A stretch of DNA of 64,000 nucleotides from Perna viridis. Taxonomy: Eukaryota. The stretch's first letter is position 1. Every line of letters begins with the position of its first letter. A model generated the notes under the pieces. It did not search any database. It was not told the origin of the DNA and saw nothing but the letters and a program-made list of their open reading frames with translations. A program made the translations under genes and the position numbers. This document shows, piece by piece, positions 1 to 64,000 of this stretch. The stretch spans positions 24,304,001 through 24,368,000 of the forward strand of contig CM074513.1 of NCBI GenBank assembly GCA_037379345.1, read 5' to 3'.

Positions 1-335
1 AAAATGACCCAAAATATATGATGGTATGGGTCAAAGGCCCATGTTTATTGTGTAAAAATAATGCATTATTTATGTTATTGACCCATTGTAATATTTGAAA
101 TCATCCATTTCATGTCACAGGAATGTGTAATTAACCAGTATGGGAAAATTCAAGAGTTATCTCTGGACTCGAACCAAATGAAATTAATCAGTCCACTGCA
201 AGTTCAGATAATTACTACAACATTCAAACAGATGGAAGGACAGATGTAAATAATTTTGATGGTTGAATGAACAAGATAATACCAACAGATCAGTTATTAG
301 TGGAGGTACTAAATCCAAATAGGTGGATTTCTTAC

Positions 336-811
336 ATAATTGATAATTTGCCATACTACTGCCAAGATTCAACATGGTATTACCTCTACTACGGCTATAA
401 GCATCAAACTTTTCAATGATCTCCATATCATCATCATTCATACGAACATCACAAACCCGTTCCATCATTTCTACTGTCAGGGTGAAAGCTGGACCAGCTA
501 AAATCTTTCCCCATTCAGCCTCTTTCTCTGTGACATTATTACCTATGCATTTAATAAAGTTATTGAAAATTTGGCAGCTAGCACCAGGGGTCAGATCAGG
601 AGACATTTTCACATAGGTATCCATGCACTGGTACATCTTATCGAATTCTGTAGCATCACCAGCATAGGTTGGCAGGGGTAGAGTCACTGCAGGGCATGAT
701 GGGTAATTTGTTCTATGATACAGTTCAAAGGTTGCCTTGCCAAGCATAAATATAATGTTGTTACAACCTCTTGTGTGTTGTTCAAAGCAGGTCTTGACAC
801 TGTTCATGTGG
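336..811 (-). CDS. Exon 72 (2-1), closes block D2; alternative in-phase donor at 384
   Basis: [21 protein letters not shown]..; gene probably continues beyond the left edge. Confidence 0.8.
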
Positions 812-3800
812 CTAAAACATACAAAAATGCAGGTTTACTTTTGGGTACTGCAACAATTGAATGAGCCTAAAAAGAAAGCCCTGAAATATGGTTAAATAAT
901 ACTAAACAGATTGAACTAGAAAATTAACATGAAATAAGACATCAGATATTCCATGTTCACTAGCCCATGTTGGACATTAAAAATTTAACTTAAAAATTTG
1001 TACACATCGAAAGTGATCCTTTTCTTGAACTAAATTATTTTCTTGATTTAGGAAGATGTTCAGTAAGTAAAAATGCATTGAAACTGCTATGAAGAGATTT
1101 CATAAAATATATGAATTTGACAGGCACTGGAACTGATAAAAAGGGACTTCAGAAGACATCTTGAATTAGCCAAGTTTCAGGTTTAATCCAGATCTAAATA
1201 AGACAAATTTCACTATACGTGTATATATTATGAGACGATGGCAAAGTAAATGATAAAATAAGTTCATTAATACTAAAATCTATGCATATAGTCTTAAATT
1301 GGGTCCAGCTAAATTGATTTTTAATGTAAGCCCTTGCAAACAGTAGGAAGTTAAAAGAGTAAACTCTACCAATGATATAGTAAATCAAGCCTTACCTGCA
1401 GTCAGTACTGGTGTACTTAGCAGCACAGCCATAAGCCTCTCCCAAGTTGCAGGTCGGTGGTGGAGTACAGGACCCTCTAGAATAAGTTTCAGTAACAAGA
1501 TCTTTCTCAGGGCATCTCTGTAGAGAATTTATCCACCACATTTCCATAAAGCCATTAATTTGATGTAGCTGGTATGATGAACAGTTGTAGGAGTTTTTGT
1601 TCACACATTCCGATATTGTTATTATATCACTGAAAATGAAAATGTCAAGTGTGATTATTTTGTTCATGCAATTAACATAAAAGTGCTGTTGACATGATCA
1701 TTTTAGCAAAATCTGTCAAATGAATTTTGCAGGAATTAACTGTTTGTTTCTTTAAAGGAGAGAAATTCTATTTCATGAGAAAATAAATCAACTTTTATTA
1801 GTGTGCTACATGCACACTGTATTAGCCAAAAAAAAGCAAATATAAACACACTGCTAAAAAATTTACATTAAACTTTTAACACCTACTGATATATTTATCA
1901 TTCATTCACACGACCCCTGTCGAAAACTGTTTTTGCATGTTTAAAGGAAAGATATCCTATTGCATGAGAAATAAATTCACAAGTTTTTCTGTACACTACA
2001 CAAGAACTATATATAAACTGCTAAAACTTTTTATATCAAACTTTTCATACCTACATATGCATGTATATTATCATACCTGTTAACCCTCCCACATTACAGG
2101 GAAACTCTAACAAAATCAATGAAAAATTTAGACTCTTCCAAATGGAAATATGGATTTCGGTTAAAATTACAGTATTTTCTGTGAAAAGTACTAAATAATT
2201 GAACTTTTTACTCAAAAAATTTGTTTTTATGCAAGAATTTCCCACATGAGACAGAAATAATGGGAGAAAATCTCCCATATAAGCTGTTCCAAAGGTTAAC
2301 AGGTATAAAATCATTCACAAAAACTTACCCACAAGGACTTGTCATTGTAAAGCTTTCAGTACAAGTCTTCACAGCCATTACATCACATTTAGCTCCAACA
2401 AAGGCATTTGGGTCAGCACATTCTGTCATGGCCGTCAACAATGGGCACCTGTTACCCATGATGGACTGTATGTAATGCCTCATAGAGTTCATGTACTGTT
2501 GGTCCCCAAGACTGCAGTGTTCTGTGTTGTGGTACACACATGTAACTGCTCTAGATAGATGCCTGTAATGACAATTAAATGGTCAGAAATGGGGCATTAA
2601 CAGTTAAAAGTATTAAAGAACAGCACAAGGTCTAATATTCACTTTTTTCTTAATTGTTCAAAGAATTTTTGAGAGCTTTTTGTTTGCAAGGTGTAAATTC
2701 TTCTTTAAAATGACAAACAAGTTCCATTTTGCTATAGTTTAATATGTAAGTGATGTGAAAAGCATGAAAACCCAGTCATCACTGTAATTGAATAAAAATG
2801 TCACTTTATGTAAAAACATTACATCCTTTTGAAGCCTAGTTCAAATCATGTCAACATCTGTAATACATCAGTTATTGTTTAATTATATCAACATCTGTAA
2901 TACATCAGTTATTGTTTAATTATATCAACATCTGTAATACATCAGTTATTGTTTAATTATATCAACATCTGTAATACATCAGTTATTGTTTAATCAAAAT
3001 ATCAAAGTTTAAACAAAGACAGTAGTGTAGTTTCTAGCTGATATAGTTTATAAGGAAACCAGAAAAAAACTGTGAGCAAAGATCACTAAACCATCTTCCA
3101 ACTAGAGTAACTACTGTTAAAGTACTATTGGTTGTGGGGTTCCAGTTTTCGTGGTTTTCATGGGTAGGTCAAACCATGAATTTGGTTCCCAACAAATAGT
3201 TGATTCCAATTGGTGTGTATACTGATAACTTCAAAACCACAAATTCAAGAATCCAGGAATTTGAGTTTCTTCCCTGATTCACCAAAATTGGTATCCACGA
3301 ATAAAAGTCCTTTCAGAGTATATGGTCAAAATATAACAGGAAGATGATGTTGCTTCAGTCTAAAATTAAATCTAACAAAATCTCCTGTGTTTATGTAAAG
3401 CTGTTGTCAAAAATATCGTGTGGCTGTAAGAGGTATTTGCAAAGAAAACTGTAAAAAAAAAGTTGTGGATAGACAAACCCCACCGACATCATGTTATACC
3501 TTTAAACAAAATGAAAAAAGTGGAGATATCAAAACATAATGATGTTAGTATTTACTTACATGCAAACCTGGTGATCAGGTAATGATTTTGATGACAGGAA
3601 TTTGATAGCAGAGGCAATACATTCTCCTGCCTTTTCAACCTGACATGTTGCTGGCATGGTCAAATTGAGAGCTTTGTCATAACATATGGGATTCTCATTC
3701 TGCATAACTTGTATAATATGATACTTCTGTCGTTTTTCTGCAGAACATTCATCTAGTTTGGTTTTCAGAGTTTCCTTCAAATTTCCCATAATGCTGAAGC

Positions 3801-6800
3801 ATAAAGGTGAATGTTGGAAAAAAAATGTATGCTTATTTATATTTTTCAGGATGAAAAAAAAAATATGCAGTTTTGTGTAAAGAAACATCAGTGGTATAGA
3901 CATCTTTACACTCATGGATGCCATTGACAAAAATCATATATTTTCCTGTTGTTTATGTACTAAATTCTACTTCAACTTGAAGATTAATGATGTCACAATT
4001 TAAAATTACATTGTTTCATTGACATCAAAGGTTGTTCGGATACAAATCTGGGGTCGTTCAGAGCAAAATGACAAGTGTGAATTCATATATTGCGACAGTA
4101 AAATTTAATTTAAAAGTAAAAAAAAAATGAAAATCAAAATTCTTGACTGAAATTTTGTATTAAAAGTTGGTACAATATTTTCAATGATCTTAATTGTTTT
4201 AAAAATTCAAAACAACTTACAGACACATCACAGCGTATGACTCCTGGGTTTTGAATGGCCCTGATACAAAGTAAGTGGCAGCATTGGAAATCATAGCCGA
4301 TATATACCAAGTATCACATACATCATCTTCTAAAATATAAAACACACTAAATGCACAATGTATTAATGACAACAACTTAATTTATAAATTGATTCAGATA
4401 TTGTGGACTAAACATAGCAGAAAGTCACTATAAAACAGGGATGATTTTACAAGGTCATCAAACAAAGCATAAACTGGTAATCGGAAATAAATAAACAGTA
4501 AAAAAGTAATAAATGTAACAGTATACTCCAGATTTCAATTAGCGGAATTCCACTAAAAAGCAGAAAAAAGGTCATCCTTGATAAAAACAGTGAAAAATTA
4601 ATTTTGTGATCAATAGATAATTTTAAATAAACAGCCAAGCTCAAGCACATCATAAGCCTATTCCCCCTTTTTTTTATTTTTGGTTATCACAGTTTCACAG
4701 TTTCATTGGTCTCAGGTACATGTACATATATATTGTAGCATCTATAAATCAAAATCATCATATAATCAAAGAAATCTTTTTGAAATCAATTGCCATCAAT
4801 TACAGTATAAACTAACTTTCCTGAATATGAGTAAGAAGTTGATTCCACTGGTCATTAGACAGCATTTTATCTGTAGTCATGCTCTCGTTATAACCAACAA
4901 CATTCATCAAAACCCTACTGATATTGACAAGATGGTCTGAATACTCGTAACACATAAGGTCTCTGTATCTAGCATACTGGTCTCTCATGCCTCTAGCATA
5001 GATTGTTGGTACCATTTCACCATCAATCTTACTCAAGCAGTGTTCAAATGTATTAAGGGTTTCACAGTAGAGACCCTCAAAAGTGGCTGGTAAAGCTAAG
5101 GCCACTGTAAATGCAGTATCAAACTGAATTGCGCATCTTGCTACTGCATGTGTGTCATCCTGTCTTCTTGCTCTGTAAATATAAAGAAAAAACTAGAAAA
5201 AACTGTGAGCAATTTTCAATAACTTGATAGTATGCACCTTTTGACCTCCATATTGATATGGATAAAATTTAGACTTATATAGGAGGAGCACAATGGGAAT
5301 GTACAATAAACATTCTGTGAAAATCGTACTAAATTCCATTCAGTGGTGTAGGAAGAGCAACAGATAAGCATTGGGTTCCCCAATGTCCCTATTTTCATAA
5401 ATGACAAAGTCCATGTTTTGCTATGAGAAACCCAAAATTGATTTGCATCAAAATAATAATAAAAGGTGCACAATGGGAACATGCAATAAAGATTCTGTGA
5501 AAGTTTCACTGAATGCCATTCAGTGGTACAGGAGGAGAAACAGAAAAGAGACGGGTCGCCCTTGTCCCATATTCATAGATGACAAAGTCCATGTTAGCTA
5601 TGTGAAACCCCTAAACTGATTTGCATGAAAGTTACAATAAAATGTGTATAATGGGAACATGTAATAAAAATTCTGGGATGTTCTATTCAATTCCATTAAG
5701 TGGTGTAGGAGAAGAAGTAATGGATAAGAGATGGGATCCCCCATGTCCCATATTCATAAGTGACTAAGTTCATGTTCTGCTACAAATGTATGTGCTGAGC
5801 TACTTTCAATTTCGATAAAACAACAAAATATTTTTTTTACATTTGTGATTCTCTTTCAAAATGTGTCCTTGCATATGACATGTATAAAAACAAATCCTGA
5901 AATCTAGAACCAATATATTCATTTGAGTACTCATATCAGGTATTCATGAAAAAAAAATCTCAAACTTAGATTTTCTTCATTGTGTTCAACTCCTGAAGTT
6001 TTTCCTAAATTATTCAATATGAAGTTGTTGGTTGGATGGAATTTGAGTGGAGGAAGGATTTGACGAAAATCCAAATTCAAGCTTATTTATGATTTAAGAT
6101 AACTTGGCTCTGATATATTACTTCAGAAAACAGCACTAGCAAATCTGTATGGAGGTCATAACATGAATTTTTCCAGAAAAAAAGCTATAAAAGGATTTTT
6201 CTTCCAGAAAGTATTTCCTGTATATTCTACCACTGTTTGACAGACTTTATGTTTTACTGTTACCACTATGGGTACCAGAGTAGAGAGTTAACACTTCACA
6301 AACCTTTGATCAGCAACTGTTTGTAAGAACATCTTGACCTTTCTGTAACCTTGGCTAGACACATCTGTCAGATTACCAAGTACACCAGTGGCGTTCATCC
6401 TCATCACAACAAGTTTATTTAGCATGGCCGTAATTGGTGTCTCCCTGGTAGGTTCAGGCAGGTCAATCATCATAGATCTAGCTGTAACAAAGGCAACAGT
6501 GCGGGCAAAGTAATGGTCCAGGCGATCAGCTCTACGTTCCATTAACATGTGAGTAATATTCTTCTGACCACAGTTTACTATGTATTCTACCAAGCTAAGA
6601 TCCATTGTGTTCCATACTGATAATAGCTGCATGTAAGAACATCCATTGGTAAGGTCCATAAAGCATTTCATCATATTATCTCTCACAGTATCATCATCGA
6701 TCATACTGAAATATAACGATTAATGTAGGTAATTATTCTGTTGATACTTGTATCATATCATTAGTACAGTTACCTTACTGATCAAGGAAAAAAAATTCTG

Positions 6801-9800
6801 TCCAGGTATGTTTATTCATGAAAAACAGTGATTGTCATTCATCATAAACTAAGTTGATCCATTCATTCATGGATTTAGTCTTTTTTAAGATGTTATTTGA
6901 CAAAAAAAGAACCACATAAAATGATAAGCAAAGTATACTTCCATGTACTGTAAACATATTCATTTTCGTGGATTTGTCATATGAAAATATTAGCAGGTAT
7001 CAATTTTCATTGTTTCAAAAAATGAAAATCCAATTCGCTGGTACTGTATTACATTTTTTTTTTTTCGATCATGAAACAAGCCAAAATAGGTACACCACAA
7101 AAATCAATAAGTTTACAGTATAATTATCCTTAATTTTTCATGATTAGTTCAGGACACAAGTAACAAAAATATTTTGTATAATATCTTACCCACAACCTTT
7201 ATCCATGACAGGCTGCATACACTGTGTATAGACAAGATCAGGATGACATTTGGTCGGTGTTTTAAGTTCTGGGTGACATATATCTTGGTGCATCTGAAGG
7301 TGTGGACAGTGAGATACAGCCTGTCCAATCTTCTCTTTGTACATACTGTGGATACTTGACATATCATCTGATGGCTTACATCCAGAAGTCTGATTACCAA
7401 CACATGTCATCAATTCAGTCATCATCCTGCAAAATAAAATGGTTCCTATAAACTGTGAACGTTACATTCATTGGAATAAATTTAGGAGAAAACAGACAAA
7501 TGAAAATCAATAATCAATTAACTTTGTGAGCATAACAGTCAACTCTCCTACATGTCACTTGCTTCAAATTTAAACCTCCTATTACATGTACCCTAATTTA
7601 CTGAATGGTACCTTTTGTATAAAGAACAAATTTTTGAATACAGGAAGGACTATAGTTACTATAGTATCAGTCTTTATAAAAATCAGACAGAAAGTCAAAA
7701 ACTCATCAAATTCAGTTTTATTTCTGTTCTGTACTGATCACATAACCAGTCTTAATTTTTCATTAGGTTGTTCCATTTTTGAGAAAAAAAAATTATAGAT
7801 AATACATAAAACTGGCACTTTGCAAGAGTTATTGTTCTTGATTTGGTTTCATTTGGTTAGTTTCAGTTGGGAGATAAATGCTTGGTTTTCTTAAAAAATG
7901 CAGATCTGAATGCAGAAATGATTACCATTATGTGAAAGTATAAGATATGTTGACCAAAAAAGCATCGTTTGTTTGGTGGGTTCTTCTTGACCATGAATCA
8001 CTTTACCACTGGCAGTGTGAGTTTTATGTGGACTGGTACTTAAAAATATAGTATATGTAAATCAAAAAGTATTGTCTGTTAAGGTGGGTTCTTCTAAACC
8101 ATGAATCAACTATACCACAGGAAGTGTTTGAATTTCATCTGGACTGGTACTTAAATAAATACATGTAGATGAAATGATACTTACCAACAGAACACATTCT
8201 TCTCATTAGAGCTCATTCCAATTTTAAATTTGTTCATGACCATATGACGATCAAAACATTGCAAGGCTGCAGTCTTGTTACAAACAGTACCAGTCACGTT
8301 CTTGCAGAATACCTCTCGTTTTGGCATAACCATTGGACAGTAGCCTTCACCTACTGTCTGCATAACAGCTTTAATGCCTTTGTAGGCAGCCAGTTTTTCA
8401 TATTCTGAACACTTATTGTGCTTTTGAGCCCATTCCAATGTTATCATGGTGTCATTCAATTGTCTGTTAAATAGACAATAAAGTTTATATATTTTTCCTT
8501 CACCTGACTATTTGCTCTCAACCTTTGTTTTAAATTTTGTTTTGGATAATAATTAAGCTATTTAATGAGTCCTACGGCAGTTTGTCAATACTTTTAAATA
8601 GAGTCTCACCAACTGAGCAATATTCAAAACATTACAAATTATTTGTATTTATTGCAAAATCGACAATTAATTCAACTAATATAACTTTTCATGGATATCT
8701 TAAGCTGATGGTTGATTGAGATGGCACAAAAAAAGCAAGAAAATCGATTTGAGTGAAAATTGCCAAAAATACATTTTTACCACTATTTTGCCTCTAACAA
8801 AATTACGAATACGTAAAAGCCTTTGTATCCTTAGGTTCAAATATATTTTTCCAATCATAAAATAACAATAAAATATAATACAGTCAACCAACCCGCAAAA
8901 GCCCTTTCTATCTGCAGATGGATTCATGGCAGCTAATGCCAACCCTACAATACTTCTGGTTCCACATTCATAGTCTCGCCTATCTGCTGAGCATTGGCTT
9001 TCAAATAAACCATGCTTAATCAATGGTACAATGTCTCCCATCTGTCGGGTCTCAGACATAACGCATGTAGAGGCATGCTTCTCAATACAGTCAAGATTCT
9101 TATAAACCAAGCTGAAAATTGTATAAGTTTATTTCGAATAATTTTTTTTTTAAAATGTCACATTCTAAAGAAAAATCAATTACCGGTATACTTAATATTG
9201 GGCTTTCAGTACAAGTCACTTATCCAAACCTTTCAAAATGACTAGTCAGAAACAATTATTGCAAACATCTTCCATATATACAAATTAAAATAATATTACC
9301 GGAATATATATGGCTAATTGTGCATACTATAGTTGAGAACATGTAAAAATGAAAGCTTACAAATTATCCATGAATTAATCTGAACCTATTGGCATCATCA
9401 TGTAGTAATTGAGCACAACTGAAGCTTAGCAAGAAACATAACCATTACCTTTCATCCAGTTTGCCATCGGCTGCGATAACAGGTACTAGATTGGCTAGAC
9501 ACATCAAGGCAGTCATTGGTTTACATTCCTTATCCTTCTCTGTACAAACAGATAGGATTATAAATACATAGGTGTTAACTCTCCCTATGTTGGCAGGAGA
9601 CTTCTGATATTTCATGAAAAATTCAATATTCTCCCCTTTCGTGCCTGTGTCAAAGCCAGAGATTTATGTGCATTCATGGAAATTTTTCAGTTTTATTTGA
9701 ATTTTCAGTTCAAAATCAAAACTGCTTCAATTCCTGCCAAAACATATAAAAACAAAGACCCTGATAAATCTTCTACTTAGAGAAAATATAGGGAGATTTC

Positions 9801-12800
9801 CCACTTTAGAATTTTCAAAGGTTACACCTATATAAATATCATGACTGTTATACTATTTCATAATAAATGTTAGGAAAAAATTATGCTTAAGAAAAAAAAA
9901 TCATTGTAGAGGTGAAATTATGATTTTGTGGCATTTGGTATGATTTCGAACATTTTATTTTTCATAAATAACAAAATGAAAAGATTTTAAATTTCGCTGT
10001 TGCAAAAAAATAAGATATAACAATTATTATTTTATTATCCTTAGAGTTACCATTGATAAAGTAATAAATTGTGTCAAGGTATCATATATTAACATAAAAA
10101 CCTGTCTAAACTAAACCCTGAAGAAACTGACAACCTGTCTAACTATTTATCTTCTTAAGTCTTTTAAAATTATTTTCAATGAAATTTTAACCTGTAAATA
10201 ACAAAACACCTCCCTAAAGTGGATACAAATTTCAGTTCCTATTGAGGTTGGTTTAGACAAGTTTCAATGTATTTTAAACCTTCTGGCCATAGTTTTTCCT
10301 TATTATTAGTTTTATTAACCCTCCTACCCTAAATTTGTCAAACTGGGAAACCAATAAAATAGAAAATGTTGATTTTGTTGTTGTTGATTATTTCTCCTCC
10401 AACCCAGTGTTTTTCATGCAGAAAAAAACAAAATAATAATGATTCTAATAAAAGATAATTTCTGCATTTAAGAATCTGAATTTATACTATATTTGATGTA
10501 GTTAGTTGTTGTACATCAGTTTTTAATTTCAAACTGTGTCAAAAAAAAGAATAAGTGTTAGAATTGTTACATTGTAAGATAATCTCCTTGTGAAATAAAC
10601 AAAAAAATATTTTTTATCTTGATAAGGTTGGTACTGAAAAAAAATTAACAGCAGTTCAATTTTTTTCTCGACCTCTTCTGTTTGAGTTCTATAAAAGAAA
10701 ATAAAAGAAAATAAAAGATTTGTAAAACTAATATAATAATAACTATGGCCAAATGTAAGAAATGTCTTATTACCTTCCATCATAGACCATTTATATTTGT
10801 TACACATGTTACCAGAACAGAACTGGACATTTTCTCCAAAGGTAGAGCCATACAATGGATACATACATCCTTTCTTTATCATTGTATTGTTCCTGATCAA
10901 TGTGAAACAACCCTGAAAGTGGAGTAATATACATTAACACTACCTTCAAACTACAATCATAGCTGTTGTAATACTGTAAATTGAGAAATCACTACATGTA
11001 CATGTATTAGGTACTGCAATTTTGTTACTTTAGCTGAAAATGTGATATCAATTTTTGCAGTTTTGCTTCTATTTCAGTGTTAAAAATTATATTATGCTTA
11101 TGTTACTGCAGTGACAGAAACACTACAATAATATTTGATCTCACAGTAATCATAAATAGAATAAATATAATACATGGTCATTGGTATGTACAGAATTTTA
11201 CCTTATAAAGATTTCTTAGTGAATGCAGTATTACAAAATCATAAAATGGCAAAAGATAATTAGTTAGCTGAATGCTGAAAACTTTCAAAGGTACAGGGAA
11301 ATGGAAAATAAAAGAGATCCACAAAGGTATCTAAAACAAACGAACAGAGAAAAGGGGTAACCTAAATAGAAAATAAAAGGGATCTAAGGGTCCACAAAGG
11401 TATATAAAACAAACAACAGAGAAAAGGGGTAACCTAAATAGAAAATAAAAGGGATCCAAGAGTCAACAAAGGTATATAGAAACAATATCTTTGATATGAA
11501 GTCTTGATGGTCCTTTGTAATTAATTCTCTCATGATATGAGACAGCCCTTACCTGTCCAGGTTGACAGTGCTCTGGTGTTTGTCTGTTGCACTCTATATT
11601 GTCTTTCTCCCCATCACAAGAATAACATTTCTGGCCTGAAGTCAGAAAAATAGGTAAGTTATGTGCCAAATTTTATATTTTACCGTGTGTGCATTTACAC
11701 AGATTTCAATCATCACAGAGAAAACATACAATATGATGTTAAGTTGACTTTGTATCAAACGATGAACTTTACCTAAGTTAGAAAAATCTAGCACACTATA
11801 TCTGTTACCTGTCTTGGATGACAAAAAAAAATTCACAAAAGTTTCACACTACAATTACCAGGTCAATGACATTAGATTGAGTGTTTGCATCCAGATGGCT
11901 CTGGTACTGATAAGATTGCTCCATAGTATGAGTCCTTCTCCATGCTGATGGCTCAAACAGTGCTCTCTTGATTAATATGAGAATTTAACTGATTCTACAC
12001 ATTTTCCCCATATTACTTCTATACAATGATCCATCTTAGATACACAAGATATAACTTACCCATACAGACAGCAGAAACAGCATGAGACAGCGCTTGAAGT
12101 GTTGCATTCATCAGTGCCCTTTTACTCTGTGGTAGAATTGGGAGGTAGGCCATGGCACCATGCATCACCTCCACCATACTAGAACATGTTGTCAATTTCT
12201 TTACACCCATGACCTGCATCAGCCCTTCTATCATCTCAGTATTGTTTGGCTTCATGTGAAGGTCGAAGTATCCCATGGCTGCCTTAGTTAGTTCGCCTTT
12301 CATTCTATCCTTCATTGATTCTACCAATCCACGGTTCAAGTAGTCCCAGCGGTTGAAGTATTCTTTTTCTTCATCCTTCATCAGGAATGTATTGATCTGG
12401 TCCATCATCTGGCCAATCTTCACGTAGGCAAGTGTGTGATAGGCTGAAGTCACAATTTCATGTCCGTCTCCCATTCCAACAATAATTTTCATGACATCAT
12501 TCATTACCATATTGACAGAAATACCCATCTTCTTCATTCTTTCTTCTCCAACCTTTTCAGTCATTTCCTTCATGATATAGTTAGAAACATCCATCAAGTC
12601 CTTCATGGTTGGATCATTGTCAAGGTTCAGCATGGCAATTCTAACCCCCTTAACAAACTGTTCATCTCTTTCTACCAGACCCTCATTCATCATCACATAT
12701 TTAACCATATGCAACAAATCCATCATTAATGAATCACCTGTCACTCTCATATCTGACATTTTTTCCATCTGGTCGTCCATGTCTGATTTCCTATCCATTT

Positions 12801-15800
12801 CTTCTGTGGAGTTCTTCCTTTCTGTCATTTTATCACTCGAGTTCTTCATCTCATCCATTCTTTCCTCCATAGCCATGTTTTTGGCTTTGCCCATCAGCTC
12901 CTCCACAGAACATTTTCTTTCAGACATATCCATCATTTTATGGAGGTTGGTGATTGTTTTCAAGTACTCATCAGGAACACTGACCATGTTGATTGGTTTC
13001 ATCCAGGCAGACATGTCCATTGTCATGTTGTGTTTCTTTGCCATCATCAGCATAGTATGCATTGATCCCAATTTGTGCATGTTAGCTTCCAATGTAAGAA
13101 TGGAACCTAAGTTCCACAGGACAGTGGTAAACATGGCTTGGGGAGGTAGTTTCTGACACATTCTGGCTAATGGTCCCATGCCAGGCTGAAGGAAGTTATG
13201 GAGCATGTACCAGACCTTTTCTGGACAATGTTCCACCTTCTTTCTTATACATTCCCCAGCAATCATTAAGTATCTGAAAAAATATTCAAAGGCAACTATC
13301 ATTGCACAGATTACTTGATACGAAACAGTATGATAACTAACTTAAGAGATACAAGATGAGACTTACAAAGTACATAAGTACATGTGAGGAGCATTAGCAA
13401 GAATAATTATACCATGTTCAAGCATTCAATAATGACAACAGGAGCAATTCAACTAATATTTTTTGGTCACACTACTCTTATTCACTATAAAGATTTCACA
13501 AAGTTGATTTATGATATTTAAACCTATCACTTCAAGTATCATTGAGGCATTGCCCATAGGCCATCTACATAACCATAGGCATTGCCCATTTACAGAACCA
13601 TAAGTATTGCCCATAGGCCATCTACATAACCATAGGCACTACCCATCTACAGTACCATTGGCATTACCCATGCCCATAGGTGATCTACAGTACCATAGGC
13701 ATTGCCCATTGACAATCTTCATGACTAAAGCCAATGCCCATGGAACACCAACATTAACATATGCTCTGCTTTTAAGTAACTGAGGTAAGAGTTAGATTTG
13801 GAAACATTAATTAATTGTCCAATATGAAAAGGCCAGGCATAACAGACATAAACCAGATTGTACTCACTGGCAGAGGTTTCCAGTAGATGAGGTAGGCAGC
13901 TGTAAGGAAGCCATTATTTTACTGTGCAGGGGCATCAGGCATGACTCAACCTCCTTGACCTTGCATTTTGTCTCCACTTCACATTCATCCTTTACAACTG
14001 TTGGACACATGTCACCAACATATCCCATGACTTCATGGAAGCGAGCATGCAGATGGTGTTTGGTAAAGAAATCACATCCCTGTGATGTAAGCATACCACA
14101 TCTCACAGCTAAAGCATATTTCCTGCAAATAAAAATGCAATTGATTTCACCAATAGTAGCATTTACCATGAGGGTGTTAACAAGAGAATCGGGCTACATT
14201 ATTGATAAAATAATCAAAGTGAACGGATCATGCCATTAGAAAAGACAGAATTACATCACTAGAAGAACACTACATTAAGACTTCAATATTTGGAGACCAA
14301 TATGAATAACAAAAATGGCCAGAAATCATCCAAAGTTGAGATCCCTTTTTACTACCCTTCATTCAAATGGTATACCAGGCAATTAGCACATAATAGAACC
14401 ATTAACATTTAATTGATTTTTTTTTGGTGATTTAAAAACATCTTAAGTTTGAAAGCAGTAGTATTGACAAAAAAACACATGCAATTGCTACCTACCAGAA
14501 AATTATTATCAAAATTGAGTGCTATACACTTTCAGTTACCCAAATTTATCTGGTGCATTGCAAAATCTGATTTCATTGAATCTTTAGCAACTTACAGGCA
14601 GATTCTACTTTTAGTTGCCCATGGTGACATAAGTTCCTTCTGGACAGCCTCGGTACATTCCAGGGCAACAGATGGATGACAATATCCTTGACCTTCAAGA
14701 GAATCAGTTTCAATACAATCCTTCATGTCTGTAGACATATGATGTATCTTCTTAAACATTCCAATGACTTCCATGGAATCAGCAGATGCAAGATCTAAAG
14801 GATTGTCTGCTGATCTTACAAATTTGAGAACCTGATTCATTTTATTGACCTGTCCAAAAATATTATTGACCTCTTCCATCATCTTTTTCTTCATTTCTTC
14901 ACGGTCACGTCTCTGGGCCATATCAAAAGCATTTCTCTTTTCACGCTGTGAATCTTCCATTTCTCTGTCTCTGTTGTCTTGACCAAGATATTTCATCATC
15001 CACATGTATGTAGCACATGATTTACGAAGCAAACCCTCCATTTCAGAAAAACTGTGGTATACCACCATCTGTGTTGTGTTACCGCAGGAAGCCAGATTTG
15101 GCCGTATACAGTCCATAAGATAAGTGCTATCCTCCCTGAAAAAGTAAAGTCAATATTTTTTTCAGAAATTTACTCTTGAATTAATTAACACTTAATAAAC
15201 ATGATGTGGACATTTCATAAAGAAGCTACCTTTGAATTTAGACTTAAGTCATAATAAAAGAATAAAAATCTTCTTATACACTTCTAATAATCACATATGA
15301 ATCTTTAGGGATTCTGGTACAAGTTTACCTCAAAATAAAAACTGGAATTTAAAGCAAGCAATAGTACAAAATTTCAACAACTGAAAGCATGTAAATAATT
15401 CAGTATTTACAATGAATGACCTACCTACAGATTCTAGGAGCATACATTTCAAAGCTGGACACAACTTTCATCATACATTGATTTGCACGATACAAATTAC
15501 ACTTCATGTCACGTCCCATCATCATATCTCCACTTCTCATGTCATCTCCTTCCATATCTCCCCTTGTTCGGTCTTCTTCCATATCCTGGTCTCCTTCCAT
15601 ATCCTCTTTCTCCATATCTCCTTCCCTATCATCTCTGTCCATATCGTCCATGTCTCTGTCTCCATACATATTGTCTTCATCCATTTTTTTATCCATGCAA
15701 CCTTTGGATCCCATCATGTCTGCCCTCATGCTATCTTTCATCTCAGCTGCAAATACATGTAAAACAATGACATTTTATACAAATGATTATTTGTTTTGTT

Positions 15801-18800
15801 TGTTTATCTTCTCTCATTGAAGTATTTTTTTAAACACAAATGTTTACATATACATATACTACTAAAGAAGGAAAATAAAAAAAAATTAAATTCAAACAGT
15901 GGTTACCTACATATAAGTCTGAAACACTATAAAACACAGGAGTTAAAATTTGTTGCCAAATTGATCTAAAGTATTTGTTTACAATTTAAAGGAGTATGTA
16001 CAGAAAATACCAAAATCAGACCCAAAAACTAAAGTATTTCATTGAATATGTGCCTTTCGTGGAAAACAAAGTTTCATTGCTTTTAATGCATGTGTTGCAC
16101 TAAACTTGTTGAGGTAAATAACACAAAATTTGAAAAACTAGCGTAACTATATTATTAATAGCTTATTTCATGAGACATTTTTATGTAGAAAATATAGAGA
16201 GCATTTATTGAACTCTTTGATATTTCTACAAAAATAGCCTTCTGTACCATTACAACTCCTGACAAAAGATTTGTTGTTCATAGCTTGCGCTGTATATTTT
16301 TGGATTAAAAAACTACCTATAATCGTCACATTTTTGTGAAAATTCTTCAAAAACTGTGTAGAGTTTTGTGCCCTCCTTATGACAAAATTATCACGCAACA
16401 GCATGTATTTTCTGTATATTAGTATTCAGATAGTATTTTACCTTTAAAATAGGCAAACAGTAAATTTCAAAAAGTAAGTTGAAACTTTGGTTAGTGAATT
16501 TACCCCTTTGTACATGTACAAAAAAATACATATGCAAAACATGAAAAATCATGAATTTGATACTAATAGAACAATAACTTTAATTACAGAGTTTCCCATG
16601 AAACTCATTGTAAAGTCTTGTGAAGCTCAATGAAGTATGTTCTCCTGTGTTAAATATAGACAAAATGTAACAAACCCATCATCTTATGTTCCTTAGCAAC
16701 AGTTGAAGTCATGAACATGGCAAGTTTCATGTACATCTCTCTAGCCTTATCCTTGGGAGTCATGTCCGTCATGTTGAGTTTACATCGGTCACCAATCAGC
16801 GCCATATTCAGAACAAACATTGTTCTCAGCTGAGACTTGAATGAAGCTGAGCAGGTCATGGAAGACTTTTCCAAACACTGGTGGATCTTCATTACATCAC
16901 TGTAAGAGAGAAAAATGTTGATCCAGATAACAGTATCATTTTTTTTCTTCCTTTTTTGCATAGTAACTATTAAGAAAGTAAAACATCTTCATGGTTTTTT
17001 GAACTTGTAATAAATTCTATAAATAAAAAATAAGAAGTGTTTTTTGTTAGTGTGTCTGTCTCTCTTGTTTATTTTGTTTTTTTTTTATTATTATTGAAGT
17101 TTTCATTCATATAGCCAGTAAAATTTTTGTAATTTGCAAAGATAAAAAAAAAATAACACATCGTCAATTAATTTTCAATCTTACTTTTTATACCATAGAA
17201 ATAACATAAAGTAAAAAAATAATGAAATAAGAAAAAGTTACAGAAAGCCTATAATAGTGATCATGTGATGGTACTTTTATAGTAAACAGATATCAATATA
17301 TTGGTAATACATGTAGATGAAAACAGTAGGCTGTGCATTATGGAATTTCACCCATTTTTTTGTCAACACTTACTGGTATTCTTTTTAACAACAATGCATG
17401 TATTTCCATAGTAGCATTTTATCCTATTAGACACTGCCCTTTGTCATTGATAATAGAAAAATTGTATTACCTGCACATATCTTTATCGTTCTGCATGAGG
17501 ATACGTGGAGCTACAGCTTTAACTGTCATCAGTTTAATACAGTTGACAGCAGTGTCCTGCATACAGTCAGCTGGTTCTGTAATCACAAGTTATTGTAGAT
17601 TACTAAAGAAGCTTCCAAACTAAAGTTGTAAATCATCACAATGGTCAAATTTCATAGAACAGACAAAGTGAGCAGAAAAATAACTGAATTTTATTACTTT
17701 TCACGAAATATTATCAACAAATGAATAATTAGTTTGGACAAATTTATTAAACCATATCACCTGACTAATAGAAAATAATAATTATGGCAGTTTAATGTCT
17801 AGACATTTATTTTTTGCAGTAAAACAAATATAAGTATGGCAGATTAGTGTCTAGACATTTATTTTTTTGCAGTACCCCATTGATAGTGGATTATTAGCAA
17901 GATGTACAATGTTTTCAAGAACTCAATTTCAGAGATTTATTAGTAAATGTATATCTACAAAATATTGAAGATTAGAACATAACATATAATACTGGATTAT
18001 GCAAAATTAAGGTGTTGGATTGAACATGTGTTGTCTAGTAAGCAAACAATATTACAAATTGGCAATATTTTTTCTTCAGTAAAATGAGAATAGGTATGGT
18101 GAATATGTCAAAGAGACAACAACCCCACTGGGATAAAAATGTCAGTCCAAGACCACCCATTCCTCATACTACAGGGCAGGCTGCAGCTGGCCCAAAACAT
18201 CATTATGCACAGGTACAGCAAAAAGAGTAGCCCTATATACTCAAGTAACATAAAAATAAGCTAAAGGTGAAAACGAAACAAGACATATAGAGGCCAGAAA
18301 TTCCTGAATTGGGACAGGCGCAAAAAATGTGGCGGGTGAAAGTGCTTTGGTGTGATCACAACCCTCCGCAAGTAGCATATATTAAAATAATTTTGTGAAG
18401 ATGACAGAGTATCCTTTTCAAGTCTGAAATCTGTGAAATAGCTCACCTGGTTTTGCTTGTGTTATTTGTGCCAATATTGAAGTGTCTGAAAATAAAAGAC
18501 ATGCAAAGATTACATAAACTTTTTCTTCTACTCAATGGAGAATAACAGTTTACTGACCTTACATAACATAACATAAAAACTTCATCAAAATAGTTATTTT
18601 TGTGGTAAAAGAGAGACAATTCTAATGTATTTAACTGAAAACAAAATTTATTTTATGTTTATATTGTTAAATATGTGCATACATGATTTTACTATGCCAA
18701 CAAAAAATCAGAAATTGACAAAATCAGAAGTAAATATACAGTAAAAAATTAAACATAATGAAAAAAATCCATACTTGAAAAATCCAATTTCCAATTTAAA

Positions 18801-21800
18801 TTGGAAAAAATCATGTCTGAAGGTAGGTTATATCCATAAATGATTATTCTCTAGAAGGAGTATGTAATAAGATAAACAAGTACATGAAACTTATGGTGCT
18901 TTCACATGTTCAAATAATGCACACTGAATTAGCGTCTTTACAAAGACTTAATCTTTCATCACAAGAGAAGTATACTGATTTTTAACCATAAAACCAAAGT
19001 TCATAGAAAAATAATCTATCAACAAGTATAACATACTGGCAGTACATTCTTTCTTTACAAATTCTACCATGGCTTGGTGAGTTTCGTTCATCTGTCCAAC
19101 AACCCAATCTATTGCTGGTTCCATTCCTGCATTTCTAAAGGCATTGCCCATACACTGTGTCATGGTAGAGGTCACTTCACAAATATCAACAAAACCATAC
19201 TTTGGTGAGGTTAATGCAGCATCCATATTAGTGCTGAGATCTGAGAAACATTGGGTGACAGCTTTGACCTCGTCCGTTGGAGTTGGATTTCTGGCTTGAT
19301 AGATATTAGCTGGACATGACATTAAGTAGTCATTTGTGGCCTTGTTGAGGACAAAGTTCACAAGATATAGTTCTAAACTGTTACATCCCTCCATTATATT
19401 AGCATGCTCTGCAGTTACACCAGCTACATATCTGGCAAAATAAATTATGAAAGTTAAGGGGGTAGACCTAGGGTAAGGTACATAACTCATGAAATCAGTG
19501 ATATGTTTGTATCATATTCAATTTCACCAAAGCCTCTCAAGCTTCCATTTGAAGTAGAAGAAAATGAATCCAAGTTCATTAGATGCTTACATAAGGTTGA
19601 TGTAAAATGCTGAATACAAACGTTCCAATGATTTTTAAGAGTTGTGTCCCTTACCCTAGGTCTACCTCCTTAAGATAATCATTTCATTTGTTTTCCTATT
19701 TTTTTTGTTTTTAGTTAAATGCTTATCTAATGTCTGACAACTAAGCCATGACTATTTAAAATGTAGATAAACAACACAAATACTTCATATTTTAAAACAT
19801 AATGCTCCAACTCCTGTGGCAATAACTACTTTCTTAAATTCCTCATCTTAATACATAAAAAACTTCATTCAGCACTATGAACCTTTAGAAATTGTCAAGT
19901 CTAAATTTTTTTTCTAAAGTAATGCAATCCCCCCAAAATAACAAGCAATGCATCTTCTGTAAATCGCAATCAGTTTAGCATCAGCAAGATTTCATTTCAA
20001 TAAAATGGGTCAATTTAGACAGAAATTGCAGAATTTCGCTAAACAGGAAATAGATGTCCAACAGGCCTCAAATCAAATCCCACAATATGGGACTTGTACC
20101 TAATGCTAGATACCTAATATCAAGGGGCTGTGATTAATATTTGTAAAGATAAAGTGTTGTGAAATAATTTCCCTACCTGCCATTTAAAATGGCCAATACA
20201 ATAGTAAAAATGCAAAGTCATATGTTAACCAAGCTATTTCACTTACCCACAAACTTCATTCAATGTCTTCCCTTCCTCTCTCATTCTGGTTATGTTCATA
20301 GCAATTTCTTTCACACCATATACCAACTGAGGTAAGTTACACTTCTTGATCTGACAGGGTGGCATCACCGTAGCAACATAGGCTTGAACATTGGTACAGT
20401 TAACATCCTTAGACCTCAGTCCAGGGTACATAAACTGATATAGCTGTTCCATTACATGTGGGTGGCAGTTTTTAGATTTTTCAACAAAGCATTTTGTCAC
20501 TGTCATCACCTCACTATTAATAGAAAGAAAGTGTTGACACATGAACTTAGTTCAGAATGATTAAAAAACACTCTTTGTATATTTCCATTTTAGGTAGCAG
20601 GTTAAATACTTGCAGTATTTCTGTTTCTAAAATATTGTACATAGTTGTACATATATTGTTCACCAAAATACTTGTTTTCTTTCTTCTAAAATCTTCTAGT
20701 AAATTTTTGGCCCTGCATTGTTTATTAATGCACAATTTATTTCTTTGTGATATCAAGTTCAAGATCAAATTCAAAATTTTCAACAACAAATTGATGAATG
20801 ACACATGTTTTAATGTGATTTTACATTGCCTTAATCTAATTCAGTCAATATCAGATATTTGCCCACTATTTCCAAGTTGTATGCTGCCCTTGTAGCATGA
20901 TACTTGGTTATAAATGAATGATTTCGCCCAAATGTCAATGTCAGTCATGAATATGTCTTCATGTCGTTATTTGACTTGAAAAAGTGTCGTCATTCTGTTA
21001 CTATGGATTTTATTACTTTGGTTGTCAGTGCCTTTCAGATGTTTACTTGAAGGTGGATTTACACTTAATGACATTTTGGTGACCTCTGTTAGTATTTACT
21101 GTTTTTATAAGGATAATAGTACGGTGCATTTTTTGTGTTGTTCCATTTTCTATGTATTAATAAAACTATGTAGCAAAAGATCAAAAAAAGAAAAAATAAA
21201 CAAATTTTTACAAAATTCGGGCATGTCAATTGCATAGAATTTTATTTCTCAAAATTAGAGAAGTTTTCTTCCAGACTACTAAGTGTTATAAATTGATGGT
21301 GCTGAGAGAATGATACTCACCTGCAATAGTTAGGGTCAGCATTAACCATTTCATAAGTCTTGACATAATAATTATCAATACAGGCCCCAATACCAACGGT
21401 ATCACAATCCTTGGTAACATCTCTAGCTTCTAACTGTGACAGGGCACAGATGTACTGAGACTGTTCTGGACACCAATCATTTGTCGCATTACCCAATAAA
21501 TACATGGTCTTCCTGAAGTAAGTCATTTCTGATGCGGAACAGTTAAACATATGTTGCTCTAGACATTCCAGTGTGCCATCTAATTTTCTGTAAATAAATA
21601 TTTGGTTTTTAGATTTTTCATTTATTCCATAGGAACTGGACTGCATACAAGTACAAAGGTTGCTGGTTAAGTGTCAATAACCTTACATAAATGTACTTTT
21701 TGAAAGGAAAACATTTCCAAGAATAAAACTGGCTTTACTACACTTAATCAATTCACACATTAAAAGAGATTCTCACTCCCACATATCCTGTTGTTACAGA

Positions 21801-24800
21801 GCCTCCCAAAAACCCAAAGAGAATGTCTATGATTTACAACAAATAAATGGTCAAAGTAGTTGTACATTGGAACAGAAGTTCCTACACAACAGATCTTCCA
21901 AATATAACAATTTAATGGAATTTTATTACATTTGTTCTTAACCAAACAAATTCTTATATCACAATATTCATTCCATAAGGAATGCTTACTATGGATATTA
22001 CCACATTAAAGTTACCAAAGGCATATCTGTGACATGTAACAAATATACGCTGACAACTGCACTAGAATAAAATGTTGTACTTCCTTCAAAAATAAGAAAG
22101 AATGTTTGTTACCAATTATTCCCTCCTTTCACATTCCAGGGCCACAGGACATAATTTAGCCACATCTATCATGCCGGTAGAAATTTTAAAATAGAGCCAA
22201 TGGGGGATTTTAATTAAATTGTGTTTTCTTGAAAACATATTTCTAAATCGGAGGAGAAAAAATATGACCTCGAGGATATGTATCAAATTCAGCTAAAAAT
22301 CAACCTCTGGTGTAAAAATTTCGTCAGGAACTAATTTAGAAGAAACAATAAATTGATTTTTACTTGTTTGTGGCTATATGGGATACTACCCAAATGATAT
22401 ACAAATAATTTTCAATCTGAACCCTAAAAATTCATTTTTTTATTTTTTTTTTTGTTCTGATTTTTATTTGATTTCTTTTTTTTCATTTTTCATCCAATCA
22501 GAACACTATTGTGTTATAACTACCTGCAGAACTCTCCTTGTTCCAAACCTGGTTGTCTGCTGTACTTGCCGAATATCTCCAAACATTGACCAGCCATTTT
22601 ACAAGATGGTTGTGATAGGTCAAAGTTCATAGAACAAACTGGTTTCACCATGGATTCTATCCAAGCATATCCCATTTGGAACATTTGTTTTGTAGGCTCA
22701 GAACAGGTAGGCGTGGCAGCTTCTAAACAGGTCTTGAGTCCATTGAAATCCCTAAGAAATAATTAACAGTAGAAAAACTGTGAGCATACCTTCAACTACT
22801 CACTCCAGAAACCAGTTAAAATATAAACAAAAGCAATCAAGTTGATGTTTTTCAGTCTGAAGTCAAATCCTAAATATGGAATATCTATATACTGGTAAAT
22901 GCTCTACCAAAATAGCAAATGGCTGTGTAAACTGTAACATAAAAGGTGTGGATGGAAAGTTACCACAATCCCTATATACCACCAGCTTTCAAAGCAGAGG
23001 GTAGAATGAACTAGTTGATTTCTTTGAACAAAGTTTTCTTGAAGAGATTGTAAAAATTAGGTACTATTCAAGTCTACAGCCATTTATATAAATATTAGTG
23101 GTAATGTCTTCTTACAGCTACCATACCTAGTAATTCTGATTTTTTTAAATTGTGCCAACCTCCAAGGTTTTAGAAAAGAACATAGCTCTATAGTAAACTT
23201 TGTCTAAATCATATTTTTTAATGCTGCATTCTCTTGGCTGTAAAATGATGTTTACAGAAACACCACTTAAAAATACACACCTGCAGGTGTACTCATGATC
23301 ATCAATGGGTGCAAATGGTGAAACAAGAATCCTAGATACGTAACTAGTCATACAGAAGCCAGCCAAATCCTTGTTACATGTTGGTGGGTCAGACGCTGGA
23401 GGCATACCAGTAGAATTCATCATACTCATTTTCTTCATCATCTGACATAGCATGTCTTCCTCACCACACTTCTCACCTGTCATGTCTGCAATACATTTTA
23501 CAGTGAGTTAAACAGTTAACTTTAGGGAATATAGTTGGTCTTCTTTTGATTTAAAGCCCATTTTCTGATGTACTGCTTTAGGTACCTATCTTGACAAATT
23601 AAAAGAAGATTTAACTTTCCATTATTTTGTACGTATTAGAATCTATGTCTGATAGAATTAACCACATTACTACCCATGGATGTTCATCAGGTAATGGCTA
23701 TTCAATCAAGGGAAGACCTACTCTATTATATGTAGTTTAGTAGTAGTCTTTGTAAGAATCATGCTAATTCTATAATATGCAATACACCCAAAAAAGGCTA
23801 CACATTTTCATTTTTGTTATCAGGTTGCTTTATAGGTCTTTATGATGAAATGCATCATTAAGCATTCAAATCTGTCTGGTCTTAGGAGATAATCCACATT
23901 GAAAATCCAACAGTGTCTATTGTATTTGAGTGTCATTTACGGAGTTATCTCCTTTAATTTTGAATTCTACAGAGCATTCTATATAATTATTATCTCCTAA
24001 GAACACAGGTTAAATGAAAAGCTGAGTTTTAATTTTTGTTTACTATAATATATTAAACAAAACATCAAAAATGAAAATATGTAGGCTTTCCAACCATGTA
24101 TCACATTTTGCATGATTCTTAGCTTGAGTACTACTTAAATATATTACTTACTGGATTTTGGTTTTTATTCAAAACACATGTTGCTCTACTTAACTAAATA
24201 CAAGACTTTGGATGTAGAAATAGGACTTGACATGACCTATTCCTGTTCCCTTGAGGGGTATAGGGCCTTCACCTAAGTCTACCATCTGTCACTGTCCTTC
24301 GCTGATCTTTTGGCATATTGCCAATTAAGCAATTAAGACTTATATATAAGTACCTTCTTATCTTTTTACTGCTTCGTTTTTCCAAGACTTTAAAATCAAT
24401 GATTAAAAAAGAAGTCGTATTCAAAACACTAAATCAATAAACTAACTATATGACTGAAATATGGGTGTAGGACAACTTGGAGACAATGTTGGAATAATGA
24501 AAAGAAAAAGAGATTTTGAGTTTCCACATCTCAATTTAACAATTCTTCCAATAATATAAAACAATTCACTTACTTAATCTCATTACAGAACATGCAGCTC
24601 TTTTAATATTTCCAGTCAGCTCAGCAAGTTTAGCTTGGGCAATCTTTGCCATTGGTGAGAGGTTAGTCTGGTGATATACACAATTGTCCATCTTTATAGC
24701 ATACATACAGTCTTTTTGAAGGTTTTCTGGTGAGGGATTAACCCAGGCATGTGCTTGTATTTCAAGATATTCTCCAATACAACGTGACATGTTGTAGTAT

Positions 24801-27800
24801 GGGGTATGACTCAACATTTTGAATTGTTCCTGTGAGGGTTCCAAGGGATATCCACAGAACTTGCTGTCTTTAGCTACCAGACTATAGAATGCCTGCATGA
24901 CAGGTACCAATTGAAGAGGTGTACACTGACTGACCAATACCATCTGACAATCCCAAGCTCTTTTGGCAATACTAAAATAGACAAAATTGGGAAAACCATA
25001 AACATATAATCCTTCAATAACACTGCAATTGATCATGTATTTCGCTGTAAGTTGTAAATTCCAACAGTAACAGCAAAGTCCATATTCAGCAACACCTAAT
25101 ATAAATATACAATTCTCTATATTTAAGACTAATGAATGGTTTAGAAGGAGATGACTACACAAAAGGGAAACCTATATCAGAGCCAATGGCAAAGCTACAT
25201 TTGATAATTGAAAACCTTTACTCAACTATACCTAAAATGTAAAAAAGTTTTGTAGATGTACACATATCATGTCAGTTTTCTTTCTAACCAATAATATTTT
25301 CTTGGAAGTTCTGTAGGTTATGACAATTAAGAGTTTTAGAATATTTCTGAAACTTTCCTTACTTTAAATGTATGTCATAACTGATTAAAGAGGGAGAGTG
25401 TAATATTAAATGTATACCCTTCTAACGGAAAATGACAATATCCATATTAATCTAACGAAAAACAAAAATTCACTCAAGCCCATACCAAAACTATATACTG
25501 AAAATGGCAGGTAAGAATTATACTTTTCTTCCACTAATAGTCCTTTGATGAGAGTTGAGTAGAACAGTTCCAGACACGTAATAAAATCAAAACTCAAACT
25601 ATTTTGGTCTTGCATGCAAAATTAAATAAGAGTCATATACAGTGTCTGAAAATTGGAACTCCAGGGTATAATTTAAAATTCAATTTATAGTATGGCACAT
25701 GATTCTGATCCCTATCCGACATATGAATATCCAAATAAAGAAGAGGATAGTTGCAGAATCAAAAGAAATCGTTGTATTACAATTCCTCGAGTGATCAGCC
25801 TACACAGGTTTTTAAGGATATATTCTAAGAATTTTCTAGAACATAAACAACAGTGAATTTGTTGATGAACTTACTCGCAGAAGTTAGCTGCAGTACCAGG
25901 AGTCATAAAAAGGTCTGAAAGGCAGTTATTCATGGCAATAGAAGGTTTACACACGGCCGATTCTCCTCGGACACCAGTTCTTGTTACATCATGAATGACC
26001 TTGATCTTGGCAAACATTATCTCCTGTTCATCTGTAAAAAAAATGAGAAAGATATCAGCTACTATTTATAGATAGGCACTGCTGATTTGTCATGAAAATA
26101 TCACTGGGGTCAAAAAAATATAAATTTGCAGGGATCTAACTGTAAGCATGGTATACAAGTAATGACCCTAAAGTTTTTTAAGCAATAGATTAAGTAGAAT
26201 TTATCTAGGAAATGATGCATTCAAAGTATTATAAATCATGAAAAATAAGTCAAGAAGTTGCACACATTATTGTGTGCATACCCTTACCTATACAAAAAGT
26301 TGATATCTGACAGCACAATAAAATGCTAAAAATGTATCCCCCATCTATACAAAGTCACATACCAAATTTGAAATAAATCCATCAATCCATTGGAAGCTGA
26401 GAAAATTGCAAAAGAATTGACATGGACACACATGGTGATTCCAATTTACCAACCACTCACCGAGTGGGTTATAATAAAAGTATTGCATTCTGCACTTCCT
26501 GACACACATTTTTGTGTGCATTATCAAATCACTGAATTTACTCTAACAAAATGTTTATAAAAATGTGTGTGTATAATAGTTTAGTCAATGATCATCTTGA
26601 TTCACATGAGGTCTCATCATAAAGATAACTTCATTGAAACTTTAAAAACTGCACTTTGACACTCCACAAGTTCAGCCTATTAATAACTCAAAAATGTACA
26701 GCTTCAAATTATCTTTATCAGGTATTTATTATTTACCTCCAATAGCTCTGTACATTCTTTCATCTCTCTCGGCATCCATTCCAGGGCTCATGAAGTCTTG
26801 CAAGATTGACATATTACACATATTTCTCACCATGTCAATCACACGGTGGGCTGTCATATTTAACTCCATAGATTTAACAGAAGCATCACATTTCTCCATG
26901 GAAACACGGGCACATCCCATCATCTTGTATACAGTTCTAAAGCATGGACAAGAATGGTAAAAAAATACAATGTGTTAAACATAAGCTTTCTAATAATGAA
27001 TACATAGCAATATATTAAGAATTTTTGTTATTTTTAATGAGTTTAAACTTTTTTCATGAGAAAAGAACAAGTTTTTTTTTCCCTTTTTTTTCCGATGTAT
27101 TAACCAACAGTTTTTTCCTAGATCAACCAATTTCATATTGTTTGACTAATCAATCAGTAAGTGAAGCAATATTAAAGTTAAGACAGTGGAAAAAACAAAA
27201 AATTGGGCATTTCCATTTCTGCCAAATACATATTCAAATTAAATCAGAATCTTTTATTACCTGCACACCATCTGTTGTCCTAACTTTTCTCTATGATCAA
27301 CCATCCAGCTGATATTTACAGACTTGAAACACATCATTGCTTTCTCCTCATTACAATTCTGATTATATTTGACAGGAGACATCTTAGCAACTTCACTGTC
27401 ACAAGCATCACCCAGCAATGTTTTAGCAAACTCCACTGAGCCAGATAAGTCTTTAAGATCACCCATGGTACATTCATCAGCAATCACGGCTTCAAGAACC
27501 TTCTTCTGAGTATGTTCTGCCATTCTGTCAAAATAACAAATGATTATTGACTTAAATATGCCTTATTTACAAAGGCTGTTACACAAAAATGTGTGTTCAG
27601 GCCTAAAATATTGTCCCAAATGGACAGGATTCCACATTATTTCAACAAAATATTTGTGTGAACCCTATGAAACTTTATTTCAATTTTCATATGTTCATAT
27701 ATAAACACCAGACAATGACCAAATCTGATTTCAAGCTCTATACCTGCAGATGTCCTTGACATTGGTAGCAGGGTTATAAATAACTCTTCCCAAAGCCACA

Positions 27801-30800
27801 GAAGCACATCTTCCACAGCTGCAGTAATGAGGTTCAGCCTGACATTTCATCATCATTGGAGTCAGAAACAAGTTAGCAGCCATCTTGGATATTTCTCCGT
27901 CAACATGAGAAATACAGTCTTTTGTGTTGTCATGCATACACATCAGTCCAGACATCAAAGCCCTAAAACCAAACAAAGTAATTAATATACACAGACAAGA
28001 TATGCCAGGATTGTCCCCAAACTGAAAGAACACACTATTATAACATACTTTATGTACATTCATCTTTTTAAATTTAAAGATACACTGCTACAAACTTAAA
28101 ACAATTAAACTAGTTTTTATAACAAAAGAGTACTTAAATCATTCAATTTTATCACTAATTGTTTTCCTAATATATATTAACAATGATCTTGTAGTACTGA
28201 ACATGGTAATTAGATTAAAATATACAAAAACTTGATAAAAAATCCAAGAACATAATTTCATTAAAAGCAAGCTTTATACTGGCACTCCCTTACTACAAAA
28301 AAACGATTAAATAATATAAAAAAAGGGAGTAAAAAAGTACCTGCAGTCTGGCATTTCACTGGATACCATAGTGTGCATCATGTAAATACCACATTTCATG
28401 GCAGCCTTTCTGTTACAGCTTGCAGGATCTAGAATTCAGGAATTATTCTAATGTTTTATTTGTATTACATCTAGTTGTAAATCATATAACCTCAATAGAA
28501 AATTGATTTCTTCTGGGATAGATTAGCAAGTGATTTCCCTCATTAAATAACTTGTTCTAACTCATAATCAGTTGCAGAATATCTTCATTTAGCATAGATG
28601 AAGCAATTTAAAATGTACTGGCACAACTTTCAACACCTTCAATACAATTTTAAACAGCTCTCAATGTTTACTGAATTGAATTATTGTTAAAAATAATATT
28701 CTCTAATTTAAAAGCCACAGATGAAATATTCTTGTTGGAAAGGACTTCAAACCATTTTCACAAGGAAAACAATGTATTTTGGAGACTTGACAAAGGATAA
28801 TAGAAAATACATCATTTTTCCTGACAACACCAAGTACAAATAACTAACCCTGAATTGGTTTATGTTTCATCATGTTACAGTCATCTTTCTGGCATTTGTA
28901 TACACACTTAGTACCATTACTGACACATTCATGCATGGGTGTGTATGGGATGTCAATAGCACAGCCCTTGCTGATACGTCCATTCTCCACCACTGTGTAA
29001 CACATCTGTAAGCAAGTATATATCTCATGTAAAAAAAAATTAAGAAGAAATACTTCACTGGTCACTTATTATTACAGTACTCTTTTTCTATCTTTTTGTG
29101 TTTTCTTTTAAAAGAATGCAATATTTTTGAAGCTTTGTGTCATAATAAGGTAGGAGCTCATAATGTTGATATACTTGTCATGTCCTGCTGCTACAAACAT
29201 CTTCTTTAATGAGATGTGCCATAGAGCTAAAGCTAATGTGGTCCTTAAATTGAATGAACAAGCATTTCATAACAACAGTCTTAAAAAAAATCAAAGCATA
29301 AATGTTCTGTTCCATTTTCTTTTTCTTGCAAGTTTTTTTTCTAGTGTTTCTTATCTTGTGTACCAGTATTGAATGTTTGACATTTTTTCTTGTGTTTGAT
29401 TGAATACTTGCTGTTGGTGTGGTTCTCCATGAATATCAATTTTTCATTTTTAGTAAAAAATTTCATTTGTTTATAACATTTTAAACTCATGCATTGTAGA
29501 AGAACCTAAACAGCGAATAGAAATGTTCCCTTCATTGTTACCCTGAACATTTAATTTGACTACACTAAACCACAGATACCACAAAAAATGGTACCCTCTA
29601 AGAACAATAGCATTTCAACACTATGTGATAACACCTTGATATAAACTTGTCTAGAAAATTACATATCTGGCGTCAAATTCACAAAAAGTCTTAAGAGTAA
29701 AGTTGATCGTAAGTCGCAATCTAAACTAGCATTGTGACGTCATAATTTACAATCAATTTCACACTTACGACTTTTTGTGAATTTGATGCCTGTATATCTG
29801 TTAACATACATTACACTGTCTAGTTTAACTTACATGTGTTCTTCTACTACACTGTTGTTGTGGCATCATATTACATTCTTCATCACTCCTGGCTCCTCTA
29901 CAACTGTAGCAAGTTAAGCTCTTCTCTATAAAGGAAGAAACAGTATAAATGTAATTAATAATTGTTCACCAGTCATTCATATTTCATTGACCATCTTCTG
30001 AGTTTTTCAAAATCTGTCATTAGTTAAAATTTGATGATTCGATTTATACTCTACATTGACTTGTAAGTAAAAAAATATGGTAAGCCAATCTGAGGCTAAT
30101 TTTTATATTATACAATAGCACAAACAGGGCTATTGCCAAAACTACATCAGAGGGCTAACTTTAAAATACCTGTTCAAAATTTGCAATCTATATCAATAGA
30201 CCCTTTCGTGGTAAGTTGGTGAGCATGCTCAATATACACTTACGCGAAGTAGGGCTTGGATAGAACAAAATAATTTTTCTCACAGAAGTGTTTATGGAGC
30301 ATGCTCTACATATGCTTATTGACTAGCCCACTGTAAGCACAAAAGGGTCTATTGATTCCCTCTTTTTTGCTTAATTACAAAAGAAAATTACCCTTGCAAA
30401 CATTATCAACAGCCATTCCAACCATTTTCATGGTTCCCATGGCAACATCTCTGACTTGAGTTGGAAGAGTCTGTACAAATTGTTCAACACATCGCCATGA
30501 CAATGCTGCACGTTTACATAATGCTTCTTTCATGTCACTCTTTAGAAGGTCAGGGCACTGGCTGTTCTTGGTCAGTAGATGTTTGATTACCATTTCCATG
30601 GAAACATTTGACCTTGTGTTGTTAGACATAGGTGGCGTCATTGTTCTGTTGTTTTTCATGCTGTCATTTTTTGGCATCATCATGTCATCTTCAACTTAAA
30701 AAAGAAAATAGGAAAAGTTTCACAAACCTATTACCCAAAAACTTTTCTGTAAAAATTATTAAAAAGCTATTGAACTGGTTCAGTGCTAATTTTAACTTAA

Positions 30801-33800
30801 TTTTATGCTTCAGATTCTTCATGTTTCGATTCTTGACTTACAATTATATATAAAAGACAACTGTGGAGTAGAAAAATTAACAATCAATCACTAAGCCCCA
30901 TAGACTGAGTGTAGTTGTTTTCTTTTTCTTTTCTTGGTGTAGTTATCTCCATGACACATCCCCTGTTTCCACTTTCTTCTCAAATATTTAAAACTCATTA
31001 TTTGAGTTGATAAAATACTTTTTATATTTATTACTTTTAAAGAAAATTTCAAAGCAACCCATTTTAAAAAGACAGAAAGCATGTGTGGAAAAAATTTCAA
31101 AACCATCAAACCCTGAAAACTTACACTCCTCCATTCCCCAATCCAACATAATATCTAAACCAAAGAGTTTCTTCACTGTGTCTTTAAAGTCCAATGCACA
31201 CATATCAAGTGCTTTCTTTGCCTTGCAGACATCAGAAACATTTCTAATTTTCTCTGCCATTTCCATGGTAACATGATGTTTTTCTTCCTCACTACATGAG
31301 CTGACATGTTTTGAAATACACTCCTTAACCTTCCATACATCACTGAAAAAGAATATTTATCAATTTTGTAAAAAAAAAAAATAAAATTATCAATTACATT
31401 TTTTTTTCATTTAAGATTATCATTAACGGGAAATTATATGTACAAATTTTTTGCTTTGTCTTTGCTTTTCTTGTTTTAGTTTTTAGTCTTTTGTTTGTTT
31501 TTTTTTTGTTTGTTTGGTTTTTTTTGGGGGTGTGTGAAAATTGTATGTTATTGTTGTAAGAAGGGACAACTTCATTTTTACTCAATGTAATTTTAATGAT
31601 CTCTACTAACTCAACTCAACTCTACATTATTCAGGATACTTATTTTTTTTCTATATCCAGATGCCAAGTGCATAGTAAAAACAAAATCACAGAAAAAAAA
31701 ACATAATATCTAAATCAAATGAAACAAAACCAAGCAAAGTACTATATTCTAACATGGTAACACAATAAATAAAGACTTTCAGTTCAATTAAAAACACAGC
31801 CAATTAAACATATGTACTGTGGACCACAAACTATAGGGCTGAAACCTAATAACAAAAGCTCAACAAAAGGATAGACAAACTCTTCTATTATTTTCCAAGT
31901 GGCATTGCAGCTAAATATTGAAAAGCAACAATGTATTAACAAAGAAAGTAACAGTAAACAAATTTTAAATTTAAGCCTTCAAACTTACAAGCAGGTTGTG
32001 TTGTCTCTGTTCATGTGCATCACAGCCATACAGTTACGGGCCCCACAGAGATCACAAAGGACACGGGGGCATCTCTGAGAAAGCCTTTTGTGTAATCCAG
32101 CAACCATAACTTCAATAGCCTCAACATGTGTTTTCTCACATCCTGACAGGGATTTGTGCATACAACTCCTAAAGGCAGGGATACCACTGAAATTTATAAT
32201 AATCAATGTTGTTGAAGTACTACATAAATAGATAGATGAGGATAAATATTCACTTAAACAGTACGTGTAATAAAAAAAAATTTAAAAAGGGTTTCTAATA
32301 GAACATTAAATATTACTTCTCCATGTTGTGGAGCTGTGTGAACAATGCACATTAAAATGGAAAGCGTGGTGACTGCAAAGTTAAAACAGCAAACTGAAAA
32401 ACTAAAAACATGACTGTGCTAGAAATCTAACTTAACTGTCATAAACAACTGCACATCCTTCATTAGTTCTAATACAGAATTGGATTGTGCTGAATATTGA
32501 TCATGATCTGTATTCTAAAGCACTGAGCAAATGTGTAAAGTTTGATTAAAAAATGTCTGTTCTCAAGTTATCAACTTGAAACCAGCAGGAAATGGATCAA
32601 CACCAAGAATAACTAATAAAGGAGCCAACTATAGGGCACTGGCAAAAGTGATTAGGAATCCTAATGATAAAAACAGACCAATATTCAGCATCATAAGATA
32701 CCATTTAGAATATCCGTAGGTAAGCCACTAAACTTATTTGTAACCAACATTTGTATATTTCGAACAAATGAAAATGACAATGAGAATTCACTGGTTAAGT
32801 AAAACACATACCTGCAGATATCACCCTCTCCCTTCATCACTTTAGCTTGCATAGAAGTTATACAGGATAAAGCCTGTGGCATATCACACATGTGTTTCAC
32901 CTTTGGATTCATTGCATCACATTTCAAAGGTTCTGGCATCTTGTATTCACCCATCCTACACATTTCCATTGAAACAGCATAAAGGTCATGCCAAACATTT
33001 TCTACAGCTTCTTTATGTTGAGGTTCACAGTCCCAGGTATTTTCAACAACACATCGGTATACAGGCATGATGGATCTGTATCACAAAAAGTTGAGTTATC
33101 ATTGTAAAATGAAGCACAATAGAGTGAAACTGTTATATATTTAATGAATTGTTGGTAAATCTATCTTCCCATACAAATATAGCACCTCATTTTGTTATTT
33201 TTAAATCAATGCAAAAACAGAAGTTAAAAAGAAGTAGTAAGTTAAATCTATTGTATATAACAGGAACTACAAATACTGTGAAAGTACTATTGTTCATGGG
33301 GTACCAATTTTCTTGATTTTGGTAGATAGGCCAAGCCACAAGAATTGGTTACCAGCAAAAAGGAGATTTCCAATGATGTGTATACTCTTAACCTAAAAAC
33401 CACGAATTCAAAAATCTACTAACTTGTGTTGCTTCCTGAATCAAAGAAAATTGGTATCCACTAATAAAAGTTCTTTCACAATAGTTAGTGCATGTAGGTT
33501 CACAAATTTGACTCCATAATTCTGGGTGATGCTTTAATGAGAAAATCTACACCTAACACTTACGAGCATATCAATGTATAAGTCGGCTTTCCAACAGATC
33601 CAATTAAAGCCCCACTAAGCATGCTCATACATTTAACTGCTTCTTTAGGCTTACACATAATCTTGGACATTGGACCTTTGTTGTCTTCCATTCTTGACGT
33701 CTCCATGTCACTGTTCTTGTCAACACACATACCCAAGGCATTCTCAATACGACGAGTAACAACGAACATTTTAATGAATTTCCCCTGGACTCTGGCAGAG

Positions 33801-36800
33801 CATGATTGTGTATGTTTGTTTATACAAGGAACAAGCATATTTTTCTTCCACCTGCAGAAAAAGAGCATAATGAATGACATTTAAGTTCATAAATAATCAA
33901 CCTCCAATATTCTATAAAAATCTATTTCAAGTTCATGGTGCCTTCTAACAATTGCAGACTCTATTTTTTGGACTACTTTCCTTGCTCTAGTCAAATACTT
34001 AGTGACTAAAATTGTGGTTTTTTTTTAATTGACTTAGCAATTAGCTCTGTTTCATATCAAATTGCAACTGGATTTTTTAATTAATTCTATTTACCAACAG
34101 TTTCCTGGCCTATCTTCAAAGGGCAGATAACCAACGAAAGTTGTCATGGCAATATAATCCATCATACACTTGGCTGCTTCCTTTGTTTTACAATCTTCTG
34201 ATTCTGAAAATAATAAGGATAATCAAATCAAAGCAGATAGCAAACTCAACAATAGCATTTTTATAGGGCTGGTAAGTTATATCCTCAATTTATTTTTGAT
34301 CAGGAAATTCTACTGTTAATAGCATTCAAAAATGAAGACCCAGTTGTATTTAGTATGCTACTTACAGATATAACAATATGATACATAGTGATCATCTTTT
34401 TTCAGTGTGGAGTTACATGTAATATAAATTTTATTAAAGTGTAGGGAAAGCTCATATTTTTTTATTGTCATTTTTTTACATAAGTGATTTGGATTCAAAT
34501 GATCTTTACTTAAAAAACAACCACTGTCTATACTTCTGAATGGAAATTTGGGACCCATTCTCATGAATTTACAGGGTCACATGACAAGATTTAAAAGCCT
34601 ATTCCCATACCTAAAATAAAGTGTAAAAACTTCCAAATGTCAGGTAATGTTAAATACAGTAACATAGCTTACTCACACATTTGCTAAGATAGACACCCTT
34701 AAATCAATGTACTTTTGTGGATCTTTGAGCACAGTAAAAGTTTGTGGTCACACATTAAATTTTTACTAATAATAAATTTGTGTTGATTCATTTTTGTCAC
34801 TTTCTTTCCTCTATAAAGTCAGATTGTTAATAGTATTTCAGGCTTTCCTATTTCAATGGAGCATATGTACCTGTATAATTCATATTCATTCTTGAATTAT
34901 TTCTCATTTGTATCCTATCAGAGTTACTGCCCATGTCATCATCGTTCATGATAGACAGGAATGGATTATCTGTCCTGTTATTCTTGGCATCCTCCATTAT
35001 CCTCATCGTTATGACTTCTACAAACAATTATGACATAAATGTAGTGACAATTATCATGAGAGGAGCATGAATATTCATGATTAAGCTATAAAATATCGTA
35101 CTTAACTGAACTAAAAAATGTGTCGCAAAGCTTATTCCCTTAACACTGATGTATATGTACCATAAAAAAGTTTACCTAAAAATTTAGCAGGAGTTTTGGT
35201 GACTTCCTGTACTTGCATCATTGTCTGTTCCCAGATACCTCTCCAGAGATCTGGCAAAGCTTCAGATTTCACTTTCACACATTCCATGAAAGTCTTCACA
35301 CCACTGTAGATATCCATGTTTGTGGGACTTTCCATCATAAAATATTCTCCAGTCAGGTTCATTAACATCAAATAACATTCTCCAATCATATTGGGAGAAT
35401 ATTTGGGTGTTGTACTCATCAAGGACATAACATCACAGGAAGCATTTCTTGTTCTCAGTAAGTTACGAATGGCTTCAGCACGCTGCAGTTTAAAAGTCTC
35501 ACTACATCCTACCTCCTGTTTCTTCAAGCATTCTTCAATTTTAGTCACATTTCTGAAACATAAGATAATATAATACAGTCAATAAGTCAATCTCGTCATG
35601 TTGTTGTACATTTAAAGGAGGTATGTATTACATAGAAAGAATTATTAGAAAACAAACACCTCTGAGAGTACCATACAGAGAAATCTCAGACACCAAAAAG
35701 TAGGATTTCAAGTTCTCTAGTAAGGCTCTGCCAAGTTAGAGAGAAGATTGAAATCTTACCCAATGGTGTCTGAGATTTTCTAGTTTTGCATTTTTTGCAT
35801 TTTTCTTTGGTTTTTTTTTCTCACTTTTAAAATCAATTTTGTGTTAAGTACAGCGATTCAGAATGCCATGTTTGACAAAATTCCTCTGCATACAAAAGAC
35901 ATCATAAAATGTTTTATTATGACTTCATAAATGTAGCATGTATAATCCCTGATTGTTTAAAAATAGGTAAATACTTGTCTCAAAAGTAGAAAAATAATAC
36001 TGAAGTTCATCAGCTGTTTTAACTCATAAAGAAGACAAAACTGTAAAAAGGAAGAAACATTGGTAAGCATTTCTACTTGAACAGAATAACATACTATTAA
36101 ATTAAAGTTGAAAAACAGATAACCAAAACAGTAATCGTGTATAAAACTGGCCATGTACGACAGATTCATTCAAATTTAGTGCTTTTTAATACAACAACAT
36201 ACCTGCAAGTGTCTTCAGGTTCCTCAGGGAAACATGGATCTACCCATAATGTGCAAGGTTTCTTCATCCAACACTTCATTTTATCTGACACTCCAAATTT
36301 CTGTACACACCGAGCTCCATATGTTGCCATTCCAACATGTAGAGTATGGTTAAGGACTTCCATTTTGGGACTATCATTTTCACAAAGGAGTGTATGTATC
36401 ATTACACAGTCATTAGCCTTCTTATAAGCACTGAAACAAAAAAAGAAATGGTTAACTTCCAAAGGCAGCTTTGAACAATAAGTGCAAAAATATTGTTCTT
36501 ACTGGTAATAAAAATGTTTTGTACCATGCCATAAATTAGGCCCAAAAAAATAAAAGTCTCGTTTCCTGAAACCAGCAAGAAAAAAATTGGGTAGGTAGGT
36601 AGAGATTTGTTTTTACTTTTCAGAAACATTTTACACAGAAGTAATGGAGAATTAATCTAGACTTTCAGAGTGTAAATTTGGCCATTAAATGTCTTGAGTA
36701 GGTACAAAAAAGGGTATGTTAGTAGGAAATAGACATATTATTTTTTTTACAATTTATGACAAATATGATCAAATGTGATAACACAGACAGTAAGTATTTG

Positions 36801-39800
36801 CTTGACACTTTTTGTTAGAATTTTAAGTATGCCAGCTTGGAAGCAACAGCCTGCATGTAGATGCATTTTAGATTTGTAGATGGCCGTTATCATGAACTCG
36901 TGGATCGTTATGGTGTATCCATCAGCACCATGAAAACTGATTTATTCAACGGGTCATAGTTTTCCTTCCCTCGTTTGTCTACCCCAGACTTGACTTTTTA
37001 TGAGCAACTCGGCGGGTGTTTCTAGAAAAGCAGAGGACGCTTACCCTACCGGTGCACCTGGTCCATGCTCCCAGTTTTTAGTGGAGTCCGAGTTGCTCAT
37101 TTACTTTTGTTACTTTGTATGTATGATTTTAGTTACTTTATGTTCTTTGTTGTGTATGTCTGTTTTCCATGTCTGGTCTTTGTCCCTGGGTTACATTCTT
37201 TTGATTACCGCTATAACCTTGGTTCCCTTGATTACTCTTTTATCCAAATCAAATCAAACCAGTTGTCATTATTTTCTCTTTCATGCTGCACAATTTCAGC
37301 ACCTTTGAAATGACCACACAGTAAATCGAAACAAGGATAACCCAAATTAATGATGAGCATGACTGGTGTGAATACATTCTGTAAAGACACAACACTAACC
37401 TGCACATGAGTGTATCATTATCTTTAATGTGTTCCAATTCCATTCCAAAGTCCATCAAACACTTGTCAGCAGCTGTGTTATTACAACCTGCATACCCTAT
37501 AATAGCTCGCCAATTAGCCTGGTCACATGCCACAGCAGACAATATAGGGCAGGAATTACCCATGATGCTTGAGGCAGCATTCAACATGGCAACAAACTGG
37601 TCATTGTCCTGCAGTCCTGGTGTTTGTGTACAATTCTTAGTGCTAAAGTGAACACATTGCATCATCTGACCAAAGTATCTGGAAAGAAATTTAAATATCA
37701 TATTCAAAGTTTTTTTCCACAAGTTCTGAATGAAAATATAACTGGAGTTAATTCTAGAAGAAATTGATCTGGTAGTCAATGATTCCGTCATTAAATTTAA
37801 AATTTGCTCAACAAAATCTTTAAGCATTTTGCATTGGGTAATTCTTACATAACTCAAGCCAAAAAAGAATGAATGCAAGTAAACACTGGCTGGTGTAAAC
37901 CACTAATAATCTTACTTGCAAGCCTCTACTTTGTTGTAACCAGAAGATACTGCCAAATATTTTCCAAATCCTTCAACACACATGGCTGCAGTGTTTGGGT
38001 AGCATACATCATCTTGATAGATGAGAAGATGTTGATATGGCATTGATGGACATGCTCGGTCATGCATGAAGTAGATGGTCTCCAATACTTCACGATACAT
38101 TTGTTGTTTGTCAGTAGAACATGATGTTAAGGCATTCTTTACACACTTCTCCACCTCAGTAATCCCCCTGGAAAGAATAATTCATGTAATAATTTTTCCT
38201 ATGAAGTACATCTCCATGTAAGTTAGTTTTCTATTTCCTACAAGAATTCAAGTACTGGTAGAATTCAGGTTATTTTTGTGATTTCTGAACTTTTCCATGT
38301 ACATGTACAATTATGAATTCTATGCCTTTTTTTCGTAAACATGTACATTAACCAGGTCAGACATAATTTTAATGAAATTAACATAAGAAGTGGAAATTGG
38401 CAACATTGGAAGAATATATCTATAAATTGAGAATTTAAGATCCTGATTTGAAAAAGCAGAAATATGCTTTAAAGCTGAAGAAAATCAGTTCTATCCAACA
38501 TATTTTACTAAATGTACCAATCTGAAAATAGGCTACTCCTAGAAAAAAAAAGACAATTCAGGACAAACCTGCAAGCACCTTCTCTGTCACCCACAGGAGT
38601 AAACCTCCATGATGCAATTCTCATGAAGTATGAAGTAACACACATAGCTGCTACTCCCTCCATACAATGATAGGGTTCAGCAACAGATACTCCATCTGGA
38701 CCAACTAAAATGATGGAACAAATAATTATCAAATATACTTTGAGCTGAACTCAACTCAACTAGAGTACATTTTTGTATTGAAATAAGAATGTAATGTGTA
38801 TTTTAAAAAATGCACTTATCAAGAAGCAAGTGAAACATCATTTTATCAATTAATATATATTAATATTATCATCATGTTTTTTTTTCTTCAAAATTTTACA
38901 TTGTGATGATAGTAGGAGGACATTATTAAGTTTCATATCATTAAATTCTCATTATTCTCGGTACCTTTTCCTTCTCACAGTTATTGTAAAGCTTCAGGAT
39001 ATAGTTACCCTTCAAACAAACATAAAAACTTTGTTATTATATTAAAAAAATAACATATTGGATACATACTATTATCACAGAATTTATGTTTGAATTCTTC
39101 CACGGTTCTATTTCCAGCCATAGCCATGTATGAAAACATAGGAGGCATTTCTCCAGCATTCCTATGACACTTCTCAGATTTGTCTATTTCATTACACATG
39201 TTCTTAAAAGGGTTGTTTGTGGTCTGGAATGACGATTTTAGATTGTCCATTGTTGCCATAGCACATTGTGTAGCATTGACCAACTGATCATTGCGGATGA
39301 GTGATGAGGTTGGGTTTGAGTTACACATGGCATGATATGACTTCAAAATATTGGCATGAGGTGCTACCTGGATTGACATGCACCCTCTGAGGTATTTGTG
39401 GAAACACATGTCAACTGCTGTTAAGTTTCTAAAATGAAATAAAAAAAAAACAGATTACAACACAGCCATGAAAGCTTAAATGGTAATTTCCAGTTAAACA
39501 GGAAAATGTTTGAGTGAACCATCAACTTTTACCACAGAGATCCTCCCATCTGGAAACTAAAATTGGCTAAATGCTTTACTGTGAAAGTACTATTGTTTTC
39601 TGGGAGTACCAATTTTCATGTTTTTTGTGGTTGTGCCAAATAATGAAATTTGGTTCCCAACAGAAAGGAGATTTCCATAGATGTGTATACTGAAAACCTC
39701 AAATCCATGAATTCAAGAATCCACGGACTTGTGTTTCATCATTAATCCACGAAAATTGGTATCCATGAATTTAAGTACTTCACAGTATTCAGAATAAGAA

Positions 39801-42800
39801 ATGGTAATGGCAATTATTTCATTGCCATTGATCAAGCAGTTTAAAACTGAAGGACCAATAAACAATTAATCTGAAGTTTACTGCCTTTTTGAAAAACATA
39901 GAGACTATGGCCCTTAATCCCCTTTCAAAGTGATCCTTGTAGCAGGTAACTTTTGCAAACCTTATCATGTACAATGCATATTAAAAGTAAAATATCAGTC
40001 AAATTTATTTCTTTTGTAACAATTACAATAAATGCTAATTATGGTTATTGAACTAAATTCTTTTGTTTCATTAATCCAAACTTTCTCTGGTCAATAAAAT
40101 AATTAACTGAGCAAAAGAAAAAATTTCTGTCAGTTTACAGAAACTTGACTGTATTACTGTCATTACTTACTGACAAAGTTTAGTGACATCACTCCTGGTG
40201 TTGAGTGGAACATAACATTCCACAAGAGCCTTTTGTGTGTAGCACATTTCTGGTGGAGGAGTACACCTTTCCATGGTGTCTGTCAGTATCTTCTGGACAG
40301 GACATTGGTCAGCTACCATACTGGCTACATCACTTCCAAGCTGCATGGATATTAGAATTTCTTTGTAATCATTGCAGCCACTGGTCAGCTTGTGTAGGCA
40401 ACACATCACCTTTTCTGCAGCACTACAACAAATTTTATCATAATTAGACTATTATAAAATAAGTACTGCTGACCGATTCGTCTGGAAACAACCAGACCAA
40501 TTACATATGAAATGAATTAAAGAGTTTTTTTCAGGTATATTTTAGATATAATAGTTATTTCAATGTCCTTACTCACAGACTGGTTTCATTCCATAGAAAA
40601 CAGCTGTTGAAAGTTTGCTAGCAATATCAGCTTCTTTGACACACTGCATCACCATGGTAACATTACATGACTGGGACCTGGTAATATTCATTTCCATCTG
40701 TTTCTTCATCATGTCTTCTTGATGACAGTAGGTACCAGCAATTTTCTCCATCATATATGAATTAACACCAGCACGTGCCAACTGAGCAGGGGTCATGTAC
40801 ATCATCATTTCAGAAAATCTCCCCATGGCCATCCTCATTTGTCTACAAAAAAGTATTGAAAGTTGATCCTGACAATCTTAAAGATTACATAATTCCTTGC
40901 TAGTTGTTTAAAATGCCATTTCGACAATATACCTGAGTTGTCGGCACAGGATGTTCTATTGACAAGAACTCCTGCTTCATTTGACTCCAGACATAATCTA
41001 ATCCTCTCACTGGACAGGCGGTAGTAATGTTACAGCACCTATGGCAGAGAGAGGGATGGTTGTGTTGTTCTGATCATTAGACAACTGTGTTAAATATTGT
41101 TTTGAGACTTTGAACCAACTTGTCGTGATGTGGTTAATGGAAATTAGAACCTATGCTCTCATTTTTTCCTTCTGATTAGATTCATCTAATTCTCAGGAGA
41201 AGTAAAACAATTTTTTTAAGATATTTTAATGTGATTAGAAACTGAATGATTAGACTTGGGTTATTAAAGGGAGAAGACTGTGGCAGAGTGAGGAATAGTT
41301 TGTTAGTGAAAACAATCTGCAGATCTGTGATAAAATCTGTGATGGATCACTATAAAAAGACATCAAACATAAAACAGTTCATTAAAACAAAATGACATGT
41401 AAACAATTGAAAAAATTATGTAAATGAAATATAACAATAATGCAACAACATCTAGAAGTACTGTGATCACAAAGAACATCTAGAAGTACTGTGATCACAA
41501 AGAACATCTAGAAGTACTGTGATCACAAAGAACATCTAGAAGTACTGTGATCACAAAGAACATCTAAAAGTACTGTGATCACAAAGAACATCTAGAAGTA
41601 CTGTGATCACAAAGAACATCTAGAAGTACTGTGATCACAAAGAGATTACCCCCACTTCAAATGCAGTTGAATGTATAATTCGTAAGATCAACTTTTTCTC
41701 TTTACAACCAACAAACAGACATTATATTGCTTTATGCACACTTACATATGATGCCCAATCTTCCTACAATGTTCATCAAAATCCCTAGAGTGGTTCAGGA
41801 GGAGTTACACTTACAATGTTTAAACATGTAAAACCAATAATTCTGATTATCTCTCTTTGAAGTCTCTTGCCAATAACTATATTCCTTCATGCACATCTAC
41901 ATATGACGCCCAACATTCATATAGTTTCGTCAAAATCCATTGAGGTGTTTAGTGGGAGTTTTGCTTACAGGAAATGTGGACAGACGGACGGACGGACGGA
42001 CGAACTGACGTACAGACAGAGACAGACAGACAGCATGACAGGGTGGTTCCTATATACCCCCCAAACAAAAAAAATTAAATACAGAAATCTTAAAGCAACA
42101 TCATCCTTTAAAACGTAAAATCAGCAATTTTATCCTTCACCTAAAGCTGTTGTCATAGAAATTCATGTCAAAAGATAAAATGATATTTTCGTTTTAAATT
42201 TCTTTTTATCAGCACTTTTTACAAATGGAGAACTACATATATATTGTTTATGCAGAGGTGAAACAGAATTAAACTTACGGACAAAGAGTTTCCTTGGAAA
42301 CCATGGGATTCATGAATATCATGGAAACAGGAAGTATGGCTTCTACAGCTGTAACATTCTCCAATAACCCAAGAACTGGATTTACTTGACCTTTAGGGCA
42401 AACATCCTGAACCATAACCTTTAGAGCATATATAGCCTTGTGAAGATCAGGATCATCATCATGGTTACAGTTGATGGTATGGTTAACAGCACACATCAAA
42501 GATGGCATGATACCTCTGAAATTGGGAATTACAATTAGGTCAAATATTGACATATATGTATAAACTGTGACCTAAGTTAAAAGAAATAATAAAAAAATAT
42601 ATGTAACTTCATCATATGACCACTTTTTCTCCAACTTACATGTACATGTAATTGTAAGCATGGAACTACAGATTCAAGATATACTGTACTAGGTACTAGT
42701 AGTTCATTTATGTTGATTAATATCTCCATTTTTGAAATTCCCATATCATAAATGACATTCCTTTCTTGTTATTTTGACATTTACTTCAAAATAACAGCTT

Positions 42801-57800: not shown

Positions 57801-59117
57801 AATTTAATTCATTGGTAATTTTTGGTTGATATAAAGGCCATAAAAAATAATATGTCTGTTTATGATTACATTCTAAACAAAAATAGGGTTGGTTGGTTGG
57901 CATATTTCTTTTATTTCTTATGCACAGGTTTAACCTTTACTTTATTTAAATCATCAGTCCTGGAGTAAAATTTTGTGGTCCACTCCATGTTTATCATAAG
58001 TATATTATTATATATATATATATATTTCTTATGGCCTAATTTTAATTCATAGTATGGCCTTACAACAAAAAAAGGTCTTTGACCTTACTCTACATTAGTT
58101 CTGTTCTTAAAAAAATCACAGGATGTTAGCAATGTTGGAAGTTACAGAAATCTTGGATATTCATACCTAATTCAACAACAGTTTTTAACTCACATTAAAC
58201 CTATGTTAATCTAGCTCCTTTGGTGCTTATTAAAAAAAAAGGAAGAGGTTCATCTAGTTATAAAATTGAGTCTGCAGAATCTTAATTCAAAGCATTTCTG
58301 TTGTACATGTTTCATATAGGAAAAAGAGTCCATTTTCAGTTGAAACTTTAGTTCAATGTCATACATTGTATACACAATATGTCTTACCCACAAAGAACAT
58401 GAGACTTTTGAACTGAAGCAACTGGTGATGCAAGAATATATTTTGCCCCACTGGAACATTCTTGAGCAACTGGAATGTTACATCTTGGCTTTTGGCAAGC
58501 CTCTTTATCCATCTGTGACAAAACTGCTGTTGTCATGGATACCATATTCTTAATCTGACTACTTTCGCACTGCTGTGTGGATATGGTGAGACATCTGTGT
58601 GTCTGTTTAGCTTGCCTGAAATTTATATCAAAACAGCTAATACTAATACATCTTTGCTATGGTCAGCAAAAGTAAGGGTTATGGTTTACATCTAAATACA
58701 TTTTCATTGGCATACATGTAGTTTCTTCCCTATTTTACACTGATACATCTTTTAATACCCCAACTATGAAACAAAGTTTGGGAATAAATAGCAATCAGCA
58801 TGATAGACCTTCATTAAAATGTACTGCCAAATAGGTCGGTACAAGTTCTAGAAATAGTTTTTTATACATATAACTTAATTATCAAAGTTTTTTCCATCTT
58901 TCATTCCATCACATTTGGAAAATTTCATGGAAACTTTATAGTAGAATTCAAATGTTGATCTGTTTTTAATGTTACTGTAAATAACAAAATAAATGTTCTC
59001 ACCGACAAGTGATAGCCATTGAAGTATCAGCAGCAACATATGCAAATCCTGTAATGCACTGTGCAACAGTATCCATATGACAATTTTTATCGTCATCTTC
59101 CTCAGATACTTGAAATC
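336..59117 (-). CDS. Giant multi-exon gene (72 exons in window, ~5,550 aa, partial at both ends): Met/Cys-rich, probably secreted protein with ~54 six-Cys helical repeats, 1 WAP and 2 Ly6/uPAR domains
   Basis: Manual splice tracing: all 72 exons are flanked by AG/GT, all 71 junction phases are compatible, and no junction creates a stop. Recurrent Cys pattern; summed exon length 16,647 nt. Confidence 0.88.
1396..1629 (-). CDS. Exon 71 (2-2)
   Basis: [20 protein letters not shown]. Confidence 0.87.
2074..2305. mobile_element. MITE family 1 (TA-flanked, TIR CCTGTTAACC..GGTTAACAGG)
   Basis: Perfect 13-bp inverted ends atacctgttaacc/ggttaacaggtat; related copies at ~9569-9830, 43804-44158, 53171-53472. 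Confidence 0.7.
2329..2562 (-). CDS. Exon 70 (2-2)
   Basis: [29 protein letters not shown]; paralog of exon 30. Confidence 0.87.
2851..2994. repeat. 37-bp minisatellite x~4
   Basis: tcaacatctgtaatacatcagttattgtttaattata, near-perfect tandem copies. Confidence 0.95.
3112..3320. mobile_element. MITE family 2 (TACTGT..ACAGTA termini)
   Basis: ~205 bp, shares internal sequence with 33274-33483 and 39577-39787; shorter relative at 6946-7120. Confidence 0.7.
3560..3793 (-). CDS. Exon 69 (2-2)
   Basis: [21 protein letters not shown]. Confidence 0.87.
4221..4329 (-). CDS. Exon 68 (1-2), opens block D2
   Basis: [36 protein letters not shown]; 109 nt like exons 9 and 34. Confidence 0.83.
4817..5172 (-). 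CDS. Exon 67 (2-1), closes block D1
   Basis: [33 protein letters not shown]. Confidence 0.85.
5190..5780 (+). repeat. Helentron/HINE-like element with three diverged ~179-bp internal tandem units
   Basis: tgacaaagtccatgtt-like motif at ~5400, ~5579, ~5760; 5' motif aactagaaaaaactgtgagc shared with ~3058, ~22768 and ~41447. Confidence 0.55.
6304..6705 (-). CDS. Exon 66 (2-2)
   Basis: [27 protein letters not shown]. Confidence 0.84.
7190..7426 (-). CDS. Exon 65 (2-2)
   Basis: [21 protein letters not shown]. Confidence 0.87.
7975..8160. repeat. Local ~115-bp direct duplication
   Basis: ggtgggttcttct..accatgaatca..tggactggtacttaaa present twice. Confidence 0.75.
8185..8463 (-). CDS. Exon 64 (2-2)
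   Basis: [23 protein letters not shown]. Confidence 0.87.
8893..9111 (-). CDS. Exon 63 (2-2)
   Basis: [28 protein letters not shown]; 219 nt like exon 43. Confidence 0.87.
9449..9539 (-). CDS. Exon 62 (1-2), opens block D1
   Basis: [31 protein letters not shown]. Confidence 0.8.
10774..10912 (-). CDS. Exon 61 (0-1): Ly6/uPAR domain 2, C-half
   Basis: [26 protein letters not shown]. Confidence 0.86.
11290..11485. repeat. ~75-bp imperfect tandem repeat x~2.5
   Basis: gaaaataaaagggatc..acaaaggtat..aaac repeated. Confidence 0.75.
11553..11635 (-). CDS. Exon 60 (1-0): Ly6/uPAR domain 2, N-half
   Basis: [28 protein letters not shown]. Confidence 0.86.
12060..13273 (-). CDS. Exon 59 (2-1), 1214 nt, ~15% Met, closes block C3
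   Basis: [24 protein letters not shown]; about 60 Met in ~405 aa (hand count). Confidence 0.9.
13545..13742. repeat. Degenerate minisatellite (ccataggcattgcccat..taca)
   Basis: About 7 imperfect copies. Confidence 0.75.
13868..14122 (-). CDS. Exon 58 (2-2)
   Basis: [20 protein letters not shown]. Confidence 0.88.
14596..15135 (-). CDS. Exon 57 (2-2), 540 nt with charged Met-rich insert
   Basis: [27 protein letters not shown]. Confidence 0.88.
15425..15746 (-). CDS. Exon 56 (1-2), Asp/Met/Gly low-complexity linker plus half module
   Basis: ..[40 protein letters not shown]. Confidence 0.86.
16676..16899 (-). CDS. Exon 55 (2-1)
   Basis: [21 protein letters not shown]. Confidence 0.84.
17471..17576 (-). 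CDS. Exon 54 (1-2), opens block C3
   Basis: [35 protein letters not shown]. Confidence 0.84.
18082..18370 (+). repeat. Dispersed repeat (core gaatatgtcaaagagacaac); inverted copy ~46810-46985, decayed copy ~30900-30990
   Basis: Shared core motif on opposite strands. Confidence 0.55.
18447..18485 (-). CDS. Exon 53, 39-nt microexon (1-1)
   Basis: ttttcag|[12 protein letters not shown]|gtgagc. Confidence 0.7.
19037..19431 (-). CDS. Exon 52 (2-1), closes block C2
   Basis: [15 protein letters not shown]. Confidence 0.87.
19454..19673. mobile_element. TTAA-flanked MITE (Kolobok-like, GG..CC termini)
   Basis: TTAA|GGGGGTAGACCTAGGGTAAGG ... CCTTACCCTAGGTCTACCTCC|TTAA, ~40-bp imperfect TIR. Confidence 0.8.
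20247..20513 (-). CDS. Exon 51 (2-2)
   Basis: [21 protein letters not shown]. Confidence 0.87.
21321..21587 (-). CDS. Exon 50 (2-2)
   Basis: [20 protein letters not shown]. Confidence 0.88.
22524..22751 (-). CDS. Exon 49 (2-2)
   Basis: [25 protein letters not shown]; missed by ORF track. Confidence 0.86.
23281..23485 (-). CDS. Exon 48 (1-2), opens block C2
   Basis: [42 protein letters not shown]. Confidence 0.86.
24574..24971 (-). CDS. Exon 47 (2-1), closes block C1
   Basis: [25 protein letters not shown]. Confidence 0.87.
25875..26031 (-). CDS. Exon 46 (1-2)
   Basis: [36 protein letters not shown]; missed by ORF track. Confidence 0.83.
26737..26936 (-). CDS. Exon 45 (2-1)
   Basis: [21 protein letters not shown]. 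Confidence 0.85.
27261..27524 (-). CDS. Exon 44 (2-2)
   Basis: [13 protein letters not shown]. Confidence 0.87.
27744..27962 (-). CDS. Exon 43 (2-2)
   Basis: [28 protein letters not shown]; 219 nt. Confidence 0.87.
28341..28428 (-). CDS. Exon 42 (1-2), opens block C1
   Basis: [30 protein letters not shown]. Confidence 0.83.
28849..29005 (-). CDS. Exon 41 (0-1): Ly6/uPAR domain 1, C-half
   Basis: [35 protein letters not shown] (KGC and C-x4-CN motifs). Confidence 0.86.
29669..29790. mobile_element. Small hairpin MITE with ~30-bp TIRs
   Basis: ggcgtcaaattcacaaaaagtcttaagagt / acacttacgactttttgtgaatttgatgcc. Confidence 0.75.
29834..29925 (-). CDS. Exon 40 (1-0): Ly6/uPAR three-finger domain 1, N-half
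   Basis: [30 protein letters not shown]. Confidence 0.85.
30192..30356. mobile_element. MITE with 15-bp TIR atcaatagacccttt
   Basis: Perfect inverted termini; internal gagcatgctc palindrome twice. Confidence 0.7.
30392..30694 (-). CDS. Exon 39 (1-1), closes block B3
   Basis: [29 protein letters not shown]; AAG acceptor. Confidence 0.84.
31125..31342 (-). CDS. Exon 38 (2-1)
   Basis: [22 protein letters not shown]. Confidence 0.84.
31989..32186 (-). CDS. Exon 37 (2-2)
   Basis: [20 protein letters not shown]. Confidence 0.87.
32812..33075 (-). CDS. Exon 36 (2-2)
   Basis: [20 protein letters not shown]. Confidence 0.88.
33274..33483. mobile_element. MITE family 2 copy
   Basis: tactgtgaaagtact..ggtatccac..tttcaca. 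Confidence 0.7.
33564..33851 (-). CDS. Exon 35 (2-2)
   Basis: [26 protein letters not shown]; paralog of exon 17. Confidence 0.88.
34095..34203 (-). CDS. Exon 34 (1-2), opens block B3
   Basis: [36 protein letters not shown]. Confidence 0.85.
34928..35017 (-). CDS. Exon 33 linker (1-1)
   Basis: tttgtag|[30 protein letters not shown]|gtaact; 90 nt. Confidence 0.72.
35176..35552 (-). CDS. Exon 32 (2-1), closes block B2
   Basis: [22 protein letters not shown]. Confidence 0.86.
35679..35781. repeat. Nested inverted repeat (hairpin), probably TE-derived
   Basis: agaaatctcagacacca / tggtgtctgagattttct with inner arms ggatttcaa / ttgaaatct. Confidence 0.65.
36203..36430 (-). CDS. Exon 31 (2-2)
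   Basis: [21 protein letters not shown]. Confidence 0.87.
36880..37240 (+). mobile_element. 5'-truncated LINE 3' end (ORF C-terminus plus 3' UTR)
   Basis: Reads [25 protein letters not shown] (36882-36959), resembling bivalve CR1-type LINE ORF tails (from memory); 3' part recurs inverted at 53277-53419. Confidence 0.65.
37400..37678 (-). CDS. Exon 30 (2-2)
   Basis: [28 protein letters not shown]. Confidence 0.88.
37916..38167 (-). CDS. Exon 29 (2-2)
   Basis: [20 protein letters not shown]. Confidence 0.88.
38569..38704 (-). CDS. Exon 28 (1-2), opens block B2
   Basis: [37 protein letters not shown]; paralog of exons 9, 48, 68. Confidence 0.86.
39070..39428 (-). CDS. Exon 27 (2-1), closes block B1
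   Basis: [21 protein letters not shown]. Confidence 0.87.
39577..39787. mobile_element. MITE family 2 copy
   Basis: tactgtgaaagtact..agtacttcacagta. Confidence 0.75.
40171..40422 (-). CDS. Exon 26 (2-2)
   Basis: [29 protein letters not shown]; paralog of exon 5. Confidence 0.87.
40573..40842 (-). CDS. Exon 25 (2-2)
   Basis: [17 protein letters not shown]; paralog of exon 4. Confidence 0.87.
41447..41642. repeat. 28-bp minisatellite x7
   Basis: aacatctagaagtactgtgatcacaaag; one mismatch across seven copies. Confidence 0.95.
41447..42070 (+). mobile_element. Helentron/HINE-like non-autonomous element
   Basis: 5' motif, two ~160-bp internal units, (GACG/CAGA)n microsatellite at ~41978-42033, then ttcctatataccccc. 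Confidence 0.6.
42279..42515 (-). CDS. Exon 24 (2-2)
   Basis: [23 protein letters not shown]; paralog of exon 3. Confidence 0.88.
42889..43113 (-). CDS. Exon 23 (2-2)
   Basis: [21 protein letters not shown]; paralog of exon 2. Confidence 0.88.
43323..43407 (-). CDS. Exon 22 (1-2), opens block B1
   Basis: [28 protein letters not shown]; paralog of exon 1. Confidence 0.83.
43646..43666 (-). CDS. Exon 21, 21-nt microexon (1-1)
   Basis: cttttacag|EMEKPSH|gtgagt with pyrimidine tract. Confidence 0.6.
43804..44158. mobile_element. MITE family 1 copy with internal 33-bp tandem array (43964-44118, ~4.5 copies)
   Basis: ta|cctgttaac..ggttaatagg|ta; unit tctcccacatgagacagtgccaatgggggagag. Confidence 0.75.
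44294..44430. mobile_element. MITE family 3 (cagtaaaacctgtctaa..ttagacag); relative at ~10096-10270
   Basis: Imperfect TIRs in two copies. Confidence 0.5.
44592..44716 (-). CDS. Exon 20 (2-1), closes short block A3
   Basis: [22 protein letters not shown]. Confidence 0.82.
45152..45251 (-). CDS. Exon 19 (1-2)
   Basis: [33 protein letters not shown]. Confidence 0.82.
45980..46134 (-). CDS. Exon 18 (2-1)
   Basis: [31 protein letters not shown]. Confidence 0.86.
47140..47376 (-). CDS. Exon 17 (2-2)
   Basis: [25 protein letters not shown]; missed by ORF track. Confidence 0.86.
47657..47771 (-). CDS. Exon 16 (1-2), opens block A3
   Basis: [39 protein letters not shown]. Confidence 0.85.
48419..48454 (-). 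CDS. Exon 15, 36-nt microexon (1-1)
   Basis: tttacag|[12 protein letters not shown]|gtaagt. Confidence 0.72.
48588..48675. repeat. ~31-bp tandem repeat x3
   Basis: aaaaaa..gctcaacagttttcc. Confidence 0.8.
49080..49265 (-). CDS. Exon 14 (1-1), closes block A2
   Basis: [27 protein letters not shown]. Confidence 0.85.
49648..49847 (-). CDS. Exon 13 (2-1)
   Basis: [25 protein letters not shown]. Confidence 0.86.
50277..50561 (-). CDS. Exon 12 (2-2), acidic tract
   Basis: [33 protein letters not shown]; AAG acceptor. Confidence 0.82.
51015..51299 (-). CDS. Exon 11 (2-2)
   Basis: [21 protein letters not shown]; 285 nt. Confidence 0.88.
51687..51935 (-). CDS. Exon 10 (2-2)
   Basis: [21 protein letters not shown]; 249 nt. 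Confidence 0.86.
52201..52309 (-). CDS. Exon 9 (1-2), opens block A2
   Basis: [36 protein letters not shown]. Confidence 0.85.
52921..52959 (-). CDS. Exon 8, 39-nt microexon (1-1)
   Basis: tttttag|[13 protein letters not shown]|gtaagt. Confidence 0.7.
53277..53419 (-). mobile_element. Short LINE 3' tail nested in a family-1 MITE
   Basis: Near-identical reverse complement of ~37095-37238; atgaga on both sides. Confidence 0.75.
54025..54165 (-). CDS. Exon 7 (1-1): WAP / four-disulfide-core domain
   Basis: [42 protein letters not shown], canonical 8-Cys WAP pattern. Confidence 0.92.
54494..54885 (-). CDS. Exon 6 (2-1), closes block A1
   Basis: [24 protein letters not shown]; 392 nt. Confidence 0.88.
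55205..55444 (-). CDS. Exon 5 (2-2)
   Basis: [20 protein letters not shown]; 240 nt. Confidence 0.88.
56017..56280 (-). CDS. Exon 4 (2-2), poly-Asp linker
   Basis: [24 protein letters not shown]; 264 nt. Confidence 0.88.
56951..57322. repeat. ~95-bp direct repeat pair (56951-57042, 57228-57322)
   Basis: aagtctt..ctgata..gattgtct.tgaagatcaaca..gtgttacaaatttaca present twice. Confidence 0.7.
57484..57708 (-). CDS. Exon 3 (2-2)
   Basis: [23 protein letters not shown]; 225 nt. Confidence 0.88.
58388..58615 (-). CDS. Exon 2 (2-2)
   Basis: [38 protein letters not shown]; 228 nt; missed by ORF track. Confidence 0.88.
59003..59117 (-). CDS. Exon 1 in window (phase 1-2), opens block A1
   Basis: tttcag|..[38 protein letters not shown]|gtgag; this frame is not the one in the ORF track. 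Confidence 0.85.
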
Positions 59118-61945
59118 CTGAAACATAAAAATAGGAAAATAAGAAAAACATTGTTGCGATTATCTCAAATATCTTCACATTCTAAATTTTCAAAAACGGA
59201 TAACTCCTGAACAGAAAATCTGAAATATAGCCTGACTGAGGTACATTTTATGCAATCAATTTTCACCAAGCAGAGTACAATTTTTACTAAATAGCAAAAA
59301 AAATGCAATTTTACATGTATTTCTGAACCAGATATCTTTTTACACGGTAGCTTGAAATGTTACCAAAATTAAAACATGCATATAAATCATAGACCTATAA
59401 CTATGAGATGTGCAACTGTTGCCTTAACTTACCAACTGATTTTTACTGCCGAAATCATGTGATACTTTCTTTGTACTTGCATTGTGTACATGTACATTAT
59501 CGCCAATTTTAGCTACATGATAACAAACAAAATTCTTTGAAACTATGGACTTATGTTTAAATTACAAACCAATTTAATTTTAAAATAATGATAAATAGTG
59601 TATTTATGGACCAAGGCTCCAGAAATTTTGACAGCCCATGCCGGACATTTTATCAAACTTCAGCAGATGTTTGTGTCAGTCTTTTACATGCTCAGATCGA
59701 AAATAAACTTCTTATGTAGTTATTTTAAGATAAAATTGGAAACTGTGTCATTTCATCACATACTCTGTCTTTTACAAAATATTAAAGTGAGTGGACGAGA
59801 TCGATCTCGACCACAGGTGGACATTCTAACATGTGAACAAAACATAGTATCTCTCAGACTTTTTCATCACATAGGCAAACAGCAGAAAACTTCCGAGTGA
59901 TGAAAAAAAATGCTGATTTTTAATGAAAGAAATTCGCTAACACATTTTGTATATTTATTTAAATGGTCTGTTGACTTCTGTGTTAAAAAGATTCAATAGA
60001 TGAATTAATTATTACAAACTACAGCTGATTCATAGTTTCAGTTTCATGTGCTTTTGTGACCTCTGAAAGATCAGCGGGAAAATGGTGGACTTTTTTTATA
60101 ATTATCAACTGATAAATGTATGAAAATTCTCAGAGTTACTTCAAATGATTCATATACACAATGGGGCAGCACGTGTACTGTTAATTCAATTATGCAATCA
60201 ACTAATCAGTTACAGGTAAATCAGTCACAGGTGGCTGCACCGGCTAAAATTGACACACACCTGTCAATTAATTTCCAATAACAAATTAGAAGACTGGTAG
60301 ACAGGATGTTTATACATTAATAAAACCATGCAGACTGTAATTTATAAGGGTTGACAATTTTTTTATGTCTGATATTGGAAAGTGGTCGTTGGTCATTTGC
60401 AGAATTTGTCGGTCAATGACCGGCATTTTTTACCGTTTCTGGATCTATGTTATGGACAGTTTTTGTTAATTGCACTTCACTGAAAATTCAAAAAGGCAAA
60501 AACATTGATTTCCAAGTACAGGCTGACCGGAGAGGTGCAGCACATCCATTAATTAACTCACTCAGAAATGGTTTTACAGGGTCAACCAAATTAGGCGGAA
60601 ATTGCCAAAATTAAAAGTAAACATATGGTAAATAAAAAAAAAAACTGAAACGGTAAAATCCGAATTGGAAAAGGCGTAACTCTGCTTTAAAGGGGAAAAA
60701 AATCATGTCTGGTATCACTATCATAAAATTTTTACACCTTTCAAGGAAGCATTCTTATATTTGTTTTAAAATGTTGTAGACACTGACAAGCTTGAAAATA
60801 GAAAATCATGGGTTTTAAGTCCACATTTAACCACATATTTCTCATAAATGGACAAAGAAATGGTGTCATTTTTACAATCGTGAAAATAATATTTAATCTG
60901 AAGAATTCTTTTGTTTAAACTTGCAGTCAGAAGGAAAGAAAACTGGATTTGAAGTGCTGTATATGAACAGAAATGATATTTTTATTCCCTGGCCTGTACA
61001 TGATCCTTACAAAAAGTGTAAATGTTGGGATATTATGATTGATATTTTGTGATGAATTAACACAGCACAATGTCTTGGAACTTGTGTTCAATAAAACTTT
61101 TTCAACTAGGAAAGGAACTGCATCATCATGATCATTTATGTTTTAAATGGCAGTAACAAAGGTAAGAAACTGAGTTTTAATTATGTCAATATCACCAGTG
61201 GTCTTGGAATGCAGGAGTGTATATAAGTCCCTGTATTAAGTATTTCCTTTTTATTACAAATCTTGTTAACAGTAATCATGTCCTGTCCCAAGCCCAATGA
61301 AAAAAAAAGTTGTCTTGTTTATCACTTTAATTACAGATTTATGATATAAACCTTTATATTAACATCATATAATATGTTAAATCAAGAAAGTAGCTTTAAT
61401 AAATCAACAAGAGATCTAGAATTTAAGTGATTGAACAAAACCAGTATACACAGTCAAAATAATTATGCTGTCTTAGGAGGCTAATTTACATGTACATATT
61501 ACTTGGTCACAAGATCTGATTAAAAAAATGCCTCAGCAAACGTCATGATTATCTGGACTAGCATACTGGTCAAAGAATAGTTCTCGCAAGCAATTCTCAC
61601 CAACTGATTTTTCATCCTTTCCAGTGAAACATTTAATTGAAACAAGTTCAGGTCCAAAACTTTAAGAAAAAAATGTCTACTGGTCCTTGGTTGAAAGTTG
61701 TTTTTCATTAAAATATTGAAAATATTGTCAGTAGGGAATTTGAGGGTTTCGAAGCGTACATGCTCCCCAGGTATTTTGAAAATTTAGAAACCTTCTCCTG
61801 CATTCCGAGAGCACTTTCTGGCAAATTCAACACTTTGTCACCATTGCCAAAAATGTACTTTTCTATGGAGGTGTTTTGTGATTTTTAATATTTAGACAGT
61901 AAGGCCAAGGAAAACTGATTGTTGGTTTCCCATAACATGTCAAGC

Positions 61946-62724
61946 CAGGCCCGTTGCCATCGGTTTTCGACATTTTTTTCTAGGGAATTTGTATCGCTGC
62001 CCACCAGTAGACACCACATGTTTCATTTACGGCATGATGCAAAACCTATTCGAGTTATCTCACTGCTATGAAATTGTCGTAAAATAAAAACAAATGAACT
62101 ACGGTAAATTGCTTTATATTTTGTATTTACGCTCGAGATAATTCGGTTTTTTCTTAAAAAACAAATCTGCCTTTTTAACAAAGCATCGCAAAAACTAATC
62201 TGGATAATAAGTTATTTCTATGTGAAAAATATGGATCTCACCCACCCCCTCAGATTTACACATATTTCAAAAACAGCCTGGGACCTTTGAAAAAAAAACA
62301 GAAACCTGTTAAAAAATGGAAAACTTTTACCCATGCTGGTCAAGGAGTAGTTCTCGCCAACCGATTTTCCATCCTCTCCTGTGAAACAAATTAATGCCCA
62401 AACTTTAAGAAAAAACATCTAACAGATTGCTAATATTTTGCTACCAAAAATAAACTATCATAAAACGGTTTACATTGAGGAATAAAATTTTGGTAAGCAG
62501 ATTGGTGAAAACTGCTTCTGTCTTGAAAACGATGATATCTACTCTCTCTGACCAGTAACAGATTGCTGTCAGCTGATTTTAAACACACCCCCCCCCCCCC
62601 CGAAGCTCCGCGGAGATAGCGTTTTAGAGCATCGTTTATGCCTCTCCTGGATGTATTTTTTTAAAAAAATGGCAAAATTAAGTGCAGGCAAAAGCTTTTT
62701 TGCCTAACGGCGGCTACGCGCCTG
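61946..62724. mobile_element. Possible non-autonomous DNA transposon (CAGGC..GCCTG termini)
   Basis: caggcccgttgcc / ggctacgcgcctg imperfect TIR, no matching TSD; internal 62330-62420 duplicates ~61560-61680. Confidence 0.35.
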
Positions 62725-64000
62725 TCCCCCACATTGACAGAAACGCCTGTGATCTACTCTCTACAAGTTCAATAACCTCAAGTTGCTATTTCGGCAGTTT
62801 ACGGGGGTATAGAATCTAAATTCAATAATACGCGAGTTTCAAAGTACAAATCTATGTCACAATAATTTCGTTTGATACCTGTATCACAAGGACGAAACAA
62901 ACAAATGAAAAGGTGCTGCTGCTGAACAGGGAAAGTAATAAACTTCCCGCCGATTTTTTTCAAATTAAATTTAGCTAAACGGGGGGTCAAATTCGAGACT
63001 ACCTTTGGATAAATTTGTATAGTTCGCCAATATACCTGCTTTCTGAATTTTCTGTTCTCAAATATATTGGTACAGAGAAAAACAATCATGTTAAGTTATT
63101 TATATTTACTTTTTAGATAAATAAAATCCTGGTCCCAAGTGCTGGTGTCTGGTAAACAGTTCTCCGTTTTATCATTGTAATAAATTTTTTACCAATGCTG
63201 AATACTTTAACAATTGCGCTCAAAATTCTAGAAATAAAACCTCCAGATAACAAATTTTACAATCGAATCATAGTACTAAAATTCCCGATGTTGAGAACAT
63301 TGACCTTAAATGTAGTTCAACATGACAAGTTCAGAAAGGTGTTAATATTTGATAGAAACCAGATTTAAAAAAAAATGATTCATTTGACCAGGGACTTAAT
63401 GTCACACTCCCTGATTTGACAATAGAAGTGTTTTTATAGGCGCTCATCATTTGGAAATAATTTTACTAACGGTCTACTTCAAATCACCCCACTTTTTTTC
63501 AACCTTCAAATTCTAAAGAAATTGATATTTAAATAAATCGGGAATGGGCTTTGTGTATGTGAAATAAAAAACCTGACAAAAATCCACATTCTGACCTCTT
63601 GAGCGACGCATGCCCGAACTGTGCAATCTTGAAGACTTTTTCGTTAATTATCATTTGAAAAAGTGGGATATACATACGTTTGCATAAAAATAAGCCTCTA
63701 TGAATTATCACTCATATGCGCCAGTGTCATGCTTGCGCCAAGTAATTAAAGATCAACCGAATCGACAGATAAGAGATTTAATAAAAAATGCATATGAACT
63801 GCAGCATCGTGAATTGAAATAATTTGATCAAAAACTAAATTGTGAAATGCAGACAGTGTAATAAAGAAAAGAATATATGAGTACAGGTTCACAGAGAGCA
63901 GCTCTCCGTAGATGTCGAAAATTAAACTTATCAACTGTTTTAAAGTTTTGGTACGAAAAGTAGTACATTTTGTTTATATGTTATAGAATTTTTTTAATTT

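What the first reader, a model, noticed from the sequence alone, without database searches (positions are those of the whole stretch)
336..59117. Three-tier duplication hierarchy: module, ~5-module block, ~15-19 kb three-block super-repeat
Blocks open with a short 1-2 exon and continue with 2-2 exons. Most close with a long exon holding a Cys-reduced module that lacks the usual mid-domain intron (block A3 is truncated). The 11 blocks group as A (59117-43646), B (43407-28849), C (28428-10774) and partial D (9539-336). Position-specific motifs recur: KETVCP/KETLCP (ex 3/24), [18 protein letters not shown] (5/26), SY..R....F.P (9/28/48), FGKY (29/49), [18 protein letters not shown] (30/70), and equal 219-nt exons 43/63. 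I saw no intron similarity between super-repeats, which suggests ancient duplication.
Basis: seen in the sequence. Interest (0 to 1): 0.7.

Follow-up and report, generated by a model that had tools for sequence, protein, structure and literature searches.

The report
Giant bivalve membrane protein, ancient super-repeats
This window holds most of one spliced 99-exon gene for a predicted 7,200-residue bivalve cell-surface protein made of 63 small cysteine-rich modules in four ancient super-repeats that scallops share, and it likely works as a long, sheddable surface coat whose role is untested.

Summary
The window carries 72 exons of one minus-strand gene. With its flanks it gives a 99-exon ORF of 7,200 aa: signal peptide, 63 six-cysteine-type helical modules, one WAP, two Ly6 domains, a VWD-EGF tail, a membrane helix and a 76-aa tail. 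Spliced contigs confirm many joints. A 7,397-aa Argopecten protein aligns along 98 of the 99 exons. Modules cluster by super-repeat position (83 same-position pairs, mean Z 1.74; null 0.04±0.12; 0 of 2000), not by adjacency (-0.13). Units pair as AB|CD and group by letter across species, so they predate the split from scallops. Paralogues keep the module order (15 of 15 neighbours in one). Corrections: the 'truncated A3' includes B's lead module; D is complete beyond the window; the block tier shows mainly in exon phases and the terminal module. One module is predicted as a three-helix bundle (pLDDT 92.8) with only weak RGM-N/neuritin/DUF19 likeness. The tail is VWDE-like, and the orthologues are 7-9% Met. 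Likely a furin-cleavable surface scaffold; function untested.

The parts
336..59117 (-). 72 coding exons (aa 131-5698) of one 99-exon, 7,200-aa gene; 55 of its 63 Cys modules lie wholly here. Outside the window (G000:C3 position = 24304000 + extended window coordinate): predicted signal-peptide exon 70414-70261 and lead module A0 65887-65075 above; block D3 and modules E1, E2 at -1471 to -10984, then a beta-rich segment, VWD (no GDPH), RKKR site, EGF, membrane helix, 76-aa tail and stop at -11509 to -22211 below
45980..59117 (-). Super-repeat A, in-window part: blocks A1, A2 and a two-module A3. Its lead module lies upstream of the window
54025..54165 (-). WAP four-disulfide core on a 1-1 exon after block A1; scallops carry a WAP after block B1 instead
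   Evidence: PF00095 E 2.2e-13
44592..45251 (-).
   Evidence: groups with A0, FastTree 0.977; P0010 blast
28849..45251 (-). Super-repeat B: lead module, blocks B1, B2, B3, Ly6 (1,574 aa)
   Evidence: joint 43407|43646 spliced in X18 and X4
28849..29925 (-). Ly6/three-finger-like domain on a 1-0 plus 0-1 exon pair closing B
   Evidence: Cys pattern in sequence; DUF753 E 2.8e-4, under cut-off; class HMM hits in homologues
10774..28428 (-). Super-repeat C: blocks C1, C2, C3, Ly6 (1,870 aa)
12060..13273 (-). 1,214-nt exon with a long Met-rich insertion before the terminal module C3T; also present in scallops and Pinctada
   Evidence: 82 of 348, 92 of 355 and 91 of 346 aligned residues identical
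10774..11635 (-). Second Ly6/three-finger-like domain closing C
   Evidence: UPAR_LY6_2 E 1.1e-5, under cut-off
336..9539 (-). Super-repeat D, blocks D1 and D2; block D3 follows below the window

Best explanation
The window is the middle of one spliced 99-exon gene for a predicted 7,200-aa (about 800 kDa) type I membrane protein, whose 63 modules, predicted to be disulfide-stapled three-helix bundles, likely form a long surface stalk that would be cut near its base and act as a protective coat or scaffold on epithelia. Shown: the gene structure, the four super-repeats, their AB|CD pairing and their presence in scallops and Pinctada. Inferred history: a phase-2-split six-Cys module was multiplied into blocks ending in an intron-less module without Cys1/Cys5. 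Three blocks plus Ly6 became a unit, and that unit was copied in tandem. An AB-type and a CD-type unit already existed before this gene parted from its paralogues, and each was later doubled, with local losses (end of A3, WAP, Ly6). Inferred function: the VWD-EGF-TM base anchors the stalk, a conserved R-x-K-R site lets a furin-type protease sever it, and each module position has kept its own surface since before the split from scallops. The Met excess of the orthologues would serve as an oxidant or metal sink or for cohesion. Odds: about 0.9 for architecture and history, about 0.4 for the coat function.
For: One ORF with canonical splice sites. Spliced contigs cross the A/B region directly. 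By length they also run past the B/C border (519 and 1,007 nt beyond 27524, against 307 nt left in C) and down to the 3' end (8,572 nt against 7,601 coding nt). Argopecten P0053 (7,397 aa) aligns to 98 of 99 exons and Pecten P0002 collinearly at 24% over 6,999 columns. Position test: 38 of 61 best hits at the same position, null 3.3±2.3; it also holds on Argopecten alone (20 of 61). AB|CD has UFBoot 100, and both alternatives are rejected (AU p 0.0002, 0.006). Paralogues not used in training keep the order: 15 of 15, 10 of 13, 10 of 17, and 5 of 10 in Lottia. Single-module model: three helices, pLDDT 92.8. Cys1/Cys5 and Cys2/Cys4 are lost together (phi 0.91, 0.66). RKKR/RRKR in all four species examined, one strong membrane helix, 91 N-glycosylation sequons. 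Met is 7.1-9.4% in five orthologue records and 9.0-9.1% in this model's repeat region, against 1.3-3.8% in twelve other homologues, and 12.3% in linkers against 7.9% in modules. A digestive-gland contig whose blast label is the Pecten orthologue fell 11.9-fold after domoic acid injection (PMC8150855 Table 4, passages seen).
Against: No function was tested. Tissue is unknown for this species because run labels are coded. There is no mucin-type PTS region, so the stalk would be unlike known membrane mucins. Strong position-specific conservation fits ligand binding as well as a spacer. With this species' sequence alone the best-hit count (12 of 61) does not exceed the largest null value (13), though the mean-Z test still passes (0.83 against 0.01±0.11). 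Only 41 of 63 positions were monophyletic across species in the single-module tree. Module order is weak or not significant in 6 of 10 paralogues (p 0.02 to 1; gastropods and a nemertean). X2 and X18 may be one data set. Cleavage at RKKR and the disulfide pairing are inferred.
Confidence: 0.6

Rival explanations
1. It is a giant endocytic or scavenger receptor: the position-specific modules, WAP and Ly6 bind cargo or microbes, and the tail drives uptake in digestive cells, working like megalin with other building blocks.
For: NPAY in both scallop tails, FDNLGY in this species, NLAY in Plakobranchus (the meaning of NPxY is recalled). Positions are individually conserved. Paralogues add SUEL lectin, VWA and Kunitz domains between the same modules. 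Digestive-gland contig in Pecten.
Against: The window's own gene has no exact NPxY, and the Tubulanus and Capitella tails have none. Pfam scans of the homologues show no LDL-receptor-type domains. A conserved dibasic cut near the base fits shedding better.
Confidence: 0.25
2. It is a Met-rich insoluble matrix protein of shell, ligament or another secreted structure, released at the RKKR site.
For: Met 9.1% in the repeat region, high only in pteriomorph orthologues. Insoluble shell and ligament proteins of Pinctada commonly have Met-rich regions (PMC7591529, abstract and section 6 read).
Against: The proteins named in that section are 45-180 kDa where a size is given, and none is described with VWD, EGF or a membrane helix; their sequences were not compared. 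Here Met is spread through folded modules. The only expression lead is digestive gland. Homologues occur in an annelid and nemerteans.
Confidence: 0.15
3. It is an expanded RGM-like co-receptor: many RGM-N-type bundles in front of a VWD domain trap BMP/TGF-beta ligands.
For: RGM also joins a six-Cys helical domain to a GDPH-bearing domain (seen in the genome's own RGM). One Pinctada module passes the RGM_N cut-off (25.5 against 24.2 bits). Five of 10 PDB rows for the module profile are RGM chains, E 0.057-0.59.
Against: The genome has a separate true RGM gene with GDPH. Its RGM-N scores 3.6 bits on the module HMM, no better than shuffles with Cys fixed (385 of 1000 as high). 0 of 30 window exons hit RGM_N (these are half-modules in permuted order). 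GDPH is lost, and there is a membrane helix with a tail.
Confidence: 0.1
4. The blocks are several tandem genes, and the super-repeat is a pattern read into divergent Cys repeats.
For: Pecten and Pinctada annotations split the locus into at least 2 and 3 models. No single contig listed spans the whole gene.
Against: Spliced joint across the A/B region, contigs of 10.8-14.2 kb, one 7,397-aa Argopecten model, one membrane helix, and the permutation and tree tests.
Confidence: 0.03

Closest known systems
VWDE-like proteins of molluscs (VWD PF00094 + Vwde PF26129 + teneurin-type EGF PF23106)
   Same: The orthologues carry these three families. The tail of the Capitella homologue is nearest to a molluscan 'VWDE-like' cluster, score 0.93.
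   Different: About 6,300 aa of helical modules, WAP and Ly6 in front, one EGF, and a membrane helix with a tail. Vertebrate VWDE is described with repeated EGF-like domains and as a possible matrix glycoprotein (PMC7390686, passages seen).
Uncharacterised orthologues: Argopecten XP_069139833.1; Pecten LOC117338914 + LOC117338915; Pinctada FSP39_003616, FSP39_017472, FSP39_025455
   Same: Same module order, Ly6 positions, tail and Met excess.
   Different: About 20-35% identity in most exons; WAP after B1 instead of A1; the Pecten and Pinctada models are split. All are labelled uncharacterised or hypothetical.
RGM-N / neuritin (NRN1) / DUF19 / DUF1397 six-cysteine helical domains
   Same: Six-Cys spacing and a predicted three-helix fold. 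Weak hits to all four among 17 modules (5, 2, 1 and 1 members for DUF1397, NRN1, RGM_N, DUF19). UniRef names a Lottia homologue 'DUF19 domain-containing'. Atlas lead DUF19 0.84.
   Different: Only one module is seen to pass any of these cut-offs. The likeness to the genome's RGM-N is no more than Cys spacing. Those families are recalled as having one or few copies, not 63.
MUC4-type membrane mucins (recalled: PTS stalk, NIDO, AMOP, VWD with GDPH, EGF, TM)
   Same: Long ectodomain on a VWD-EGF-TM base with a cut near the base.
   Different: Folded helical stalk, no PTS region, no NIDO or AMOP hit in the homologues scanned, GDPH lost.
Titin/connectin super-repeats (search listing and abstract starts only; otherwise recalled)
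   Same: Domains are more like the same position in the next unit than like their neighbours.
   Different: Intracellular Ig/Fn3 rulers; unrelated sequence.

Membership tests
VWDE-like | VWD domain | tested here: met
   PF00094 in P0008 E 9.5e-10 and precomputed for P0002 and P0053; the model's tail exons align to them
VWDE-like | Vwde domain PF26129 | tested here: met
   Precomputed on the orthologues; name. Not scanned on the model itself
VWDE-like | EGF-like domain after the VWD | tested here: met
   One teneurin-type EGF
Vertebrate VWDE orthologues | Repeated EGF domains, secreted matrix protein | tested here: not met
   One EGF, then a membrane helix and a 76-aa tail
Vertebrate VWDE orthologues | Orthology in a VWD tree | not tested
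   No vertebrate sequences were fetched
RGM | RGM_N domain above cut-off | tested here: inconclusive
   One Pinctada module passes; 1 of 17 at E 0.021; 0 of 30 window exons; the genome's RGM-N does no better than Cys-fixed shuffles
RGM | Same fold as solved RGM-N | tested here: inconclusive
   The model is a three-helix bundle; top matches are generic bundles, Z up to 8.8, rmsd 2.3, 77 aligned
RGM | GDPH autocleavage motif | tested here: not met
   Replaced in the model, both scallops and Pinctada; kept in the Tubulanus and Batillaria homologues and in the genome's RGM
RGM | GPI anchor, single N domain (recalled) | tested here: not met
   Membrane helix plus cytoplasmic tail; 63 modules
RGM | Binds BMP and neogenin | not testable with these tools
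   Needs a binding assay
DUF19 / NRN1 / DUF1397 | Pfam cut-off | tested here: not met
   Best E 0.04, 0.003 and 0.00039, all under cut-off where bits are shown
DUF19 / NRN1 / DUF1397 | Six-Cys helical module | tested here: met
   Six Cys columns at 76-92% of 229 module rows; three helices
MUC4-type membrane mucin | PTS domain | tested here: not met
   No 40-aa window (step 20) above 45% P+T+S
MUC4-type membrane mucin | VWD-EGF-TM base | tested here: met
LDL-receptor family (megalin) | LDL-A repeats and YWTD propellers (recalled) | tested here: not met
   No such Pfam hit in 18 homologues or 27 window ORFs
LDL-receptor family (megalin) | NPxY in the tail | tested here: inconclusive
   Exact in 2 of 6 tails, NxxY in 2 more, absent in 2

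The most novel reading that the evidence does not exclude
An undescribed lophotrochozoan family of giant surface receptors built from RGM-N/neuritin-type bundles on a VWDE base. Each module position would have its own ligand, kept since before bivalves and gastropods parted. The pteriomorph member, with 63 modules and 7-9% methionine, would be an oxidant-buffering uptake receptor of the digestive gland: a functional counterpart of megalin made from unrelated parts.
Probability: 0.15. Interest if true: 0.8.

Novelty: new variant of a known kind. Interest (0 to 1): 0.52.

Why it matters
It defines an 800-kDa predicted surface protein that databases hold only as uncharacterised, often split, models, and a repeated domain that Pfam almost never calls. 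The super-repeat is datable: it is fixed one-to-one between this species and scallops, and the unit order survives in paralogues as far as Lottia. That makes it a clear extracellular case of how module, block and super-repeat expansions build giant proteins and then freeze. The lineage-specific rise to 7-9% methionine across a folded protein, against 1-4% in other homologues, is unusual and gives a direct test of methionine as an oxidant or metal sink at a bivalve epithelium. Super-repeats as such are a known phenomenon, and no function is shown.

Tried and rejected
Homologue search with the Met-rich exon alone found none (only 708-2,020 aa searched). A search with the Pinctada tail returned only itself. 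Self-blastp printed nothing. One candidate module (D1e) was dropped before all counts because it overlapped D1T. The fold of P0045 was poor (pLDDT 58.7) and its searches gave nothing clear. Fold searches with the good single-module model listed only generic bundles; RGM was not among the rows shown, which does not exclude it. The exon-based profile A1 found nothing in the PDB. One module against the genome's best TGF-beta-family match as a dimer (BMP2/4-like by eye) gave no answer (score 0.02, mark 0.34, alignment not used); this is no evidence either way. No RNA holder was listed on record; four runs with 0.00 of the words are no evidence of tissue specificity. Searches for paralogues in the own genome found only VWA domains or weak hits, and no convincing module exons outside the model in 244 kb. 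Earlier scan findings: none. Literature: nine searches found no description of this protein. The only accession hit is a table row in PMC8150855, whose supplement could not be read and may hold the contig sequence. Most subscription journals are not searched. Equinox is a different protein (TSP1+EGF, PMC9117669 passages). Lang 2016 (PMC4948705 passages) does not describe it in the passages seen. The oyster atlas preprint mentions 'Vwde' without identity (passages). The RGM structure paper was not held, so RGM's disulfide pairing was not checked.

Full report
What is there. The minus strand carries a long run of Cys- and Met-rich exons. After refinement the model has 99 exons over 92.6 kb and one open frame of 7,200 aa, about 807 kDa. 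Seventy-two exons lie in the window, which is G000:C3:24304001-24368000 of a 723-Mb genome. Three more lie above it (to extended coordinate 70414) and 24 below it (to -22211). The species was not determined; the nearest named relatives are pteriomorph bivalves. The order is: predicted signal peptide, 63 modules with one WAP and two Ly6-like domains among them, a beta-rich segment, VWD, an RKKR site, one EGF, a membrane helix at aa 7106-7124 and a 76-aa tail.

One transcript. Runs guessed to be RNA hold contigs that skip the introns at CT..AC on the plus strand, that is GT..AG on the gene's strand. This includes the mini-exons and the joint 43407|43646. In one search three contigs of 10.8, 13.4 and 14.2 kb lie across C in register with my exon lengths. 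The longest has 519 nt beyond 27524, where only 307 nt of C remain, and 8,572 nt 3' of 12059, against 7,601 coding nt predicted. A further contig has 3,163 nt below 42279, against 3,159 nt of model exons down to 31989. These three checks are by length only.

Relatives. A profile of 30 exons found 50 proteins among 1.84 billion representatives. Pecten XP_033756168.1 aligns collinearly, and Argopecten XP_069139833.1 (7,397 aa) aligns to 98 of 99 exons; the WAP exon is the exception. Pecten LOC117338915 matches the missing 5' piece, and three Pinctada models match pieces too. More distant homologues occur in gastropods, a freshwater mussel, nemerteans and Capitella. Several end in VWD, some with EGF and a membrane helix; some carry VWA, Kunitz or SUEL lectin inserts.

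I cut 63 modules (one overlapping candidate dropped), built small orthologue profiles, damped the Cys score and compared all pairs. Labels came from counting modules from each block start; only the lead modules A0/B0 were labelled with hindsight. For the 61 modules of A-D, 83 same-position pairs have mean Z 1.74 against 0.04±0.12 in 2,000 label shuffles, none as high. The best hit is at the same position for 38 of 61 (null 3.3, maximum 13). Neighbours score -0.13 and same-block pairs -0.22. With this species alone the mean-Z test passes (0.83) but the best-hit count (12) stays within the null range; with Argopecten alone it is 1.11 and 20. A post hoc shift of C1/D1 labels raises the figures to 2.03 and 42: C1 and D1 have one module fewer than A1 and B1.

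History. A-B is by far the closest pair (5.26), then C-D (1.75), the rest 1.16-1.44 (shifted labels). On 795 concatenated columns the units group by letter across four species, with AB|CD at UFBoot 100. AC|BD and AD|BC are rejected (AU p 0.0002, 0.006), as is grouping by species. A single doubling of an AB pair would give AC|BD, so the data favour separate doublings of two older units (inference). Paralogue units fall inside or outside the CD clade (support 97; one two-module unit left out), so the AB/CD difference is likely older than those gene duplications. Paralogues keep the template order in 15 of 15 (Ylistrum), 10 of 13 (Pecten), 10 of 17 (Sinanodonta, orthologue or paralogue not settled) and 5 of 10 (Lottia, p 0.0002) neighbour pairs; six others are weak or not significant. 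The WAP sits after block 1 of A here and after block 1 of B in scallops, as expected if each lineage kept a different copy. No position-equivalent introns are alike.

The block tier. It shows in exon phases and in the terminal module: 11 of 11 lack Cys1 and Cys5 and the phase-2 intron, and they resemble each other slightly across block types (Z 0.57). First slots score 0.26, inner slots about zero. Common descent of blocks 1-3 is therefore likely but is not traceable slot by slot.

The module. The pattern is C-x6-C-x10-30-C, intron, x7-C-x6-C-x~24-C. One orthologous module, folded with 16 relatives, gives three helices at pLDDT 92.8. Joint losses suggest pairs 1-5 and 2-4, leaving 3-6. Sequence leads point to RGM_N, neuritin, DUF19 and DUF1397, but they are weak. 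The genome's own RGM-N fits the module HMM no better than Cys-fixed shuffles, and fold searches were inconclusive. I file it as resembling that group, membership unproven.

How it likely works. A VWDE-like base anchors a chain of bundles that could reach roughly 200 nm if extended (my estimate from a recalled bundle length). GDPH is lost, but a dibasic site is kept in four species, so a furin-type cut is the likely release. There are 91 N-sequons. Met is 9.1% of the repeat region and 2.0% of the tail, high in the five orthologue records measured and low in twelve other homologues. The one expression lead is a Pecten digestive-gland contig labelled by blast with the orthologue, 11.9-fold down after domoic acid injection (PMC8150855 Table 4). 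I favour a sheddable protective or scaffolding coat (about 0.4) over an endocytic receptor (0.25; NPAY in scallop tails), a Met-rich matrix protein (0.15) and a BMP trap (0.1).

Novelty. Nine literature searches found no description. The tail is of a known kind and super-repeats are known from titin, so this is a new variant: an uncharacterised giant of a lophotrochozoan VWDE-like family with an unnamed repeat. Recalled and from no call: the meaning of NPxY and furin motifs, MUC4 and megalin architecture, RGM's GPI anchor and ligands, and bundle length.

Noticed in passing
window 19454-19673, 23760-24138, 53270-53420: Intronic high-copy repeats; contig depth reaches thousands to tens of thousands in RNA-like runs. 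A 143-bp stretch is 97% identical between the introns at 36431-37399 and 52960-54024, probably a SINE-like element.
   Followed up: no
window 13540-13714, 43964-44118; flank locus L002: Short tandem arrays in introns. A 27-nt array in the flank begins at a donor site and repeats the exon end.
   Followed up: no
G000:C3:36010257-36010481 (L041): The genome's true RGM gene: RGM-N and GDPH in one open frame, about 11.7 Mb from this locus.
   Followed up: partly
P0013 (Pecten LOC117338893) and P0003 (Ylistrum LOC132551440): Low-Met paralogues with the same module order but lectin, VWA, Kunitz or WAP inserts. P0013 lies on a contig of the same length as the Pecten orthologue's. No counterpart was found in this genome by two searches.
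   Followed up: partly
PMC8150855 Table 4: Two contigs labelled LOC117338873, a nearby Pecten locus number, fall 11.6- and 14.5-fold together with the orthologue-labelled contig; that gene was not identified.
   Followed up: no
window 15425-15746, 50277-50561, 56017-56280: Acidic Asp/Met-rich linkers inside exons, one with a trinucleotide run where an RNA contig breaks.
   Followed up: no
G000:C13:15.73-15.79 Mb (L022-L024): Tandem array of VWA-domain exons up to about 10 kb apart, three with identical scores.
   Followed up: no
flank locus L015 (extended coordinates about 99124-100182): Reverse-transcriptase-like fragments of a LINE-type element upstream of the gene, judged by eye.
   Followed up: no

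Follow-up and report, generated by a model that had tools for sequence, protein, structure and literature searches.

Organization of the locus

The DNA analysed is a stretch of 64,000 nt, free of N, of the Perna viridis contig CM074513.1 (positions 24,304,001 to 24,368,000, henceforth the window; coordinates are counted from its first base, those of the downstream flank being negative). The window is best read as the central part of a single minus-strand gene, at least 88 kb long and made up of ~90 exons, the product of which would coat the cell surface as a type I membrane protein. We give this joint reading a probability of about 0.6. Modelled over the window plus 90 kb of flanking DNA, the gene runs from window coordinate ~65887 to -22211 (CM074513.1:24281789-24369887), with 87 exons and ~19.4 kb of coding sequence. 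The main features are the following.

1..64000, minus strand: gene body, extending past both window edges; gene-finder chain and colinear tblastn matches with Pecten and Pinctada
336..59117, minus strand: exon chain of the earlier note; in the present model 64 exons, 15,504 nt, 5,107 aa and 311 Cys, stop-free
59003..59117, minus strand: first exon of that chain, encoding the C-half of a module; the N-half exon is outside the window at ~65075-65211, across an intron of ~6 kb
336..811, minus strand: last exon in the window, encoding one module and the N-half of another; the C-half partner is at window coordinate -1471..-1582

The earlier note, made from the window alone, had described at 336-59117 a single gene of many exons, with a frame open at both ends, for a giant modular extracellular protein rich in Met and Cys. 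The present chain was built independently by a crude splice-aware gene finder, trained on the window itself, and is the one phase-compatible chain obtained. It has the same terminal exons (59117..59003 and 811..336) and continues beyond both window edges. The long stop-free frame thus stands. The 72 exons, 16.6 kb and ~5,550 aa formerly counted exceed what is modelled here; they are plausible, as the present model visibly truncates or misses exons, such as the second exon of the first Ly6-like domain described below. About one third of the modelled exons score weakly for splice sites or coding, and some are surely wrong. The gene had also been called hidden. This holds with respect to a prokaryote-style ORF list, but NCBI already predicts orthologues in molluscs, as the 6,864-aa Pecten maximus protein XP_033756168.1.

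Introns within 336-59117 have a median length of 625 nt and are mostly in phase 2 (42 introns), less frequently in phase 1 (19) or phase 0 (3). The typical exon is ~228-285 nt long, is flanked by phase-2 introns and encodes one six-Cys module; frames open after a pyrimidine-rich AG acceptor, and close with Cys-X followed by a GTAAG-type donor. In the remaining modules a phase-1 intron divides the N-half from the C-half.

At least two further exons are found upstream of the window. Downstream, the chain runs for ~22 kb past the window edge, through more modules and then C-terminal domains, to a stop. Extension of the contig at both sides, proposed earlier as a way to find the terminal exons, has therefore been successful at the 3' end, but the signal-peptide exon has not been found by scans for ATG, hydrophobic stretch and phase-1 donor over 66-80 kb, by a coding-potential scan or by relaxed tblastn with the Pecten N-terminus. 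An apparent match to the latter at 68942-68986 was discarded, as it lacks splice sites. We infer the signal peptide of the Perna protein from the scallop orthologue.

The six-cysteine module

The module repeated along the chain is ~75 aa long. Alignment of 24 single-exon modules gave the pattern C-x7-C-x22-C(P)-loop-C-x7-C-x15-20-C. A jackhmmer search of all six-frame open stretches, seeded with one exon, retrieved ~35 frames that bear modules, every one of them on the minus strand, and the profile of the 24 modules scored 36 matches on the minus strand and none on the plus strand over 154 kb. Within 336-59117, 36 N-halves and 32 C-halves are detected by profile, against 3-5 in a reversed control, and ~48 modules by Cys count. 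The array of modules announced in the earlier note is thus found, in a number lower than the ~54 then given. The whole ectodomain would roughly hold 55-65 modules, ~40-50 of which lie in the window. N-half and C-half exons always follow each other in the correct order, and Cys come six per module, which is consistent with pairing inside each module.

Identity among modules is as low as 10-27%, yet in scallop and pearl oyster each of them matches the module that occupies the same place in the array. For this reason the modules are regarded as old and under selection.

AlphaFold2 folds a single module, given a 46-sequence alignment, into 3-4 helices (pLDDT 77, pTM 0.62). Pfam searches with ten exon frames and 46 modules returned no consistent family, and the 46-module profile had no matches among PDB sequences at E<=10. 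Foldseek comparison of the module model to the PDB gave nothing at E<=0.001 (best TM-score 0.39). The best Z score obtained with VIA-align against 48,161 chains was 5.5; designed helical bundles, copper-storage four-helix bundles and glypican cores (Z 4.1-5.2) were matched, all within noise for helical models. The module appears as yet undescribed, being without a Pfam entry, a PDB-sequence match or a clear fold match. In the whole 723-Mb genome, the module profile retrieved only its own 24 training exons, few candidates having been scored; a Pecten paralogue (P0028) matched other contigs at scattered, isolated places only, none of which formed a module array.

A protein-atlas search with the module yielded unnamed arthropod clusters only, plus a lead to DUF19, found in the feature search as a cluster at rank 9 with a score of 0.80. 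DUF19 proteins of nematodes are likewise extracellular, Cys-rich and of function not known. The domain has ~12 Cys, roughly two modules' worth, and the 157 positions of the profile correspond to about twice the module length. A DUF19/T20D4.11-like module (PF01579) was nonetheless rejected: the HMM matches none of 46 modules (E<=5) and none of nine full-length relatives (E<=1 for six, E<=0.01 for three). A six-frame PF01579 scan of the whole genome gave nothing on this contig, and the profile is without match even in Lottia V4AML1, named 'DUF19 domain-containing' by UniProt. In the literature, DUF19 led only to unrelated papers on DUF19xx families.

Domains and inserts within the array

The array hosts one WAP domain, two Ly6-like domains, and Met-rich or Met/Asp-rich inserts. 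All these extra elements fall at one and the same point of the module, the loop that follows the third Cys, to which a phase-1 intron corresponds in the gene.

54025..54165, minus strand: WAP four-disulfide core, one phase 1-1 exon, between host N-half 54494-54885 and C-half 52201-52309
28847..29925, minus strand: first Ly6/uPAR-like three-finger domain, two exons (29834-29925; ~28847/28908-29005), ending C..CN
15425..15746, minus strand: Met/Asp/Glu-rich acidic stretch followed by a C-half; 21 Met in 106 aa, D-M-rich repeats
14596..15135, minus strand: single-exon module with a charged Met-rich insert of ~100 aa after the third Cys; from the exon chain
12060..13273, minus strand: longest exon, 1,214 nt; module N-half, then a helix-prone insert of ~340 aa; 404 aa, 60 Met (15%)
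10774..11635, minus strand: second Ly6/uPAR-like three-finger domain, two exons (11553-11635; 10774-10912), between N-half exon 12060-13273 and C-half exon 9449-9539

The WAP domain, recognized already in the first reading, has 8 Cys and scores 50.7 bits (E 2.2e-13) against PF00095, well above the gathering threshold, which is 20.8. The two three-finger domains reported with it are conserved in relatives, but their Pfam scores are all below threshold. Each is split over two exons, scored one by one (PF00021, PF16975, PF00087). The first matches DUF753, an insect Ly6-like family, at E 2.8e-4 (22.0 bits, cut-off 24.7), and is 50% identical to residues 2335-2386 of Pecten P0001, at a colinear place. 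The second matches UPAR_LY6_2 at E 1.1e-5 (26.1 bits, cut-off 31.5), and is 59% identical to residues 871-897 of Mizuhopecten P0033. The UPAR_LY6 score is 17.4 (cut-off 24.8). The end motif C..CN is found in both domains, and a relative from Elysia passes the Toxin_TOLIP threshold (23.7 vs 21.2).

The Met-rich and Met/Asp inserts are also present as described, for instance in 12060-13273 and 15425-15746. The 404-aa exon 12060-13273 is colinear with Pecten residues 3735-4136, Pinctada 444-803 and Mizuhopecten 463-867 (20-24% identity), and found nothing in the protein atlas. A 27-nt unit was identified by TRF at 15590-15645, within the acidic stretch.

Transcripts and orthologues

Exons were compared to assembled contigs from runs X1, X2, X3 and X5, belonging to three studies. 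Contigs were taken as RNA because introns are absent from them at GT..AG ends, and the comparison covers 8 of ~87 exons.

42889..43113, minus strand: module exon; 3' junction confirmed, joint 42515/42889 in X1, X2, X3
42279..42515, minus strand: module exon; both junctions confirmed, joints 42515/42889 and 40842/42279
40573..40842, minus strand: Met-rich module exon, 16 Met; both junctions confirmed, 3 bases at the 3' edge differing between contigs and window
40171..40422, minus strand: eight-Cys module exon; both junctions confirmed
39070..39428, minus strand: one module and the N-half of the next; both junctions confirmed
38569..38704, minus strand: C-half exon; both junctions confirmed
37916..38167, minus strand: canonical six-Cys module exon, target of the structure prediction; both junctions confirmed
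37400..37678, minus strand: module exon; 5' junction confirmed, the contig running into the next exon

Mapping of RNA to the predicted junctions had been indicated as a check. All seven testable junctions (37400-43115) are reproduced in spliced RNA-like contigs, and one contig links eight exons and extends on both sides. This contig measures 4,999 nt, and none of the reads or contigs reaches across all ~19 kb of coding sequence; we infer a single full-length transcript.

Relatives of the protein are found in scallops, pearl oysters, snails and a ribbon worm, and amount to 37 among 1.84 billion representative proteins; Lottia 231431 and Tubulanus LOC141900431 are included. In the four best-scoring relatives, 13-35 stretches per protein match the module profile. 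Names were looked up for 20 relatives. Those that are named are 'uncharacterized', 'hypothetical' or named after a domain, in agreement with the earlier view that no characterized protein has this architecture. A Kunitz-type motif is visible by eye in a relative from Ylistrum. In a literature search by accession and LOC number, the sole mention of an orthologue was one row of a digestive-gland differential-expression table, which records transcription of the scallop gene in that tissue (PMC8150855).

The Perna chain is colinear, module by module, with two Pecten maximus models, LOC117338915 (XP_033756170.1, 541 aa, with signal peptide) and LOC117338914 (XP_033756168.1, P0001, 6,864 aa), as well as with the Pinctada imbricata pair KAK3094578.1 and KAK3095673.1 (FSP39_003616/017472) and with Mizuhopecten P0033. 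Colinear HSPs with the Pecten pair run from window coordinate 65222 to -17611. HSPs with Pecten P0001 are 22, all in order except that of the WAP; Pinctada P0003 gave 13 and Mizuhopecten P0033 nine. Of the nine HSPs with the 541-aa Pecten piece (P0005) seven are colinear and two fall on paralogous modules; residues 93-140 of this piece align by tblastn to 65222-65082, and residues 144-177 to 59106-59005. At colinear places, the Pecten and Pinctada models match the Perna chain in the EGF region, in one three-finger domain and in the long insert rich in Met; the Pro/Thr stalk, the transmembrane helix, the polybasic site and a high Met content (7.2-9.4%) are shared as well. They differ in that identity is only ~20-50% and the WAP lies elsewhere in the array. 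Moreover, each annotation cuts the gene into two models, where one chain is found here.

Shorter genes clustered in tandem, or exon copies in decay, could in principle mimic a giant gene, as any subset of exons is phase-compatible when the repeated exon is symmetric (phase 2-2); both Pecten and Pinctada annotators did split the orthologue, and eight exons have been checked against RNA. We regard such a cluster as most improbable. No in-frame stop occurs over 87 exons, halves of modules are never out of order, and modules diverged to 10-27% identity still match their positional counterparts in scallop and pearl oyster. The 5-kb spliced contig extends past the stretch compared. Across 154 kb, only one orthologue piece bearing a signal peptide is matched, at the 5' end, and only one transmembrane segment with stop is found, at the 3' end. 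One gene rather than several is indicated, because colinear HSPs span the locus and neither a stop nor a transmembrane exon occurs in the chain before its 3' end. The stop-free, phase-compatible chain, module matches on one strand only, spliced contigs and colinear orthologues all agree with the one-gene claim of the earlier note. The Perna protein, sharing array, colinearity and C-terminal order, would belong to a lophotrochozoan group of giant proteins composed of six-Cys modules, VWD, EGF and a transmembrane segment.

The C-terminal part and membrane topology

Past the array, the chain encodes in order a VWD domain, a conserved polybasic (furin-type) site, EGF, a Pro/Thr stalk, one transmembrane helix and a tail of ~66 aa ending at the stop. 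The corresponding exons are located outside the window, at window coordinates -12664 to -22211. The VWD domain ends with the motif LCGSYD.N; its Pfam match is weak, the best single exon scoring 13.6 bits against a cut-off of 22.9, as 5-6 short exons share the domain and, like those of EGF, were scored singly (PF00094). VWD and EGF exons are colinear with the VWD (PF00094, E 9.5e-10, 39.4 bits) and EGF of Pinctada, and matching C-terminal Pfam domains were found in relatives P0003 and P0038. The transmembrane stretch, VILIILGVLTAGFALISILLAC, follows the Pro/Thr stalk as in Pecten. The polybasic site, KRKKR in the Perna chain, is conserved in all six relatives featuring this region, which come from bivalves, gastropods and the nemertean. 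N-x-S/T sequons are 73. The tail reads SPAF at a position that, by eye, is occupied by NPAY in Pecten and NLAY in Plakobranchus.

As the chain continues into VWD, EGF, stalk, transmembrane helix and tail, the product is a predicted type I membrane protein and not simply a secreted one. The extracellular modular part deduced in the first reading is retained, but simple secretion is at odds with a transmembrane helix and a cytoplasmic tail found ~22 kb past the window. The protein is probably cleaved into two subunits at the polybasic site.

These data bear on the proposal of a secreted structural matrix of shell, byssus, egg coat or mucus, released by cleavage and cross-linked outside the cell. 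A large, Cys-rich, glycosylated protein bearing a VWD domain does recall gel-forming mucins and some matrix proteins, and cleavage at the polybasic site could free the ectodomain. A matrix is all the same very unlikely in our opinion. The protein has a membrane anchor and a cytoplasmic tail; six Cys per module fit internal pairing, and neither a CK nor a C-terminal dimerisation domain was seen; low-complexity Gly/Ala/Ser/Asp biomineral motifs are missing save in two inserts. The only expression record available, that of the scallop orthologue, is from digestive gland (PMC8150855). Anchor and tissue together disfavour the shell, byssus or egg-coat roles listed in the earlier note.

Methionine content

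Met accounts for 9.3% of residues in the module region and for 2.4% in the C-terminal (VWD-EGF-TM) part. The orthologues of Pecten, Pinctada and Mizuhopecten are likewise rich in Met, while paralogues, gastropods and nemertean are poor in it. Leu decreases where Met increases. Within the module, Met residues keep away from the core columns of highest conservation and occupy mostly mixed, partly exposed ones, and inserts reach 15-20% Met, accompanied by Asp/Glu.

It may be supposed that the Met load itself is the function, the protein serving as an extracellular oxidant sink, by reversible oxidation of Met, or as a Cu(I)/Ag(I)-type buffer or store in a tissue that accumulates metal, with the Cys modules as a mere stable scaffold. 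The contrast between the two parts of the same protein, an enrichment common to three bivalve orthologues and absent from paralogues, gastropods and nemertean, the exchange of Leu for Met, and the location of Met at partly exposed columns and in acidic inserts all speak in favour. On balance, we find the hypothesis quite unlikely. Relatives with 2-3% Met keep the architecture, which indicates that Met is not required for the basic role of the family, and composition is equally compatible with selection for Met and with relaxed Leu-to-Met drift.

Comparison with known systems

VWDE, a name borne also by the Plakobranchus relative GFN84062.1, shares with the Perna protein a VWD followed by EGF in the C-terminal part. 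The Perna protein differs in being for >85% a helical six-Cys array, in its transmembrane anchor and in the polybasic site between VWD and EGF; VWDE is not known to carry such an array.

In architecture the protein resembles MUC4/sialomucin complex, which is processed into two subunits and coats epithelial surfaces. In both, the ectodomain is very large and glycosylated, VWD and EGF occur, and a single transmembrane helix precedes a short tail. In contrast to MUC4, neither NIDO nor AMOP was detected in the Pfam matches of relatives, and the GDPH autocleavage motif is absent, the sequence being here GTNAMSTFDG and the cleavage motif polybasic. Folded, disulfide-bonded helical modules replace Pro/Thr/Ser repeats, and Pro/Thr residues form a short stalk only. 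On these three counts (no NIDO/AMOP in relatives, GDPH replaced, stalk short) a membrane mucin of the MUC4 type was discarded.

LRP1 and LRP2 (megalin) offer an analogy only. They too combine dozens of six-Cys modules, EGF, furin-type cleavage and type I topology, and the tyrosine-type motif of their tails has a counterpart in some relatives. The module of Perna is, on the contrary, helical and unrelated in sequence to LDL-A; YWTD propellers are missing, and the tail motif is not conserved. Membership of the LDL-receptor family was rejected, as neither window exons nor relatives gave LDL-A or YWTD/EGF Pfam matches.

An endocytic receptor working by the same logic, though unrelated in sequence, is a distinct hypothesis. 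Digestive cells feed by endocytosis; modules would bind cargo at their apical side, and a furin-cut heterodimer would cycle through endosomes by means of a tyrosine or NPxY-type tail signal. The giant six-Cys array, with EGF, furin-type site, single transmembrane helix and short tail, suits an LRP1-like machine, the NPAY and NLAY tails of Pecten and Plakobranchus (SPAF here, all by eye) could provide the signal, and the scallop orthologue is expressed in digestive gland (PMC8150855). Against this, NPxY is conserved neither in Perna nor in Tubulanus, no LDL-A, YWTD or other receptor modules were found, and WAP/Ly6 insertions and heavy glycosylation suit a surface coat at least equally. We hold an endocytic receptor to be fairly unlikely.

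Function and significance

Our best guess is that the protein, once cleaved, coats the cell surface of the digestive epithelium or offers it a multivalent binding scaffold. A type I glycoprotein of ~6,500 residues or more would be made, and a furin-type convertase would cut it at the polybasic site in the secretory pathway. Of the two resulting subunits, the small one would sit in the membrane, and the other, huge and N-glycosylated, would stay attached to it or be shed. The product may coat an epithelium, probably that of the digestive gland, and act there as a scaffold for multivalent binding or for buffering proteases; hints to function are the protease-inhibitor domains of the family, WAP here and, as read by eye, a Kunitz-type motif in the Ylistrum relative. 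The many Met, exposed in part, may form soft hydrophobic surfaces, or surfaces that scavenge oxidants or bind metal. Two candidate roles of the earlier note may also apply: a redox or metal function, which would here fall to the Met, and a scaffold for multivalent ligands or defence.

A more speculative scheme may also be outlined, which we judge unlikely as a whole. The module would represent an undescribed loop-display superfamily, the loop having repeatedly accepted WAP, Ly6 and Met-rich segments. The bivalve group would have been re-coded to ~9% Met as a membrane-tethered digestive surface, buffering oxidants or Cu(I), and the orthology of modules would predate the split among Perna, scallop and pearl oyster.

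Giant uncharacterized surface proteins are common in invertebrate genomes, and as no long-standing question is opened here the interest of the finding is moderate. Four aspects deserve attention: a single loop of the module that houses WAP, Ly6 and Met-rich segments as nested insertions; the polybasic site shared by all six relatives with that region; the strict positional orthology of strongly diverged repeats, with no concerted evolution; and the lineage-specific Met enrichment, ~4x the level of the C-terminal part of the same protein. The family, known to databases only as 'uncharacterized' or split models, includes proteins among the largest of molluscs, and is found also in a nemertean. 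Since both Pecten and Pinctada annotations split one gene, the Perna chain may serve as a template for annotating the locus.

A repeated six-cysteine module on the minus strand

The window, which lacks Ns and belongs to an assembly of 723 Mb in 46 contigs, is AT-rich (GC 30-40%), and its ORFs of bacterial style are all short. A Cys-rich peptide of ~75 aa recurs in stop-to-stop frames of the minus strand, starting right behind pyrimidine-rich AG acceptors and ending with Cys-X directly at GTAAG-type donors. The locus is an animal gene with many introns, encoded on the minus strand. The repeat reported in the earlier note is real. A jackhmmer search from a single exon over all six-frame open stretches retrieved ~35 frames, every one on the minus strand, and a profile built from 24 single-exon modules, scanned over 154 kb (window plus flanks), matched the minus strand 36 times and the plus strand never. 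Modules fit the pattern C-x7-C-x~22-C(P)-variable loop-C-x~7-C-x~15-20-C, in which four Cys are near-invariant and two are majority residues; pairwise identity is just 10-27%.

AlphaFold2 gave three helices from 24 sequences (pLDDT 70). From 46 sequences (pLDDT 77, pTM 0.62) it placed helices at residues 2-13, 18-38, 57-73 and 79-82, and a disordered loop at 45-51. Foldseek found no match to the module model at E<=0.001, the best hit of an exhaustive structure aligner (Z 5.5, to designed bundles) is under the meaningful level for helical models, and the sequence profile found none among PDB chains. Two weak leads, the UniProt name of the Lottia protein V4AML1 and an atlas score of 0.80, pointed to DUF19. 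This assignment was set aside, as the current Pfam DUF19 model matches no module, relative or window frame; a remote link may nevertheless exist.

Gene model and transcripts

Exons were chained by a splice-aware dynamic-programming gene finder whose codon log-odds and splice matrices came from iterative training on the window. The span proposed earlier, 336-59117, was recovered without its coordinates as input (outer exons 59117..59003 and 811..336). At looser thresholds, the phase-compatible chain in this span comprises 64 exons (median 228 nt), 15,504 nt, 5,107 aa and 311 Cys. Introns (median 625 nt) are in phase 2 in 42 instances, phase 1 in 19 and phase 0 in 3. The usual unit is an exon carrying one module between phase-2 introns. 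In about one-third of the modules a phase-1 intron separates an N-half from a C-half, each with three Cys, in an order that is never reversed. The 72 exons and 16.6 kb counted earlier exceed this chain, which is ~1.1 kb shorter in coding sequence; those higher figures are plausible, though not reproduced individually, because about one-third of the model exons score weakly and at least one, exon 2 of the first Ly6 domain, is shortened. Long plus-strand ORFs of 89-183 aa with much His, Ser and Ile (12460-13156 and 15412-15820), located opposite Met-rich exons, were rejected as genes: they are mirror images, ATG-rich sense sequence reading as CAT-rich antisense.

Eighteen public runs of the organism contain part of an 8-kb test stretch, and three runs, guessed to be RNA, contain 24-29% of its words, which is the exonic share of the stretch. 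Four runs from three studies, whose RNA nature is a guess, were compared with 37300-43250. Contigs skip exactly the predicted introns (7/7), all with plus-strand ends CT..AC, that is GT..AG on the minus strand; at junction 40422|40573 three bases at the exon edge differ. At these seven junctions the check proposed in the earlier note agrees with the model. That the modules belong to a cluster of separate genes is unlikely: a single 4,999-nt contig spans all eight exons of this stretch and extends 1.4 kb and 1.6 kb beyond its two sides. No contig or read covering the entire coding sequence was found. At four exonic positions (39305, 42407, 42962, 42969) the assembly differs by one base from spliced contigs obtained from other samples; these are probably alleles. 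Intronic positions 39489-39886 reach word depths of 140-730 in all four RNA-like runs, versus 2-20 for exons, and show many loose ends and internal joints; they are therefore taken as a dispersed repeat, highly transcribed outside this mRNA.

Other introns also host repeats.

Repeats in and near the gene
1-181: first ~165-180 bases recur, with 76-84% identity, in at least 40 copies spread over 13 or more further contigs; apparently a short element of SINE or MITE type, within the intron that lies below exon 336-811
37000-37313 (plus), 53172-53447 (minus), ~64.7-64.9 kb (just outside the window): one dispersed repeat with a pseudo-ORF, intronic in either orientation
2844-2994: minisatellite, 37 nt x 4.1
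5284-5776: minisatellite, 180 nt x 2.7
13540-13714: minisatellite, 57 nt x 2.9, within the locally GC-richer 12-14 kb
41447-41643: minisatellite, 28 nt x 7, 98% matches
43964-44118: minisatellite, 33 nt x 4.8

Extension beyond the window

Flanks of 60 kb below and 30 kb above were added. The frame had been called open at both ends, and the chain does run past the window both downstream and upstream; in full, the model extends over 88 kb, with 87 exons and 19.4 kb of coding sequence.

Parts of the gene outside the window (minus strand; negative coordinates are downstream, those above 64000 upstream)
~65788-65887: exon, C-half
~65075-65211: exon, N-half with phase-1 donor, partner of the 59117 exon across a ~6-kb intron
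as far as -10375: more module exons
beyond -10375: exons reading as a VWD domain (..STFDG.., LCGSYDANKLND)
behind VWD: polybasic site KRKKR|A, then an EGF domain (CPNDCSGHGTCK.. / GTCTCSNGYMSDDC)
behind EGF: Cys-containing beta-like region, then a Pro/Thr/Asn stalk
chain end: one transmembrane stretch (VILIILGVLTAGFALISILLAC), a 66-aa tail, stop at -22211

Matches of single exons to the Pfam VWD and EGF models are weak. The exons are colinear with Pinctada KAK3095673.1, in which VWD (E 9.5e-10) and EGF are recognised, as they are in the nemertean relative. With its transmembrane stretch, the product is predicted to be a membrane protein and not the simply secreted one envisaged earlier. Of the end exons to be sought, the stop exon was located; a signal-peptide exon was not found upstream in this genome, and the 30 kb above the gene showed no further module exons. 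Open frames at ~75841-76104 and 88805-89062, in the same 30 kb, may derive from mobile elements.

Inserted domains

Identification of the WAP domain is clear-cut (PF00095, E 2.2e-13). The two three-finger (Ly6) domains announced with it have the terminal C..CN and conserved counterparts, 50-59% identical, at the colinear places of the Pecten and Mizuhopecten proteins; divided between two exons each, they score under the Pfam cut-offs. Toxin_TOLIP / UPAR_LY6 matches occur in the relatives from Elysia and Lottia. Met/Asp inserts are present as well (15425-15746). This stretch, a 404-aa Met-rich exon, the ~100-aa insert of 14596-15135, the exon for WAP and one Ly6 exon pair all lie behind the third Cys of a host module, and the first Ly6 pair is preceded by an exon with the same phase-1 donor. 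The insert-bearing loop is unstructured in the AlphaFold2 model and is marked by the phase-1 intron in split modules. The exon for WAP lies within that intron and has the classical phases 1-1, and the loop position is shared; the module therefore acts as a scaffold in which a single loop is permissive.

Relatives and colinearity

Among 1.84 billion representative proteins, 37 were found with the module profile; long relatives have 9-35 matching stretches each. Short ones include ORF fragments of the same genome, of near-identical sequence or of a closer relative.

Long relatives
Pecten maximus: 6,864 aa
other bivalves: Pinctada imbricata, Ylistrum balloti, Mizuhopecten yessoensis, Sinanodonta woodiana
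gastropods: Lottia gigantea, Batillaria attramentaria, Elysia marginata and Plakobranchus ocellatus (the last named VWDE)
Tubulanus polymorphus: nemertean

As anticipated, none is a characterised protein: the long relatives are named uncharacterized or hypothetical, one with an automatic domain-based name. Orthologues are thus already predicted, yet uncharacterised. The Pecten protein (LOC117338914) yields 22 tblastn HSPs at the locus (20-50% identity), strictly ordered from 47366 to -17611, with the exception of the WAP domain, which in the scallop sits elsewhere in the array. Its neighbour LOC117338915 (541 aa, Met 7.2%) begins with a signal peptide and is colinear with 65222 to 54786, so the two scallop models are one ~7,400-aa gene divided by annotation. 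The Pinctada imbricata orthologue is likewise divided (KAK3094578.1/KAK3095673.1), and in Mizuhopecten XP_021366699.1 part of the orthologue is joined to the N-terminus of a flavin monooxygenase (FMO-like, E 4.7e-18). Each module is closer to its positional counterpart in another bivalve than to its neighbours, which marks the array as old and not homogenised. Paralogues may exist elsewhere in the genome, as a whole-genome search scored few candidates.

Composition, predicted cleavage and possible role

The module region contains 9.3% Met, 6.1% Cys and 73 N-x-S/T sequons. Met drops to 2.4% in the VWD-EGF-transmembrane part of the same protein, and base composition of the genome is therefore not a simple explanation. 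Enrichment is common to the orthologues of Pecten (7.2%), Pinctada (8.7-9.4%) and Mizuhopecten (7.6%), and is missing in scallop paralogues, the unionid, gastropods and the nemertean (1.6-3.8%). Leu is lower where Met is higher. Aligned modules have most of their Met in columns of mixed hydrophobic/polar character and little in the best-conserved Leu/Val/Ile columns (Spearman 0.36), which suggests that many methionines are partly exposed. A methionine-based redox or metal buffer is a live rival reading of the function.

All six relatives that include the region have a polybasic site between VWD and EGF, seemingly at the same place, as compared by eye without alignment.

Polybasic sites
this gene: KRKKR|A
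Pecten: ERKKR|Q
Pinctada: TRRKR|Q
Batillaria: TRRRR|A
Tubulanus: RERRRR|A
Plakobranchus: IRKR|Q

Its retention across bivalves, gastropods and a nemertean argues for predicted processing by a proprotein convertase, which would divide the protein into a giant chain, the ectodomain, and a small one in the membrane. LRP1 is processed into two chains in the same way, and MUC4 too, via other chemistry. An LRP-like endocytic receptor is also a live rival; the tail motifs NPAY (Pecten), NLAY (Plakobranchus) and SPAF (this gene) are suggestive, not conserved.

One table row (PMC8150855) lists LOC117338914 transcripts in P. maximus digestive gland, strongly down after domoic-acid injection; in the literature as consulted, nothing else experimental was found on the protein or its orthologues. 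Domains of protease-inhibitor type occur in the family, WAP here and a Kunitz-like motif, read by eye and unscanned, in a Ylistrum relative; a Pecten paralogue has a lectin-like motif at its start, also read by eye. A component of shell, byssus or egg matrix is unlikely, given the predicted anchor and the digestive-gland transcripts of the scallop orthologue. From these transcripts, the membrane anchor, heavy glycosylation, the protease-inhibitor-type domains and the cleavage site, the best reading is that the protein, once cleaved, would coat the apical surface of the digestive epithelium or act there as a scaffold for multivalent binding. What is new is the undescribed module; the giant modular, putatively cleaved surface glycoprotein that it builds is of a known kind.
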